Part shown: positions 1-64,000 of the stretch, piece after piece
Numbering within the stretch: the stretch's first letter is position 1
How the letters are laid out: each line of letters begins with the position of its first letter
Assembly: GCA_052426225.1 (NCBI GenBank)
Contig: JBNJNM010000012.1
Location: 1,302,001-1,366,000 of the forward strand
DNA: 64,000 nucleotides
Direction of reading: 5' to 3'
From: Zancudomyces culisetae HAW-14-8
Taxonomy: Eukaryota; Fungi; Kickxellomycota
Position numbers and translations under genes: made by a program
Notes under the pieces: generated by a model
The model's input: only the letters and a program-made list of their open reading frames with translations
What the model was told of the DNA's origin: nothing
Databases searched by the model: none

Positions 1-2585
1 TAGTTTGGTATGAATCGACGGTAATAGCCTGTTAATCCCAGTGCCGATTGTAATTCCTTTACGTTGCGTGGTGACCTAATATTCATAATAGCTTCTACCT
101 TCTTAGCACTTGTCCCTATTCCATTTTTTGAGATTGTGTGTCCAAGGTATTCCAACTCTGTGAAACCTATTACGCACTTATCCGAATGCAATTGTATGTT
201 ATGCTCCTTAAGTAACGACAAAACTCGTTTTAGATCTTCTCTATGCTCCTCTACACTCCTTGAATAAACTATAACATCATCTACAAAGACGACTGCGCAC
301 TTCCACAACACTGCATTTAACGCCTTTTCCATCGCTCGCTGAAATGTCGCCGGACTGTTGGTGAGTCCGAACGGCATAACGTTATATTCGTACGCACCGC
401 TACCGGGTATGGCGAAAGCTGTTTTCGATTTAGCTGCCGGGTGCATTCTTATTTGCCAGAATCCGCTCATGGCGTCAAGCGAGCTAAAGATGGCTGCACC
501 TGATAGAGCCATAAACAGATCCGCAATAACGGGAAGTGGATAACTATCCTTTTTCGTTACCTCATTTAACCGGCGATAGTCTGCGCAAATACGGATTTTT
601 CCGTTCTTTTTGTGAACGACAACTACGGGAGCGCACCACTCAGAAGTAGTGGGCGATATGATCCCTTGTTTCTCCATTTCTACTAACTGGTTTGCAACTT
701 CTTCTTGTAGTCTGAATAGAATTCTATAGGGTCTTAGCCTAATTGGCATGTTGTCATTTAGCACTATTCGATGTTCTGTAACTCCTGTCTGAGTTAACTC
801 CGAAAGATCATTAACGAACAAGCTCTTGTATTCGCTAATTACGTCCTTAAACTCAGTTCCCTGCGATGTTCCTACGCCTACTGGTGTGTCTTTAATAACG
901 GTGTATAACTCTGTATCTTCCTCCTCTGGCCCTTCTTCACAAGACGTTTCTAGTCTGGTTACTATCTCAACGTTTTCTACTGGTATTCGAAGCTCTGGTA
1001 CTTTCAGATTCAAGGATACTCGGTGTTGAAGTAACCAATCTGTGCCTAGTATGAGAGTGTCATCATTCCTTGACATCACTACTAAGTTTACCGGGAGGGT
1101 GAAACTTGAGATCATTACGGGAACCTGATTGACTTTTCCTAATGTACTGTGACGCTTCCCGTCTGCAGTAACCAATGTCAATCCTTTTTTGCTATCCAGT
1201 TCGATTCCCCAGCCTTCTACTAAATTGTATGTGACTACGGAGCAAGCTGCTCCCGTGTCCACCACCGCCCATAGCTTCTGTCCGAAAACATTAACTAATA
1301 TTCGACAGTTTGATGTTTTCTTCTCCTGCAACTGAATTTCATTTAACTCAGCAGCCTTTTCTTTTCTTAAGAAATTTGTCAATTCTTCTGACAATGCCGG
1401 AGCGCTTTCTAGCAGTTGTAACACGTCTATCTTTGGATGTACCTTCCGCAGCTCCTCTACAATGGAAAACGTCTTGTTACTGTTTTTCAGTGTTTGTTGG
1501 CTTCTAGACGACTGCTTGCTATGTGCTGTACCACCATCATTAATAGTGGTTCCTTCTCTGAACTCAGTAACTGAACTGCCTATGATACTTGGTTCGGCTC
1601 CTTGAAATGAGTCTCTGCTCACACGTGTGGTCTTGTATCTTGAAGCTCTTTGCTCACTACTGCCACCAGCTACCTCGTTGTGTTTTCTCTTATCTACCGC
1701 AAACACGTCTGCATTGTTTTCATCTGTGTCCGTATTCCTATCTAACTCTATGTAGTTTATACTTTTCTGTATATCTACCTTTCCACTATCTCTTGGTTCA
1801 CTTTCCTTCATCTTCGGGCATTCGTACCTGCGGTGCCCTTGTTCATTGCAGTAGTAACATCTAACCACGTAAGGTTGTGGTCTATGGCTACTCACTGTAG
1901 CCTTTTTTAATCTCTTATCCACTAATTGTTCTACCTTGGTTATTAAACTGACACTCATTTCTTCAAACTTTTTCAACATGTCTCCCATAGGTATTTGCTG
2001 CTTTGCCAGGTCCTTTACACTCTTTCCCCTTGACGCTGCGTTAGCATTATATTCTTTACTTGGCCCGCTACTTTTCTCTCTGAGTTCCTGCTTGCGAGGT
2101 ATACTCTCTGTAGATCCTTCCTCATTCAACAATAGCTCCATAACTCTTTCCCACTTTTTGATATCTAATGACTCCACCTTTTCTTTTGTCTCCCATTTGA
2201 GTGTGCTAAGGAGGATGTCAAACCTTATCTCTTCATCCTTAATCTTTGCTTGATCTAACAACTGAACGAGTTCTACCTCGAACTCATCAACGTTTCCGAA
2301 TTCTGTCTGTTTGATAGATCTTAGTCTTTCCCACACTTTTCCTTTTGAGCTTTTAGTACTAAACTTTTCCTTAAATTTTTTAGCTAGCTCATCCCAAGTA
2401 TTAAAAGTTGTCCTATTCTTTTTATACCAAATTTTTTCCCTGCTTCCCAAGAATAGTTTTACTAAGTCAATCAGATCAAAATCATTCCATCCATTCAGTT
2501 TTGCTATAAGTTTAAAATCCTCTATCCACTCCTCAGGGTCTATACCCTTGTTCACCTCAAACGTTTTAGGTGTTGTAATTGTCAT
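1..2585 (-). CDS. Gag-Pol N-terminal part (Gag, CCHC knuckle, protease, RT); open at the window edge
   Basis: ATG at 2585 mirrors 15017; same protein as the first ~860 aa of 15017..18634. Confidence 0.9.
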   Translation of the reverse strand, partial: MTITTPKTFEVNKGIDPEEWIEDFKLIAKLNGWNDFDLIDLVKLFLGSREKIWYKKNRTTFNTWDELAKKFKEKFSTKSSKGKVWERLRSIKQTEFGNVDEFEVELVQLLDQAKIKDEEIRFDILLSTLKWETKEKVESLDIKKWERVMELLLNEEGSTESIPRKQELREKSSGPSKEYNANAASRGKSVKDLAKQQIPMGDMLKKFEEMSVSLITKVEQLVDKRLKKATVSSHRPQPYVVRCYYCNEQGHRRYECPKMKESEPRDSGKVDIQKSINYIELDRNTDTDENNADVFAVDKRKHNEVAGGSSEQRASRYKTTRVSRDSFQGAEPSIIGSSVTEFREGTTINDGGTAHSKQSSRSQQTLKNSNKTFSIVEELRKVHPKIDVLQLLESAPALSEELTNFLRKEKAAELNEIQLQEKKTSNCRILVNVFGQKLWAVVDTGAACSVVTYNLVEGWGIELDSKKGLTLVTADGKRHSTLGKVNQVPVMISSFTLPVNLVVMSRNDDTLILGTDWLLQHRVSLNLKVPELRIPVENVEIVTRLETSCEEGPEEEDTELYTVIKDTPVGVGTSQGTEFKDVISEYKSLFVNDLSELTQTGVTEHRIVLNDNMPIRLRPYRILFRLQEEVANQLVEMEKQGIISPTTSEWCAPVVVVHKKNGKIRICADYRRLNEVTKKDSYPLPVIADLFMALSGAAIFSSLDAMSGFWQIRMHPAAKSKTAFAIPGSGAYEYNVMPFGLTNSPATFQRAMEKALNAVLWKCAVVFVDDVIVYSRSVEEHREDLKRVLSLLKEHNIQLHSDKCVIGFTELEYLGHTISKNGIGTSAKKVEAIMNIRSPRNVKELQSALGLTGYYRRFIPN

Positions 2586-3052
2586 GCTATCTTTGATTCG
2601 TATTAATTATGTAGAAATTATGTTTGCTATTCATCTAATAAGTTTATCTACGTCTGTCTTGCTCTTATCGTGAACTGGACTAGTCTGTTTCAACTAGTCC
2701 CACCGTGATCGCCACTGTTATATTTTTTGGGTTTAAAATATATTTTTATTATAAAACTTATATCCTAACTTTCAACACTATGCTATTCTTGTATATTAAA
2801 TATTACTATGTATTGAAAACAGTGTATATTATATATAGTTTTGTACTTATATTTTGTATATCTTTTTGTTTATTCTATTACTAATTCTTTATTTTTTGAC
2901 TAAAAAAAACTTAAAAAAACTAAAAAACTAAAACTAACTAATTTTTTATCTACTTTATCAAATTTTATAATTTTTATGCTATGTTTTAGCGATTAGAAAA
3001 ATTTGCCAGCAAAAAAAACTAATCAAAAAAATGTCGTATCTGCTATACGACA
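1..3052 (-). mobile_element. Ty3/Gypsy element A', inverted copy of element A, cut by the window edge; 5' LTR 2716-3052
   Basis: Reverse complement of 14550-17601, including LTR, PBS and gag-PR-RT. Confidence 0.95.
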
Positions 3053-3532
3053 TTAGTTGTTATATTTTTATTTTAACTTAAACTTTTAATAACTTAAAAT
3101 ATACTTGAACTTTATCCTATTCACTTACTATACCAAATATCCGTTAATATTGTTATTATTAACAATTGAATATTAGTATACTGAATAAAAGAACTTATTA
3201 CTACTATTTATTTGGATTAAAGATGTGTTTTATTATGTGCTATTTCCCTGCACTTATATACTTTTACTGCTAACTTAAAAAATACTATTAAAACTATACA
3301 AAGATACATAAACTTTACTACTGAAAGTTAAAGCATAAATTTGTATATACTGTTTAAAACTTGTAATAAAAATCATAATACTAATTAAAAACATATGATT
3401 ACTAAACTAAACTGTTTCAAGGTATGTCTTGGTTTACTATATACATAGTTTGTTGTAATTTTAGATTGCAGAAAATTTCTCAGGAAATTTCCGCAACTAA
3501 ACCTACAAAAAGTTCTGCTAATAGAGGGGGAT

Positions 3533-3990
3533 TGTTACTGGAATAAGTTTCACTTTATTTAACTAGTCAACCCTACCTTTTTAGCTTATATTTAATTTAG
3601 TTTATGTATTTATTGCTTCAATAAATGCGATAAAACTGGGTAAAATTACGCCCAACTCCTAAAATTTGATGTGCAAAACGATTAATTTTGGTCCAAAAAT
3701 TAGACTCTGATACCTTTCTGATACCCTTTGAAAATTGTGTTACGCTTCAATACCTATGTTTTTTTTTGGTTTTAGGTAGGTTTTTGCTTAAATCACAAAT
3801 TTCAATTTTATAGAGTAAATTCATGTATTTTAGAGCTAATTTATATTTTATTTAATGAATAACTTTTAAAGATAAAAAGATAAAACCACCAAACTTGTGG
3901 TGGGGTTACTAGTAATATACTAATAACTGATAGTTATTTTATTTAAACTATAAATAGTAAAAACTTAATTAACTTAAATTAACTAACAAT
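3533..3990 (+). repeat. Probable 3' LTR remnant; inverted relative at ~13776-14069
   Basis: PPT-like AGAGGGGG directly followed by AT-TGTTACTGG; right end uncertain. Confidence 0.45.
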
Positions 3991-4139
3991 TTCACCAACA
4001 TTTTGAGTAATTTATTACCTAAGAAATCCCAGATTTCTTACTCGAACACCCGAGATAACGGTGGTTATTCGGTGTTTGAGAAGCAGTAGGCTGTTCATCC
4101 AATAGTTTCGCTTTGATAGAACTAAGCATACAACACTTT

Positions 4140-4591
4140 AGTCGTATTTGATTTATAATATATGTATGGCGCTTTTTCCCACTGGGTTTTGCTCCATACA
4201 TTTGTCCATTTCTATTATCATTATCGTATATCTTTTTATATTGCTTACATATGTTATAAATTATATATGTGTAATAATCATAAGATTTATTTGACTAAAA
4301 CCACTGTGTTTAACACGGGGTATCGATGCTGTTTTGAATGATCTGTTAACATGATAAGAAATATAGGGGTAGAAAAAATAATCAGCGAATCAATTAATAT
4401 AACATGTTTTAATAACTGAAGAACATATGATATCAATACAAGTTGACATTCAGTATATCAATATTAACCCCAATTTATTCAATATTTACGTACAATACAT
4501 ATCGAACTTTTTAAATATCTAAAAACTTTAAAATAAAATAAAACTTAAATAAAATAAATTATAACTAGTATTAACAAGAACATATACTACA
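4140..4591 (+). repeat. Diverged solo LTR of the element F family
   Basis: Similar to the reverse complement of 47334-47794 (ATGTATGG..TTTTTCCCACTGGGTTTT..CCATACAT; GTGTT..ACACGGGG..CGATGCTGTTTTGA); ends ATACTACA. Confidence 0.75.
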
Positions 4592-4849
4592 CAGTTTCGT
4601 GTCGCATTACTGCAATGTGTACAAAAGTACTGGTTTGTACCATAAAATTGTTTCTCATTGCAATATTGTTAGTTAGTTAACAGACTCGGTATATTTCACT
4701 AAGTGGTTAGCTGACCAAATAAATATTCTATAATTCCTAAATCTACAACTTTTTTTTTTATATCAATAATATTATATTGTGGTTAGACTTTTGATGATTT
4801 GCTTTTCTTATACTTAAAAATTTTATTTCGCTCTAATTTCATTATAATT

Positions 4850-5444
4850 GTTCTCTTCCCTCTGCCAGTTTATTATAGGCTTGGCTGCTTTTAGCCATAA
4901 CCTGCCCAAGATCAGATCGTGTTTTAGTCCGTCTAGTATTTAGGCTCTGACTGCTATTTCTTTATCATCATGTTTGATTATTACGTCTACATATTGTCGA
5001 ACGTCCACTTTGGTACCATTTGCTAAGAATATTTCTTGTGGGGGAGTGAAGTGAGAGGTTTAGCTGAAGTTCCATTGTTATACGAGGGTTTATAAATTCA
5101 GTAGATGCCCCGCTGTCCAACATGGCTGTAATTGGAATTTCAAGAATTTCGACTTGGAGGGTGTAGGATCCGAGTTTAACTTTGTACTCAGTGATTGGAA
5201 ATCAACATCACCGACTATTGATTTCCTAATTTTTTTCATTGGTTCCATTGTTTTGTTCCTCTGCAGTTTATCGCTATGTGCCCAGGTTTGTGACATTTAA
5301 AACAATTTTTTGAAATTATGTCGCTTTTTTTTCTCTGTATTTTAGCTGCTATGGAGACTTCGTCTACATTCATTGGTTCAAGGCAACTTCTATGTTGCGA
5401 TGGTTCACTTCTAGACGAGAAATTATACTGTTAGACTGTTGAGG
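4850..5444 (-). pseudogene. Decayed Gypsy gag C-terminus (PMxVD, CCHC knuckle) and protease remnant
   Basis: Minus strand reads EPMNVDEV, C..KCHKPGHIA..C and ..LANGTKV..DLILGRLWLKAAKPIINW with stops and frameshifts; continues at 12587-13230. Confidence 0.7.
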
Positions 5445-5979
5445 TGTCATGATTTATCATGCCATTTGAAATTAAATACACGTGTTGTATTTAATTACTA
5501 AATTGCTGAGCAATTTTCTCAAATATCATTATGGGAAATTTGATTTTGTTAATTGCGCAGTATATTAGGTAATTTAGATACGTGTTAAATTACGACATTT
5601 TGCTGCGCAATTTACATGTTTTACATTACTAATCAATTGATGTCAGGAAACTAATATATTTAAGTTGGGAAACTTAATGTTCCCAAGTTAGGATTCAAAG
5701 GTAATTAAATATGATTTAAATTTAATATTAAAACTTATGGGTAAATAATGCGATTCTGACAATTGATTAGTAATCATTGCAGAATTCTAACATTCTAGAA
5801 TTTTCTATAAAGTTATAACAATGATTTTCATAGTTTTAAGTAGTTTTGACAAAAGTATAAATAGTCATGGATTTTATAGATAGAGAAACTTCAGCAATAA
5901 AATATATTCACAAGATATATACTACTTTAATAACTTAATAAAATGAAATTAAATAATACTTAGTTGTCAGGTCCTGATA
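5445..5979 (+). repeat. Solo LTR, chromovirus-related, 5-bp TSD TGAGG
   Basis: TGTCATGA...GTCCTGATA; termini resemble 27110-27501. TGAGG lies at 5440-5444 and is restored on the right once element G is removed. Confidence 0.75.
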
Positions 5980-8900
5980 TGAGTGTCAAGATCTGGAGTC
6001 TGGAGAGTTATATTTATTATTATTAATGTTTTTTGTATGAATGTATACAAGATACTAGATACTGAATCCAAGACAGGAAAATTGTACCCTTTTTATACTT
6101 ATTTCCAGCCTTGGTTTTTGAACAAAATCACTATGAAAACTGCTGAATAGCTAAAAATGAATGGTAAAGAAAAACGTGTTTGATTACTAATCAAATTGGA
6201 TTAGTAATCAAACAAAAATAAAATATGAATGCTAATAAAATTAAACATATGTAAATTATTACGTAAGAAAAATTAATTAATAATGTGAATACTCGGTAAT
6301 GTTCTAGAATGTTGGGGAACATTCTAAACATTACTGCGGAATAGTATCAGATGATTCTAGAACGTTATCGAACATTCTAGAATCAGTTCATGACACGACC
6401 TCTCCTCTTAAGGCTGAGCTCCGTGAAGCATTTGTGGTGGCTTTGGTTTTTCAGGATGGTGACGATGGAATTCAGTGACAAGATATTTTGCATTTGCTAA
6501 GTCAGAATATGTTTGCCAGGTACGTTCAGTGTCTGGGTATCCTTTCCAGTGTACCAGGTATTTGACAGTTCTACCAAATATTTTACTATCTAGGATTTTC
6601 TCAACTTCAAATTCTTCTTGACCGTCAATGATCACAGGTGGAAGCGGTTTTGATGGTCTGTCTGGGATCAGATCTGGTTTACAAGGTTCAAGGAGATTGA
6701 CGTGGAATACTGGGTGAATCTTCATTGTGTGTGGTAGCTGGAGTTTGTATGATCTTTGTCCAATCTTTTCCAATACTTTGAATGGGCCAAGTTTCCGATA
6801 GTCAAGCTTCTTGCTTGGTCTTTGAGTCCTGATGTTTTTAGTTGAGAGATAGACAAGATCACCAATGTTGAAGTCAGGTTGTGATGATACTTTTCGGTTG
6901 TAGTATTTCTCATGGTCTTCAAGGGCAAGGGAGATGTTAAATTTCAGTTCTTGATGGATATCAGATAGTAGTTTGGATCTATCAGAGGAAGCAGGATTTA
7001 AAACTTGAGTACGAGGAATTGTGACTGAGAAGCGTGGATGGAAGCCATAGTTTGCGTAGAAAGGTGTGGTCTTAGTAGAAGCATGGGATGTGTTGTTGTA
7101 GGCGAATTCGGCAATTGGTAACCACTTTGACCAATCAGTTTGTTGGTAATCAATGTAGCACCTGAGATACTGTTCCAATACTGAGTTTACGCGTTCAGTT
7201 TGTCCATCTGTCTGAGGATGGAATGCAGTGGACATTTTCTGTTCAATATTCAGTGATTTCATTAGAGTACGCATGAATGATGAATTGAAGGTTACACCTC
7301 TATCAGATACGATGTCTTTAGGGAGCCCATGTTTGCAGAAGACATGTTGGATAAACAGATCTGCAGTACCTTCAGCATCAATTTCATTGGTTGTGGGAAC
7401 AAAATGCGCCATCTTGGTAAGGCGATCCACAAATACACAGATTGCAGTAAAGTTATTGGATGGAGGTAGCTGAGTGATGAAGTCGACAGAAACAGATGAC
7501 CAAGGTGAATCAGGAACGGGAAGTGGAGCGAGGTAGCCATATGGTTTATGGCGAGAGGATTTGTTGCGTTGACAGGTATCGCAACCAGAGATGTAGTCTT
7601 TGATATATTTTCTCATGGATGGCCAGTAGAAGTTGCGAGATACAAGCTCGTACGTCTTTGCATTTCCAAAGTGGCCGGCAGCAGGAGAATCATGGCATTC
7701 AATCAGGATAGTTCTTTTGATGTTGTCGTCCGAGGGGATACAGATTAGTCCATCATAGTGCAGAAGATTGTCAACAAGAGTGTACTTTTCATGGGAATCA
7801 GGTTTCTTGGATAAGTCAGTGTAAATGGGTCCAAAGTACGTGTCTTTGGGTTGTAGTGACTTGATGTTGTTCATGAGCGTGGAGGACAAAGGTTCAACAG
7901 GTGTACTAGTCATGGACTTCAAGAATATATCAGGAGGTAACAAAGTTATTTTGTTTTGGTCAGTACGGGAGTCACCCCCCTTCCAAGGTTGGTCTTTCCG
8001 AGAAAGAGCGTCGGCGGCAGTGTTCTGTTTTCCAGGGCGGTACTTGATGACAAAGTTGAAGTTACTGAGGTATTCTGACCATCTGACTTGGCGGCGACTA
8101 AGATTTCTGGTAGTGGAGAAGTATTCCAAGTTTTTATGGTCGGTCATAACAACGGTTGGGTGTACAGAAAATTCAAGGTAGTGACGCCAGTGGGCAAAAG
8201 CGTCGATAATTGCTAACAGTTCCTTATCATAGATTTGATAATTCACTAGAGCAGGCAGGAGTTTCCGGGAGTAGTATGCAACAGGGTGGAGTTATCCCTC
8301 GTTGTCATACTGGCTGCAAATGGCACCTAATGCAAAATCTGATGCATCGGTTTCGATGATACAAGGCTGGTCAGGATTGTAGTGAGCTAAGACTGGGTTA
8401 CTGATCATGGTTTCTTTTAGCAAGGCGAAAGCTTCTTCAGCTTTGGGTGTCCACTGGAATTGGACACCTTTTTTCAACAAGGCGGTGAGCGGCAGAGATA
8501 TCTTGGAGTAGTTCAGAATAAAACGGCGGTAGAAGTTTGTAAGGCCAAGGAATACCTGAACGTCACGGACACAAGTTGGTGTCTTCCATTCGGTAACGCT
8601 GGATACTTTAGATGGATCCATAGAGATTCCGTTGGAGCCAATTACAAAACCGAGGAACTGTACTGATTGTACATCAAACTCACATTTCTCTAGCTTGAGG
8701 GTGAGATTGTGTTCCTGAAGCTTCTTCAAGACAAGGCAGACGTGGTCATAGTGCTTATCGATATCATCTGAGTAGATTAACAGATCATCGATGTACACAA
8801 CAAGGAATTGATCAATGTATTCACGGAAGAGATCGTTAACAAAGGACTGGAACGTGGCTGGAGCATTCATAAGGCCAAACGGCATGACCTTATACTCGAA

Positions 8901-9558
8901 GTGGCCGTAGCGTGTACGAAACGCGGTCTTCCATTCTTCACCAGGCGAGATCCTGATCATGTGGTATGCGGATTTCATATCCAGCTTGGTGAATATCTTG
9001 GCTTTGCCAAGCCGATCCAAGGTTTCAGAGATGAGTGGCAAGGCAGCACGGTTGGGGACAGTGATCTTATTCAGGGCTCTATAGTCGACGCACAACCGGA
9101 GACTACCATCTTTCTTTTTTACAAATAAGACGGGAGCCCCAGCCGGGGATTCAGAGCGTTGGATAAAACCATTGGCTAGGTTTTCCTGAATGTAGTCGTA
9201 CAGGGTCTTTAGTTCCAATTGGGAGAGGTTGTACAATGGGCCATATGGTATCTTTGAGTCAGGAAGCAAAGGAATGGTATGATCATATGGACGATGTTCA
9301 GGCAGTTTGGCAGATTGGGATTCAGAGAAGACAGATTCAAACATTTTATACTTTTCAGGGTTTACAGGAGTAACAGGGTTTTCAAGAGAAGATTCAGAGA
9401 CAAGACAGAGATTTTCACAAGATTCAGGAGCTACAAGGGATTCAAGATTGTTCACGGTAATTGCACCAGCATAGACAGTGTCTGGTGCCTTCAGATGTTC
9501 TTTAAACTGGTTTGAGCCCACAAGAGAGATGTCTAGGTTGACATGGTTGGGCCCACAA

Positions 9559-10018
9559 TGTTAGAACTAGATATATTTTATTAATAACTTGATTTAAGAA
9601 AAATATTAACTTTATTAAACTAAAGAGAATATTTTTCACTGACGATTTCCACAACGAATTTCGTTGGGTTTATATACTTTTTCGTCAGCGAAAATTTCAT
9701 GAAAAAAAACAAGGTCGCAAGTCCTTGATTATCGAAAAAAAATATTTTCTTACTTCGATAAACATTCAAGGAGTTTGACCCTTGATTAGTTTCATGATTT
9801 TCAATGTTGGGGTTTAGTTCAACATTGTGTTGTTTTGGTTTATCTAAAATAAAAACAGTTACTAAAAATCGAATTGGTAATAAATTAATTTCATGATTAC
9901 CTAAATCAATTTATGTAACTTTACTAAAATGGGATTTCCACTAATTAATTTAATTTAACTAAAATAGTAATAAAATTAACTATTGCAAAATTTATAGAAC
10001 TACGTACTATTCATAACA
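9559..10018. repeat. Solo LTR nested in pol of G, 5-bp TSD CACAA
   Basis: TGTTA...TAACA, 460 bp; CACAA at 9554-9558 and 10019-10023. Confidence 0.9.
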
Positions 10019-10445
10019 CACAAGAAGTCAAGGTACATGGCAGATGGACTATGTTCTCAGTCCAGTTGATGTCAGGATTGTGTTGTTGAAGCCAGGGAAG
10101 ACCAAGGATGATTGGTGAAGATCCAAGGTCTATTTGTTGCAGATAGATACTTTCGAGATGGTTATCATTGATTTTTAGTGTTACTTGGGAGGCAGAGTTG
10201 GATCTAAGCTTTGATCCGTCAGCGAGAGTGATTGTCATTTTTCTAGATAAAGATGGTAGATTGTTTTTTAGAGCAAAGGTGGCGTCAATGAACGAGGACG
10301 AAGCACCAGAGTCAACCATAGCGTAGGTTTTGATGTGATGGTGCTTGGACAAGATGGTTACAGGAATGGTCAAGGTGTTTGGTTTATCAGGAGATTGGGT
10401 GTCAGAAACAGGAGTGGTTACAGTGGCGTGGGGACTGGCTAAGTT

Positions 10446-10490
10446 GCCCAATAGTTGTCCCTTACTGTCTACTGGGCGGTGTCGTTTTCC
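10446..10490 (-). promoter_or_regulatory. Probable -1 ribosomal frameshift signal between gag and pol of G
   Basis: G GAA AAC in the gag frame, followed 6 nt later by the stem GCCCAGTAG/CTATTGGGC; the pol frame is -1 and open across the site. Confidence 0.6.
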
Positions 10491-12114
10491 TGTGTTGGTG
10501 TAATGCTGGAGATGTTGTGGCGTTTCTTTGGACAGTTGATGTTGAAATGGTCATTACCGCCACAATAGAGACAGAGGTTGTTTTCGATACGGTATGCTCT
10601 TTGAGCAGGAGTAAGTGGTGGTCTTCTAGTCGATGAAGCGGTACTGAGATCCATTGGTTGAGGTCCATCACTATTAGCTGGTGGAGTGGTAGATGGTGCA
10701 GAAACAGGCGAAGCAAACGGGTTGTAAGCAGTGGGTTTGGGTGGCATAGTTGCAGTGGGGTTAACTGGAGGTTGACGACGTTGTGGATGGCTGAAGAGGC
10801 GGTTGTCGATCTGGATGGCTGTAGAGATCAGGGTATCGATGTCTTCTATTGGTTCTCTACGGTTGAGTTCTTGGGATACGTTGTACTTGAGACCGGATAG
10901 AAACTGTGAGATCAAAGGTGGTTGGTTTCAGTCAATTAACATCTGTAGGCGTCTAAACTCGGTGGCATATGCGGCAACGGAGGTGGTTTGGCGGAGTTGG
11001 CGGATTGCCCTATCAGCATTCTCAATAGGGTTGGGATCACCAAAGGCACGAGTGATAGTTTCTTTAAACAGATTGTAGTTGGAGAGGATGGCAGGACGGC
11101 CAGACTCTGGAAGGTTTGCTTTCATGACGTAAGGTTCCATGTAACTGAATGGTGTGCCTGAGAGGTAGGAGATGGCATACAAGACTTTACTTGAGTCTGT
11201 GTTGAATTTATCGGGTGAAGCGGCAAAGACGAGAGCAAGCTGTGAAAAGAAGTTGGAACAGGCGGAGGGTTTTCCTGAAAATGTGTCTGGGTGTCTTACT
11301 TTGATACTAGGTTCAGAAGTACTAGCAACTTTGGTGGCACGGTTTTCAGTTATATAAAGTATGACTTCGTTCCTGAGGGTATGTTGTATAATATCCAACT
11401 GAATGGTTCTGTTTCAGGGATATTATCTTGCTTGCTCTTGTAGCAGTTATTTTATTTATTATTATTATTATTTAAACTTATATTTTATCTATATTTTACT
11501 TCCTAAAAACATAATTATGGAAGGGTACATGTTTATACTAATATTACTTTGTTATAGTATTAATTTATTTATTGCACACCTTTTTTCCTAAAAGGGTTTC
11601 TGATTACATTATATAATAAATCTATTTCTATTTTTAATTCTACACATAGAAAAAATATATATCAATCGATATATGTATAAAAAACTATATATAGATCGAT
11701 ACGTAAAGTTAATAGGTTGACTAATCTATAAAAAATATAAATAATAAATATTTACTATGAAAATTACTTAGGGATTTTCTGTCGTATACCCATTATACGA
11801 CAGGTACTGAGCTGGTCCTGAAGGGATTGGATTTCCAACTGGTTGGCCTGTATGGCGCTTTGGGTTAGCTGGTCTGAATTCTGGATATCGGACTGGAGGT
11901 TGTTCATGGAGTCAAGAATGGTCTGGATGGACTTAGTGGTGTCTGCTTTGACCTTGTCATAAATTTTCTTGGATACTGTGGCACGGTGTTCCTTGATGGC
12001 AGACTCGGCTTTTTCTACTCTAATTAGTAGTTGCTGGAGGGCTTCTTCAACTGCTGGCAGGGTCACGGCGGCTTTGTTGAGGAATTCAACTTGTTCTGGG
12101 CTAAACGGTTCCAT
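10469..12114 (-). pseudogene. gag of element G
   Basis: PDTFSG..KVLYAISYLSG, PMDL, CLYCGGNDHFNINC; interrupted by a solo LTR and a TGA at a Trp position (10928). Confidence 0.88.
11349..11802 (-). repeat. Solo LTR nested in gag of G
   Basis: AT-rich insert splitting gag; right end TGTCGTATACCCATTATACGACA resembles the terminal hairpin of LTR A; left end degenerate, no clean TSD. Confidence 0.65.
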
Positions 12115-12163
12115 GGTTAAAATACTTAGGCTGGTGTCAGAAAATAATAAATATAATATTTTG

Positions 12164-12172
12164 ATCTAGTAT
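12164..12172 (-). promoter_or_regulatory. Self-priming (Tf1-type) primer binding site of G
   Basis: No TGG tRNA-type PBS. The 9 nt just past the 5' LTR are complementary to LTR 12243-12251, about 30 nt downstream of a TATAAAAA. Confidence 0.65.
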
Positions 12173-12586
12173 AGTGTCAAGATCTGGAGTCTGGAGAGTT
12201 ATATTTATTATTATTAATGTTTATTGTATGAATGTATACAAGATACTAGATACTGAATCCAAGACAGGAAAATTGTACCCTTTTTATACTTATTTCCAGC
12301 CTTGGTTTTTGAACAAAATCACTATGAAAACTGCTGAATAGCTAAAAATGAATGGTAAAGAAAAACGTGTTTGATTACTAATCAAATTGGATTAGTAATC
12401 AAACAAAAATAAAATATGAATGCTAATAAAATTAAACATATGTAAATTATTACGTAAGAAAAATTAATTAATAATGTGAATACTCGGTAATGTTCTAGAA
12501 TGTTGGGGAACATTCTAAACATTACTGCGGAATAGTATCAGATGATTCTAGAACGTTATCGAACATTCTAGAATCAGTTCATGACA

Positions 12587-13230
12587 ATGAGGTACCCGAT
12601 GTGGATATGGACTTCTGTAGTAGTTTTGACTGAATGGGATTTGACTTCCTGAGTCTAGGATTTCAGCGATGTTCATAGCTTCGCTCAGTGTTTCAGGTTG
12701 TTCTAGGCTGACCGCCTTTCGTATGTGGGGTTTTAAATTTCTGACATATCTATCGAGAGCCTCTTTTTACTTTACAGTTCCATTGGGTGTCGAAGGTTCA
12801 TTAATTCTTCGGAATATCTGGCTACGGAGATCAATTGTTTTATATAGTGTAGTCTATCGCTTATAGATATTTTTTTCTTGGGTTGAGGAACCTTGTCTTC
12901 AAATCATCATTAAGTGCTTCCCAACTTCCGTAAGGATCTTCCTGGTTATCTGTCAATTCTGTAACCAGATTAGTGCATTTCCCTCTAGATAACTAGCTGC
13001 TGTAGTACTAACTTTTGGTTGTTTTTTTTCACCTGTGTTCTTTGTCCAGAGGTCAAACGTGAACAGCCATTGTTCAATGTCTTACCCCTGTCTACCATGA
13101 TAACTTTTTAAATGAATTTGTGATGTGGACTTTTGCGGTGATGATAGACGTTTGATCAATGTTTCAAATTGGGCTGATTTCATCCTCACTTGTTGATTAA
13201 ATTCGGGTCTTGATTCGGGGTTTGGCTCAT
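12587..13230 (-). pseudogene. Decayed gag N-terminus of the old element that hosts G
   Basis: ATG at 13230 after an LTR-end-like TAACA-G-TGG; reads ..IEQWLFTFDLW..AASYLEGNALIWLQ with stops. Confidence 0.65.
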
Positions 13231-13402
13231 CGTTTCAGACGGCTCCACTGTTAGAGGTGTGTCTGATGTCCCGACTTAAGTGGGTCTTAAGCCCCCCGAT
13301 GGGAAATCAATTCTGTATGGGTAACTCATTTTCCTGTTAACCTACTATTTCTTTAAAAAAACTATTTTGACCCACTACATGGTGGTACTACCAATTGCAT
13401 TG

Positions 13403-13775
13403 TGTCAAGATCTGGACATAACTTAATTAAAATTATTATTAAAGTTTATTGTATGAAAGTATACAATATAATAGATACTTAAAATAATTCTAGAAAATTG
13501 AAATCTTTGTTACATTATTCCATGCTTTTGTTTAAGAACAAAAGCATCAATAAAACTCTAATTATTGAAAATAATGCTAAAATATAACTTGCAATATAAA
13601 CAAATATATTTTGTAGTCAAACATAAATAAAAACCGAATGTTAATAAAATTAAACTTGTGATAATTATTACGTAGAAAAATATATAATTAAGGTAAATTT
13701 ACGGAAATGTTCTGGAATGTTTAGGCACATTCGATTCTAGAACGTTTTCGAACATTTTAGCATCAATTGTTGACA
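13403..13775 (-). repeat. Diverged solo LTR of the G family
   Basis: TGTCAAGATCTGG...TTGACA, collinear with 5984-6395; no TSD. Confidence 0.8.
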
Positions 13776-13779
13776 AATT

Positions 13780-16700
13780 TAATTTACTATATATAATTGA
13801 GTTTTGATATTTGAGCAAAAACCTACCTAAAACCAAAAAAAAACATAGGTAGTGAAGCGTAACACAATTTTCAAAGGGTATCAGAAAGGTATCAGAGTCT
13901 AATTTTTGGACCAAAATTAATCGTTTTGCACATCAAATTTTAGGAGTTGGGCGTAATTTTACCCAGTTTTATCGCATTTATTGAAGCAATAAATACATAA
14001 ACTAAATTAAATATAAGCTAAAAAGGTAGGGTTGACTAGTTAAATAAAGTGAAACTTATTCCAGTAACAATCCCCCTCTATTAGCAGAACTTTTTGTAGG
14101 TTTAGTTGCGGAAATTTCCTGAGAAATTTTCTGCAATCTAAAATTACAACAAACTATGTATATAGTAAACCAAGACATACCTTGAAACAGTTTAGTTTAG
14201 TAATCATATGTTTTTAATTAGTATTATGATTTTTATTACAAGTTTTAAACAGTATATACAAATTTATGCTTTAACTTTCAGTAGTAAAGTTTATGTATCT
14301 TTGTATAGTTTTAATAGTATTTTTTAAGTTAGCAGTAAAAGTATATAAGTGCAGGGAAATAGCACATAATAAAACACATCTTTAATCCAAATAAATAGTA
14401 GTAATAAGTTCTTTTATTCAGTATACTAATATTCAATTGTTAATAATAACAATATTAACGGATATTTGGTATAGTAAGTGAATAGGATAAAGTTCAAGTA
14501 TATTTTAAGTTATTAAAAGTTTAAGTTAAAATAAAAATATAACAACTAATGTCGTATAGCAGATACGACATTTTTTTGATTAGTTTTTTTTGCTGGCAAA
14601 TTTTTCTAATCGCTAAAACATAGCATAAAAATTATAAAATTTGATAAAGTAGATAAAAAATTAGTTAGTTTTAGTTTTTTAGTTTTTTTAAGTTTTTTTT
14701 AGTCAAAAAATAAAGAATTAGTAATAGAATAAACAAAAAGATATACAAAATATAAGTACAAAACTATATATAATATACACTGTTTTCAATACATAGTAAT
14801 ATTTAATATACAAGAATAGCATAGTGTTGAAAGTTAGGATATAAGTTTTATAATAAAAATATATTTTAAACCCAAAAAATATAACAGTGGCGATCACGGT
14901 GGGACTAGTTGAAACAGACTAGTCCAGTTCACGATAAGAGCAAGACAGACGTAGATAAACTTATTAGATGAATAGCAAACATAATTTCTACATAATTAAT
15001 ACGAATCAAAGATAGCATGACAATTACAACACCTAAAACGTTTGAGGTGAACAAGGGTATAGACCCTGAGGAGTGGATAGAGGATTTTAAACTTATAGCA
15101 AAACTGAATGGATGGAATGATTTTGATCTGATTGACTTAGTAAAACTATTCTTGGGAAGCAGGGAAAAAATTTGGTATAAAAAGAATAGGACAACTTTTA
15201 ATACTTGGGATGAGCTAGCTAAAAAATTTAAGGAAAAGTTTAGTACTAAAAGCTCAAAAGGAAAAGTGTGGGAAAGACTAAGATCTATCAAACAGACAGA
15301 ATTCGGAAACGTTGATGAGTTCGAGGTAGAACTCGTTCAGTTGTTAGATCAAGCAAAGATTAAGGATGAAGAGATAAGGTTTGACATCCTCCTTAGCACA
15401 CTCAAATGGGAGACAAAAGAAAAGGTGGAGTCATTAGATATCAAAAAGTGGGAAAGAGTTATGGAGCTATTGTTGAATGAGGAAGGATCTACAGAGAGTA
15501 TACCTCGCAAGCAGGAACTCAGAGAGAAAAGTAGCGGGCCAAGTAAAGAATATAATGCTAACGCAGCGTCAAGGGGAAAGAGTGTAAAGGACCTGGCAAA
15601 GCAGCAAATACCTATGGGAGACATGTTGAAAAAGTTTGAAGAAATGAGTGTCAGTTTAATAACCAAGGTAGAACAATTAGTGGATAAGAGATTAAAAAAG
15701 GCTACAGTGAGTAGCCATAGACCACAACCTTACGTGGTTAGATGTTACTACTGCAATGAACAAGGGCACCGCAGGTACGAATGCCCGAAGATGAAGGAAA
15801 GTGAACCAAGAGATAGTGGAAAGGTAGATATACAGAAAAGTATAAACTACATAGAGTTAGATAGGAATACGGACACAGATGAAAACAATGCAGACGTGTT
15901 TGCGGTAGATAAGAGAAAACACAACGAGGTAGCTGGTGGCAGTAGTGAGCAAAGAGCTTCAAGATACAAGACCACACGTGTGAGCAGAGACTCATTTCAA
16001 GGAGCCGAACCAAGTATCATAGGCAGTTCAGTTACTGAGTTCAGAGAAGGAACCACTATTAATGATGGTGGTACAGCACATAGCAAGCAGTCGTCTAGAA
16101 GCCAACAAACACTGAAAAACAGTAACAAGACGTTTTCCATTGTAGAGGAGCTGCGGAAGGTACATCCAAAGATAGACGTGTTACAACTGCTAGAAAGCGC
16201 TCCGGCATTGTCAGAAGAATTGACAAATTTCTTAAGAAAAGAAAAGGCTGCTGAGTTAAATGAAATTCAGTTGCAGGAGAAGAAAACATCAAACTGTCGA
16301 ATATTAGTTAATGTTTTCGGACAGAAGCTATGGGCGGTGGTGGACACGGGAGCAGCTTGCTCCGTAGTCACATACAATTTAGTAGAAGGCTGGGGAATCG
16401 AACTGGATAGCAAAAAAGGATTGACATTGGTTACTGCAGACGGGAAGCGTCACAGTACATTAGGAAAAGTCAATCAGGTTCCCGTAATGATCTCAAGTTT
16501 CACCCTCCCGGTAAACTTAGTAGTGATGTCAAGGAATGATGACACTCTCATACTAGGCACAGATTGGTTACTTCAACACCGAGTATCCTTGAATCTGAAA
16601 GTACCAGAGCTTCGAATACCAGTAGAAAACGTTGAGATAGTAACCAGACTAGAAACGTCTTGTGAAGAAGGGCCAGAGGAGGAAGATACAGAGTTATACA

Positions 16701-17601
16701 CCGTTATTAAAGACACACCAGTAGGCGTAGGAACATCGCAGGGAACTGAGTTTAAGGACGTAATTAGCGAATACAAGAGCTTGTTCGTTAATGATCTTTC
16801 GGAGTTAACTCAGACAGGAGTTACAGAACATCGAATAGTGCTAAATGACAACATGCCAATTAGGCTAAGACCCTATAGAATTCTATTCAGACTACAAGAA
16901 GAAGTTGCAAACCAGTTAGTAGAAATGGAGAAACAAGGGATCATATCGCCCACTACTTCTGAGTGGTGCGCTCCCGTAGTTGTCGTTCACAAAAAGAACG
17001 GAAAAATCCGTATTTGCGCAGACTATCGCCGGTTAAATGAGGTAACGAAAAAGGATAGTTATCCACTTCCCGTTATTGCGGATCTGTTTATGGCTCTATC
17101 AGGTGCAGCCATCTTTAGCTCGCTTGACGCCATGAGCGGATTCTGGCAAATAAGAATGCACCCGGCAGCTAAATCGAAAACAGCTTTCGCCATACCCGGT
17201 AGCGGTGCGTACGAATATAACGTTATGCCGTTCGGACTCACCAACAGTCCGGCGACATTTCAGCGAGCGATGGAAAAGGCGTTAAATGCAGTGTTGTGGA
17301 AGTGCGCAGTCGTCTTTGTAGATGATGTTATAGTTTATTCAAGGAGTGTAGAGGAGCATAGAGAAGATCTAAAACGAGTTTTGTCGTTACTTAAGGAGCA
17401 TAACATACAATTGCATTCGGATAAGTGCGTAATAGGTTTCACAGAGTTGGAATACCTTGGACACACAATCTCAAAAAATGGAATAGGGACAAGTGCTAAG
17501 AAGGTAGAAGCTATTATGAATATTAGGTCACCACGCAACGTAAAGGAATTACAATCGGCACTGGGATTAACAGGCTATTACCGTCGATTCATACCAAACT
17601 A
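13780..17601. repeat. Right arm of the inverted repeat (partner 1-3820)
   Basis: Reverse complement of the left arm. Confidence 0.95.
14888..14905 (+). promoter_or_regulatory. PBS of A (tRNA-Arg-like 3' end)
   Basis: TGGCGATCACGGTGGGAC, 1 nt after the LTR; tRNA identity is by resemblance only. Confidence 0.7.
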
Positions 17602-19455
17602 TGCAAAGGTTACACAGCCAATTACTAAGTTACTCAGAAAGCAAAGTGTATGGAGCTGGGATACAGAGCAGGAAGCAGCATTGAGACAGCTAAAGGAGCT
17701 AATGGCATCGGCGCCTGTACTTGGACATGCCGATTGGACTAGAGAATTTGTTATTACGACGGATGCTTCAATCGTAGGAATAGGAGCGATACTGACTCAA
17801 TTCACAGACGAAGGCAAAAAGGTGATAGAATACGCAAGCAGAAGGACTACAAAATCTGAAAAAAACTACGCCATTAGCCATCTTGAGGGGCTCGCGGTCA
17901 TCTGGGCCGTGAAAAAGTTTAAGTTCTACGTTTATGGAAAAAAATTTAGAATTAGAACGGATCATAAGTCCTTGCTGCAGTTATTCCATGGTTCGGAAAT
18001 CACAGGAAGAGTTGCCCGCTGGGCAATGTATCTCCGTAACTTTGACTACGAAATAGAACATCTACCAGGAGCCGTTAATCCGGCAGATGCACTTTCCCGG
18101 CTACTGCACCAGGAAGAGTCGGAAAAAACTATTAACGAACTGAAGGTGTATGCTAAGGACAGACTAGAGTATGAGGATATTACATCCTATATTGTTGATG
18201 GGACACTGCCCAATCAAGCTGATGAGGAGTACAAGAGGAGGCTTAAGAGGGGGGCAAAACATTATATAGTCACGGATGGTAAGTTATTGAAAGTAGTAAA
18301 TAACACAACTAAAGTAGTATTACACTCAGAAAACAGCAGAGCTCTGATAAGATCAATTCATGAGGAGGGTCATGAAGGGATCGAAAACACTTGGAATAAA
18401 GTCACTCAAAAATACACAGGCAGGAACTTGTATAAGGAAGTTAAACAGATAGTGGAAAGTTGCAGGACACGCCAGCATTATAAAGGGGCAAGATCGCGAC
18501 GACACCCGTTGGTTCCGATATTATCTTCAAAGCCATTCCAAATTGTCGGAATTGACGCAGTCGGTCCCATCTCACCGGTCTCGGCTAATGGTAACAGGTT
18601 CATTCTGACGGCAATCGATCTGTTTACTAAATGACCTATTGCAGCTGCCGTTCCAAACATCCAGAGTAATACGATTGTAAACTTTTTAGTAAACGAAGTG
18701 GTAGCATACTATGGTGTTCCACAACAGCTGATAAGCGATAGAGGACCGAGTTTTTTATCTGAAGCAGCAACACAGGTATATGAGTGGCTTGGTATAAATC
18801 ATACCCCGACGACCGCCTACCGACCCCAAAGTAATGGGCAGGTAAGCAACTGAATCAGACATTAGTTACCGTGCTTATAAAGCAGTGTCGGAATGATAAG
18901 CAAAGTTGGGATTCATATTTGTGAAAAACCTTGCTAGTAATCAGAACATTACGGAATAAATCAACTGGATTATCACCAGCTCAGATGCTATACGGTATCG
19001 ATTTGGAGTTACCGTCTACATGGAATTATAATGGAGACATAGATAATATCGAGGAATTGATAATTAGTAGAGTGAAGCAGATTAAAGACGAGTTGCCACA
19101 GTTGAGAGAAATAGGACTACGAAGATCAGTAAAGTCTAAACAGATGCAAGCGGAAAGATATAATGTGAAGGTAAAACTATTTAGGTTCGAACCGGGTGAA
19201 TTTGTTTTGAAACTAGTGGATATGGAACGATCGAAACTGGAGCATTATTGGGAAGGCCCGTATAGAGTGGAAAGAGTACTGAGTAAAGGGACATATATCA
19301 TAAACGATAATGAAGGCAACCGGGAGCTCGTTCATGGAGATATGTTGAAGAAGTATATATCGAGTAACCACATGATCCCTGATGTAACAACCACTCTGAA
19401 GACAAAACTCAAACGGTTCAAGCAGCCAAGGCGCGATGAGGGCATCCGCGCTTAA
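15017..19455 (+). pseudogene. gag-pol of A (single ORF; integrase broken)
   Basis: CYYCNEQGHRRYEC, VDTGA, FVDD, TDAS and GPY motifs; TGA at 18632 and 18922, and a 1-bp deletion near 18845. Confidence 0.92.
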
Positions 19456-19806
19456 GGGGGGGAATCTGTCGTATAGCAGATACGACATTTTTTTGATTAG
19501 TTTTTTTTTGCTGGCAAATTTTTCTAATCGCTAAAAAATAGCATAAAAATTATAAAATTTGATAAAGTAGATAAAAAATTAGTTAGTTTTAGTTTTTTAG
19601 TTTTTTTAAGTTTTTTTTAGTCAAAAAATAAAGAATTAGTAATAGAATAAACAAAAAGATATACAAAATATAAGTACAAAACTATATATAATATACACTG
19701 TTTTCAATACATAGTAATATTTAATATACAAGAATAGCATAGTGTTGAAAGTTAGGATATAAGTTTTATTATAAAAATATATTTTAAACCCAAAAAATAT
19801 AACACT

Positions 19807-20202
19807 TGTCATATAAAATTGGCGTGATTACCCCTGGACTACAATAAAGGTAATACCAGTTTCTCGTTTATTATTTATTAGTTATTATTTACTTGTGAGA
19901 AGATTGAACTTTTCTCCCGAAGAGGGTTTTATCTGACTTCTCTGATAATAGGTTCTTTTGTTATCAGTTTTTTATTGAGATAAATTTTAGATAGAAGTTA
20001 ATATTTTTATATATTTTATATATTTTATAAGAGAAATAAAAAAAAAGTATAATATAATAAAAGACTGTCCACGCCTCCATAATTGTTAGTTACGCAACAA
20101 GATAGTTTAAACTCTCTCTTGAAAGTAAATAGCAAGGTGTTTAGACACTTATTACCCATAACGGGTATAAAATATTTTAAATAATAAATAAAATATTTTA
20201 CA
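19807..20202 (+). repeat. Solo LTR C (family of the element H LTR)
   Basis: TGTCATAT..AAATTG start and internal blocks shared with 34059-34456; begins 2 nt after LTR A. Confidence 0.8.
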
Positions 20203-20203
20203 C

Positions 20204-21450
20204 TGTCGCAATAAGCCGAATTGTAATGCAAATTCGAATAGTGTACAAGAAATTTTGTTGTACACTCATTGCGGAATGCCAATTTTTATAATTTTTATTG
20301 TCGTTTAAATTTTTGTTCAAATTAATTTCGACTCAGCATGAAATAAATTCTACATGCTGAGTCCATTCAATAATGATGATTCTAGTACGAAATATGTTTT
20401 CATACTGAATATCAAATAATTTTAATGATTATGTGTTCCCACACATAATCTTAATTGCACGTATGCTGCAATTATGAAACAAAACTATTAGTATACTTAA
20501 CAGCATAATAATAGTGTATAGTTAATTTATTATATTGAAAAACTAGGTTAGCATTTAAGTTTTATATCATATATATAATTGATATAGTAGTCTATTAGGT
20601 AACTTTTCCATGTCCTACTTTACGGATTAAATAGTATAGTTAATAAACTCAATAAAACAAACTTTAAAAGTATATACATATAATAAATAACCAAACATCA
20701 TGAACTATTTCTTTTATACCAAGAGTAAATCCAAGAGGGATTCTGAAACTAGCTCCAGCCTGAGCACGGCTAGTAGCATGGACCAAGAGACTGGGGTTTT
20801 AAGTCCTCGGACTCTTGGGGAGTTGACAGAAAGTGTCCGTCAACTCCAAATCCGTAGGAGCCCAGAACCAATGTCCGTGAGCAGTATCTCACCGACATTG
20901 TATAGGGGAAACAGCTCACCCGAGCACCTTATTATGCACATCACACTACGGGGTAGTGGTGCATCTTCATCAAGTGGTCATACCCGAACTGGTATGACAC
21001 ATGATGAACTTAATAATCATGGTTACACGAATTATGATTATTACGACAACACTAATGTCGCATCAATGAGCGACAGGATGTACATCACACGGGTGCTTTC
21101 GTGTGATGTGCAAAGACTTACACGGTGTTTTTCACCTATGAGGTTTTTCCCGTGTAAATCTCTATTAATTTTTATATTAATTTTATATTAATTTTATCAA
21201 TGTTTCTTATATAGTTATAATATAGTTAGTTTATTATAAAATATGAGAGATCAGATATAAGGCTAATTATCTGACCTACTGAATTCAGTATCTTTTTTTT
21301 TTAGTTTATAATCAAAAATAAACACATTAAGCCATTGAATCTGGGTCCTACCGTCTTCAGGTAGTTATTAGATTATAGTATAAACTTTCAAAATACTTGT
21401 TAAGGCGGTAAAGTCGGGTAAAACCGACAAGGAAAAATTAAATTCCGTCA
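20204..21450 (+). mobile_element. Long LTR-like unit D carrying a small ORF
   Basis: TGTCGCA start; homologous to 34461.. and 46298-47332; right end approximate. Confidence 0.65.
20700..21191 (+). CDS. Ser-rich protein of unknown function inside unit D
   Basis: 163-aa ORF; a 58-codon core is conserved with 46424..47020, mostly with synonymous differences. Confidence 0.6.
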   Translation: MNYFFYTKSKSKRDSETSSSLSTASSMDQETGVLSPRTLGELTESVRQLQIRRSPEPMSVSSISPTLYRGNSSPEHLIMHITLRGSGASSSSGHTRTGMTHDELNNHGYTNYDYYDNTNVASMSDRMYITRVLSCDVQRLTRCFSPMRFFPCKSLLIFILILY

Positions 21451-21452
21451 CT

Positions 21453-24400
21453 TGTCGTATAATAATACGATGGGAACTAAAATTGATTGAGATTTATCAT
21501 CTCAATTTTCATCTATCTAGTTATTGATTTTTATAGGTTATCTTTATTTTTAGATTGGACCTTTTTCCCCTTGTGGTTTTTGTCCAACGATTATTAGTTA
21601 GTTAGTTTAAGTTATAGTTTCATAGTTTTATATCAGAAATCGGGGGTAAAAGGAATCCCCCACTTCATTCAAAATAAATTTTATCTTTCAACAAAATAAT
21701 ATGGTGTCTAGCTACATTATATACTATAAGTACAACATTATAAATAAATATACAATATAGTAGTAGTTTTAAATACATTAATAATCAGAATAAGAATAAA
21801 CAATAGGGAAAGCTGTTTATACGACAGTGGCGCTCCCAGCTAGGCCATAGCTAGAAAAACTAAATAAAAACTATATAAAGAACTTGAGTACATTGTGAGA
21901 ATGAACACCATACACTTATTTGAGGCAGCTTCTGGTGAGGATCCTGAGGAATGGATCGCAGACTTTTGTCTAGTAGCTAAATTAAATAAGTGGGATAAAG
22001 ATGATTGGATAGACTTTATTCAATTGTATTTAGGCAAAATTGAGAAGTTATGGTATAAGAAGCATAAGACGGCATTTAAGGATTGGGCCGACTTCAAAAC
22101 GCAGTTCACTACACAGTACCAAGTTAAGGAACAGAGATTTCAGTATTATGAAAAGCTCAAAAATATTGACCAAAATTCCTTTGAAACAGTTGAGGAATTT
22201 GAGTACAACTTGGAAAATATATTGGATAAAGCGGGGATAAACGAGGACGTAGCCAAGATAGACTGGTTACTGAGCGCACTTAATACAGATTCAAGAAGTA
22301 TAGTCAAAGAATTCAGACTTAAAACCTGGAAGAGTATTATAGAGAAGTTAAAGAAAGTTCAAGAAGAGGCTGTCCACAAGCAAGTACAAGTGGATAATAC
22401 AAGTAAAGTTCAAAAACCCAGCATAACCACAAAAGGGAAATCCATAAAGCAGTTGACCAATGAAAATGTAGGGTATGAACAGATGGTCAAAAAGATGGAT
22501 GAGTGGAGTCTGAACATTATTTCAAAAGTTGATGAGACTATTGAAAAAAGATTAAAAAATACAAATGTCTTTCCTTACAAACGGGAAAACCCCAGAGTTG
22601 TCAAATGTTATTATTGTCATCAGTTAGGTCACCGAAAGTATGAATGCAATAAACTCAAAGAACAGCAGGCTCAGGAACAAAGTAAAATAGATAAGGACGT
22701 AAGTTTTTTAGAAGTTTGCAGCTCACAACAAAATGACAATGAAGTACTAGCAGTACAAAGAACACCCCGCACACAGGATACCAAAAAGCCGTACAACAAG
22801 ACTAAGCCGTTACAGCTGAGACAAAAAGGGTACACACCCATAACAGAATATGACAGGGCTATAGAGAGACAAGATATAGTTATGGAAACAGGTGAACCCG
22901 AAGTAGTTTCAAGAATAGGAAACACAACAGCTGGCCTTGACTCGCGTAGAAGAGAGACATCAAAAACTGGAGAAAAGTTAGAAGATAGTGTTAAGCAAGT
23001 AGAGAAACCTAGGGCAAAGGGTGTACTAGGAATGGCAGAAGGAATACCGCCCTTTTCGTTAAAAGAACAGTTATCAAGTTGGTGTCCCAACATATCTTTT
23101 CCACAGTTGATGGATGTTTCACCTAGTTTAAATAACGAGATGATAAGTTTGTGTAGACGTAGTAAAAAAGCTGAATTAAATGAAATAAGATTTGACATAC
23201 CTAGAGTTACAAATTGCAAGATTAGAATATCAATTTTTGAATCAAACTTTTGGGCAGTAGTAGACACAGGTGCAGCGTGCTCAGTAGCTGCACCGGGATT
23301 ATTAGAACAGTGGGGGCTCATAGCGGAAGATGAAGGTGATCAGATTATAATTACGGCCGATGGAAATAAGCACTATTCGTTAGGTAGAATAATGGATGTC
23401 CCATTAATGATAGGCAGGTACAAGTTCACAGTCAATCTGACAGTAATGGATAGAAACGACAACACGCTCATTTTAGGTACAGACTGGTTGTTAGAACACA
23501 AGGCCCAATTAAATCTGAAGACATCGGAAATGAAACTGCCAGTTGAACAGTTTGAGTTGATAGTACCTTTACATACTTCAGCTCCCTCGTTGCCCTCTAG
23601 CAAAAATACATCCGAGCTTTATTATGTTCTTAAAGAAGAAGTAGCAGAAATAAATGGGCTGCAGCGCTACAATGATATGCGGTTTGACTAAATTAAACAA
23701 GATAATAGTGATATCTTTGCCGATGACATTGAGCAATTGACTCAGACTGAGGAAGCTGAACATAGAATATTGTTGAATGACGAAACCCCAGTAAAGCTTA
23801 AACCATACAGAATTCCGCACCATTTGTATAGCAAGGTACGCGACGAACTCAAGAAAATGGAAGAGAAAGGAATAATTTCCCAGTGTGTGTCCGAATGGTG
23901 TGCACCAGTTGTTACCATTTGGAAAAAAAATGGCAAACTGCGTGTGTGCACTGATTATAGGAGGCTGAATTTACAAACAAAGAAGGATTCCTATCCGCTG
24001 CCGACGATGGAGGATATTTTCATGGCATTGTCTGGTTCATCAGTGTTTTCAACTCTAGACGCTCTTAGCGGATTTTGGCAAATCCGCATGGCCAAAGAGG
24101 ATAGGTTGAAAACAGCGTTCTCTATTCCGGGTACCGGGACGTACTGCTATAATGTCATGCCATTCGGTTTGACAAACAGTCCCGCGTCTTTTCAACGTAT
24201 GATGGAGAAGGTTCTATCTCCTGTGCTTTGGAAGTTTGCTGTAGTCTTTGTGGATGATATTATCATCTACTCAGAAAATATTGAAAGTCATTTATTGCAT
24301 CTCCAGGAAATATTTGATTTATTGCGAAAAAGTAAAGTACAACTACATTCTGACAAGTGATTCATTGGAATGAAGGAGTTGGAATACTTGGGACATGTCG

Positions 24401-26764
24401 TGTCGCCACAAGGTCTAAGGACAAGTAAGGCTAAGGTGGAATCAATAGAAAAAGAAAAATTACCTACCACCGTAAAGGAGTTACAGTCCTTTTTAGGGCT
24501 AATTGGTTTTTATAGAAAATACGTAAATGGGTTTTCTAAAATTGTTGCGCCATTGTTAAAACTGTTAAAAAAAGGAACAGAATGGAAATGGACACCTGAA
24601 TGTGGACAAGCAGTTACAAAAATCAAACATGAATTAACGAATGCACCAACCTTGGCACATCCTGACTGGAGCCGAGAATTTATAGTAACTACTGATGCAT
24701 CAGTTACAGGCATTGGAGGTATATTGTCACAGAGTTACGATGAAGGAGAAAGACCAATTTGTTATGTGAGCCGAATCACAAACCAACATGAAAGAAATTA
24801 TTCTATTTCTCATTTGGAAGGTCTTGCAGTTGTCTGGAGTATCAAGAAGTTAAAGTATTATTTATGGGGTAAGCACTTTACCGTGCGTACTGACCATAAG
24901 TCATTAATTCAACTTTTCAATTCAACAGAAATTACAGGTAGAGTAGCCCGTTGGGCTATGATACTTCGTAACTACGATTATACTATTGTCCATTGCGAAG
25001 GAAAAAGCAACCCCGCAGACGCCTTATCACGTTTAGGACCAGAGATTAGCAAATCAAATAGAGATAAGATTGATATATTTACTTTGGATTTTTTATACTA
25101 TCAAGCTATTATTAACTATCTGAATGACTATAGTTACCCACGAAATGCAGATGAAGGGTTTAGAAACAAGTTAAGAAATAGAGCTAAAAAATACAGAGTG
25201 AAGGATGGAAAGCTAGTAAGGATTATCAAAGGGAATATAAAAGAGGTGCTACATGAAAAAAATATAAGGGAAACTATAGAAGCAATTCATGAAGAGAATC
25301 ACGATGGCATACAGAACACTTGGAGGAGAACCAAGGAAAAATATACAGGTGAAGGTCTTTTTGACATGGCGAGAACAGTAGTAGGACAATGTCATACTTG
25401 TCAAGTCTATAAAGGAGGAAGGGAAAAAAGGAATCCCCTTCACCCTATTCAGGCAAATAGGCCATTCCAGATTTTTGGTCTAGACGCAGTTGGTCCCATA
25501 AGACCAATTTCAAAGAAGGGAAATAGATTTATTTTAACTGGCATAGATTATATGACAAAGTGGCCAGTAGCGCAGGCAGTAGAGAACATTCAGTCAACGA
25601 CCATAATCAACTTTATCATAACACACATTGTGCAACATTTTGGAGTTCCAGATCAGATAATTACCGATCGAGGAGCAGGTTTTGTAAGTGAGTTTACTTC
25701 TAAAGTATATGAATATCTTAACATAAAGCATACACCTACGACCTCGTACCGTCCACAGAGCAATGGACAGGTCGAGCGTCTTAATCAAACACTTAAAAAC
25801 GTATTGGTAAAGCAATGTCATCGAGATAAAGGCAACTGGGATCTGCATCTCTGGAAAACGTTATTAGCTGTAAGAACAATGCGAAATCGGACGACGTCAT
25901 ATTCACCAGCAGAATTATTGTATGGGGTCAGATTACTCACTCCTACGATTTGGAATCCTCCTGCTGAACCTAGTGATATTGAGTTAGCAATTAAAGAAAG
26001 AATTGAATTCATCAAAACGGACATACCAGAAATGAGATCAGCAGGTTATGCAAATAGTATTGCCTCAAAAGAAAAAGAGAAGAAGACATATGATAAAGGA
26101 GTTAGAGAAATGTATTTCAAGGAGGGAGATATCGTGTTAAAGCTTACTGAGCAACCGCAACCAAAGTTAGAGCAGATATGGGAAGGCCCATATCATGTAC
26201 AAAGGAGACTAAGATTAGGTGCTTACGTTATTGCGGACAGCGAAGGAAATCGTGATATCGTAAACGGAGATATGTTAAAGCTCTATAGTCAGAAACAATA
26301 CATGCTTCCTGAAGTAAGTAACACTCTGAGATCCAAGTTACAACGCTTTAGAGACACTAGGCCGGCCAGTCCAATCTGGAGGAGGGGTTCTGTCGTATAA
26401 TAATACGATGGGAACTAAAATTGATTGAGATTTATCATCTCAATTTTCATCTATCTAGTTATTGATTTTTATAGGTTATCTTTATTTTTAGATTGGACCT
26501 TTTTCCCCTTGTGGTTTTTGTCCAACGATTATTAGTTAGTTAGTTTAAGTTATAGTTTCATAGTTTTATATCAGAAATCGGGGGTAAAAGGAATCCCCCA
26601 CTTCATTCAAAATAAATTTTATCTTTCAACAAAATAATATGGTGTCTAGCTACATTATATACTATAAGTACAACATTATAAATAAATATACAATATAGTA
26701 GTAGTTTTAAATACATTAATAATCAGAATAAGAATAAACAATAGGGAAAGCTGTTTATTCGACA
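21453..26764 (+). mobile_element. Ty3/Gypsy element B, full length; LTRs 21453-21826 and 26391-26764; TSD CACT
   Basis: 374-bp LTRs (one mismatch seen); PBS TGGCGCTCCCAGCTAGG at 21828; PPT GGAGGAGGGG; ends 9 nt before tRNA-Phe. Confidence 0.95.
21901..26400 (+). pseudogene. gag-pol of B with two in-frame stops
   Basis: Three same-frame ORFs (to 23691, 24360, 26400) with CCHC, VDTGA, FVDD, TDAS, HHCC, DDE and WEGPY motifs. Confidence 0.92.
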
Positions 26765-26773
26765 CACTAAAAT

Positions 26774-26846
26774 GGGAGCTTAGCTCAGCTGGGAGAGCGT
26801 GCGACTGAAGATCGTACGGTCCCGAGTTCAATCCTCGGAGCTCCCA
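26774..26846 (+). tRNA. tRNA-Phe(GAA)
   Basis: GGGAGCT/AGCTCCC acceptor stem; TGCGA-CTGAAGA-TCGTA anticodon arm; TTCAA T-loop. Confidence 0.95.
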
Positions 26847-26848
26847 TT

Positions 26849-26930
26849 GGTATCATGGCCGAGCGGTCTAAGGCGCCGCACTCAAGTTGCGGTCTCGAAA
26901 GAGGCGTGAGTTCGAATCTCACTGATACCA
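26849..26930 (+). tRNA. tRNA-Leu(CAA)
   Basis: GGTATCA/TGATACC acceptor stem; CCGCA-CTCAAGT-TGCGG anticodon arm; long variable arm; followed by TTTT. Confidence 0.95.
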
Positions 26931-27109
26931 TTTTGACATTATATAGTAAATTTTAGTTATAACCTAATCTAATCATTTTTTATAAAATTTTCTAATAATT
27001 ATTTTTGTCGAACTCGATAAATATTATATTTAAATTTTTGTTTCTTTATACACTTTTTGTCTACATAATATAAATATTTAATTTAACTTTTACTTCAACT
27101 AAAACTAAT

Positions 27110-27501
27110 TGTCATGATCTATTCATGACTTTATTGCTATATTTAATAACATATTATAATAGCAAATGTTAATTTTAACAACATTTACTTCGCTTTAATA
27201 CTTACTCAATAATCAATAATTTATGGCGTAAGAATTAAATTTATTAATAATTTAGTTTTACCCCATATTATTAAATGTTAACTGTGGAGTTAACAGTTAA
27301 TATTATTTAGTTTTAAGTTATAGTTTAAGTATAGTTTTTATAATGTTTACAACTAATTTTGTATATTGTAAAACTATATAAGGTCAAGGATTTTATTGCT
27401 TTAGGAAACTTTAGCAATAAAATACTTTTCATCTAATAGTATTTTATTAAATAATCATACTCATAGTTAATACAAATAGTACTTATTGTCAAGTCCTGAC
27501 A
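27110..27501 (+). repeat. Solo LTR, chromovirus-related, 5-bp TSD CTAAT
   Basis: TGTCATGA...GTCCTGACA flanked by CTAAT on both sides. Confidence 0.85.
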
Positions 27502-28111
27502 CTAATATAATAAACTTAATAATTAACTATATAATGACTAAATTGTTCCCTCGTGTATCTGGCCTTAGTCACATTCTGGGAATCTTTATTTTCATGACGT
27601 GTTTGTGACATTCACAGAATGACTACTGCAACATTCATAGATTTTAAGTGGTAACTGTCGCAGATTTCCAGATGTACTACGTGAATTTAACATTACCATC
27701 TACGATTTACTTCAATTTTGATATTATGTAAAATGCGGTGATTTAAATTTACGACATCATATTACTATATACCAATAAGTTTATTTTAACATTTACCCAA
27801 TCTTGTTAATTAAATTTTTGTAAATTATCTTAACCAATCTATGATTATTTGTCTCTAATTTACTTATAAAATATTGATCTAAAAATCTAACAGATTAACA
27901 CATTATGTATTAATTAATTCTAACTAGAAATTATTTTTACACATACAGTCATAAGATTATATATGAACCTGAATTTATTGTTTTAGGTCAGATAATCTAA
28001 AGTTAATCTGAATCACAAATATACTGAATCATATCTATACATTAATATCATTGTAGTAAATATTAATATTTTATTAGCTAATAAATGCTCAGATACAAAA
28101 ATACTCTTATA

Positions 28112-29663
28112 CTGTGAGTTTCAAAAATGTATCAAAATATTGATAATAATTTTCAATGTATAATATCTCGCTCAATAATATCCAGAAATTATATATTTTT
28201 AAATTATATATGCACAAATGTTATAATTTAATTTTTTATAGTAATATTTTAAATGTTTAAAATTAATATAATAATTATGTAAAAAAAATATATTGTAACA
28301 GTTTTGGGACTTAAAATAAATATAACATAAAAATATTCTCACTGCATTTAGCCTGGTTAAATGCCTCAATTCTTTTGAGCATACCATCTATGAGGCCAAG
28401 TATTGTTTCCACTGAAATTAAATTCCATTCCGTTTCTATGCGCTCCCTTAATTCGATCATCCCGGACGGAGGTTTACTGTATCTATTTAGGCGTCTTTTG
28501 ATGATTGCTCATATAGTTTCGATTGGGTTTAAGTCTGGACATTGTGGCGGCCAGTCCAATGTATTATAGTACTGGTTTTGAAGCCAGCATGTAACTAACT
28601 TTGAGGTATGATAGGATCATTGTCATGTTGAAATATTATTGACTTATGATCCAACTTGTAGTACTTTATTGTATTGCTAAGCTCGTCTTTTAAAATGTTT
28701 AAATAATCTTCCTTGTTTTACATTCCTTCTATTCGGCACATGTAGCCAGTTCCAAATGCTGTGATGCATCCCCAAATCATTAATAATCCTCCAGCGTGTT
28801 TTACGGTCTGGTTAATATTGTGCGGCTGTAGACTCACACCATCACGAACCCAAGTCCATTCATTTCCATCATATCCAACTCGGTTGATTTTAGTTTCGTC
28901 GGATCAAACTACTCGCCATCAATCATCAGTAGTCCAGTGGTGATGAGATTTTGCGAATCTCAACCTTTTTGCAATATTTTTAAGGCTCAGTTTCGGTTTG
29001 GATGCCTTCTTTTTTGCAGCGGCTTTTAGATCATTAAAAGCCATATATATTGTAGACTTACTAGCACTTACAACATTATCCATGTCTAACTTCTTTTGTA
29101 TCGAAGTAGCAGATCGATACTCTCCAGATAATATCATCCTAGTACATATTCGCTTGCTTTGGGGTGAAAGCTTCGCTGGACGATCGCGTTTATTAGCCGG
29201 TAAATTGATATTCATTGCTGCTTTTATTCTGTATATTGTTGCTTTACTAACTCCATTTTCTATAATGATATGGTCAATGTTACTGCCTTCAAGTAACGCG
29301 TTTTTAATATCCAGTTTACGTTGTTCAGATATCATATTTTAAAAAATTATTTTATTGATTAGTATAATGTTGTTAATATTAAATAGTAAAAGTTTTACAA
29401 ATTTATTATTTGAATTTATAAAGTTATGATAGTTTAAATTTTTTTTTTGAATAATTCCCAATATTGTCTCATTTTTACAATTTTTTCAATTTATAATTTC
29501 ATAATGAATTTATAACCAATATAAATACAGTTTATAATAAAATATAATATAACATTTGTGCATTATATAATATCAATAACATATAATTTCTGGATATTAT
29601 TGAGCGAGATATTACTCTTTAAAAATTATTTTCAATATTTTGTGACATTTTGGAAACTCACTG
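28112..29663 (-). mobile_element. Tc1/mariner DNA transposon 1, decayed
   Basis: TA-flanked long imperfect TIRs C(T/A)GTGAGTTTC.AAAATG..TAATATCTCGCTCAATAATATCCAGAAATTATAT. Confidence 0.9.
28330..29335 (-). pseudogene. Tc1-like DD34E transposase
   Basis: SDETK, KHAGGLLMIWGC, FQHDND and DWPPQCPDLNPIE motifs with stops and frameshifts. Confidence 0.88.
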
Positions 29664-29665
29664 TA

Positions 29666-32600
29666 TAAGCTAAGCAAAGAATAATGAATACGCCAGAGGT
29701 CTTTGAAGTTGCCAATGAGGTCGATCCCAAGGAGTGGATTGAAAAATATAGGATATTCGCAAAGTTGAATAAATGGAATCCGGAGGACTGGATAGACTTT
29801 GTGCAGTTATATTTGGGCAAGCGAGAAAGCATTTGGTACAAGAGAAATAAGACAGGTTGTACATCATGGGATGAGTTTACAAAACAGTTCATAGTTAAAT
29901 TTGGACCTAAAGACCAGAGTTTACAGTATCTAGAAAATTGTAAAGCATAAGGCAAGAGGATTATGATACTATCGAAGAACTAGAATATCATTGGAAGAAC
30001 TTTTAGGAAAGTTAAGCATTAAAGATGATAACCACAAACTGAATTGGTTGATTAGCGTTTTATCGGCTGAGGATAGAGATAAGGTTAGAGATTTAGGTTA
30101 TGAAACTTGGAAGGAGATCATAGATCATATTAGTAGTGAGGAGCAAAGAGGAATAACCCGTAGAAGAAAGGAAGGTAAAAGTGGGAAGGTCATAGTAAAC
30201 CGACAAAGAGTAAAGTTGTGCTACCACATAAGGGCAAGCCAATAAGAGATATCGCAGAAGAGAAGGTAGGGTATGATGTTATGCTAAGGAAGATGGAAGA
30301 GTGGAGTGTTAAATTGTTGTCAAAGGTTGACGAGTAGTTGAGAACAGGCTTAGAGAAAGTCGCCGCCCACGACATTTTGGCTATCTCAAGGGACCTATTA
30401 AGTGCTACTCATGCGGAGAAGAAGGACATAAAGCCCCTGAATGTCCCAAAAAAGACAAAGGCCGAGATAAAGGAGTAAACTATATTGAGTTAGCACCTAC
30501 AGAGGAATTAAATAATGAGTTGTTTGATGTACAGCGGGGATTACCAACACGAAATACTAGGAAACCCTATGATAACATCAGGAGTTCAACTATGCCGAAG
30601 GCTAAAGTAGCACCACCGCAGGAGAGAAGAAATCCCAGTGAAATGGAAGTAGAGCACGCCGCTGTACCACAAGTAACCAGGGAACCTAAGGAAGCCGACA
30701 AGCAAGAGGAGGTGGCTAAAACAAGGCAAAAGTTGATACCAAAGATTACTGAGGGAGTGACACCTTTCAGTCTAGAAGAAGAGTTGAAAAATTTCTACCC
30801 CCACATTAGTCTGCCACAACTGATACAAGCAGCACCCCAGTTGTCCCAGGAGGTAAGCCAACTAACAAAGAAGGTAAGAAAAACGGAGTTAAATGAAATT
30901 CAGGTACGGTCAGCCAAACTATCTAACTGCAAGATCGAGATTCAGATATTTAATAAGAGGCTGTGGGCTATAGTGGATACAGGTGCCGCCTGTTCAGTGG
31001 CGACACCGAAGTTGGCCTATGTATGGGGTCTTAGTACTGAACAACATGAAGGGCAAGTGATCATTACGGCGGATGGAAAACGCCACACCCCACTTGGATT
31101 AGTTAAAGAAGTGCCGGTACAAATAGGGAAATACATCTTCTATGTGGATATAACTATAATGGATAGAAAAGAAGACGTACTGATTCTAGGAACGGACTGG
31201 TTATATAACCACCGAGCAAGTGTGGACTTGGCTAAAGGGCAGTTAAGTTTACCCATCGGTCAGAGAATGTTGATATCACCCCTCCATATGCGCACTGTAG
31301 CGGAAAAACCGGAGTGGGAAGAGACGGAGGTTTATCTAATACTTGGAACTCAGCAAAGGGAAGAGCAAGAAGAGAATATAGATGATCCAAGGATAGTAGA
31401 GTTGGTCGCAGAAAATCAGGATTTGTTTATTGAGAATGCTGACCAACTAACCCAAACAGATGTTACACAACACACTATTGCTTTGACCACGGAGCGGCCT
31501 ATCAAGCAGAGGCCCTACCGTATTCCATATCACTTATTTGAGAAAGTTAGGGCAGAATTGGATATGATGGAAAGAAATGGTGTAATATCGCCGTGTGTGT
31601 CCTCCTGGTACTCACCTGTAGTCGCTGTATGGAAGAAGGATGGTCGCTTACGTATATGTGCAGACTATCGTAAGTTGAGCCAGGTGACGAAAAAAGACAC
31701 TTATCCTCTTCCTACAATCGAAGACATCTTTATGGCACTGGCGGGTGCTACTGTTTTCAGTTCCTTTGACGCCTTGAGTGGGTATTGGCAGATACCCATG
31801 GCGCCAGCTGACCGGGATAAGACGGCTTTTGCAATCCCGGGCAGTGGAACTTACTGTTACAATGTGATGCCATTCAGGCTCACAAACAGCCCAGCATCTT
31901 TTCAAAGAATGATGGAGCAGGCTCTAGCTCCTGTACTTTGGAAAACTACTGTCGTTTTTATTGATGATATAGTGGTGTACTCAAAATCAATGGATAAACA
32001 TCTGGTTGACGTACAAGAGGTGCTGGACCTTCTCCGAAAAAACAAGATACAGCTACACAAGAAGAAGTGTCGCCTTGGAATGGAAAAACTCACGTACCTC
32101 GGGCATACCGTGTCAGCCGCAGGAATCTCTACTAGTACGGATAAAATATAAGCAATTAAGTCAGCAATCATTCCGAGTAACATAAAAGAGTTGCAGTCGT
32201 TTCTAGGGTTAACCGGGTACTATCGCAAGTTTGTAATAAACTACGCGAGAATAGTATCACCTCTACTCAAACTATTGAAGAAGAATTGTCACTGGGAATG
32301 GACAACAGATCACCAAGCTGCAGTTGAGGAGTTGAAGAAAGCCTTGTGTGATGCGCCGGTACTATCTCACCCTAATTGGTCAGAAGAGTTTATAGTCACT
32401 ACAGACGCCTCTGTAGTAGGAATTGGTGCTATCTTATCTCAGCAATTCGAGGATGGTGAAAAGCCGATCTGCTTCTTAAGCCGCATACTAAACCCACACG
32501 AACGGAATTATTCTGTGGCTCATTTGGAAGGGCTTGCCGTCGTATGGGCGGTCAAGAAGTTGAAGATGTACCTATGGGGAAAACACTTCACCATACGTAC

Positions 32601-34456
32601 GGATCACAAGTCCTTACTTCAACTGTCTAACGGTAAGGATATCGCAGGTAGAGTTGCCCGTTGGGCAATGATACTGCGCAATTATGACTATAGTATAGAG
32701 CATTGTGCTGGTAAGTCTAATCCGGCGGACGCACTGTCGCGGTTACCCAGCGAACTTAAGGAGCCAGAAGTTGAAACCTTAGACATTATGACCTTGGATT
32801 TTTTGCATTATGCCGCCTTAACAGATTATCTATATGATTGCGGAATAAGGCCAAGAAATACTCAATTAGAAATAATACTTTGTGTCGAATAATGAAGGGA
32901 CAGGTTAAGGAGGTGTTGCATGAGAAAAATATTGAGGAAACCGTGCGAAGGGTGCATGATGAAAGCCACCATGGAATTGAAAACACCTGGATTAAGGTGA
33001 AAGAAAAATTTACGGGTGAGGGACTATATGAAACGGTCAAGAAGGTAGTTCGAGAGTGCTGGACGTGTCAGCAGTTCAAAGGTGGCCGTACGAGAAAAAC
33101 TGAGTTAAATCCTATATATAGCACTAGACCATTTAGTATATTCGGACTAGATGCCGTTGGGCCAATAAACCCAATTAGTGAGGCAGAAAATAGATTTATA
33201 CTAACTGGTATAGATTATTTCACTAAATGGCCGGTGGCTGCAGCAGTCACCAATAAAAAAACTGATACAATAGTCAGCTTCATCTTAACTCACATTGTTC
33301 AACATTTTGGAGTACCGAATCAAATTATCACTGATAGGGGATCGGGCTTTATCAGTGAGGTAGCAGAACAGCTATATAAGCAGTTGGAGATACGTCACAC
33401 GCCCACCACATCATACAGACCACAGAGTTATGGTCAGGCGGAGCGTCTCAATCAGACACTGAAGAATACTCTTGTTAGACAATGCAGAGTCAATAAGAAA
33501 AATTGGGACAAATATATTTGGAAATCCCTCTTAGCTATCAGAACCATGAGGAACAAATCAACTAAGTATAGTCCAGCGGAATTACTGTATGGTACTCAAA
33601 TTGTGACCCCTAGTTTGTGGACTCCTCCGCCAGATGCGGATGATATTGAATTAGCAATTCAAGAGCAAATTAAGTCTATTACATCTGAATTACCGGAAAT
33701 GAGAACTGAAAGTATAACAAACAACATTGCAGCAAAAGAAAGAGATAAACAAACGTACAATCGGACCGTTAAGGTATTGGCTTTCAAAGTAGGTGACTTG
33801 GTATTAAAAATGACAGAACAAACCCAAAGCAAGCTAGAAGAGATATGGGAGGGTCCCTATAAAGTGGAGAAATCATTATCAAGAGGAACTTACATTATAT
33901 CTGACAGTGATGGAAACAGAGACCTAGTTCATGGAGATATGCTTAAACAGTTCCTTTACAGCCGGCATATGATCCCGGAAGTAACAAATACTCTAAAGTC
34001 CCGACTACACCGCTTTAAGATAACACCAGGTATAAGTCCAATCTGGTAGTGGGGTAACTGTCATATCAAAATTGATGGCGAACACCTACCCATTGGTAAT
34101 TGGACACAACTATGTTTACATATATTATTTATAGATTATTATTTATTTATTATTATTGGTGGAGATTGAACTTTTCTCCCAGTAGAGGGTTATATCCAGT
34201 TTCCAGTAATTGATAACGGTTCTGGTTATCAAAGTGGGTTATTAACTTTTATTATAATATATAGTTTTTAAGTAAGAAAATAACGAATAAGTAACGAAAA
34301 ACAACTAGTACAAAATAAGTGTTTGCATTTATAATTACCACATTCTTCGACTGTGTAGATTAAATACTACTCAGCACAGAGGGTGGTAGAGTGTTAGACA
34401 CTATTGACCCAAACGGGATAAAATATTTAATAATATAATAAAATATTACAATGACA
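29666..34456 (+). mobile_element. Ty3/Gypsy element H, 5'-truncated and decayed; 3' LTR 34059-34456
   Basis: gag starts 20 nt after the Tc1 TIR; no 5' LTR or PBS; degenerate PPT then TGTCAT..ATGACA. Confidence 0.9.
29684..34049 (+). pseudogene. gag-pol of H with several stops and frameshifts
   Basis: ORF fragments homologous to B (VDTGA, FIDD, TDAS, HHCC, WEGPY). Confidence 0.9.
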
Positions 34457-34460
34457 CAGT

Positions 34461-35130
34461 TGTCGCATTATTAGCAATTTGTACAAGAGTACGTGGATGT
34501 GCCTGAAAATGGTACACATAGTACGAAAATGCAAATTCATTTTTGTTTACTTTTTTTAAATAAATTCAAATAATTTTGAGCTCAGTATGCAATCAATTTT
34601 TTACTGAGCTAGTTCAATAATGATGAATGTAAAATGTAAAATGATCCCAGGCATTTTACATTTATCATTAATAACAAACAAATTATTAATATATTATACA
34701 ATAGTCATATTTTAGTATTTAGTTTATAATAGTGGTTTAACATTTGAATAATATATTTAAGGAGACGTATGGATGACATATGAAAACCTCATCCATGTCT
34801 CGATACGGAATATTATAATAAAACAATTAAATAAAATCAAATATAAACCAAAAGATATATTAGCAATAAAGTTTTTAAACAGTTGGATTGGAACCAAGGG
34901 TGACTCCAGGAGAGATTCATACACTTCTACCAGCATGAGCAGGGGCAGCAGCATGGATCAGGATGCAGGGGTATTAAGTCCCCGCACCCTTGGTGAGTTG
35001 ACAGAAAGTGTCCGTCAACTCCAGATCCGTAGGAGCCCGGAAGAAATGTCGGTACAAGAATAGCATAGTGTTGAAAGTTAGGATATACGTTTTATAATAA
35101 AAATATATTTTATACCCAAAAAATATAACA
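34461..35130 (+). repeat. Chimeric unit I: 5' part of the ORF-bearing LTR-like unit fused to the last ~78 bp of an LTR A
   Basis: 34461-35053 is near-identical to the reverse complement of 46740-47332; 35053-35130 matches ~14809-14886. Confidence 0.85.
34773..35063 (+). pseudogene. Truncated copy of the LTR-borne ORF
   Basis: Nearly identical to 46424..47020 up to EEMSV, then cut by the fusion. Confidence 0.65.
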
Positions 35131-35135
35131 GCGAC

Positions 35136-35594
35136 TGTTATATAGTGGCTAGTACTACATCTAGACGCTATTATTAACATCTCACCAATAACTAATTCAT
35201 TTATATATTAATATTTAGGTTTATCAATTAATTTATATTTTAATTATTATAGGATATTTAGTATATTATGTGTTGCCTAGTTTTTTTTATTCTTCTGGAT
35301 TTTTGCTACAGCAACATTCTGGATTATTATTAATATTTATTTATGTTTTAAGTGAAGTATATATTTAGTTTTCAAGATTATAATAGTTATTTAGTTATAA
35401 GTATAAATAGGGCTAGGAAACTAGCTATGAAAACATTATCAAATAAAAATATAACAAAAGGTTTGGTCTATATTCAATAAGTGTATAACTTTTATTTTGA
35501 AAACTACAAAGAATAGCACATAATATAGTTAGTTATAATAGGAATATGTTTACAAAAGCAATACGAAAAATGTGAATCTGTATTTTCGTCAACA
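35136..35594 (+). repeat. Solo LTR J, reconstructed TSD CGAC
   Basis: TGTTATATAGTGGCTAG...CAACA; homologous to 45830-46292. Confidence 0.85.
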
Positions 35595-36222
35595 CGATGT
35601 TGAATTCGTTTTCATTTTTTAGTACTAGTCCAATAGGATTTTCCCAAAAAACTTCCACTAATATCAATCACGGTTCCCTAGAAGGGTGGTTATTACTGAC
35701 ACAGGATTTACCATTTCTAGCCAGTTAACCACTATCTATAAAACCCCCTCAGAAAGAACACAACTGGACAATTTCCACAATTTTTGGTAAAAATAATTTT
35801 ATTTAAAAGAATTCCTCCCAAAACCTGGAAAATATAGCCAAAATGGCCCTTTCCTTACACTAAAAAAATAGTATTACGCCTCTCTATATATGTTTATTTT
35901 TACTTTTAGTGTGGTTTTGGTCGGATTTACAAATTTTTCAATTTATACTAATAATTTACTAATAAAATTGATTAAAAATAAATCCACTAATAAAGTATAA
36001 AATCGATTCGACTAAAAAATAAATCGATTTGTACTATTAAATTGGCTGTAAAATTGACAAAAATTTATGACATGGTCATAATTTTTGTACTCTAAATTGA
36101 ATTGCGCAGGAAACAATTTTTTCAAAATTGATTTCTCTGCTATTTTGCTGCAATGAAAGCGGTAAATTTAAGTTGATGCTTTTGCATACAACAATGTCCC
36201 CCCTCCAGCTTTCGCGCCGTGA

Positions 36223-37509
36223 TTAATTCCTGTATCTTCTGATTTTAGTTCTTAAAGAACTTGGAACTACTTCGGGGACCATTCTTTCTGAATACTTGTA
36301 GGCCTTTAATCTATCGCCGTTCACTGTATCCATGTTTCCGTCTGGGTCTTTGATCAAATACACGCCTTTTGTGTAACACTTGATGATTTCGTAAGGACCT
36401 TCCCAGATTGGGTCAAACTTGCCTCCAGGTCCACTTATTCTTTTTAATACTAGGTCTCCTTCTTTGAACTGATAACGCTTTACCACTTTGTCGTATCTCT
36501 GCTTCATTACTGACTTTGACTTTGCGTTATTTTCCATAGCTTTTTCTCTCATCTTTGGAATACTGATTTGCACGACTCTCATTCTCTGCAATATCTCTTC
36601 CTCTAAGTTATCAATCTCAGCCGGCGGCATCCAAGTTGATGGTGTTTGCATTTTTACACCATATAACATCTCTGATGGACTGAACCCAGTAGATCTGTTT
36701 TTCATTGATCTAACAACCAGTAGGGCTTTCCAAATATAACTATCCCAGTTGTCTCTGTCCATTACGCATATTTTTGCTAAGACATTCTTAAATGTTCTAT
36801 GAAATCTCTCGACTTGTCCGTTAGTCTGAGGCCTGAAAGCAGTGGTTGGTGTGTGTTTTATTCCCAACTGCTTGTATAACTCCGTGGTTATTTCTGATAC
36901 AAATGAACTGCCTCTGTCTGAAATTAACTGAGTTGGTACTCCAAACTCCTGTACTACCTTACTTAACAGAAATTCTACAATGGTTTCTGACTGGAAATTT
37001 GTTACTGGTACCGCAATGGGCCACCTAGTAAAATAGTCTATCGCTGTGATGATAAATCTATTCCCAGATTTTGATATAGGGTTAATGGGTCCTACTACAT
37101 CTATACCCATGATTTGGAATGGTGCAGGCGCAATTATCGGATGCATTTCCGTTCTTCTAAATTCGCCTTCTTCATATTTTTGGCACCGTTCGCATTCTTG
37201 TACCACTTCTTCTACAATTTTACGCAAGCCTCTTCCTACATATTTATTTTTCACTCTATTGAGAGTGTTTAGAATCCCTTCGTGTCCTTCTTCATGAATT
37301 TCTCTTATCATTAACTTAGCATTGTCGCTGTGTAACACTTCTCGGATTCCTGATTCCCTAGAGTACTTGCATACTTTACCGTTTACTAGTTTATACGGCT
37401 TTGCTCTTTTTCTTAGCTTGGCTCTGAACTCCTCATCAGCTCGTAGCGGGTAGCTGAAATCTCTGAGGTAGTTCTCAATGGCTTTATGATGTAAGACATC
37501 GATTACCAT
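36223..37509 (-). CDS. Gypsy integrase
   Basis: HEEGH..CERC, GID, SDRG, VER and WEGPY motifs; 428 aa open. Confidence 0.88.
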   Translation of the reverse strand: MVIDVLHHKAIENYLRDFSYPLRADEEFRAKLRKRAKPYKLVNGKVCKYSRESGIREVLHSDNAKLMIREIHEEGHEGILNTLNRVKNKYVGRGLRKIVEEVVQECERCQKYEEGEFRRTEMHPIIAPAPFQIMGIDVVGPINPISKSGNRFIITAIDYFTRWPIAVPVTNFQSETIVEFLLSKVVQEFGVPTQLISDRGSSFVSEITTELYKQLGIKHTPTTAFRPQTNGQVERFHRTFKNVLAKICVMDRDNWDSYIWKALLVVRSMKNRSTGFSPSEMLYGVKMQTPSTWMPPAEIDNLEEEILQRMRVVQISIPKMREKAMENNAKSKSVMKQRYDKVVKRYQFKEGDLVLKRISGPGGKFDPIWEGPYEIIKCYTKGVYLIKDPDGNMDTVNGDRLKAYKYSERMVPEVVPSSLRTKIRRYRN

Positions 37510-37526
37510 TAGTTCCTCATACTTTG

Positions 37527-38465
37527 TTATCTTGTTTTCCTTTCTATCTCTATGCAGTTAATTTCTTGTTTTTGGTCCTTCTGCCTCTTGTAGCACGCTG
37601 CGGCCTCATGCCCTGGCCTTTTGCAGTATGTACATTCCACTTTCTTGAACGGTCTTCTTGATTGTGGAGCAGACTTTTCAGAGTAATTTGGTCTCTTTTC
37701 TAATCTAGCTAGGAGATTAAGTGAAAGCTCGTCAAACTTTTTAATCAACGCCTCGTACATATCTGGACCCTCATTAGATTTATGTACCTTCATCACCTTC
37801 CTACTAGTGCTTTTTGGTTTTTCTGATGTTTCCCTGACAGTAGGTAATATTTTCTCGACATCCTCTTCTGCCTGGATTATTGCTATGGCAGATTTGACAT
37901 CCTTAACTTTGGCTTTTAAAATTTGCCTTTGATACTTGGGGTTAAGAGCGTCTACAAAAAACTTAAGTCTGATCCGTTCGTCTTTAATATCGACTGTTGA
38001 GACCAGTTTGCTGAACTCCGTCTCAAAATCTTCAAAGTCGAGGTAGTCACTTTGTTTAAGGCTTTGCAGTTGATTCCACGCTCGTGCCTCTCTGTCTTTA
38101 CCTTCAAACTTTTCCAGGAATTCCTCACGAACCTTTTTCCATTTTTCTAGTTTAGACTTATTTATCTTGTACCATCGAAGGTCTTTCCCCGTTAAAAACA
38201 ATTCTAAGAAATCAATCTTGTCTTTTTCCATCCAGCTGTTGATCCTAGCCATTAGCTCATACCTATCGAGCCATTCTTCCACGTTTGTAGTAGTGTTGCT
38301 ATCGAACATTGCTACATCTGGAATTCCTCTGTTGAACGTAAAGTTCATATTTAGAGGTATTCGGTCAGTTGTTGGTTCAGGAGCGCTCGTCTCCTGTACT
38401 TCGACCTCCTCTGATTCATCATCAGTAGTATCCTCTCTCAACTTTTCTGCTCTTTTACTAAACAT
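37527..38465 (-). CDS. Gag with CCHC knuckle
   Basis: VEEWL..W..FL.G..WY pattern; CTYCKRPGHEAAAC. Confidence 0.88.
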   Translation of the reverse strand: MFSKRAEKLREDTTDDESEEVEVQETSAPEPTTDRIPLNMNFTFNRGIPDVAMFDSNTTTNVEEWLDRYELMARINSWMEKDKIDFLELFLTGKDLRWYKINKSKLEKWKKVREEFLEKFEGKDREARAWNQLQSLKQSDYLDFEDFETEFSKLVSTVDIKDERIRLKFFVDALNPKYQRQILKAKVKDVKSAIAIIQAEEDVEKILPTVRETSEKPKSTSRKVMKVHKSNEGPDMYEALIKKFDELSLNLLARLEKRPNYSEKSAPQSRRPFKKVECTYCKRPGHEAAACYKRQKDQKQEINCIEIERKTR

Positions 38466-41356
38466 TTTGATTTTGTTGTTAAACTTTAAATAATTGATAA
38501 TTTTTTGTTATTTTGTAATTTTATAAATTTTATATTTTTATGTTTTTATGTTTAATTTTTTAACAATATTTTTATTATATATTATTTTATTATAATAATT
38601 ATTTTTTTTTTTTTTTTATTTTTTTTTTTTTTTTATTTTTTTTTTTGTATTATTTATTGTTGTAGTTTAGTATTGTTTAGAAAACTTGTTAATCCGTTGA
38701 AAGATGGACAAACTTTTAGATTTATAGGATTGAATTTCGATTTTGTTTGATTTGGAGTCTGATTTGATTTTTAGTATTTCGACTCAATTAATTTTAATTT
38801 TTAATTTCTTTGCTGGTTTTGATTAGTTTTACTTTGTTTTAATTTGGACTGTGTCCCTGCTTTTTATCTGCTATGTTATTCTGACTTGTATTCATAAATT
38901 TAATTCCCAATTTAAGTTACCAAAAGTTCAGTCAGTTTTGAAGTGATGAACAGTTTGGGTTTGATGTTTTACACAACTCCCGAACGGTTTGGAAGGGAGG
39001 ACCTCCCCGCCCAAAAGATTGGACATCGGATTTGTTTTACCCCCATTTCATATTTCCACACTAGATCTTTCGAACGTTGGAGGGATTTAATCTAGTGTAA
39101 TAAAAGATTATTGAATATAATCTTTTCAGTATGTTTCGGTTCCGAATAATATTAACTAGAAAGTAGAAACTAGTTAAATGATATCTACCGTTCTGAAGAC
39201 GCGCCGCTCTAACAGAACTCATAAGACGACAATATTGTGCATCTTACCTTGGTACCACTATTGGGTTTGGTTGAAATAAATAATAAATTCTACCTCTCCC
39301 TAGCCCCTTGGGAATGTTGAACTTACATCACCCAAATGACTGTAGAATACCTAGGAATTGACCTCCATGGTATCCTTTACTCTTGGAGTGCTTTGGCTAC
39401 TCCGTAATTGGTTATACTAAGACCCCCATCTAACTTATCTATCCTTATTTTGATAGAATGGTTAGGCCGGACAAAGAGAGTAAACCAGTTCTGCTCCTGT
39501 CCCATTAATGACGTAGGTTGATTCCTGCAGGGTTATCACCTCGTAAATATTTATCTCACCTTGTTAGCTACTTAAGGTGTAGAAAGGTCCCCAGAACTGA
39601 AAGTACTCTTACCACGTAGGTTGGAGGGTTTGGAATACTTCCGTTTGTTCTACCGAACCCAAGGTGTCCCCTTTTTGGGTACTACCATTTACTGACTTAC
39701 TGGGTAAACTTTTTAGTTTCCCGATATTATTAGGCTGATCTTGTTTAAATACTACTACCAAACCTAATACCAATTTAGTTCCATATTTTACGGAACTTTA
39801 CCACAAAATTCCTCCACCAGTTTCATTCACTCGGTTTTGGAATCGAGTATTTTATTACTCGTATAGTTTCTGGGTTAACTGGTAGGGTAGAAATTATTTC
39901 CCCAGTTATTTCCTTACTTAAAACCAATTAAAGAAAAAATTATTCCTTTAAAACCACCCGAGAAGTCTGATTCAGTTTCCCTAAATCTTGAAAAAGGATT
40001 TGGATAACTAACTTCAACTTCTCAAAACTTGGGAGTGTATCTGGAGATAGATACAGGATCTCCCTATTTAAAGTGTGAAGTTTATTTCTACCTTTAAACT
40101 TCTTACACTTTTACTACTGGAGTTCAACTCCAGGTAGTGTCCCAGCAAAACTGTGGCCTAGAATAAGCTTGCATATAGCTCGCTTAAACTTACCAAGTGA
40201 CTTTAGTAGGTTGGTTAACTCTTACCTTCCCACTGTCACTGGTAGCTTTTCTCCACTTTAAGGATGTTATTCTTAAAGTTAGCTACAATGTTGCCGGTCT
40301 AGTAACCTATGGTCGGGCTCCTAGACTCGGTGTAGTAAGAAAAAATTAGGATTTTTACATCCCATTATCCTCATTACTACTAGTGGCTTCTACTAAGACT
40401 AAATGGCATTGCATTTAGTCCCTAGACGCCGGTGATATGGTGTAAAACCCACCGCAGAAATCCCCAGTACTTCTCAAAGAAGTCCGTCTCATTTCTGTTT
40501 TGAGCCCACCTTTGGTGACTTGTGTACATGTATTTTTAGGTTACTTACACATAATTTTGCTTTTCAGCAGTAAACCCCCAGTATCCATCTTTCTTCTCCC
40601 AAGTATTGGAAATTCTCCGTACAGCTAGCATTAACGAAAATTAACTTTCTTTAGCTATCACCGTATCTAGGAGATTTCAATATTTGGGGAATCCAGACGA
40701 ACCCGTCTCGTTTCCGCTTCCAACCAAAAATATGCTTATCGGCCTAAAAACCCATAAACATACCACCAACACCTGGGAAGTATCCAAAAGTATGCGACAT
40801 AACGCACATTTTGCTTCAACTCCCGCAGGTAACACAGCATTTTAAGCTGTTCTGGGAAAAGTTCCCAAAGACATTTGTTGAATTTAACTGTTTGGAAATG
40901 TTCTATTAAACTTAATTAATATCCCAAGTCCCAATTTGTTAAATTCCCCAAAAGCCTAAAAAGAAAAGGTCGGGTAATGTGGGAAATTCAATTACATTTA
41001 GGCTAAAATGTAAATGAAACCCGAAAAAGTATTGAGAAAAATCTTAAAGGGAAAAATGTATTTAAAGCCAATGTTCCTAGCCCCACTGAAAGTGTTTCGC
41101 ATTTACCAGCGCGAGTCCCTAAAAGGGCTTTCGTGGTTACCTTACCTGGTCCGGTGGTTCAGAGAATTTATTCCTTATTTAAAAGGAACAAACCTCCTAC
41201 TAGCCCACATTGGCCCCAGATGGTGTAAGGTCCAACTCGTCTCGTAAATGGCTTCTAGGCGACATAGCCGAAGCTTTTACGGCAAATTTTTGGTCATTAG
41301 AAAGAAAATCTTTCTGACCAAAAATTTAACTTTTCTCCCAAATTTTCCTCATACCG

Positions 41357-41374
41357 TTCCCGGCAGAGCCCCCA
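41357..41374 (-). promoter_or_regulatory. PBS of K (tRNA-Pro-like)
   Basis: TGGGGGCTCTGCCGGGAA, 2 nt after the 5' LTR. Confidence 0.75.
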
Positions 41375-41980
41375 TTTGTTGAATTCGTTTTCATTTTTTA
41401 GTACTAGTCCAATAGGATTTTCCCAAAAAACTTCCACTAATATCAATCACGGTTCCCTAGAAGGGTGGTTATTACTGACACAGGATTTACCATTTCTAGC
41501 CAGTTAACCACTATCTATAAAACCCCCTCAGAAAGAACACAACTGGACAATTTCCACAATTTTTGGTAAAAATAATTTTATTTAAAAGAATTCCTCCCAA
41601 AACCTGGAAAATATAGCCAAAATGGCCCTTTCCTTACACTAAAAAAATAGTATTACGCCTCTCTATATATGTTTATTTTTACTTTTAGTGTGGTTTTGGT
41701 CGGATTTACAAATTTTTCAATTTATACTAATAATTTACTAATAAAATTGATTAAAAATAAATCCACTAATAAAGTATAAAATCGATTCGACTAAAAAATA
41801 AATCGATTTGTACTATTAAATTGGCTGTAAAATTGACAAAAATTTATGACATGGTCATAATTTTTGTACTCTAAATTGAATTGCGCAGGAAACAATTTTT
41901 TCAAAATTGATTTCTCTGCTATTTTGCTGCAATGAAAGCGGTAAATTTAAGTTGATGCTTTTGCATACAACAACGACACA

Positions 41981-42062
41981 GTCAGTGTGTCCGAGCGGTT
42001 AAGGAGATAGACTTGAAATCTATTGGGCTATGCCCGCACAGGTTCAAATCCTGTCGCTGACG
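41981..42062 (+). tRNA. tRNA-Ser(TGA)
   Basis: GTCAGTG/CGCTGAC acceptor stem; ATAGA-CTTGAAA-TCTAT anticodon arm; long variable arm. Confidence 0.95.
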
Positions 42063-42065
42063 AAA

Positions 42066-42136
42066 GCGTAGATGGTTTAGTGGTATAATTGCCGCCTGCC
42101 ACGCGGCAGACCCGGGTTCGATTCCCGGTCTACGCA
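42066..42136 (+). tRNA. tRNA-Gly(GCC)
   Basis: GCGTAGA/TCTACGC acceptor stem; GCCGC-CTGCCAC-GCGGC anticodon arm; GGTTCGATTCC. Confidence 0.95.
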
Positions 42137-42357
42137 TAAAATTTTGTACATGAATCAACAATGTATTTTACGTTTCATACATATTGTAATATAAAATTTT
42201 GCCATATCTTTAGTAATAACCCACAATAAACACATGGCGAGTTTAGTATTAATATACTTCTAAAAATCATTTAATTCTGACGATCAGGTAATATACGAGC
42301 GTTAACAACCAATAAGGACATTGTTAGCATTTCATAACTGAATATACTTTACAAATA

Positions 42358-43964
42358 CAGAGACTTAAAAGATTGATATAAGTTTTTGATGTTCATTCAA
42401 AAATTATTTATCTCACGAATACTATATCATATCACTATAAAAATTACAATTATTATTCATTTATATACCGTGTATTACCTATCAAAATTTTATTATACTT
42501 GAACCAGCCAAATAACTGTAGTTATACTTTTTGTAATAATATTTTATTTGAACAATTTTTATGCTAATAATAAAAAATCATATAAATTTATTAGACTAGT
42601 ATTTAGTATATCCACCCCTGGCTTTCAATACTGCATTAATTCTTGCAGGTGTGCTAATGATTAGCGACATACTCTAGTCACGTGATATATTATTACACTC
42701 GTCTTGTACGCGGTCCCAAAGTTCGTACATCCCTTTTGGTGCATTTTCGTGATTTGATAGCCGTCTTTTCAAATTGACCCATAGATGTTCAATTGGATTT
42801 AGGTCAGGTGACTGCGCTGGCCAGTCAAGCATCTGAATGGAGTTAGTTTGCAACCAGGCTTTGTGATTTTCGCGTTGTGTTTTGGATCGTTATCATGCTG
42901 AAAAATTGTACTTTCCCTGTCTAAGTTGTACCACATCATTAATTTTACCAGTTCGTTTTCAAGAATATCACAGTACAATTCTGCATTAAGTCCGCAATCA
43001 ATTTTAGTAAGATATCCTGGGCCTTCTGAAGTCATGCATCTCCATAACATGATTGAACCTCCACCATGTTTTATAGTTTTTTTAACATGATTCGGTTTTA
43101 AATGCTCCATTGTTTTTTCCAGCACCACATGCGCCCATCTGACCCAAATCTGTTAATTTAAGTCTCGTCAGACCATATCACATGTTTCCAGTCTTTTACA
43201 GTCCAATGCTGATATTTTTTAGCAAATGCAAGTCGTTGTTTAATATGGCCTAATATTAGCATAGGTTTTTTGACCTTAGGTTTTGCACTTAAACCATATT
43301 TTTTCAAGCTATTCCGCACTGTTTGAGGAACCACTGATACGCGGCCATTATCCTTGAGAAATTTTGTAGCGTCTGTCGCTGTATCAAATTGTCCAGACGT
43401 AATTTTCCGAATTATTAATCGCTCATTTGCTTTTGTCAATTTAATTGGGCTGCCAGGAGTTAAATTTTTTATTGATGGACGATACTTTTTTTTTATGTTA
43501 GTGATTGTTCCTTTACTAATAGATAGTTTAGATGCAATTTGGCTATATGAGTATCCATTATCCAGCAGATTTTAACACTCCAAACTTTTTCATTATTTAG
43601 TTTTTTCATCGTATTTAAATTGATCAAAAATTTAATATTAATAATATAATGTATTGTGTAGATAATTGTAAGTTATATCTAGTAACATAAAATTTTATTA
43701 AATGATATCTATCAAAATGATAAAGATATCACCAAAATTGATGTTTTAATTTAAAACCAAAAAATTGTTCAAATAAATTAATTTTACAAAAAGTATAACA
43801 ACTGTTGATTGGCTGGTTCAAGTATTCTAAAAATTTGATAGGTAATATACGGTATATGGATGTATAATAATTGTAAAATTTAAATTAATACGATATGGTA
43901 TACGTGAGATATAATAATTTTTGAATGAACATCAAAAACGTTTGAACAATTTTTTGAGTCACTG
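42358..43964 (-). mobile_element. Tc1/mariner DNA transposon 2, decayed
   Basis: TA-flanked ~200-bp imperfect TIRs CAG(A/T)GACT.AAAA.ATTG..TTTTTGATGTTCATTCAAAAATTA. Confidence 0.9.
42596..43609 (-). pseudogene. Tc1-like DD34E transposase
   Basis: WSDET, KHGGGSIMLW, FQHDNDPKH, SPDLNPIEHLW and GGYTKY motifs with stops and frameshifts. Confidence 0.9.
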
Positions 43965-43994
43965 TATTACACAAGAAATTTATTTTATCAACAC

Positions 43995-44378
43995 TGTCGT
44001 ATGTTTTAAAACTTTTATTATAATTTATATACTACAGTACGACGAGGCTGAGTATATATTAATTTTGGCTCTGTACTCTTTTATAGTCTTTTAGTATAAA
44101 TTGTTTTATTTGATAATATATAAATGCTATGATTTTGAGTGAATTTCGAACAAAAATCCTTAGAATCTTGTTTCGTCGTATTTAAAGGTTTTTTCCTAAA
44201 ATAGTTTATACTAATATGAAAGTATTTAATATAAAACATAGTAATAAAATATAAAATATAGACAACGTTAAACCACTAATTGTAGCAAAAACCACAATGG
44301 TGATAAGGCCACTTTAGGACAATGGTTCAACGTTGGTCCTTTCTTAGCGTGTGTTTAAGATTATAAACACACACGACA
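43995..44378 (-). repeat. Solo LTR L1, TSD ACAC
   Basis: TGTCGT...ACGACA with ACAC on both sides; homologous to L4; strand inferred from the U-rich stem-loop. Confidence 0.8.
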
Positions 44379-44385
44379 ACACAGT

Positions 44386-44805
44386 TGTGCTAAGAAATTT
44401 CACTTTGTTTTTTGTTTGATCTGAAGATATTTTTTATTTAAAACAAAATTGGACCTATTAAATACTTTTACACCATTATTGAATACTATGAAATTGCCTA
44501 TATAAATACTATAAATACTATCAGATTCTCAAAATGTATAAAGTTGATTAAATGACATTTTGTTCATCTATTGAGATTTGATATTTAATTAATTAATATG
44601 ATACATCGATATTGGATGATTCACATATTAATTAATTAATATATTCTTGATCAAAATGCAATTAATAGGCTAGTTAAAAGTTAGTATAACTAAATTAAAT
44701 TAATACAAAAAGTTTAAAATGATATAATAATAATAATTAAACTCGTTAGGATTCAGTAGGAAATAAACCATATGGAAAAAAGCCTGCTGAATCCCGTATA
44801 CTACA
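44386..44805 (-). repeat. Solo LTR L2
   Basis: TGT...TACA unit between short AC-rich spacers; carries the U-rich stem-loop near one end. Confidence 0.65.
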
Positions 44806-44810
44806 ACACA

Positions 44811-45136
44811 TGTCGTATAGAAATACGATTAGAAGGATAAGGGGAATTAGTCCCCGGTTTTATTAAAGTTTATTTTTAGTTATATTTATATGTTTAGATT
44901 GGACCTTTTTCCCCTTGTGGTTTTGTCCAATAGTTTTTTATTAGTTAGTTATTTTTGTTTAATGAGCCAAATATTTTAGGGGTTAAATGAACTCCCACTT
45001 GGAAGAAAAAATAAAAACATCTTTATTCACAATTAGAAAAACAGTCTATACTAGTATAAGTTTATTATTTGTATCAAAAATAATACGATATAGTAAATAT
45101 AATTAAAATATATTCCAATACTTTTTATATATCACA
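44811..45136 (+). repeat. Solo LTR L3 (B-related)
   Basis: TGTCGTATA..ATACGAT start; TTAGATTGGACCTTTTTCCCCTTGTGG shared with LTR B. Confidence 0.8.
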
Positions 45137-45137
45137 T

Positions 45138-45555
45138 TGTCGTAGTATATGAAATTTTATTATATAATTTTTGTATACCACAGTACGACAAATCTGAATA
45201 TACTATAAATCTTTGGTTCAGAACACTAGTACTAGCTTTCTTATAATATTTTTTATGATGTATATATTTTAATAGTAATAGATATACTTATATAAACGCT
45301 AAAACAAAAGGATGAAGTTCGAACACTGTTTCCGTGTTCGCATGTTTCGAATTATATAGGGTATTGTAAAATGATATAAGAATATTTAAAGTAAAATAAA
45401 TCTAACTACTTAAAGTATATATGTTTTGGGACAGATTGTAACAAAAACCACAATGGTGAAAAAGTTACGTATAACAATGCCCAACGTTTTATAATAATTA
45501 AAACTGTTATAAAAATAAATAATATTTAGGGTATGGTGTAAAATCGCACACGACA
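45138..45555 (-). repeat. Solo LTR L4 (L1-related)
   Basis: TGTCGTAG...CACACGACA; shares CAGTACGAC and AAAAACCACAATGGTG with L1. Confidence 0.8.
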
Positions 45556-45559
45556 CACT

Positions 45560-45827
45560 TGTTGTATGCCTATAATAGGCGAATCATTTCCATTATTAAA
45601 CGTGTTTTGTAATTTTTAGTTAGATTTTTTGTAGATTTTATTGTAGATTTTATTGTATAAAATTGAAATTTTTGGTAAACTATATAAATGTCCTCTTTTG
45701 CAAAATCATAATTTACTATAAAATATTCGCGGCATATAGTAAAAGGTAAGTAAAATGACCCGTCCCGTGTGTTATTTGGTGTAAAAAACACTAAATGGGA
45801 GCTTAAACATAACAACACACAAGAACA
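45560..45827. repeat. Solo LTR-like unit L5
   Basis: TGTTGTATG start (as in the K LTR terminus); ends in AACA at 45817 or 45827. Confidence 0.55.
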
Positions 45828-45829
45828 AC

Positions 45830-46292
45830 TGTTATATAGTGGCTAGAGCTACCTCTAGTCATTATATAATTTTAACTTACCAGTTATTCATATACTTTTA
45901 TATTAATATTTAGGTTTATCATTTAATATAAGATATTATTTATTATAGGTTATTTATTATATTATGTGTTGCCTAGTTTTTTTTATCCTTCTAGATTTTT
46001 TCTACAGCAACACTCTAGTTCAATTTAATATATATTTTATAGGATTTATATTTAATTAGTATAAAATTATTTCAGAATATTGTAATAGTCATTTTTAAAA
46101 TGTATAAATAAGGCTAGATATTCATTTAGTATTACATTATCAAATAAATATAATTTATTTAAATTTGGTCTATTTAATTTAGCATAGTTACTATAGTGAA
46201 AACAATTTTAAACATAGTACTTAGTATAGTATTCCTATCAAAATAAATATATAATAATCAATATAGCGAAGTAAACCTGTGTTTTGCTAACA
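45830..46292 (+). repeat. Solo LTR L6 (J-related), TSD CAAC
   Basis: TGTTATATAGTGGCTAG...CTAACA with CAAC on both sides. Confidence 0.85.
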
Positions 46293-46297
46293 CAACA

Positions 46298-47332
46298 TGT
46301 CGTATAAAATATTATACGTTATAGATTTCTCATCTATTGTAATTAATAGTGTTATTTTATTGGTTATTTATTTAATAGTTTTTGTAGTTGATTTTGTAGT
46401 ATTTAAATCAATGAAATTTTTAGTTAAATAAATTTGTCGTCTCTTAAATATAATAATAGTACATATAAATATTTATAAACAGTAACTATTAGCGGCCCGA
46501 CTCGTGTAGTGCTTGGAAGCCAATAGCTTTCAAGTAGGACGTAAAACATTTCTACTACACGACAAACATGTGTCGCATAATGTGAAGTATCACTACTTCC
46601 ATTAGCGCTACCATCACGTGTTATACCGGTTTTGGTACGATCACTGATGGTTGATGCACTTCTATTGCGTAATGCAATGTGCATCGAGGGGTGCTCGGGT
46701 GAGCTAATACCCCTGTACAGTGTCGGTGAAATTGTACTCACCGACATTTCTTCCGGGCTCCTACGGATCTGGAGTTGACGGACACTTTCTGTCAACTCAC
46801 CAAGGGTGCGGGGACTTAATACCCCTGCATCCTGATCCATGCTGCTGCCCCTGCTCATGCTGGTAGAAGTGTGTGACTCCCTCCTGGAGTCACATTCGGT
46901 TCCAATCCAACTGTTTAAAAACTTTATTGCTAATATATCTTTTGGTTTATATTTGATTTTATTTAATTGTTTTATTATAATATTCCGTATCGAGACATGG
47001 ATGAGGTTTTCATATGTCATCCATACGTCTCCTTAAATATATTATTCAAATTTTAAACCACTATTATAAACTAAATACTAAAATATGACTATTGTATAAT
47101 ATATTAATAATTTGTTTGTTATTAATGATAAATGTAAAATGCCTGGGATCATTTTACATTTTACATTCATCATTATTGAACTAGCTCAGTAAAAAATTGA
47201 TTGCATACTGAGCTCAAAATTATTTGAATTTATTTAAAAAAAGTAAACAAAAATGAATTTGCATTTTCGCACTGAGTGTACCATTTTCAGGCACATCCAC
47301 GTGCTATTGTACAAATTGTTAATAATGCGACA
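46298..47332 (-). mobile_element. Long LTR-like unit L7 (1035 bp) carrying a small ORF
   Basis: TGTCG...CGACA termini; homologous to units D and I. Confidence 0.8.
46424..47020 (-). CDS. Ser/Thr-rich protein of unknown function inside L7 (true start may be downstream)
   Basis: 198-aa ORF; conserved core MDQDAGVLSPRTLGELTESVRQLQIRRSPE..ISPTLYRG..SPEH. Confidence 0.6.
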   Translation of the reverse strand: MTYENLIHVSIRNIIIKQLNKIKYKPKDILAIKFLNSWIGTECDSRRESHTSTSMSRGSSMDQDAGVLSPRTLGELTESVRQLQIRRSPEEMSVSTISPTLYRGISSPEHPSMHIALRNRSASTISDRTKTGITRDGSANGSSDTSHYATHVCRVVEMFYVLLESYWLPSTTRVGPLIVTVYKYLYVLLLYLRDDKFI

Positions 47333-47333
47333 C

Positions 47334-50300
47334 TGTAGTATTTTTATTATTTGTATACTAGTGAATATTTATTTATTAAGTTTTATTATATATATAAAGT
47401 AATAAGATATTTAAATAATAGTTCGATGCTTCTTTCAAAAAGTGAAGAAAAGTTGGGGTTTATATAGTTTTTCTGTATGTCAACATTGTTTTGAAATCAC
47501 TAACATGTTCTTCTGTTGTTCAAACATGTTTTATTAATTGATGCGTTTTTTATCTTTTCTACCCCTACATTTCTTATCATGTTAACAGTTCACTCAAAAC
47601 AGCATCGTTACCCCGTGTTAACACACGTGGTTTGGTGTAATTTATCCGCATGATAAATTACACTGATTTATTTTGAAACATATAAATGCGTTAATAAAAT
47701 TAAATGATATTAATACTAATAATTAAACAAATGTATGGGGAAAAACCCAGTGGGAAAAAGTGCCCATACATATACTATAAAAACTAATACGACAGACCCC
47801 CTCCTAAACTTCGATCGTCCCGATTCGAATAAGGATGGTCTTTATATCTTCTTAATACTGGCTTTAATGTACTTGGTGCCACATCTGGAATCATATTTTC
47901 GGATTCTCTGTATTTCTTAAGTCTGTCACCATTCACTTGATCCAGGTTATTATCCTCATCTCTAATAATGTAAGTACCTTTGTCTAGTACTCTAACTATA
48001 GTATATGGACCTTCCCATATTGCTGAAAACTTTGAAGTGGGCATTTCCACTTTCTTAAGTACTTTATCTAGTAACTTGAACTTGAAAACTGTTACTTTCT
48101 TATTGTATCTTTGGACTTCATATTCCTTGTTTTTGATTATCTTTTGTGATGCTAGGTCTCTTAATACTGGGAGGTTGACTTCTACAAACTTAAGCCTTTC
48201 CTTAAATGCTTCTGTTTCATTTTCATTAGTAACTTCAGAAGTCCACGTAACTGGGGTTCTTATATTGCTCCCGTAAAGCATTTTGGACGGGGATACACCT
48301 AAAATTCGGTGTTTCATTGTGCGAGCAATCAACATTGCTCTCCATAGATATCTGTCCCAATTCTCTTTATCTTTCCAGCACAACTTAGATAGGACATTTT
48401 TTAACGTTTGGTTAAATCTTTCAACTTGGCCGTTGGACTGTGGGCGATAGGACGTAGTAGGATGATGTTCTATACCTACAAACTTATAGAACTCATCTGC
48501 AATTTCACTTATGAACCCGGACCCTCTATCAGATATCAACTTCCTAGGGACACCGTGATTCATAATAACATCATAGACTAAGAAGTGGACTATTGTTTCA
48601 GTTTGGATATTTTCTACTGCCTTTGAAATTGGCCATTTAGTATAGTAATCCATGGCTGTTATGATGTAACGGTTTCCATCCCTCGAAACTGGGGAAATGG
48701 GACCGATTGCATCTATACCTAAAATTTCGAATGGCTCTGAGGCTGTAATTGGAACCATTTCGTTTCTTCTCTTAGGTCCTCCTTTAAATCTTTGGCATAC
48801 CTCGCAAAAGTTAACTACTTTTTTTACTATCTCAAACGTATTTGGACCGGTGAACATTAACTTGACCTTCTCCCATGTATTGGAGATACCAGTATGGTCA
48901 TGATTATGCAAATCCTTGATCTTCAGATAAGCATTTTCTTCAGATAATACTTCTCTTAGCCCAAACTTTTTGCTATGTGCAAATAGTACTCCGTCTTTTA
49001 AAATGTACCTTGTGGCGTGTAAACGAATTTTTCTTTTTGCTTCTTCATCGGCTAAATTTGGATATGTGCGATCATTCAAGTATTGTTTTAGGGCATTATG
49101 TTTGTTAATTTCCATGCTGAATAATGTTATGCATTCTTCTTCAACCTCTTCCTGCTTGAATTCTTGTTTATCATTAGGTGTTGCCCTGGACAGATAGTCA
49201 GCAGGATTTAACGTGCCCTTTCTGTGACTTATTTCAAAATCATATTCTTTCAAAATGAGAGCCCATCTAGCTAGTCTCCCTGTAGCTTGCTTTGAGTGAA
49301 ATAAATTAATCAAGGCTGAATGATCTGTGACTATTTTAAATCTTTTTCCCCAGACGTAATTCCTGAAGTGATTAACAGCCCAGATAACTCCAAGTCCTTC
49401 TAGATGTGTTGCAGAGTAGTTTCTTTCTGGTTTAGTAAGTGACCTACTTGCGTACGCTATTGGATGCTCTTTGCCGCTTTCTGTTTGGCTAAGAATGGCG
49501 CCTAGTCCATTTGCAGAGGCATCAGTTGTTATCGTGAAGGTCTTGTCCCATGATGGGTGTCTCAGAATAGGGGCTTCTTTCAGTAGTGTCTTGAGTTTGT
49601 CTACTGCTTGTGTACATTCTTCACTCCAATGCCAAGTTACATCTTTTCTCAATAGTTGCGTTAAAGGTCTAGTAATTGATGCATAATTCTTGACAAACTT
49701 TCTGTAATATCCTGTCATACCCAGAAAACTTTGTACTTCCTTAACTGTAGTAGGATAGGAGAGTTTTGCTACTGCCTCAGTTTTTTTTGGATTTGTTTCT
49801 ATCCCTTCACCACTTATGATGTGGCCTAAATACTCAATGCGTTTCTGGGCGAAAACGCATTTAGCATAATTAAGCTTTATTTTTGCCTTTCTCAATAATT
49901 CAAAAACATTATCGAGGTCTTTTAAATGTATATCTAAATTTTCTGAAAAAACAACTATATCGTCAATAAAAACAACAACAGATTTCCATAAAACTGAGTC
50001 CAATACTTTTTCCATTAGCCTTTGGAATGTTGCGGGGCTATTAGAAAGGCCAAACGGCATTACGTTATAGCAATAAAGACCTTCGCCTGGAAAAGAGAAC
50101 GCTGTTTTTAACTTGTCCTTCTCACTGATTCGAACTTGCCAGAATCCTGACATTGCATCTAGTACGCTATAAACTGATGCACCTGCCAGAGCCTCAAATA
50201 TATCCTCTATTACCGGAAGGGGATAGTGATCTTTGCGTGTAACTGAATTTAAGCGTCTGTAATCTGAACAGATTCTTATTCCACCGTTTTTTTTCCATAC

Positions 50301-52786
50301 AGTCACGACTGGAGAACACCAGTCTGACTGACAAGGCTCGATTATTCCAGCTTCCTTCATGCGATAGATCTCCTGTCTGACCATTTCTTTCATTGCATGC
50401 GGAACTCGGTATGGCCTTGACTTTACGGGTTTGTTGCCATCTGTTACAATTTCGTGTTCTACGACATTAGTGCTTGTTAGCTCTGACAGATCTTTTGCTA
50501 GGATGTCCTTGTTCTTTGATACTAATTCTCTGATTCTCTGATCCAAAATTTCCTCTTGATTATTGTTTTCCACTCTGCATACTTCTTTTGCAATTCCAAT
50601 AAGCATTTCATTACTAGATTTGCATGCATCTTTATGCATTTCCAACGGTACCACCAGTTGCTCATGATTATATGGTAATAACAACTCCAGCGTATTCATA
50701 TCTATTATAGCTTCATGCTTTTTGAGCCAATCGGTTCCCAGCACTAACGATTCATCCTTTCCCTCCATCAATAGCAGATTACCGTTAAACCTTTTGCCCA
50801 TAATTTTAATAGGAACATTGGCGATCATGTTTGATATATGATGATGCTGTCCGTCTGCAGTAAGTATCACCTCGTTAACTTGTACGTCCGCTTCCAACTT
50901 AAGTTTATTTGCCATTTGTCTTGTTACTACGCAGCAAGCGGCTCCAGTGTCAATTACCGCTTTACAGCTGATTGTTCCTACTGTTACTACTGCTTTGCAA
51001 TTTGATGTTTCCTTGTTTTTTACTGTGCTTATATCCTTACTTGTACCAGCATTTTTGAATATTCTGCTAAGCTCATTTCTTACTATAGGTGCAGCTTTTA
51101 TCAATTGTGATACTGATATGTTTGCTTTCATGTTATCCAACTCTCTTTGTATAGAATAATCTTGGTTTGGCTGGTTGGATTTCATTTCCATCATTGATTG
51201 TTTAGGTGCTTGTTTTTTTGGTAGTATATTCTTATTATCTACTACTTCTGTCAGTGGTTGGTCAACATTACTGCTTTTAGGTATGGTCTCTGCATTTAAT
51301 TCATCTGTCAGTTTGATGGATTTTAGTTTTTCGGTGCGATCCTGTTCTAATAATCTGCGTTTTTCCACTATGTTTAATTCCTGCCACATTTTATCCAACA
51401 CATAAACATCTGATATCTTAACTCCGGTCTCTGATGATGCTGAAGGTGATATCTGCCTGTCTATGAATTGCAAAGTGTGTGGTTTAATACTTTGCCTTTC
51501 GTCATTATTCCTTAAGTTCCAAGGTCCTTTTGGGCACTTAGAACTGTAGTGACCCTCTTCCCTACAGAAAAAACATGCATTTTTCCTTTGTAACTCTGCT
51601 TTTTCTTGTTCCGAAAGTCTCATTCTGCTCGGTTTCTTCACCGAATCCGTTTGGTCTAAATGTTCTTTGGTTGTTTTCATTATGTACTTTTTCATTTCTT
51701 TAATTTCATTCATCATTTTCTTCATTTCTTTACCATTTTCTTCATTTTCATTGTCATTAGTAATATTAATTTTGCATAGTTTGTCCATGTTTTCCTTTTC
51801 AGTTGCGACCCTAACTGCTTCATTGTATGTAGTTGCTCTTGATTTTATTATTTCTTCTTGAAATTCAGGTCTTAAGGAACTGATCAGGCATTTGAATTTT
51901 ATTTCATTGTTGGTTGTATTTGATTTCTCAAATAGTAATTCTATCTTGAACAAGAAATCTTCTAGCTCCTCAGTACTGTTCTGTCTTAATAGCTGAAGCT
52001 CTCTCCATGATCTTATGTCTGATTCTACGCTGCTAAACTTCCTTATGAATTCATTCCTTAACTCAGGCCAAGTACCTACTCTAAGTCTTTCCCTTTCATA
52101 CCATTTTAATGCCTTGCCATCCAAAAATAATTCCATATAGTCAATTTGATCTTCTTCAGACCACTGTTCACTTCTTCCATACAGTTCATATCTTCTGGTC
52201 CATGTGGCAACGTTAATTCTGCTTTCTCCTGTGAATAGTACTGGCTCCATAAGCTTTTTTGCTGCGGTAGAATTTCCAATCATTTTCTGCTTTATGTCAG
52301 CCTGGTCCTGGCTGGATCACCAAAATGTAGTATTTTTATTATTTGTATACTAGTGAATATTTATTTATTAAGTTTTATTATATATATAAAGTAATAAGAT
52401 ATTTAAATAATAGTTCGATGCTTCTTTCAAAAAGTGAAGAAAAGTTGGGGTTTATATAGTTTTTCTGTATGTCAACATTGTTTTGAAATCACTAACATGT
52501 TCTTCTGTTGTTCAAACATGTTTTATTAATTGATGCGTTTTTTATCTTTTCTACCCCTACATTTCTTATCATGTTAACAGTTCACTCAAAACAGCATCGT
52601 TACCCCGTGTTAACACACGTGGTTTGGTGTAATTTATCCGCATGATAAATTACACTGATTTATTTTGAAACATATAAATGCGTTAATAAAATTAAATGAT
52701 ATTAATACTAATAATTAAACAAATGTATGGGGAAAAACCCAGTGGGAAAAAGTGCCCATACATATACTATAAAAACTAATACGACA
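47334..52786 (-). mobile_element. Ty3/Gypsy element F, apparently intact; LTRs 47334-47794 and 52326-52786; TSD ACAC
   Basis: 461-bp LTRs with no differences seen; PBS TGGTGATCCAGCCAGGA (52306-52322); PPT AGGAGGGGG; ends 8 nt before tRNA-Val. Confidence 0.97.
47784..52283 (-). CDS. Gag-Pol polyprotein, uninterrupted
   Basis: 1499 aa with CFFCREEGHYSSKC, IDTGA, FIDD, TDAS, HHCC, DDE and WEGPY motifs. Confidence 0.97.
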   Translation of the reverse strand: MIGNSTAAKKLMEPVLFTGESRINVATWTRRYELYGRSEQWSEEDQIDYMELFLDGKALKWYERERLRVGTWPELRNEFIRKFSSVESDIRSWRELQLLRQNSTEELEDFLFKIELLFEKSNTTNNEIKFKCLISSLRPEFQEEIIKSRATTYNEAVRVATEKENMDKLCKINITNDNENEENGKEMKKMMNEIKEMKKYIMKTTKEHLDQTDSVKKPSRMRLSEQEKAELQRKNACFFCREEGHYSSKCPKGPWNLRNNDERQSIKPHTLQFIDRQISPSASSETGVKISDVYVLDKMWQELNIVEKRRLLEQDRTEKLKSIKLTDELNAETIPKSSNVDQPLTEVVDNKNILPKKQAPKQSMMEMKSNQPNQDYSIQRELDNMKANISVSQLIKAAPIVRNELSRIFKNAGTSKDISTVKNKETSNCKAVVTVGTISCKAVIDTGAACCVVTRQMANKLKLEADVQVNEVILTADGQHHHISNMIANVPIKIMGKRFNGNLLLMEGKDESLVLGTDWLKKHEAIIDMNTLELLLPYNHEQLVVPLEMHKDACKSSNEMLIGIAKEVCRVENNNQEEILDQRIRELVSKNKDILAKDLSELTSTNVVEHEIVTDGNKPVKSRPYRVPHAMKEMVRQEIYRMKEAGIIEPCQSDWCSPVVTVWKKNGGIRICSDYRRLNSVTRKDHYPLPVIEDIFEALAGASVYSVLDAMSGFWQVRISEKDKLKTAFSFPGEGLYCYNVMPFGLSNSPATFQRLMEKVLDSVLWKSVVVFIDDIVVFSENLDIHLKDLDNVFELLRKAKIKLNYAKCVFAQKRIEYLGHIISGEGIETNPKKTEAVAKLSYPTTVKEVQSFLGMTGYYRKFVKNYASITRPLTQLLRKDVTWHWSEECTQAVDKLKTLLKEAPILRHPSWDKTFTITTDASANGLGAILSQTESGKEHPIAYASRSLTKPERNYSATHLEGLGVIWAVNHFRNYVWGKRFKIVTDHSALINLFHSKQATGRLARWALILKEYDFEISHRKGTLNPADYLSRATPNDKQEFKQEEVEEECITLFSMEINKHNALKQYLNDRTYPNLADEEAKRKIRLHATRYILKDGVLFAHSKKFGLREVLSEENAYLKIKDLHNHDHTGISNTWEKVKLMFTGPNTFEIVKKVVNFCEVCQRFKGGPKRRNEMVPITASEPFEILGIDAIGPISPVSRDGNRYIITAMDYYTKWPISKAVENIQTETIVHFLVYDVIMNHGVPRKLISDRGSGFISEIADEFYKFVGIEHHPTTSYRPQSNGQVERFNQTLKNVLSKLCWKDKENWDRYLWRAMLIARTMKHRILGVSPSKMLYGSNIRTPVTWTSEVTNENETEAFKERLKFVEVNLPVLRDLASQKIIKNKEYEVQRYNKKVTVFKFKLLDKVLKKVEMPTSKFSAIWEGPYTIVRVLDKGTYIIRDEDNNLDQVNGDRLKKYRESENMIPDVAPSTLKPVLRRYKDHPYSNRDDRSLGGGLSY

Positions 52787-52794
52787 ACACATGT

Positions 52795-52868
52795 GATTTC
52801 TTGGTGTAGATGGTTATCACGTCTGTCTAACACACAGACGGTCGCCGGTTCGAGTCCGGCAGAAATCA
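52795..52868 (+). tRNA. tRNA-Val(AAC)
   Basis: GATTTCT/AGAAATC acceptor stem; TCTGT-CTAACAC-ACAGA anticodon arm; followed by a T6 terminator. Confidence 0.95.
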
Positions 52869-55800
52869 TATTTTTTGTATTATGTTTTTTTTATATATCA
52901 TCATTATCTACATTAAGCTATTGTAGTATAAGATTTTTGTTATTTATACTGTTGGTATTTTTATAAAGTTGGATAGATTATCTATCAAAATTTTATTCAT
53001 GAAGATTCACTAAATATGATACAATACTCTTCTCTACCCTTTTTACTTTTTTATTATTTTTTTGTTAGACAATGTACTTAGTAGTAATCAATCTATTTTG
53101 AGTATATTGTTATTTTTAAAAATAAACAATATTAAAATAATTGTTTTAACAAACATAACTAGTTAAGTGATATAAGCAATTGTATAACTGAAGTAATTGC
53201 ACTATTTATAACCGTAACTAGACTTTGCTACCAATATTCATAATAATATTAAATTATTCTTTAATTGCAACTAAATTTTCAATTATCTATTACTGAATTT
53301 ATTTTCAATTATACTTTTTTTGTGATTATTTTACTAGTTTTCTTTCAATAATTCTAAATTATTTCTGTTTTAAATAAATTTAAACCAAATGTTGAATTTC
53401 ATTTAAAATGGAGTATTTCCAATAAAAAGATAATTCATTTGAATATGCAAGTATATAATTATATATATTTCCACCTTTCACCATTATCTTTTTTATATTG
53501 CCTGATCGTATTTGCGTTATCAAATATACAATTAATTAGATTTATTCCTATTTACACCTTTCACTTTTATTTCAGTCTTAATGCTACTTGAGTTACACTT
53601 TATTCTATATTAGAATGGTACTTTTATCAAATGCTATTTTTATTTTATTAAAATCTTCTATTGCTATAATCACAATTAATTGATTGTTGTGGTTTAAGGA
53701 TCTGTTCGATTCCAAGATGTATTCGAACCTTTTTTAGCTAAATAACCTGTATTAGTAAAAGTCTGCTACATACCGATTAACTTGATTAAAAAGATTAAGT
53801 TATAATAAATACAGTTTAAAATAACTATATTAATTAGTAAACAGAAATGGACTGTGACCAAGATATAGTATATCCTACATTTCAGTGCAAACCAATCTCA
53901 ATAAATTTTTAGAGAAAATTATGACACTGAATAAATCATGTGCAATTTATTTTTCTTATTTTACTAAATCTACTAACATTTATATTACTACATCAGCTTT
54001 TGTCACTAATTTTAATTTTTAGAACCAAATACACACATACACAAGAAATCCAACATAATCACTAATTTGCATTACTATTGGGATTATTATTATACAGTTT
54101 TTCAAATTTTGTTTAAAATAGGTTCAAATACCTCGCATAATTTCTAGATAAGGCTTAATTGATTTTTATACTCATCCGTGGCTAATAAACAATTCACTTT
54201 ACACTAATCCAATTTAATACACATTTCAAAGTTTAATGAAAAGTTAGCCCATTGAAATTCTTTAGAACATATATATCATTCGTTCATTTCTATTTGTTTT
54301 ACTTTACATAGCATTAGTCTAAGTCTGCCAATTTATTGGATTTCTCATTTCTTAATTAATTTTCTGAAAAGTTTTACTTGAGTTTGAAATCACTAATTCA
54401 TTTCTATAAAAGTGTATTTTATCAAAAATTAACAAAAATTTAAATATACTATGACCCTTTGAACATCTAGTTGAATAATTAAAGCAATTATTCGTGTGTA
54501 AAACATTACTAGTTTCCGTAATATTTATAGATTTTAATTATGGTTTTCTTAGTGCAACAAAATAATACTCATTAATAATTAAAGAAATTAATCGTTATTG
54601 CAGTTACTGCTTTTATGACTCATGACCTCTGCGCTTTGCAAGTCTATTTAGTAAACTAGATTATTTGATCATAGTTTGAGTGCTAAATATAATAGATTAA
54701 ATTCAGTAGTCAAATCATGATAGCATCTTTACAGTTTAACTATATAATACCAAGATATTTCTACTATAAACCTAATAATAGGGTTTAATATCTCTGATGG
54801 CGTGCTTTCCATCCATGAAATAATCAAAACTAAATTTGTGGTTTTCGCTTTCTCTATTTGATTTTTCTCGTCTTTATATGAACTGTTTTTGTTTTCTTAA
54901 CTGAAAATTATTCACATTGATGCATTAGTTGAAATACTAACCTTAGCATAGTCTAATGAAAGTGCTTCTAGATTAGAAATAATATCTCAGTTAGAATTAG
55001 ATAACCAGGTTTTACAGATATATTATTAATGTTTAGCAAAAGAGGCAATAAATAATCACACCATTTGATTTTAATATGATACACGCTAATTGAAAGGTTA
55101 AAACTCTTTTAAACATAGTATTGAAAACACTTGTATGGGAATTTCCAAAATTGTCAAAAGTCTGTGAATATTAATATTTATTTAAAACTATCACGTCACT
55201 CCATTTGCTAAAAGTAGTGCAACTGTTTCACTTTTCTACTTCCATTATAGACTTGTATTTAACTTTTTATAATTTTTCTTGGGATGCTTAAAGGAATATC
55301 AAGGAGAATACGGTTCAAGAGTATATTCATCTGATTTGGTAGTTTGAATATTGAAAAGTTAGAGATTGGCTTTGTATAACTAAACCAAAAAACTTTCCGG
55401 TTGTTTATAGTATACTACACCATATTATGTTATTTATGAAGGTATTTGTTTGGTTTAGCATGTTGTTGTAAAATGAAAATATTCGTCTAATCAAATTTAA
55501 GGTTTTTACTCTGTTGCTGCTTTTTGTATCACAAATTATTTAAAAATATGGGAAATTGAACTAAAGCCTAATTTTATCATTATTAATCCATGGTAGCAAA
55601 TGGATCAATTCACACAAACCAGAGTGATATGCTTCAAAATATTTACCGGAATTAAATTTCCATACTACAATCCATGGTTAGCAATAATGAAATTGTGTTA
55701 TTAATTATTATTATGGATTTTCTTTTGATACGTATCCCCACCCATGCCCTGATATGTGCAACTGCTCTGCCCAGAGCCTCCCGAGAAACTGAGAGAAATA

Positions 55801-57243
55801 ACGAACTTTGTAACATTGCTTATGTAAAATAAAATAAAATAAAAAAAGTGGAGTTGGTTATGCAAAAGCATGGGAGACTTTTTGTTCAGCCTGAAAGTAC
55901 CCATCACAAACATAGTTGATGAAGAAAGGTGATGCAAAAAAGTTAATTATCTATTTTCGATTGAGATATTACAGTTATTGGTAAAACTGCAGCACTATTT
56001 TTTTCACCACTTGGAAGTTTACATAATCCCACAATATTTATAGTAGTAAAGTTTATATGAACAAAAATGTTTGATAAACTGATTTGTTAGATTATAATTG
56101 CGACAAATTTTTAAAACAATTATTTGTTAGAAAATGACAGAGAAATAATTAGGGTAAGTCTAGTATACGCAAAGTACAATATTCTAGTCTAAACTCAAGC
56201 AAATTCAAAAATACTTTAAATATGACAATATTGTGAAGTTTGCTATGATTCAATACGTTTGGTTATCGAAATATTGATGAACTGATGTTTATGTCAATGT
56301 TTATGTTTATGTTTATAGGAATAGTCATTCTCAAGAGACAAAGTGCAAAAGTTTATTACTTAGTATGGATTGTGAAAGGCATTCGGGTATAAATCCATGA
56401 GGTTTGTGATATATTTTACGCAATTGACAGCACTAAAAGATACAAAAGTATACAAAAAGCCACTACTTTATATTGATGCGGTGGGTGCAATATTTCTGTA
56501 TTACAAACATCAGGCAAAAGATTGCTGAGAATAAGTGGAATTCAAAAACGGAACTACAAAACTAGATATTTTCTCATCGTGAACTGTTTAGGAGAAAATG
56601 TGGCAATTCATGTTAAAATTTGATGTAAATCCTGCAAAGATTTGTGTGGGCAATGCAACATGAAAATGTTTTTTGTTTTGTTTAGAAAATGAGGGATAAA
56701 TTGGTGGGGATATTCAGTTGGAAAATGTTTATGAAATGGGTCTAATTTACAAAGCGCCCTTTTCGGTGTTAAGAAAATGACGGGAACATTTGGAACAAAG
56801 ATATAAAAATTCAGTTACAAATTTAGCACCAATTTCCTCAATTAGACAATAAATTCGTCAAGAAAAAAAAACATCTAATATTGAGGAAGAAAAGTAATAC
56901 TAAAAAGATAAAAAAAATAAAAATGCATCCAATAAAATTAAATCAAAGACTTTTGGGAATCAGGGAATCAAAAGCAGTAGATTCATTCTATGTATATGGG
57001 AGGTTTACCATAAAATAAGCTTTTGAATAAAATAAAATAAAATCCAATAAGGCCATGTTAACAAGCACCAAAGTTAACACAAGTGAATGTAAGTATATTA
57101 TGTTGTTTTTGTTGATGTAAAACTTCTACAATTTGAATAAGTAGCTGAACAAGAGAAGTGATCAAGGAGAAATCCGAGTTTGCAAAAAAAAATTTTTTTT
57201 AATAAGATTGAGAAAAAAAGGATAGTAATTGCATAGAAAATAA

Positions 57244-60200
57244 ATGGGTGTCGCATTGAGAAGAGAATTTCCTGTTGTGCTTAAACTAAAAAGTAACGCA
57301 GGAGTAGTAGTGCAATACTCTCGAAAAGAATATAGGAATACTGCATCGGAAAAAGGAATAGACCGCATTAATGGTTCTGATCCAGAGCCAAAAGAAATAA
57401 AAGATGAAGCTTTCTATATAATTACAGTCTTGAACAAATGCAAAAGCAAAAGCAAAAAAAGAAGTAGCGATAAAAATGATTTTACTTGCTCTAGCAGTCT
57501 GGATATCAAACTAAATGAAGAGGATTCAGGCAAATGTGATATAAATAATGTAAGAGGAATGAAAAGGCAGAGTAAAGGGCAAGAAAGCAAGAGTCAAGCA
57601 GGACGAAAAGTAACTATACAATACGAAATCAAAAGAACATTTGAAGAGTTTGAAAGGTTGTACACGATACTGGAGCAAAAGTATGGGAAAAGTGAAATGC
57701 AGGGAAAGTTTGAAATCAAGCCACGAGCAGTGCATGGATCTCTACGAAGAAATCTGAGGCAGGTAATGGGTTCGCTACGCAAAAACAGCCTTAAAATACG
57801 AGCAAATGGTGATCAGCGGGATAGGCGGAACAGGCGGAACACCACTAGCTTGGAAGGCAGTAAGACGTTAGACAAGCGCGAGAGAATGGTGTATCAGATG
57901 GTTTCTGAACTGTTTAACAACAGGGTGTTTATGGACGATGAGATTATAAGGGAGTTTTTTGGGATATGGAATAGGGACTACAATTCAAGGTTTCTGAAGA
58001 AAAAACCAAAGGATTCCAAGGGGGAGCATAGGCATAATGAGGGTGATAGCAATGATAATGTTAGTGATAGTAGCGACAGAGAGTCTATGAAATTCTCTTC
58101 AGAAATTTATAGCAGTATGTATTGTTCTTTGGCAAACGAACGGTTATATAACGTTGATGAGGCGATGACCGAACTGACAAACAACACTGAAAGAAATAAA
58201 GTTACCAATATTGCATCTACGCTTAACAATGGCTATTTTGACAATAAATACAAAAACAAAAAAAGAGACACTGAAGAGCTAATAAGTAATACCGCTACAG
58301 GGGATAAAAAGAGGCAAACCAATGCAATAATATCAAGAATTGCGTTTTTTGTGGGCAAAAAGCAGAAAAAGACACTCAGTAGGTCACAGACACAAAAGCA
58401 ATATAAATACCCCGAAAACAACAATTTGGGTGACAATAATGGCAATTCTAGGTTGTTGGAACTGAGAATGAGCAGTTTTGGCCGACCTTTGCTTAAAAAT
58501 GGAATTCCTAGCATCCATAGTAATCATTACAACGGCAGCAGTAAAAAACACAGTACTTTTACCAGATCTGATGGTAATATTTTTGTTGGCAACAACGAAG
58601 ACAACAAAGCAAACAGCGGAAATGATATCAGTATTGATGGGGAGCATCAACAAAGATGTTCAGACCAGAGTATTGAAGATTTTGTAAACCAGCATAGCGA
58701 GGAAAACAAAAACAAACTGGTGGTATCAAAGGCGGCTTTAGGGGACAAGGAGGACGGTGGTGGCTTTAAGGCGTATTATATGAGTCAGGGCACTCCAATT
58801 GCGCAGGATTTATTAATGGGATTTAACCATGTTAACAGTAGCTGTACTAGTAACCTCGAAGGTGACAGGCGCAAACAAAAGGTGAAAAAAACGTCAGTAA
58901 ATACCAACATCAGCTATAACAACAGTTTTAACAATATTAGCAATACATACGAAGGGTACTCTAGTAAAACCGGAAGTGGAAACTTAAGTGGCGCGGAGCT
59001 ACTAAGAACTTTTTCATTAAAAACGCTAAATGGCTTACTAAAATTTAGTGGCAACAAGAAAAATAAGCGATATGGAGTGAATTTAAAATCTAGTCAGCAT
59101 TCTGTACTTGGAGATTTCCACTCTGGAAACAAAACCGCAGCTTATAGTATTGGTGAAGGCACCTATGACAACACACATGTCAGCATCTCCAAGACACAAG
59201 GTGAAAATGGTGATACTGTTAGCATCAATAGCAATACACAAAAGTCGTCGAATGATACATTCAATATTAACGGTAGTGATATAATTAACGGCAATACAAA
59301 AGCTCCCACCACATCGATTCCGTCGTTATCAAGAAAGCTGTCCAGAGAAACTTCTGAGATGTATGTTGAACCGGATTATAATGTTGACAATAAATCAAGC
59401 AATGGTGATAGCAAAGTGGTTAATGTAAACAGTCTCGAGAATATTGCTGAAATGGAGAACGAAAACGAAAATGACGTCAAGGTGCAAAGTGACATCAAAA
59501 TACAAAATGACATCAAAATACAAAATGACATCAAAACAAAAGACGACAATATCAACGCTACTAATAATGATCAGAATAACTCTATTGACTCTATAATTCA
59601 TCAGGAAAGCTCGACTAATCATGCCTTACAAACTCATTTTGTTGATCATTTTGAAAGATCTAGTTTTAATCAGCAAACAAAAACATTTCAAACTGAACAG
59701 GAAAGGGATGTGGCAGAAAAAGATGAAACCTTGATCTACTCCAAAGCCACACTTGCAGTGAATGATGGTCCGAGTCAAGATGCTGACTATTACTATGATC
59801 AATATGTGGAAAACCAACAAACACTCGCGATTCTTAATACCATAGTCAACTCTAAACCATTGTTCACAATACCTACTATACCGAGTATCAATTCCAAAAT
59901 CAGGTTAAATGCCAATGCTAGGCTCAAGCATTCAGCTGACGGTATCAATTCTATAGTGCTATTGTTCAAAATACATATCCCAAAGCTCGGCATAAACTTT
60001 ATACTCAAACTATCACCAATTCCTGATCTTAATGATAGTCATCAATTCGAAATTGGTGCAGGTGGTACGCAACCATTGATAAACCCACTGGTGGAATACT
60101 TTGGACTAATGAATGAGAATTATGGTATTGGGGGATATGATTGGCTCCGTGCTTGTATAATAAAAAAGCTGTCATTTTACAACATCAGCACCGCAGCTAG

Positions 60201-60660
60201 CAACAGCAATAGTAATAGTAATAGTAATAGCAATAGCAATATTAATGATGCACATACCAATGGTAACAACAGTTGTGGTAGTGGTAGCAGCGATGAATAT
60301 GAAAAAAAAATCAAGACTCGTCAGGAGGATATGCTTGATAACCTTATCATTTTTACCCGGAATTATTTGGATCCAAATAATAACAGCAACATACATAACT
60401 ACGAGGATAGAAATGGCGATTCAGACATAAATTCAAGTGGTTATGGGTGTGGGTATGGATATGGATATGGATATGGGTATGATTATAACGATGACATTTC
60501 CATGTCAAATCGGTTGTTGTATGTTGTGGATAATAATCAGAAATTTGAATACTTGCTGGACTACGTCTATGATAGTATTTATAAGAGTAGTAGTATCAAT
60601 AGTGGCAATAATACAAATGGGAATAGACGTATTATTAAAATTTATTTATACGCCATTTAA
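57244..60660 (+). CDS. Host protein, Asn/Ser-rich, with a probable PX-like domain in the N-terminal quarter
   Basis: 1138-aa ORF; YEIKRTFEEFERLY..L..KY and ..DEIIREFF resemble PX-domain motifs; function not assignable. Confidence 0.7.
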   Translation: MGVALRREFPVVLKLKSNAGVVVQYSRKEYRNTASEKGIDRINGSDPEPKEIKDEAFYIITVLNKCKSKSKKRSSDKNDFTCSSSLDIKLNEEDSGKCDINNVRGMKRQSKGQESKSQAGRKVTIQYEIKRTFEEFERLYTILEQKYGKSEMQGKFEIKPRAVHGSLRRNLRQVMGSLRKNSLKIRANGDQRDRRNRRNTTSLEGSKTLDKRERMVYQMVSELFNNRVFMDDEIIREFFGIWNRDYNSRFLKKKPKDSKGEHRHNEGDSNDNVSDSSDRESMKFSSEIYSSMYCSLANERLYNVDEAMTELTNNTERNKVTNIASTLNNGYFDNKYKNKKRDTEELISNTATGDKKRQTNAIISRIAFFVGKKQKKTLSRSQTQKQYKYPENNNLGDNNGNSRLLELRMSSFGRPLLKNGIPSIHSNHYNGSSKKHSTFTRSDGNIFVGNNEDNKANSGNDISIDGEHQQRCSDQSIEDFVNQHSEENKNKLVVSKAALGDKEDGGGFKAYYMSQGTPIAQDLLMGFNHVNSSCTSNLEGDRRKQKVKKTSVNTNISYNNSFNNISNTYEGYSSKTGSGNLSGAELLRTFSLKTLNGLLKFSGNKKNKRYGVNLKSSQHSVLGDFHSGNKTAAYSIGEGTYDNTHVSISKTQGENGDTVSINSNTQKSSNDTFNINGSDIINGNTKAPTTSIPSLSRKLSRETSEMYVEPDYNVDNKSSNGDSKVVNVNSLENIAEMENENENDVKVQSDIKIQNDIKIQNDIKTKDDNINATNNDQNNSIDSIIHQESSTNHALQTHFVDHFERSSFNQQTKTFQTEQERDVAEKDETLIYSKATLAVNDGPSQDADYYYDQYVENQQTLAILNTIVNSKPLFTIPTIPSINSKIRLNANARLKHSADGINSIVLLFKIHIPKLGINFILKLSPIPDLNDSHQFEIGAGGTQPLINPLVEYFGLMNENYGIGGYDWLRACIIKKLSFYNISTAASNSNSNSNSNSNSNINDAHTNGNNSCGSGSSDEYEKKIKTRQEDMLDNLIIFTRNYLDPNNNSNIHNYEDRNGDSDINSSGYGCGYGYGYGYGYDYNDDISMSNRLLYVVDNNQKFEYLLDYVYDSIYKSSSINSGNNTNGNRRIIKIYLYAI

Positions 60661-60750
60661 CTTTATTGAAAATAAAAGTTAAGAGTTGAAATGTTTATTT
60701 TTTTTTTTAGTAGAATAAAGAAAAAGATAGCAACAATAATAAGATTAAAA

Positions 60751-62490
60751 CTATTGCTGGTGTTCTTGTTGTTCTTGTTGTTCTTGTTGTGGTTGTTGTG
60801 GTTGTCCGTTTGGGTGGATGTCAGATACCTCTTGCTGATGTTCTTGTTGTTGAGATGAGGATGCAACTTCAATTCTACAGATTGGACATGTCCCATTGAC
60901 CTGTAGCCACTTGACTATGCACTCAGCATGAAAATCATGGCCACAATTGAGAGCTGCCAGATCCTCATCTTGCTTGTAGTCTTCGAGACAGATGCCACAT
61001 TCCCGGCCGCTGTCTAAATACTCCTGACTGACTTTGTAGCGTTTTAATGCCTCAATGGTTTCAGCAGATGAAGGAGGAGGCGCGTACCTTCCCTGGCTCT
61101 GCTCCATCAGCTGTGTGATGACATCGTCGAGCCCGTGCGGACCCCATGCATAGTCACCCAAATTTCCACCAAGCCCAAAAAGCCCACCACCACTACCGCC
61201 TGGTCGCAATATTTCGACACTGGCGCTGCCTTCAGCCAAAGTATCAAGGAATGAACGCAAAAGAGTAGTCAGATTTGTAATGTTTGACTGGGTGCCGCTC
61301 TCTCCAGTTGGCGGGTATGTGTATACAAAGCTTTCGGTTTGTGTCTGCGGGTCGTTTGGATTCCGGCTGAATCCATACATTCCAGTAAACGGATCTTGTA
61401 CATGTTCCGAGCTTCGCTGCGTGCCTTCCTGTTGTTGCTGATCTATCGAAGCTGCCGTTCCTTCTGTTTCTCCTTCTGCTTCTGCTTCTGCTTCTCCCTC
61501 ACCTTCTCTTCTCCTCTGCCCATCTTCGCCCTCCCTTCTCATATTGCTATTATTACTATCCGTCGTCCGTGTTCGTGCGCTGGTTATTGGCTGCGAAAAT
61601 AGCTGCGACATTAGTGCTGCCACGTCGTTTTCAAAACTTCTAATTGTGTTGCTATATCGCATGTTTTCCTCTTCTCCTTCAGCTCTATTTCCCCGTCGTT
61701 GTTCTCGTGTTCTTCGTGTATATGCCCCTGGAAAAGAGTCGTAGATAGATTCGTTGTATTCGCTATCTTCGTCCATGTGCTCCTGTTCCTCTATATTGCT
61801 TTCTGGGAGTTCCTCGACAAATTCGCCATTACAACGAGTGCATGTTGGGTATGGCGTCTTGATTACGGCCACTTGTCGCTGGCACTGGTGACACCAGTAT
61901 CGTGCTGATGCCTGTTCTTGTTCTTGTTCTTGTTCTTGCTCTATCTCTTGTCCTTGTTCCTGTCCCTGTTCCTGTTCTTGTCCTTGTTCTTGTTCTTGTG
62001 CCTGTTCCTGTTCTTGTCCTTGTTCTTGTTCTTGTGCCTGCTCATTTGAAGGTTCGACCGCCTCTTCCATGTGCTCTGTTTGTAGCTGACCTGAATCGAC
62101 TTCCATTTTTTCTTGAGCTTCTATTTCATCTTTCTTGCCAATTTTATTTTCATTTTTACTAGTATTTTCCTGTTTATCATCACCACTACATCTATTAGCT
62201 ATATCGTTTACATTGCTGTCACTTTTACTATTAGTACTGTTATTATTATTGTTATTATTATTGTTATTATTCGTAGCACTGATGCTAGTGCTAGTGCTAG
62301 TGCTTGTGCTGGTACTGGTACTGGTACTGGTACTGGTACCGGTGCTGGATGTGTTTATATGTGGATTTAAATTTAATTGCAACTTCGAGCTAGTGGCTGA
62401 GTTTGCATTTTCATTATCTAGCTCAGAGGTCTCCTCTCTAATTTTCTTGCTGGCTCTCCTTTCTTCGTCTTCAAAGCCATTTCTATCCAT
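60751..62490 (-). CDS. RING-H2 E3 ubiquitin ligase, RNF126/RNF115-like
   Basis: Zinc ribbon YWCHQC..CTRCNGEFVEE; GDYAWG..LDDVITQLM; RING-H2 CGIC..CGHDFHAEC..W..CPIC. Confidence 0.9.
   Translation of the reverse strand: MDRNGFEDEERRASKKIREETSELDNENANSATSSKLQLNLNPHINTSSTGTSTSTSTSTSTSTSTSTSISATNNNNNNNNNNNSTNSKSDSNVNDIANRCSGDDKQENTSKNENKIGKKDEIEAQEKMEVDSGQLQTEHMEEAVEPSNEQAQEQEQGQEQEQAQEQEQGQEQEQGQEQGQEIEQEQEQEQEQASARYWCHQCQRQVAVIKTPYPTCTRCNGEFVEELPESNIEEQEHMDEDSEYNESIYDSFPGAYTRRTREQRRGNRAEGEEENMRYSNTIRSFENDVAALMSQLFSQPITSARTRTTDSNNSNMRREGEDGQRRREGEGEAEAEAEGETEGTAASIDQQQQEGTQRSSEHVQDPFTGMYGFSRNPNDPQTQTESFVYTYPPTGESGTQSNITNLTTLLRSFLDTLAEGSASVEILRPGGSGGGLFGLGGNLGDYAWGPHGLDDVITQLMEQSQGRYAPPPSSAETIEALKRYKVSQEYLDSGRECGICLEDYKQDEDLAALNCGHDFHAECIVKWLQVNGTCPICRIEVASSSQQQEHQQEVSDIHPNGQPQQPQQEQQEQQEHQQ
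61910..62040 (-). repeat. Coding microsatellite (EQ/GQ repeats); also TS and N runs at ~62240-62345
   Basis: TGTTCT/TGTCCT and GTACTG/GTGCTA hexamer runs. Confidence 0.85.
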
Positions 62491-64000
62491 TTTTCTTTAT
62501 GATTCCTGATTCTATTACTTTGAGTTCTAGGTGGGAATGGGTTGGGTTTGGTTGGGTTGGGATGTGGAGGGAGAGGGGTGGGGAAAGTCAAACCTGTTTT
62601 GTTTATTCCTTATTTTAGTACACGTATAGCTCTATTTTATTATTTCTTTTTTTTTTTTATCTGGTCCAATTCTTGGGTTTTTCAAATAATTATTTGCGAA
62701 TTAGTAAATTAATTTGCTAATTAATTATTAAACAGAATACACAATCAAGTAATAGTTTTATTTTATTTTTACTTATTTTTTAACTCTTTTGAAATATTGT
62801 CAATAATCCTTCCTCCCTCTTCCTCCCTCCCCCTAATACTTGCAACAACTTTATGTTTGAGAAGGAAACAAAACTATTGCAAATTGACATGCAAAAAAAA
62901 GTTTGGTGTTTTGTCTGTTCTTTATTTTCTCGTCACATTTCTAACTCCTTTGAATAATATCTTTAAAATGTATCATTTCCAAACTAATCTTTGTACTCTA
63001 TTCTTGCCTTTTTGGATATTATTAGTATTATTCCCTTGGTTTGCTACAAAAAATATATAAAAATACATGGCACTTATTCTATAGCCGTTTACCCACTTTA
63101 TCACCCACCCCTTTTCTCACTCCTTCTCCAACTCCTTCTAATCATGAAAAAATGTATGTATATTTTCCTAGTCACATAATCAATTGTATTCAATATTCAA
63201 AAATTTCAAGGGGAAAGAAAGGTGAAAAGTGAGTTTTTTCATACTGTTTTTTTCTGCTTTATTTATATACACTTAATTCACTAACCCTTCCTCAGCATTG
63301 ATTAAAAGTGTTGTTTGCATAAACCTTCAAGTGAACCAATACATTCAGATATCCTAGTAGCAATAAAAAAAGTTAGATAGCTTGGAAGTGTTCTATCCCC
63401 AAGTGTTCGTGTTCGTATCCGTGTCTGTGTTTGTGTTTTTTTAAGATCATTCAAACTTTTTGATAACTTGTACTCTTCTCTAATTATGTCTATGGTCTCC
63501 CTTACCTACCAGTGACATCAGATTTTAACAACATCTAGTTAGTATTTCTTGTACTTTACTTCATTTTAGCCTGGTAGGGTCATATAGAAATGACATGCTT
63601 TAAAACACATAAATCAAAGCTAAAGTAACCTTATTTTTTGTCAAAAAACCAAGAGCAAATAAATGAACCAAGTTTTATCTCCGAATATGTTGTGAACCTT
63701 AAATACAAAATATATGTACTGCTAAATAAAAAATTGTATAAATATTACACGAAAACCAATAACCATCGATAAAAAAAAACGGAACTACTACCGAGTTTCT
63801 TATCCACATATTTCATACTTTTGTTGGTAGCTAGATTTAACACGAAATATGCTAAAATAAGTATAAGCGATGCTCAAACCCATGACCATTCTTGGTGTCT
63901 AATGTTCTTATTTTTTCTTTTCGGTTTTATCTTAGGCTTGTGGAGCTATCTCTTGTTTTTATTTGCATATACATCTAAGCTATGCGAAAGCTCCATACCA

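What the first reader, a model, noticed from the sequence alone, without database searches (positions are those of the whole stretch)
14544..52868. Multi-family retrotransposon docking site just upstream of tRNA genes: ordered LTR trains recording insertion history
Seen: all three tRNA loci have an LTR element ending 9 nt (Phe), 8 nt (Ser) or 8 nt (Val) before the mature tRNA. Behind it are 4-8 further units from different families and in both orientations, abutting with ~1-7 nt spacers rather than nesting. There is no stack on the 3' side. Known: Ty3 and Dictyostelium DGLT-A/TRE elements target Pol III genes. Inference: a whole non-chromodomain Gypsy clade (A, B, H, K, F plus about 6 solo-LTR families) shares one Pol III-positioned site. 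Each insertion pushes older ones outward, giving a polarised, time-ordered archive. I do not know of this being described at such depth and family diversity.
Basis: partly seen in the sequence, partly recalled or inferred. Interest (0 to 1): 0.92.

Follow-up and report, generated by a model that had tools for sequence, protein, structure and literature searches.

The report
Retrotransposon stacks in front of tRNA genes
In this insect-gut fungus (order Harpellales), a whole group of related retrotransposons inserts again and again a few bases in front of tRNA genes, leaving ordered stacks of old copies; the behaviour is known from yeast Ty3 but is new for this fungal lineage and uses a differently built integrase.

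Summary
All three tRNA loci (Phe-Leu, Ser-Gly, Val) have a full-length Ty3/Gypsy element whose LTR ends 9, 8 and 8 nt before the mature tRNA. Each has identical or near-identical LTRs and a perfect 4-bp target-site duplication (TSD).

Behind each lie 4-8 more LTR units from about 14 families, in both orientations, separated by 1-10 nt. Of 17 units, 8 have perfect 4-bp TSDs as they stand. Three more match only after the younger, tRNA-proximal neighbour is removed. The chance rate is 0.7-5%. Several left TSD copies include the last CA/ACA of the older neighbour's LTR, which proves distal is older. After peeling, each LTR end sits 5-10 nt (once 2 nt) from the tRNA.

The five coding families, together with 16 Zancudomyces and Smittium proteins, form one integrase clade. 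A Zancudomyces member lies 7 nt from tRNA-Ile.

The mechanism is most likely Ty3-like tethering to the Pol III initiation complex. These elements are not Ty3-lineage members: 4-bp rather than 5-bp TSD, no chromodomain, one ORF, and a closer landing site.

I rate it a new member of a known kind, in a new fungal phylum, with unusually clean stacks. Genome-wide proof is missing.

The parts
26774..26930 (+). tRNA-Phe(GAA) 26774-26846 and tRNA-Leu(CAA) 26849-26930, a dimeric gene with a 2-nt spacer. It is the target of the Phe train. The 9-nt flank 26765-26773 begins with B's right TSD copy, cact.
41981..42136 (+). tRNA-Ser(TGA) 41981-42062 and tRNA-Gly(GCC) 42066-42136, a dimeric gene with a 3-nt spacer. 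It is the target of the Ser train. The 8-nt flank 41973-41980 begins with K's right TSD copy, acga.
52795..52868 (+). tRNA-Val(AAC), target of the Val train. The 8-nt flank 52787-52794 begins with H's right TSD copy, acac.
13781..14151 (+). Y0, a 5'-truncated solo LTR and the most distal recognisable unit of the Phe train. The fuller inverted copy at 3450-4138 is 95% identical to the LTR of a full-length Zancudomyces culisetae element (L008).
14157..14544 (.). Y1, a solo LTR with TGT..ACA ends and a perfect 4-bp TSD, acta.
14550..19804 (+). Element A, a full-length gag-pol element. Its 338-bp LTRs (14550-14887, 19467-19804) are 99.1% identical. Its ORF 15017-18634 is broken within the integrase. 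The TSD ctaa closes only if unit Fl duplicated just 'ct'.
19807..20202 (+). Fl, a solo LTR distantly related to the F LTR. Its TSD is ambiguous, matching at 2 of 4 nt.
20204..21048 (+). G_Phe, an 845-bp G-family unit with perfect TSD acac. The left TSD copy is made of the terminal ACA of Fl plus c. The unit carries a conserved ORF that runs out of its 3' end.
21056..21450 (.). X, a solo LTR. Its TSD ctaa closes only after element B and one copy of B's TSD are removed.
21453..26764 (+). Element B, full length. Its 374-bp LTRs (21453-21826, 26391-26764) are 99.7% identical. Its TSD is cact, with the left copy made of the terminal CA of X plus ct. The pol region is split into three ORFs. It ends 9 nt before tRNA-Phe.
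29670..34450 (+). Element F: internal region plus a 3' LTR (34059-34450). No 5' LTR is present. After younger units are removed it lies 8 nt from tRNA-Ser.
34461..35052 (+). G_Ser, a G-family unit truncated at its 3' side and 97.8% identical to G_Val. Its left flank is cagt. It probably landed 2 nt from tRNA-Ser, because the present flank of the tRNA equals the last 6 nt of a G unit plus ca.
35053..35130 (+). The last 78 bp of an A-type LTR (97% identical to A), joined to the truncated G_Ser by an internal deletion.
35136..35594 (+). M, a solo LTR of the same family as V6 and as the full-length Z. culisetae element in L006. Its TSD cgac closes only after K is removed.
35598..41972 (-). Element K. 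Its 596-bp LTRs (35598-36193, 41377-41972) are 100% identical and its TSD is acga. It keeps gag (37527-38465) and integrase (36223-37509) but lacks protease, RT and RNase H. It has a 2.9-kb leader without ORFs. It ends 8 nt before tRNA-Ser.
43995..44378 (.). V1, a solo LTR with perfect TSD acac, distantly related to V4.
44386..44805 (.). V2, a solo LTR with no matching TSD.
44811..45136 (+). V3, a solo LTR partly related to the B LTR (82% over 86 nt), with no matching TSD.
45138..45555 (.). V4, a solo LTR with no matching TSD.
45560..45821 (.). V5, a solo LTR about 85% identical to solo LTRs in Z. culisetae contig L004 (5277-5528), with shorter related pieces in L006 and L010. It has no matching TSD. 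It contains a 13-nt match to the start of tRNA-Phe that is part of the LTR, not a tRNA remnant.
45830..46292 (+). V6, a solo LTR of the M family (76% identical to M, 85% to Z. culisetae L003), with perfect TSD caac.
46298..46564 (.). V7, a solo LTR with perfect TSD aaca.
46571..47332 (-). G_Val, a G-family unit. Its TSD catg closes only after H is removed. It then lies 5 nt from tRNA-Val.
47334..52786 (-). Element H. Its 461-bp LTRs (47334-47794, 52326-52786) are 100% identical. It has one intact 1499-aa gag-PR-RT-RH-IN ORF (47784-52283). Its TSD is acac, with the left copy made of the terminal ACA of G_Val plus c. It ends 8 nt before tRNA-Val.
28106..29669 (-). A degenerate Tc1/mariner-like DNA transposon with terminal inverted repeats of about 190 bp. 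It abuts the 5' end of F. It is not part of the LTR system but interrupts the train.
42354..43968 (-). A second degenerate Tc1/mariner-like DNA transposon with terminal inverted repeats of about 230 bp, starting 217 bp downstream of tRNA-Gly.
1..3821 (-). An inverted copy (99.8% identical) of 13781-17601, covering Y0, Y1 and the 5' part of A. Any tRNA belonging to this arm would lie beyond the left edge of the window.

Best explanation
These are LTR retrotransposons of a Harpellales-specific, chromodomain-less Ty3/Gypsy clade. Their integrase is directed to a window of a few nucleotides just upstream of tRNA genes.

How it most likely works. TFIIIC on the internal A and B boxes places TFIIIB and Pol III at a fixed distance from the gene. 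The intasome is tethered to that complex. It makes a 4-bp staggered cut that leaves the LTR end 5-10 nt (once 2 nt) from the mature tRNA 5' end, in either orientation.

Why stacks form. The ruler is the tRNA gene, not the upstream sequence. A gene that has already been hit therefore stays a target. Each new copy lands between the previous copy and the tRNA and pushes the older copies outward. Older copies then decay to solo LTRs or fragments.

What is shown: the position, the TSDs, the order of insertion, clade membership and the integrase architecture.

What is inferred: the tether to the Pol III machinery, and which part of the integrase makes the contact. Candidates are the SH3-like C-terminal domain or the short conserved tail after it.
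For: Position and youth of the proximal elements. All three tRNA loci carry an LTR end at 9, 8 and 8 nt, with perfect 4-bp TSDs and LTRs 99.7-100% identical.

TSD chain. Eight of 17 units have perfect 4-bp TSDs as they stand. Three more (X, M, G_Val) match only after the proximal neighbour and its TSD are removed. The null rate is 0.7% for arbitrary TGT..ACA pairs and 5% for shuffled unit pairings.

Constant distance. After peeling, reconstructed distances to the tRNA are 9, 7, 10 and 7 nt (Phe), 8 and 7 nt (Ser) and 8, 5, 7 and 8 nt (Val).

Order of insertion. The left TSD copies of B, G_Phe, K and H include the terminal CA/ACA of the distal LTR, so the proximal unit arrived later. The present flank of tRNA-Ser equals the last 6 nt of a G-family LTR plus ca.

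Age. The only distal full-length element, A, has more diverged LTRs (99.1%) than the proximal B (99.7%).

Independent families. Different families, different tRNA species and different TSDs at the three loci rule out a single duplicated locus.

Other genomes. In Z. culisetae contig L006, a full-length M-family element ends 7 nt before tRNA-Ile. It has a V5-type solo LTR behind it. In S. culicis contig L001, a clade member lies just upstream of a tRNA polycistron, across an assembly gap. Z. culisetae contigs L003, L004 and L010 show abutting LTR units with 2-6 nt spacers.

Clade. The integrase tree puts A, B, F, H, K and 16 Harpellales proteins in one clade (SH-aLRT 99). It is separate from the chromodomain element in the same window, which is not next to a tRNA.
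Against: - There is no genome-wide census. The evidence is one 64-kb window plus ten short contigs.
- One basal clade member (S. culicis L007) has no tRNA within 41 nt on its left or 470 nt on its right.
- Units V2-V5 and Fl lack clean TSDs. The L006 element also lacks a matching TSD.
- The trains contain a deletion junction (35052/35053) and DNA-transposon insertions.
- The Pol III start sites are unknown. Landing 5-10 nt from the mature end could be downstream of the start site, unlike Ty3.
- No protein contact was tested.
- The left 14 kb of the window holds clade units with no tRNA inside the window.
Confidence: 0.85

Rival explanations
1. LTR-end homing. The elements recognise the termini of resident relatives, not the Pol III complex, and insert next to them. 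The tRNA only seeded the first copy.
For: Every reconstructed target overlaps or abuts the terminal CA/ACA of an older LTR. Trains without a tRNA on the contig exist in Z. culisetae L003, L004 and L010 and in window 1-5981.
Against: - Insertions always fall at the tRNA-facing end of the most proximal unit, never detectably at the distal end or at inner junctions.
- The three youngest elements, with LTRs 99.7-100% identical, are all the proximal unit.
- The distance to the tRNA stays at 5-10 nt whichever LTR family lies upstream, and in both orientations.
- The first unit of each train must have landed with no LTR present.
- The contigs without a tRNA are short and end inside repeats.
Confidence: 0.06
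2. A passive transposon graveyard or centromere-like island. Elements accumulate here through relaxed selection or heterochromatin targeting. tRNA genes happen to cluster in the same region, as at Schizosaccharomyces japonicus centromeres.
For: About 50 kb of the window is almost pure transposon sequence. It includes a chromodomain Gypsy element, two Tc1-like elements and a large inverted duplication. In S. japonicus, tRNA genes and Gypsy families cluster together at centromeres (PMC5911963).
Against: Nucleotide-precise spacing at three of three loci, the TSD chain and the abutting architecture are not expected from passive accumulation. The two ideas are also not exclusive: targeted insertion could itself build such an island, as was shown for Tj1.
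Confidence: 0.05
3. Segmental duplication or an assembly artefact copied one tRNA-plus-LTR junction to several places.
For: A 3.8-kb inverted duplication at 99.8% identity is present. LTR pairs that are 100% identical could be produced by assembly polishing.
Against: The three junctions involve different tRNA species, different element families (39-48% amino-acid identity), different TSDs and different orientations. The same junction type occurs in an independent Illumina assembly of Z. culisetae.
Confidence: 0.02

Closest known systems
Ty3 of Saccharomyces cerevisiae (also Ty3p)
   Same: - A Ty3/Gypsy-order element (PR-RT-RH-IN).
- Nucleotide-precise insertion just upstream of tRNA genes, in both orientations.
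- The tRNA gene is left intact.
- Solo LTRs are left in front of tRNA genes.
   Different: - Ty3 makes a 5-bp TSD at -6/-2 from the Pol III start. It contacts Brf1 through a vestigial chromodomain after the C-terminal domain (PMC8632968).
- Here the TSD is 4 bp.
- The integrase has no folded domain after the SH3-like C-terminal domain.
- gag-pol is one ORF in H.
- The LTR end sits 5-10 nt from the mature tRNA end, nearer than Ty3. [quoted passage not shown]
- Prototype foamy virus integrase is a better sequence and fold match than Ty3 integrase.
Tj1-Tj10 of Schizosaccharomyces japonicus
   Same: Many Gypsy families sit in one genome, clustered with tRNA genes. Tj1 was shown to insert 1-10 bp upstream of tRNA start sites (PMC5911963). 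This is the closest analogue for multi-family use of tRNA sites and for large transposon-tRNA islands.
   Different: It is an ascomycete, with gag and pol as separate ORFs, and the clustering is at centromeres and telomeres. No sequence comparison was made here. I did not find a report of ordered trains with TSD chains.
DGLT-A of Dictyostelium and other dictyostelids
   Same: It is a Ty3/Gypsy element with a single gag-pol ORF that lies upstream of tRNA genes in either orientation (PMC5911963; PMC5006619). From my own knowledge, not checked here, its integrase has no chromodomain. Repeated insertions at one tRNA gene are noted there (PMC5006619).
   Different: [quoted passage not shown] It belongs to Amoebozoa. 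Its relationship to the present clade was not tested.
Tca8/beta LTR of Candida albicans; Ylt1, Tyl3 and Tyl6 of Yarrowia lipolytica
   Same: Gypsy elements or solo LTRs within 5-30 bp upstream of tRNA genes in fungi (PMC5911963).
   Different: All are Ascomycota, with fewer families per site. They were not compared at sequence level here.
Prototype foamy virus integrase (structural relative only)
   Same: It has the same four-domain layout (N-terminal extension, HHCC domain, catalytic core, SH3-like C-terminal domain). It is the best sequence and fold match. From general knowledge, it also makes a 4-bp TSD.
   Different: It is a vertebrate retrovirus with no Pol III targeting. The resemblance concerns the enzyme only, not the targeting.

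Membership tests
Pol III start-site-targeting LTR retrotransposons (functional class: Ty3, Tj1, DGLT-A, Tca8, Ylt1) | The LTR end lies within a few tens of nt upstream of the mature tRNA sequence, far more often than chance. | tested here: met
   Distances are 9, 8 and 8 nt at all three loci in the window and 7 nt at tRNA-Ile in Z. culisetae L006. Reconstructed older insertions lie at 5-10 nt, once at 2 nt.
Pol III start-site-targeting LTR retrotransposons (functional class) | True integration events, shown by TSDs flanking each element at the tRNA site. | tested here: met
   Perfect 4-bp TSDs for B, K and H, and for 8 further units (3 of them only after peeling). The null rate is 0.7-5%.
Pol III start-site-targeting LTR retrotransposons (functional class) | Insertion in either orientation relative to the tRNA gene. 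| tested here: met
   B, A, F and M are on the plus strand. K, H and G_Val are on the minus strand.
Pol III start-site-targeting LTR retrotransposons (functional class) | Genome-wide association of the family with Pol III genes. | not testable with these tools
   The source genome could not be reached: exact-protein look-ups found nothing. Only ten short Zancudomyces and Smittium contigs were available. One has a clean junction, one is near tRNA genes across a gap, and one has no tRNA. The other seven are uninformative.
Pol III start-site-targeting LTR retrotransposons (functional class) | Dependence on TFIIIB/TFIIIC bound at the target gene. | not testable with these tools
   This needs integration assays with promoter mutants or protein-interaction tests.
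Ty3 lineage proper (Saccharomyces Ty3/Ty3p) | 5-bp target-site duplication. | tested here: not met
   All clean TSDs here are 4 bp. Ty3 makes 5 bp (PMC8632968).
Ty3 lineage proper (Saccharomyces Ty3/Ty3p) | A vestigial chromodomain after the integrase C-terminal domain, which contacts Brf1. | tested here: not met
   - No Chromo or SH3_Tf2-1 Pfam hit in A, B, F, H or K, while the chromodomain element in the same window has both.
- The clade integrases end 25-45 residues after the SH3-like domain.
- In the AlphaFold model the last fold ends at about residue 390, and residues 401-432 are disordered.
Ty3 lineage proper (Saccharomyces Ty3/Ty3p) | gag and pol as two ORFs joined by a +1 frameshift. 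| tested here: not met
   H encodes gag through integrase in one 1499-aa ORF.
Ty3 lineage proper (Saccharomyces Ty3/Ty3p) | Phylogenetic placement next to Ty3. | tested here: inconclusive
   No Ty3 sequence could be put in the tree. By sequence, H integrase matches prototype foamy virus integrase (85 bits) better than Ty3 (62 bits). The fold search gives the same ranking. The clade is separate from the chromodomain-bearing sequences.
Harpellales chromodomain-less Gypsy clade (defined here) | Monophyly of the integrase, with a shared C-terminal tail motif. | tested here: met
   The clade has 21 rows with SH-aLRT 99. A conserved tail follows the SH3-like domain. Identity drops sharply to the next relatives, from 39-57% to 35% or less.

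The most novel reading that the evidence does not exclude
Pol III start-site targeting arose independently of Ty3 in a Harpellales-specific Gypsy clade that has radiated into a dozen or more families. The clade uses a foamy-virus-like four-domain integrase without any chromodomain. The contact to the Pol III machinery would be made by the SH3-like domain or the short conserved C-terminal tail. The intasome lands closer to the gene, possibly inside the pre-tRNA leader. Repeated use of the same sites builds transposon-tRNA islands tens of kilobases long, which may serve as chromosomal landmarks such as centromeres in these fungi.
Probability: 0.4. Interest if true: 0.65.

Novelty: new member of a known kind. 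Interest (0 to 1): 0.5.

Why it matters
- **Phylogenetic reach.** Precise tRNA-gene targeting by LTR elements was known from Ascomycota and Dictyostelia. This extends it to Zoopagomycota (Harpellales), in a clade whose integrase lacks the domain Ty3 uses to hold Brf1. That makes it a natural experiment on how many ways an intasome can be tethered to the Pol III machinery.
- **A readable insertion history.** The trains carry a TSD-verified relative chronology of insertions from many families at one site. This can be used to date family activity, to measure solo-LTR formation and decay, and to ask whether tRNA genes stay active when their whole upstream region is replaced again and again.
- **Possible tool.** The one fully intact element (H) and the trimmed gag-plus-integrase element (K) could become tools for safe-site integration.

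Tried and rejected
1. **A fossil tRNA-Phe in the Val train.** A 13-nt exact match (45793-45805) to the flank plus start of tRNA-Phe suggested that units V1-V5 once served a lost tRNA gene. I rejected this. The stretch is part of the V5 LTR and is conserved in Z. culisetae copies L004 and L006.
2. **V1 and V4 as the two LTRs of one small element.** I rejected this. They are only about 74% alike over 90 nt.
3. **Reaching the source genome.** Exact-protein look-ups for the H polyprotein and the RING gene found nothing. The best host-gene hit was Smittium angustum at 37%. Repeat DNA is 85-95% identical to Z. culisetae.
4. **tRNA scans of eight further relatives' contigs.** ARAGORN and Rfam found no tRNA. 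Most contigs are element-sized and uninformative.
5. **Other Pol III genes in the window.** An Rfam scan for 5S, U6 and similar genes found none. It therefore does not explain the clade units in the left 14 kb.
6. **The G-unit ORF and the 1138-aa host ORF.** Pfam found no domains in either.
7. **Age versus rank from solo LTRs.** I did not attempt this, because no family consensus is available from one window.

Full report
**What the window is.** The longest retroelement ORF (47784-52283, minus strand, 1499 aa) has gag, protease, RT, RNase H and integrase domains. Its nearest relatives are proteins of Zancudomyces culisetae and Smittium culicis, gut fungi of insect larvae in the order Harpellales. 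Non-coding repeats in the window are 85-95% identical to Z. culisetae contigs. A host RING gene at the right end finds only a 37% match in Smittium angustum. The exact proteins are not on record. I therefore take the source to be Z. culisetae or a close relative not in the protein database. About 50 kb of the 64 kb is transposon sequence. Only 52869-64000 looks like ordinary genome, and two long ORFs lie there.

**Check of the observation.** ARAGORN and Rfam agree on five tRNA genes at three loci:
- Phe 26774-26846 and Leu 26849-26930
- Ser 41981-42062 and Gly 42066-42136
- Val 52795-52868

Self-BLAST gives the LTR pairs:
- B, 21453-26764: LTR 374 bp, 99.7% identical
- K, 35598-41972: LTR 596 bp, 100% identical
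- H, 47334-52786: LTR 461 bp, 100% identical
- A, 14550-19804: LTR 338 bp, 99.1% identical

Behind them I delimited further units by their TGT..ACA ends and by homology:
- Phe train: Y0, Y1, A, Fl, G, X, then B
- Ser train: F, G, an A-type LTR fragment, M, then K
- Val train: V1-V7, G, then H

Spacers between units are 1-10 nt. There are roughly 14 LTR families, five of them with coding regions. Three of the solo-LTR families (M/V6, Y0 and H-like) match the LTRs of full-length clade elements in Z. culisetae.

**Are these real, ordered insertions?** I tested each unit for a 4-bp TSD and then 'peeled' the trains from the tRNA outwards.
- Eight of 17 units have a perfect TSD as they stand: B, G_Phe, Y1, K, H, V7, V6 and V1.
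- Three more (X, M, G_Val) match only after the proximal neighbour and one copy of its TSD are removed. This is what successive insertion at one site predicts.
- A fits if Fl duplicated only two bases.
- The chance rate is 0.7% for arbitrary TGT..ACA pairs in these regions. It is 5% when left and right flanks of different units are paired.
- The left TSD copies of B, G_Phe, K and H are built partly from the last CA or ACA of the older LTR beside them. The proximal unit must therefore have arrived later.
- After peeling, each LTR end lies 5-10 nt from the tRNA.

In the Ser train, the present 8-nt flank equals the last 6 nt of a G-family LTR plus 'ca'. This implies three steps. The G unit once sat 2 nt from the tRNA. 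An A-type element then landed 6 nt inside its end. A later deletion joined 35052 to 35053.

LTR identities agree with this order. The three proximal elements are the youngest, and the distal full-length element A is older. Five units (Fl, V2-V5) give no clean TSD. Recombination between neighbouring copies of one family, or small deletions, would explain this, but I could not show it.

**Clade and integrase.** H shares 39-48% amino-acid identity with A, B, F and K.
- In an integrase tree, these five group with 16 Zancudomyces and Smittium proteins (SH-aLRT 99). They are separate from chromodomain-bearing sequences and from the chromodomain Gypsy element at 5980-12586, which is not next to a tRNA.
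- Outside Harpellales, identity drops to 35% or less.
- The clade integrases end 25-45 residues after the SH3-like C-terminal domain, with a short conserved tail.
- The AlphaFold model (mean pLDDT 80) shows an N-terminal extension, an HHCC domain, a catalytic core, a long helix and an SH3-like domain, then a disordered tail.
- The best fold and sequence matches are prototype foamy virus integrase, ahead of Ty3 integrase.

There is thus no room for the vestigial chromodomain that Ty3 uses to contact Brf1 (PMC8632968).

**Other genomes.**
- In Z. culisetae contig L006, a full-length M-family element ends 7 nt before tRNA-Ile. A V5-type solo LTR lies behind it.
- In S. culicis L001, a clade member lies just upstream of a tRNA polycistron, but an assembly gap hides the junction.
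- Contigs L003, L004 and L010 show abutting LTR units with 2-6 nt spacers but end before any tRNA.
- S. culicis L007 is the basal member in the tree. It has no tRNA within 41 nt on one side or 470 nt on the other.

**Mechanism.** The distance is kept relative to the tRNA gene whatever lies upstream, and in both orientations. This points to a ruler on the gene side: TFIIIC on the internal promoter placing TFIIIB and Pol III, with the intasome tethered to that complex, as in Ty3. This step is inferred, not shown.

Differences from Ty3 are the 4-bp TSD, the missing chromodomain, the single ORF, and a landing site nearer the gene. That site may lie inside the pre-tRNA leader.

I weighed three rivals and rate them low:
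- homing to LTR ends
- passive accumulation in a centromere-like island
- duplication or an assembly artefact

The reasons are the strict polarity, the constant distance, and the independence of the three loci. An island could still be the product of the targeting.

**Comparison with what is known.** Pol III start-site targeting by Gypsy elements is established for Ty3, Ty3p, Tj1, Tca8, Ylt1, Tyl3, Tyl6 and DGLT-A (PMC5911963). Second hits on an occupied tRNA gene are mentioned for Dictyostelium (PMC5006619). Full-text searches found nothing on tRNA targeting in Harpellales, Smittium, Zancudomyces or Kickxellomycotina. The recent Z. culisetae long-read paper mentions neither tRNA genes nor LTRs.

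**Verdict.** The finding is a new member of a known kind: a new phylum, a distinct clade, a different integrase build, and unusually deep and legible stacks. Genome-wide proof and any biochemical test are still missing.

Noticed in passing
window 1-3821 versus 13781-17601: An inverted duplication at 99.8% identity covers Y0, Y1 and the 5' part of element A. It brackets a 10-kb segment that holds the chromodomain element. It could be a real palindromic rearrangement or an assembly artefact.
   Followed up: partly
window 26774-26930 and 41981-42136; L001 6383-6673 and 10766-11048: The tRNA genes are dimeric or polycistronic with only 2-3 nt between mature sequences: Phe-Leu and Ser-Gly here. In Smittium culicis there is a Val-Glu-Met run, preceded by a partial fourth tRNA, present twice in inverted orientation.
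   Followed up: no
window 35598-41972: Element K has identical LTRs and a perfect TSD. It keeps only gag and integrase, lacks protease, RT and RNase H, and has a 2.9-kb leader without ORFs (38494-41376) of unknown origin. It looks like a recently moved non-autonomous element that depends on a relative's RT.
   Followed up: partly
window 20204-21048, 34461-35052, 46571-47332: The G-family units (760-845 bp, flanked by TSDs) carry an ORF conserved at the protein level between copies only 78% alike in DNA. The ORF runs out of the 3' end of the unit and has no Pfam hit. Gag may start inside the LTR in this family.
   Followed up: partly
window 28106-29669 and 42354-43968: Two degenerate Tc1/mariner-like DNA transposons with unusually long terminal inverted repeats (about 190-230 bp). 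Each lies downstream of a tRNA dimer. A 90%-identical copy lies beside LTR trains in Z. culisetae L003.
   Followed up: partly
window 5980-12586 and 13400-13775: A chromodomain-bearing Gypsy element (LTRs 99.8% identical) and a related solo LTR sit inside the transposon island but not next to any tRNA. They contrast with the chromodomain-less clade.
   Followed up: partly
window 45793-45805; L004 about 5490-5510; L006 about 30-45: The V5 LTR family contains a 13-nt exact match to the flank plus first bases of tRNA-Phe. The stretch is conserved across copies in two genomes. I cannot tell whether this is coincidence or an old capture.
   Followed up: partly
window 21827-21850, 41350-41376, 52300-52325; L001 about 897; L004, L006, L007, L009: At least three different primer-binding-site types occur directly after the 5' LTR within this one clade. 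The priming tRNAs were not identified.
   Followed up: no
window 44379-44385 and 34451-34460; L004 about 55-63 and 5528-5533: A short 'acacagt'-like string recurs just before several LTR starts in the window, and related 'acagt' strings do so in Z. culisetae L004. In the Ser train it fits the tRNA flank plus the first two bases of tRNA-Ser. Elsewhere it is unexplained.
   Followed up: partly
window 57244-60660 and 60751-62490: Two intron-less host ORFs lie at the right end. One is a 1138-aa low-complexity protein with no Pfam domain. The other is a RING-H2 protein with a zinc ribbon, whose best database match is only 37% (Smittium angustum).
   Followed up: partly

What the first reader, a model, noticed from the sequence alone, without database searches (positions are those of the whole stretch)
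19366..47900. Conserved integrase C-terminal motif as a candidate Pol III-targeting determinant
Seen, after the GPY module in all five train elements: A MIPDVTTTLKTKLKRF, B MLPEVSNTLRSKLQRF, H MIPEVTNTLKSRLHRF, K MVPEVVPSSLRTKIRRY, F MIPDVAPSTLKPVLRRY. G has a chromodomain at this position instead and is not tRNA-linked. Known: Ty1, Ty3 and Ty5 targeting uses IN terminal motifs that bind host factors. Inference: MxP[DE]V..L[KR]..[LI].R[FY] tethers IN to TFIIIB, TFIIIC or Pol III.
Basis: partly seen in the sequence, partly recalled or inferred. Interest (0 to 1): 0.7.

Follow-up and report, generated by a model that had tools for sequence, protein, structure and literature searches.

The report
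Integrase tail of tRNA-targeting fungal retrotransposons
Five jumping genes, likely from an insect-gut fungus, end their integrase in the same short conserved tail, and three sit 8-9 bases in front of tRNA genes (the other two likely did before being pushed outward); the tail likely helps dock them on tRNA-gene transcription factors, but it also marks their whole family and that role is untested.

Summary
The motif is real: five hits in six frames, none in 100 shuffles, and synonymous codons vary, so selection acts on the protein. The spacer is 3-4 residues, not 2. B, K and F end 8-9 nt upstream of tRNA genes. A and H are 7 kb away, but chains of 4-bp target duplications place them at the same sites originally. 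The host is likely Zancudomyces culisetae or a close relative. The contrast with G carries little weight. All motif-bearing integrases form one clade (Harpellales, Rhizopus, Calcarisporiella; support 100/99), and G is a distant chromovirus. MxP[DE]V is clade-wide; the second half differs in Rhizopus-type elements. The second half lies where Ty3's Brf1-binding helix alpha0 lies, but it shows no sequence likeness, and neither structure model gives a helix. Verdict: an apparently undescribed Ty3-like, tRNA-start-site-targeting lineage. The tail is a fair but unproven tether candidate (about 0.4), with TFIIIB more likely than Pol III.

The parts
19372..19419 (+). Motif in element A integrase tail (A's integrase frame is broken upstream by a stop and a frameshift)
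26302..26349 (+). Motif in element B integrase tail
33969..34016 (+). Motif in element H integrase tail; the H C-terminal region is 99% identical to a protein named from Zancudomyces culisetae (P0001)
36232..36282 (-). Motif in element K integrase tail (ends 2 residues before the stop)
47844..47894 (-). Motif in element F integrase tail; F has one open Gag-Pol frame of 1510 codons
14550..19804 (+). Element A; LTRs 335/337 identical; left flank CTAA equals positions -7..-4 of the tRNA-Phe gene
19807..21450 (.). Three LTR-like units (X1 19807-20200, X2 20204-21048, X3 21056-21450) between A and B, with 2-7 nt spacers that match the tRNA-Phe upstream sequence; boundaries set by eye
   Evidence: one contig of run X3 leaves the window at 21450 into a primer-binding-site-like sequence
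21453..26764 (+). Element B; LTRs 373/374 identical; 4-bp TSD CACT; ends 9 nt upstream of tRNA-Phe, same orientation
26774..26930 (+). Tandem tRNA-Phe(GAA) and tRNA-Leu(CAA) genes, 2 nt apart
29675..34456 (+). Element H; no 5' LTR found (a DNA-transposon-like unit abuts it); 3' LTR 34059-34456 followed by CAGT, equal to positions -2..+2 of tRNA-Ser
34461..35594 (.). LTR-like units Y (34461-35052), end of an A-family LTR (35053-35130) and Z (35136-35594, TSD CGAC) between H and K; boundaries set by eye
35598..41972 (-). Element K; LTRs 596/596 identical; 4-bp TSD ACGA; 8 nt upstream of tRNA-Ser, divergent; gag runs directly into integrase with no protease, RT or RNase H
41981..42136 (+). Tandem tRNA-Ser(TGA) and tRNA-Gly(GCC) genes, 3 nt apart
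43995..47332 (.). Train of about eight LTR-like units upstream of F; boundaries set by eye
47334..52786 (-). Element F; LTRs 461/461 identical; 4-bp TSD ACAC; 8 nt upstream of tRNA-Val, divergent
52795..52868 (+). tRNA-Val(AAC) gene
5984..12586 (-). Element G, chromodomain-bearing comparison element; 5-bp TSD ATGAG; not next to a tRNA gene

Best explanation
The motif is a protein-level conserved integrase tail of one chromodomain-less Ty3/gypsy clade whose copies here sit at, or likely once sat at, tRNA gene starts, and it likely helps dock the integration complex on the tRNA-gene initiation factors, most likely TFIIIB. Shown: the motif, its codon-level conservation, its confinement to one clade among the integrases retrieved, and the 8-9 nt spacing of B, K and F. 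Inferred: A and H were pushed outward by later insertions at the same site. Inferred by analogy with Ty3: a long linker helix puts the SH3 domain at the edge of the intasome, MxP[DE]V anchors the tail on or near the SH3 barrel, and the basic and hydrophobic second half contacts Brf1/TBP or the DNA next to them. Integration then occurs at the transcription start with a 4-bp stagger. The tail would be one part of the tether, working with the SH3 domain, not necessarily all of it.
For: Position-specific insertion: 3 of 3 tRNA loci have a full element 8-9 nt upstream, in both orientations, and 15 of 17 train units have a left 4-mer that recurs within -12..+2 of the downstream tRNA 5' end (chance 0.03-0.085 each). 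This is Ty3-like rather than Ty1-like geometry (PMC5911963 sections 10-11). Selection is on the protein: invariant P, L and R use different codons. MxPEV columns are more conserved (0.78) than the SH3 domain (0.55) or residues after the motif (0.22) in 49 aligned sequences that I chose mostly for bearing the motif. A profile lines the second half up with Ty3 Gag-Pol 1459-1467, which is integrase 448-456, the alpha0 helix that contacts Brf1 (bioRxiv 2021.07.27.453949 section 6; numbering checked on the SH3 end, F1444 = 433). The model has a 43-residue CCD-CTD linker helix and matches the Ty3 intasome chains (7q5b, TM 0.63-0.64). The second half changes between Harpellales and Rhizopus-type elements while MxP[DE]V stays, as a host-facing surface might.
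Against: Motif and targeting are confounded by descent: one clade, with G far outside. No insertion site of any relative was obtained. The likeness to Ty3 alpha0 is positional only: my hand score of that stretch on the matrix is +0.4 bits for the second half (6 of 41 unrelated tails score higher; the four window members scored 20-25) and -3.5 for the first half. Neither model gives a helix: disordered, two short strands at pLDDT about 80. The hydrophobic moment is not above shuffles (12-28% reach it). G has a similar first half (LIPDR, 7.0 bits, against a top of 7.8 among 41 unrelated tails), and more distant integrases have P-x-V-x-I tails, which points to an older structural role. Eight other clade-diagnostic columns lie in the integrase core. 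DGLT-A targets through RNase H and the N-terminal extension.
Confidence: 0.42

Rival explanations
1. The tail is a structural or nucleic-acid-binding part of this clade's integrase (folding back on the SH3 barrel, bracing the intasome, or holding DNA or genomic RNA). Targeting is carried elsewhere: SH3 distal loop to TBP as in Ty3, or N-terminal extension or RNase H to TFIIIC as in DGLT-A.
For: The deeper-alignment model orders the tail at pLDDT about 80 with two short strands, and fold matches span barrel plus tail (model range to about 148-155; Z at most 7.7). A hydrophobic-proline after the SH3 occurs also in G and in P-x-V-x-I tails outside the clade. Net charge of the motif is +2 to +3. 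Precedents: Ty3 SH3-TBP contact and DGLT-A.
Against: The full-length model leaves the tail disordered. Many integrases outside the clade end within 10 residues of the SH3 or have unrelated tails, so no tail is needed for the general fold. The second half switches type between host lineages.
Confidence: 0.33
2. The basic second half is mainly a nuclear import signal for integrase or the intasome.
For: K/R-rich end (for example KLKRFK in A, KIRRYR in K). Ty3 integrase carries nuclear localisation signals (PMC6673722 passage). The Ty1 targeting domain lies in a bipartite NLS linker (PMC7459421 section headings), so the two roles can share a region.
Against: Conserved L, L/I and F/Y, and the MxP[DE]V half, are not required by a classical basic NLS (recalled consensus K-K/R-x-K/R is met cleanly only in A). 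Rhizopus-type second halves are not basic.
Confidence: 0.12
3. The tail binds the Pol III enzyme (AC40 or Rpc53/34/31), as the Ty1 targeting domain does.
For: A short linear C-terminal motif is sufficient for Ty1 targeting (PMC7459421 abstract).
Against: Ty1 inserts in a window of about 1 kb, and Pol III inhibits Ty3-type insertion in vitro (PMC5911963). Here insertions fall within about 10 nt of the tRNA 5' end.
Confidence: 0.06
4. The tail has no present function and is shared only by descent or by overlap with a DNA/RNA signal near the polypurine tract.
For: The motif lies 37-49 nt from the 3' LTR. Some clade members have a degenerate tail (P0092, P0093).
Against: Synonymous sites vary freely while residues are kept. 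MxP[DE]V persists at 33-39% integrase identity, and conservation drops right after the motif.
Confidence: 0.03

Closest known systems
Ty3 of Saccharomyces cerevisiae (Ty3/gypsy; intasome-TFIIIB structure 7Q5B)
   Same: Insertion at tRNA gene starts in either orientation; integrase with a long CCD-CTD linker helix and SH3 CTD; the tail's second half occupies the position of the Brf1-contacting alpha0 helix.
   Different: No chromodomain follows (the tail ends 2-19 residues after the motif); TSD 4 bp against 5 bp; elements end 8-9 nt from the mature tRNA, while Ty3 TSD ends are typically within 20 bp; 22% identity in the structural alignment; no significant sequence likeness to alpha0.
DGLT-A of Dictyostelium discoideum
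   Same: Chromodomain-less Ty3/gypsy element with a short integrase extension after GPY/F; inserts just upstream of tRNA genes.
   Different: 13-18 bp upstream; binds TFIIIC subunit Tfc4 through RNase H and the integrase N-terminal extension, and its CTD did not bind Tfc4. Its sequence was not compared here.
Ty1 targeting domain (and Ty5 targeting domain)
   Same: Short motif near the integrase C-terminus proposed as a host tether.
   Different: Ty1/copia superfamily; Ty1 binds Pol III subunit AC40 and inserts in a window of about 1 kb; Ty5 binds Sir4 (recalled). Sequence likeness was not tested.
Tj1 (Schizosaccharomyces japonicus), Tca8/beta (Candida albicans), Tyl3/Tyl6/Ylt1 (Yarrowia lipolytica)
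   Same: Fungal Ty3/gypsy elements listed as inserting 1-30 bp upstream of tRNA genes (Table 1 of PMC5911963).
   Different: All ascomycete yeasts; the lineage here is in Harpellales (Zoopagomycota). Their tails were not compared.
Annotated Pol proteins of Zancudomyces culisetae, Smittium culicis, Rhizopus microsporus, Calcarisporiella thermophila
   Same: Same integrase clade; MxP[DE]V kept; full motif in the Harpellales proteins.

Membership tests
Ty3/gypsy (Metaviridae) LTR retrotransposon | LTRs TG..CA, PBS, PPT, and domain order Gag-PR-RT-RH-IN | tested here: met
   F shows all domains in one frame; LTR pairs, TGG-type PBS and purine tracts for A, B, K, F. K lacks PR-RT-RH; H lacks a 5' LTR.
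Ty3/gypsy integrase with GPY/F module | GPY/F SH3-type C-terminal domain | tested here: met
   WEGPY invariant in 5 of 5; PF22938 weak hits in A, H, F; SH3-type barrel in the model.
Chromovirus | Chromodomain after the integrase GPY/F module | tested here: not met
   PF00385 in G only; the five end 2-19 residues after the motif.
Chromovirus | Grouping with chromoviral integrase in a tree | tested here: inconclusive
   The clade excludes G, the only chromovirus included, with support 100/99; no reference chromoviruses or RT tree were used.
Ty3-like position-specific Pol III targeting | Insertion within a few bases of the start of tRNA genes | tested here: met
   B, K, F at 9, 8, 8 nt from the mature 5' end; 15 of 17 train units share target 4-mers. 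Transcription starts are not mapped; one window only.
Ty3-like position-specific Pol III targeting | Integrase binds TFIIIB (TBP/Brf1) | not testable with these tools
   No host TBP, Brf1, Bdp1 or TFIIIC sequence was available (no genome held).
Ty3 alpha0 Brf1-binding helix | Same position after the SH3 domain | tested here: met
   Ungapped profile alignment to 7q5b 1450-1467, with paper numbering.
Ty3 alpha0 Brf1-binding helix | Sequence likeness beyond chance | tested here: not met
   Hand score +0.4 bits; 6 of 41 unrelated tails score higher. 7q5b is not among 16 hits at E up to 10 with the 5-sequence tail profile.
Ty3 alpha0 Brf1-binding helix | Helical conformation | tested here: inconclusive
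   Disordered in one model, short strands in the other; a helix formed only on binding is not excluded.
Integrase targeting domain (Ty1/Ty5 type) | Necessary and sufficient to direct insertion | not testable with these tools
   Needs mutagenesis and graft experiments.
Integrase targeting domain (Ty1/Ty5 type) | Present in targeted and absent from non-targeted close relatives | tested here: inconclusive
   Distribution mapped, but no insertion context for any relative.

The most novel reading that the evidence does not exclude
A chromodomain-less Ty3/gypsy clade spanning Harpellales and Mucoromycota evolved start-site targeting of tRNA genes independently of Ty3, by placing a 16-17 residue TFIIIB-binding peptide at the spot where Ty3 keeps its Brf1 staple helix. 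The MxP[DE]V half would be a fixed anchor and the second half would be retuned to each host's Brf1, giving a minimal, portable tRNA-start targeting tag.
Probability: 0.25. Interest if true: 0.72.

Novelty: new variant of a known kind. Interest (0 to 1): 0.47.

Why it matters
Position-specific tRNA targeting is documented for ascomycete yeasts and dictyostelids; my searches found no report for Harpellales or Zoopagomycota or for Rhizopus. Several diverged families here (integrases 45-61% identical, different LTRs and primer sites) use the same few bases, which implies an old and stable targeting system. If the tail is the tether, it would show that a short peptide can replace Ty3's vestigial chromodomain, and it would offer a small tag for steering integration to tRNA loci. 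If it is not, the lineage is still a new case for studying convergent Pol III targeting, with an intact element (F) to test.

Tried and rejected
No whole genome is held, so genome-wide correlation with tRNA distance was impossible. Scans for related loci gave only distant relatives: 9 loci in metagenomes, none with the motif in the translated stretch and none with a tRNA gene; none in viral contigs; 36 loci at 22-28% identity in prokaryote assemblies, not examined further. Laying contigs of runs X1-X6 gave thin, fragmentary cover and no usable LTR flanks. A two-copy fold of the CTD plus tail gave no answer (score 0.00, alignment not used); it is not evidence either way. No complex with TFIIIB, TFIIIC or Pol III was folded, because no host sequence was in hand and an archaeal stand-in was judged uninformative. 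Fold searches of the CTD model returned only generic SH3/Tudor/PWWP barrels (best Z 7.7, none at 8 or more); no chromodomain-like module for the tail was listed, which does not exclude one. Atlas searches gave unnamed clusters and SH3-type CTD families. The first tree run did not finish and used a looser labelling rule that I then changed; counts come. Alignment A7 was made for a with/without-motif comparison but not used, because Ty3 was not hit even with the motif. Rejected: a DNA/RNA cis-signal; homology to Ty3 alpha0; amphipathic helix as shown; G as an adequate negative control.
Full report
1. Observation. One hundred triplet shuffles of the window give none. Proline, leucine and arginine codons differ between elements while the residues stay, so selection acts on the protein. 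G has a Pfam chromodomain, a 5-bp TSD and no tRNA gene within 14 kb. It also has LIPDR in register with MIPEV, then a proline-rich linker, then the chromodomain.

2. Host and elements. No genome is held. The nearest integrases carry Zancudomyces culisetae names: H is 99% identical to P0001 over its C-terminal 159 residues and F is 100% identical to P0009 over 285 core columns. The window is therefore likely from this Harpellales insect-gut fungus or a very close relative. A, B, K and F have LTR pairs of 335/337, 373/374, 596/596 and 461/461 identity. F has one open Gag-Pol frame; A, B and H have breaks; K lacks protease, RT and RNase H.

3. Are all five tRNA-linked? B ends 9 nt before tRNA-Phe, K 8 nt before tRNA-Ser and F 8 nt before tRNA-Val, each with a 4-bp TSD; B is co-oriented, K and F are divergent. 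A and H are about 7 kb from a tRNA gene, separated from B and K by LTR-like units whose boundaries I set by eye. For 15 of 17 units in the three trains, the 4 bases on the left recur within -12..+2 of the downstream tRNA 5' end; a random non-coding 4-mer does so with probability 0.085, 0.029 and 0.043 for the three targets. ACA-rich LTR ends inflate some matches. The informative ones are A (CTAA at -7), X3 (CTAA at -7), Y (CAGT at -2, directly after H's LTR), Z (CGAC at -7), V4 (ACAT at -6) and Y2 (CATG at -5). The simplest reading, an inference, is repeated insertion 2-10 nt from the tRNA, each event pushing older ones outward. H's own TSD cannot be checked because no 5' LTR was found. Such tight geometry resembles Ty3 (1-4 bp from the start site, TFIIIB-dependent) and not Ty1 (about 1 kb window, Pol III-dependent) (PMC5911963).

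4. How far does the motif reach? One search used a profile with the motif and two used the integrase without it. Of 230 proteins (225 fetched, including near-copy cluster members, and 5 from the window), 139 covered core and SH3 end and were labelled: full motif 18, MxP[DE]V with a Rhizopus-type A-x-E-x-F-x-x-W end 16, first half only 5, P-x-V-x-I 20, short 10, other 70. On a tree of the core without the motif, all 18, all 16 and 4 of the 5 fall in one 47-row clade (FastTree support 97); 0 of the 92 rows outside have the full motif, and the one outside 'half' is a pattern artefact (P0163). With 51 rows that I picked, G added, IQ-TREE gives this clade 100/99 and puts G far away (at most 29% identity to any row). 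Named members come from Z. culisetae, Smittium culicis, Rhizopus microsporus and Calcarisporiella thermophila. Two full-motif rows (P0010, P0011) came only from the motif-containing search. So the motif is a clade trait, and five-versus-G is a single contrast. In 49 aligned tails, chosen mostly for bearing the motif, majority identity is 0.78 for MxPEV, 0.55 for the SH3 domain, 0.39 for the second half (0.46 without 12 Rhizopus-type rows) and 0.22 beyond. Eight other core columns are also clade-diagnostic.

5. Structure. The full integrase model (19 sequences) has a 43-residue CCD-CTD helix and leaves the tail below pLDDT 55; it matches foamy virus and Ty3 intasome chains. A CTD-only model (49 sequences) orders the tail at about 80, with short strands at I-P-E and H-R-F-K and no helix; fold searches give generic barrels. 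The two models disagree. The hydrophobic moment of the second half is within shuffled values.

6. Comparison with Ty3. A profile of the 49 sequences aligns without gaps through Ty3 Gag-Pol 1450-1467. With integrase starting at 1012 (checked: the paper's SH3 end 433 is F1444), the paper's alpha0 helix, residues 448-456, is 1459-1467 and coincides with the motif's second half. Alpha0 staples Ty3 integrase to Brf1, while the SH3 domain contacts TBP. Scored by hand on the matrix, that Ty3 stretch gets +0.4 bits (second half) and -3.5 (first half). Six of 41 unrelated tails, each given the best of nine registers, score higher on the second half; the four window members scored get 20-25. The match is positional, not a sign of homology. 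DGLT-A shows that a chromodomain-less element can target through RNase H and the integrase N-terminal extension, with no Tfc4 binding by its CTD.

7. Mechanism. Most likely (0.42, inferred): the tail is part of the tether to TFIIIB-bound start sites, MxP[DE]V anchoring and the second half facing the host factor. Close rival (0.33): a structural or nucleic-acid-binding tail with targeting elsewhere in Pol. Nuclear import (0.12), a Pol III enzyme tether (0.06) and no function (0.03) follow.

8. Literature seen. bioRxiv 10.1101/2021.07.27.453949: passages and section 6. PMC5911963: abstract, sections 10 and 11. PMC5006619, PMC6101501, PMC3248453, PMC6673722: passages. PMC7459421: abstract and section list. 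PMC4600332: search listing only. No supplements were read; those of PMC3248453 list Rhizopus elements and could bear on novelty. Searches for Harpellales, Zancudomyces, Rhizopus or Zoopagomycota with tRNA-targeting terms returned 0 papers; broader ones listed none on this lineage by title or abstract start. The library lacks most subscription journals, and Repbase was not searched. Earlier AI notes of this scan describe similar stacking at tRNA genes in other early-diverging fungi; I could not check them and do not count them as support.

9. Verdict. Observation confirmed with small corrections; interpretation plausible but unproven and confounded by descent. New variant of a known kind. Interest 0.47; 0.72 if the tail proves to be a portable TFIIIB tether (probability about 0.25).

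Noticed in passing
window 35598-41972 (-): Element K has identical 596-bp LTRs, about 2.9 kb without a long ORF after the 5' LTR, and gag running directly into an open integrase frame in another frame, with protease, RT and RNase H absent: likely a recently moved non-autonomous gag-integrase element.
   Followed up: partly
window 26774-26930 and 41981-42136: Two tandem tRNA gene pairs with 2- and 3-nt spacers (Phe-Leu, Ser-Gly) and a T-run only after the second gene; likely dicistronic units. Insertions lie only before the first gene.
   Followed up: no
window 45791-45805: A fragment matching the upstream bases and first nine bases of tRNA-Phe follows an LTR-like end inside the tRNA-Val train, perhaps the remnant of a former target gene or a recombination between trains.
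   Followed up: no
window 1-3821 and 13781-17601: Inverted duplication, 99.8% identical over at least 3821 bp, including the 5' part of A and its upstream flank; G lies in the spacer. Could be real or an assembly feature.
   Followed up: no
window 34457-34460 and 41979-41982: Unit Y's inferred target duplication CAGT overlaps the first two bases of the mature tRNA-Ser, yet the gene stays intact.
   Followed up: partly
window 27110-27501: Solo LTR with a 5-bp TSD (CTAAT) and ends like G's, 180 bp downstream of tRNA-Leu; a related LTR end abuts G at about 5980.
   Followed up: no
window 28106-29669 and 42354-43968: Two units with inverted terminal repeats of about 200 bp and degenerate transposase-like content, each within 1.2 kb downstream of a tRNA pair; likely Tc1/mariner-type (not tested).
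   Followed up: no
window 14887, 21827, 41376, 52325, 12173: A, B, K and F each have a different TGG-type primer binding site; G has none, as in self-priming chromoviruses (recalled).
   Followed up: no
window 34461-35053 and 46571-47332; 20204-21048: A 760-850 bp LTR-like unit family with a short internal ORF recurs in all three trains; two copies are 96% identical and in opposite orientation.
   Followed up: no
window 57244-60657 (+) and 60754-62496 (-): Host genes: a 1138-codon ORF with a weak PX domain hit, and a zinc-ribbon/RING-H2 protein with a Gln-rich repeat.
   Followed up: partly

Follow-up and report, generated by a model that had tools for sequence, protein, structure and literature searches.

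Solo LTRs of a Ty3/gypsy-type family in Zancudomyces culisetae probably carry the first 90 codons of gag

Solo LTRs and nested elements in front of tRNA genes

We analysed a window of 64 kb of Zancudomyces culisetae DNA, in which a preliminary description had reported three open reading frames for a small protein encoded inside LTR-like units of 1.0-1.25 kb. The reading frames were found where they had been placed (D, 20700-21191; I, 34773-35063; L7, 46424-47020). The units, however, were not single LTRs but composites of several LTRs or LTR fragments. The composite at 20204-21450 consists of the D LTR and solo LTR J, that at 46298-47332 of the L7 LTR and solo LTR K, and that at 34461-35591 of an L7-type fragment, the 3' end of LTR A and solo LTR H1. 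The ORF ends (21191, 35063, 46424) fall outside the true LTRs, within unrelated neighbours, and the long ORF tails are read-through into adjacent LTRs.

Solo LTR D (20204..21048, plus strand, 845 bp, TGTCG...CGACA) represents the D subfamily and carries the TSD ACAC on both sides. It is followed by the unrelated solo LTR J (21056..21450, 395 bp, TSD CTAA), which gives the D ORF its false tail, and by element C (21453..26764, plus strand, TSD CACT). Element C is a full-length Ty3/gypsy element of another family with gag/protease Pfam matches and a pair of 374-bp LTRs (99.7% identical), and it is nested in the same target as D. Once J and C had been peeled off, the empty site of D lay 6 nt before a tRNA-Phe gene (26774..26846, plus strand), the target of this cluster. 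Solo LTR L7 (46571..47332, minus strand, 762 bp) has TGTCGCAT..ATGCGACA ends and represents the L7 subfamily; a contig of sequencing run X1 departs from the L7 match exactly at 46571. Its false ORF tail comes from the unrelated solo LTR K (46298..46564, 267 bp, TSD AACA). The full-length Ty3/gypsy element F (47334..52786, minus strand, TSD ACAC, gag-PR-RT-RH-IN, identical 461-bp LTRs) is nested between L7 and a tRNA-Val gene (52795..52868, plus strand), which is the target of the H2/K/L7/F cluster. When F was peeled off, L7 showed the TSD CATG.

Copy I is a broken chimera. It comprises the 5' part of an L7-type LTR (34461..35053, plus strand, 96% identical to L7), cut after codon 34 of the 58-codon core (ORF part 34953-35054), and, joined to it, the 3'-terminal 78 bp of an A-family LTR (35053..35130, plus strand, 96% identical to 19727-19804), from which its stop codon comes. 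Among the ten units peeled in three clusters, nine were flanked by 4-bp TSDs that matched (about 0.006 by chance for each), and chimeric copy I was the sole failure. Rfam found only five tRNAs in the window, and D and L7 each belong to a stack of LTRs directly upstream of a tRNA gene. The elements appear to direct their integration to tRNA gene starts, as Ty3 does. A full-length element of the D/L7 family was not found within the 64-kb window.

Ty3, Tj1, Tyl3/Tyl6/Ylt1 and DGLT-A are described as inserting a few bases from the start of tRNA genes (excerpt of PMC5911963). Our family resembles these Ty3/gypsy elements in this respect, and its Smittium relatives share with them the position of RNase H before integrase. 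It differs in its 4-bp TSD (5 bp are reported for Tyl3), in the predicted primer (tRNA-Ser and not initiator Met), in the probable start of gag inside the LTR and in its host, a zoopagomycotan gut fungus that does not occur in the host table of that paper. Ty3-like targeting of tRNA genes is apparent here in an early-diverging fungus.

Purifying selection on a 58-codon core

Over the core, D and L7 differ by 18 synonymous and 8 non-synonymous codons, exactly as previously counted by hand, and 22 of the 33 base differences fall on third codon positions. The dN/dS calculation that the preliminary description had suggested (Nei-Gojobori) yielded dN 0.088 and dS 0.94, a ratio of 0.09 (Fisher p 3e-9), and bears out the purifying selection proposed there. 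The core limits were set after the data had been seen, but D codons 1-100 still gave a ratio of 0.31 (p 3e-5). For the 26 codons before the core and the 20 codons after it, ratios of 0.87 and 0.89 were obtained. The flanks had been called much more diverged, which holds in part: identity is 81% in the core and 71% in the tail, and upstream of the ATG the LTR reaches 70% when aligned columns are counted and 59% over its full length, against 52% in a shuffled control. Of the other five frames of the core, four are interrupted by stops in D and L7 alike. The antisense frame that shares codon positions had a ratio of 0.21 but contains stops, and we rejected it. The upstream ATGs at 20700, 47020 and 34773 were also rejected as starts; they are unshared between the subfamilies and constraint is absent before MDQ. 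With MDQ as the probable start, the coding stretch extends over 20778..21048 in D (plus strand, 90 codons and 1 nt) and over 46571..46840 in L7 (minus strand, 90 codons), in each case to the LTR end.

When five L7-type copies were compared with L7, 19 of 116 residues differed before MDQ, none of 266 in the core and 6 of 110 in the tail; these counts are not independent because each of them includes L7's own changes. The L7 core is identical in copy I (as far as kept) and in the proteins P0001, P0002, P0005 and P0006. Four SP sites (core positions 9, 28, 38 and 47) were recovered as described before. The splice acceptor suggested at about 34872-34882 did not hold up: the aligned position in D lacks an AG, and the residues N-S-W of L7 are Y-I-W in P0005, which implies that the AG is lost there as well.

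Probable continuation of the frame into Gag and protease

P0004 (OMH80607.1, AX774_g5952) is a partial Z. culisetae gene model, known here as protein only. Its residues 1-109 match D at 92.7% (residues 20-109 are 92% identical to the 90-codon stretch), and the match ends at the LTR end. Beyond this point P0004 contains a Gag capsid-like region, a zinc knuckle and a protease. In Pfam, zf-CCHC scored above the cut-off (E 1e-5) and the gag-type aspartyl protease just under it (E 3e-5). Seven Smittium proteins can be aligned with P0004 in the capsid-start, knuckle and FQYDSG protease blocks; three of the seven also carry integrase, two of them with RNase H, in gypsy order. The relatives P0009 and P0017 have PR, RH and IN in order in models that lack an RT domain, and P0004 ends in the protease.

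Residues 110-115 of P0004 (MASATG) correspond to the translated complement of the tRNA-Ser CCA end, placed directly after the D LTR. All six residues matched in one of 90 tRNA-end/frame trials, that with the true tRNA-Ser 3' end, and this peptide is given by one of 127,970 window positions. From the protein we predict, for the D subfamily only, a tRNA-Ser primer site directly after the LTR; the 3' end of the tRNA-Ser(UGA) gene of the window (41981..42062, plus strand) would be the primer. The frame is open across this predicted site.

It can be seen that no stop codon precedes the LTR end and that the ORF is not closed by a conserved stop of its own. From residue 90/91 on, the sequences read HVCRVV (L7), LCRVV (P0002), YCRRVG (P0006), HVVSD (P0010), NTNVAS (D) and MASATG (P0004), and six copies (D, L7, P0002, P0006, P0010 and one X1 contig) each continue differently. 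These data argue against the free-standing accessory gene or cassette initially envisaged, as does P0004, in which the frame continues via the predicted primer site into Gag and protease. The in-frame length from MDQ to the LTR end is 271 nt in D and 270 nt in the L7 type. Because its LTR ends one base earlier than D, the L7 type would need one extra nucleotide ahead of the primer site for read-through; such a 1-nt spacer is seen in elements A and C. The sole other L7-type junction seen (run X1) is unlike P0004. P0010 represents a third subfamily, which starts at MDQ and runs for 90 residues to an LTR-end-like 'AT', and the LTR/ORF layout is kept in all three subfamilies.

Taken together, D and L7 are solo LTRs of a Ty3/gypsy-type family in which the gag start lies, with high probability, some 270 bases (90 codons) within the LTR, from where the frame would continue into capsid, zinc knuckle and protease. 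The supposed small protein is likely the first 90 amino acids of Gag and no separate gene. The start in the LTR and the passage through the primer site are suggested by the continuation of P0004 past the LTR end and by its primer-site residues, and since the start would lie unusually deep, leftover LTRs would carry a Gag stump that includes the predicted nuclear-export motif. The earlier proposal that the coding stretch belongs to an integrase-mobilised unit and persists in solo LTRs is retained. The promoter, the start codon and a disordered N-terminal Gag tail would come from the 5' LTR of a full element. Selection would act on Gag in active lineages, which we propose as the reason for the low dN/dS. 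LTR-LTR recombination would leave a solo LTR bearing the stump, whose frame would run into whatever sequence adjoins. In this gypsy lineage the LTR end, the integrase attachment site and the primer site would have to double as coding sequence, and what looks like a conserved 'small gene' in a solo LTR can be a stump of Gag.

In five of five other window elements checked, the open frame of gag falls short of the LTR, and the Ty3 gag start lies after the LTR. MMTV sag and HIV nef are accessory genes that overlap the LTR within U3 and end at stop codons of their own, whereas the present ORF is located in the 3'-most third of the LTR and continues beyond it into the primer site. The gag/LTR overlap of Ty1 comprises about 14 codons; in the present gypsy lineage it would span 90 codons and include a conserved block of 58 codons as well as the NES-like motif. 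Ty1 of Saccharomyces cerevisiae also begins gag in its 5' LTR (excerpt of PMC3522557), but it is a Ty1/copia element (Pseudoviridae) of another superfamily, and its RNA export is reported to proceed via Mex67.

The NES-like motif and alternative readings

A leucine-rich CRM1 NES of class 1a has five hydrophobic residues spaced 2-3-2-1. This spacing, noted previously, is matched in D by LGELTESVRQLQI (20814..20852, plus strand) and in L7 at 46766-46804 (minus strand), both as pattern predictions, and exactly once in the 515 residues of P0004 (shuffle p 0.02). It is kept in all three subfamilies (P0010 with L>F and L>I) and precedes the capsid in six of seven Smittium proteins, but homology between the Smittium and Zancudomyces motifs was not significant (equally high scores were reached in 133 and 120 of 300 shuffles). 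A 29-nt run identical in D and L7 (20820-20848) overlaps the motif and folds as a hairpin, with z -3.1 in D and -1.7 in L7 (60 shuffles), values to be read against many other LTR windows with z < -2. As a check for an RNA-level cause of the motif's invariance, we determined a permutation p of 0.07 for the run of nine identical codons. AlphaFold2 predicted no fold for the 90 residues (mean pLDDT 53, pTM 0.13). We predict that the motif acts as a leucine-rich CRM1 export signal of Gag, a candidate open to testing. Prototype foamy virus Gag and RSV p10 carry leucine-rich, leptomycin-B-sensitive NESs at the N-terminal side of Gag (excerpts of PMC3033328 and PMC3856414); those signals were tested experimentally, and the likeness here lies in the NES spacing alone.

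In an alternative reading that we consider unlikely, the LTR frame crosses the primer site and then ends before the capsid as a separate short ORF, which would encode an export or regulatory factor comparable to CERV of Cer1 or to Rev, or is spliced to gag, and the gene model merged both. The read-through reading depends on a single protein, P0004, which lacks about 90 capsid residues found in five or six Smittium relatives and whose protease breaks off; the model therefore probably has predicted introns, and one of these could conceal a stop between residues 116 and 242. Strong constraint is confined to the 58 codons, with none in the tail, and motif and capsid are separated by about 200 residues in P0004 as compared with no more than 60 in the Smittium proteins. 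An accessory export factor, CERV, is moreover known from the gypsy-type element Cer1 (excerpt of PMC10309623). Against this, the frame is open over the predicted primer site, and Smittium Gag itself bears the motif spacing and is extended at its N-terminus by as many as about 190 residues. Short conserved motifs embedded in free linker sequence are common in disordered Gag tails, which also speaks for the Gag reading.

That a Gag module (CRM1 signal and SP phosphosites) moved into the LTR and that an expressed 90-residue stump regulates full-length elements in trans, via copy number or RNA export, appears distinctly unlikely; if true, every solo LTR would be a ready-made mini-gene and a fungal gypsy element would have an LTR-borne regulator. 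Very unlikely, in our judgement, is the related possibility that solo LTRs, too, give rise to the stump, whatever its origin, and that it acts in trans as a dominant-negative brake on the family, like Ty1 p22/p18, or by CRM1 competition. Ty1 is restricted by truncated Gag products (excerpt of PMC4551931), foamy Gag with a defective NES is dominant negative (excerpt of PMC3033328), solo LTRs retain promoter-side DNA, start codon and motif, and L7 has the same core, without a difference, as the four other L7-type copies that cover it whole. However, each copy lacks its own stop codon and has an arbitrary tail, copy I is cut within the core, and a residue that is P in P0004, P0003 and L7 is L in solo LTR D, a change to be expected from decay. 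The capsid domain through which p22 acts is also missing from the stump, and young copies would inherit their conservation from the active element with no selection on themselves. A captured host-gene fragment or non-autonomous integrase-moved cassette, to which the higher GC content of the ORF part (46-49% vs 28% in the remaining LTR) and the TG..CA ends with TSDs might point, is extremely improbable and largely refuted, since all seven core proteins returned by database searches and cluster look-ups are LTR-copy-like Z. culisetae hypothetical proteins of which the only long one is a Gag-protease, the core matched no Pfam family and a primer-site peptide directly follows the LTR end.

Pfam returned nothing under E 0.06 for the three ORFs, and the full P0004 sequence, searched against proteins of similar length, retrieved nothing but itself (1 of 7992 candidates scored). 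A metagenome scan with the core alignment gave 73 pattern matches and a viral-contig scan with P0004 gave four, none of them confirmed and none yielding a locus. The open-access literature contained no paper on the family or on such a long gypsy gag/LTR overlap, which is weak evidence of absence because phrase matching was narrow. In the ESM Atlas all feature matches were below 0.9 and in Gag/protease-type clusters, a lead only. Among the sequencing runs, contigs of X1, X2 and X3 cover the core and none of X4 do so. On the Gag reading, six probable Gag stumps are deposited as Z. culisetae hypothetical proteins.

Selective constraint on the core and limits of the LTR units

The three ORFs (copies D, I and L7) lie in the window where the preliminary description had placed them, and its hand count for the 58-codon core starting at MDQ was reproduced (D vs. 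L7: 18 silent codon differences, 8 amino-acid differences). For this core, we determined a dN of 0.088 and a dS of 0.94, and the resulting ratio of 0.09 bears out the purifying selection proposed there. The corresponding ratios were 0.87 in the 26 codons before and 0.89 in the 20 codons after the core, and the other reading frames of the core contain stops. Five further L7-type copies depart from L7 at 19 of the 116 residues ahead of MDQ and at 0 of 266 core residues; these counts are not independent. The constraint signal is real and its onset is at MDQ rather than at the upstream ATGs.

The window consists of nested Ty3/gypsy elements stacked ahead of tRNA genes at 26774, 41981 and 52795. 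When the insertions were peeled off stepwise, nine of ten units had matching 4-bp target duplications. D (20204-21048, target duplication ACAC) is a solo LTR of 845 bp, and L7 (46571-47332, minus strand, target duplication CATG) is one of 762 bp. The units of 1.0-1.25 kb described initially were composites of D- or L7-type LTR sequence with adjoining solo LTRs (J, K, H1). Copy I joins the 5' portion of an LTR of L7 type to the final 78 bp of one from the A family; 34 core codons are retained, and a target duplication is lacking. A contig of sequencing run X1 departs from the L7 sequence exactly at 46571, and thus this LTR end is backed independently of the window. From MDQ to the LTR end there are 271 nt in D and 270 nt in L7 with no stop codon in between. 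The tails of the reported ORFs are read-through into neighbouring sequence.

The LTR end, a predicted primer site and gag

Protein searches with the core matched only hypothetical proteins of Zancudomyces culisetae (92-96% identity to the window copies), which makes this insect-gut fungus the likely source of the window. Six of these seven proteins are short, and in those reaching the LTR end the sequence switches there; P0003 diverges before it, and P0001 and P0005 end short of it. In P0004 (515 aa, partial), residues 1-109 match D, and three blocks follow: the start of a capsid, a CCHC knuckle and a protease motif. These three blocks can be aligned with seven Smittium proteins, the alignment comprising 8 of 34 sequences (P0038 came from a cluster look-up; P0012, P0029 and weaker matches were left out). 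Three of the seven also carry an integrase, which is preceded by RNase H in two. Part of the capsid is missing from P0004 and the protease is cut short, so the gene model probably skipped sequence somewhere.

Because this model could have spliced the LTR onto an unrelated gag, we tested this junction. Continued from the last base of D, the complement of the CCA end of the window's tRNA-Ser encodes MASATG, which corresponds to residues 110-115 of P0004. Among 90 trials of tRNA ends and frames, no other matched at more than two residues, and just one of 127,970 window positions encodes the peptide. Owing to this match, it is very likely that the frame crosses the LTR end and the predicted primer site unbroken. 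The test reaches residue 115, and its scope ends before the stretch from 116 to the capsid start at 242. The match also shows that D is an LTR whose U5 end is at 21048 and that the ORF has the sense orientation of the element. The joint evidence comes from the D-type P0004; the L7-subfamily frame requires one extra base before the primer site.

Taken together, we consider it probable that the conserved D/L7 ORF is the N-terminus of Gag inside the LTR. The earlier reading caught a real signal in the wrong unit, and most of it is explained in this way. Transcription of the 5' LTR would likely start upstream of MDQ, and translation would likely begin 90 codons ahead of the LTR end, giving a Gag whose long N-terminal tail is disordered; AlphaFold2 predicted no fold for this 90-residue stretch. 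Selection on Gag in active lineages would then likely maintain the first 58 codons. Both LTRs contain AATAAA motifs 90-140 nt ahead of MDQ, and judged from these motifs in AT-rich DNA the ORF would lie in U5 and be absent from 3'-LTR-derived RNA. A separate ORF initiated in the LTR is unlikely. LTR-LTR recombination would leave solo LTRs retaining a Gag stump, and an active product from such solo LTRs is very improbable.

In none of five other window elements checked did gag reach the LTR, and thus the overlap is special to the D/L7 family. A gag start inside the 5' LTR, as proposed here, is described for Ty1 (PMC3522557). As far as the literature searches show, the extent of the overlap, the fact that three subfamilies conserve it, and the host group are new, as is the putative reading of a tRNA-Ser primer site as protein; the excerpts obtained from 10.1101/741611, PMC4551931, PMC10309623, PMC5014426, PMC7175516 and PMC6875170 do not describe a long gag/LTR overlap.

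The NES-like motif

The nuclear-export signal (NES) pattern used for matching was the class-1a spacing. P0004 fits it once (shuffle p 0.02). The spacing is kept in P0010, the third subfamily, through conservative substitutions. It also occurs at most 60 residues before the capsid in six of seven Smittium proteins (two from one cluster); in P0007, P0008, P0009, P0011, P0017 and P0038, all of this Harpellales lineage, the distance to the capsid start is 11-51 residues, and P0032 lacks the motif. A similarity scan gave no support for homology between the Smittium and Zancudomyces motifs. Part of the conservation could also stem from an amphipathic helix or from an RNA hairpin that overlaps the motif (p 0.07). 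Export signals on Gag are known from foamy virus and RSV (PMC3033328, PMC3856414), and by analogy the NES prediction is reasonable, but as a feature of Gag rather than of an accessory protein.

tRNA-gene clusters and other elements

At least eight different LTR types have piled up no more than about 10 bases ahead of tRNA-Phe, tRNA-Ser and tRNA-Val genes (20204-26846, 34059-42062, 45830-52868), all with 4-bp target duplications. In this zoopagomycotan fungus, integration thus appears to be targeted to Pol III genes as in Ty3; targeting of tRNA starts is known for several gypsy elements of yeasts and Dictyostelium (PMC5911963). Just ahead of solo LTR H2, a short stretch (45790-45806) repeats the start of the tRNA-Phe gene together with bases upstream of it. 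Phe-Leu (26774-26930) and Ser-Gly (41981-42136) form tandem tRNA pairs separated by 2-3 bases, which may yield dimeric Pol III transcripts. Where the X1 contig leaves 46571, the L7-type LTR end adjoins letters that by eye resemble a tRNA minus strand (D-loop/anticodon arm, GTA anticodon, intron start), presumably tRNA-Tyr. Such a junction may mean that the element inserted into the intron of a tRNA gene or that its primer site is unusual.

Element E (35598-41972, minus strand) has identical 597-bp LTRs and a target duplication. Its gag (38465-37527) is directly followed by an integrase (37509-36223); protease, RT and RNase H are absent, and the roughly 2.9 kb ahead of gag hold no minus-strand frame of 70 codons. 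Its sequence marks it as a putative non-autonomous gag+integrase element that moved recently. TGG does not directly follow the 5' LTR in B (12158-12174; none within 16 bases), F (52310-52325; after 3 bases) or E (41360-41376; after 2). Tf1 is self-priming, and by analogy element B may be so. For element G, self-comparison of the window revealed no 5' LTR; its gag is directly preceded by the first of two Tc1/mariner-type transposons, both of which have long inverted repeats (28106-29669, 42354-43968). Positions 1-3821 and 13781-17601 are inverted, 99.8% identical copies of element A with about 770 bp of the sequence upstream of it. They could represent a second recent copy that shares the flank, or else a duplication or assembly feature.
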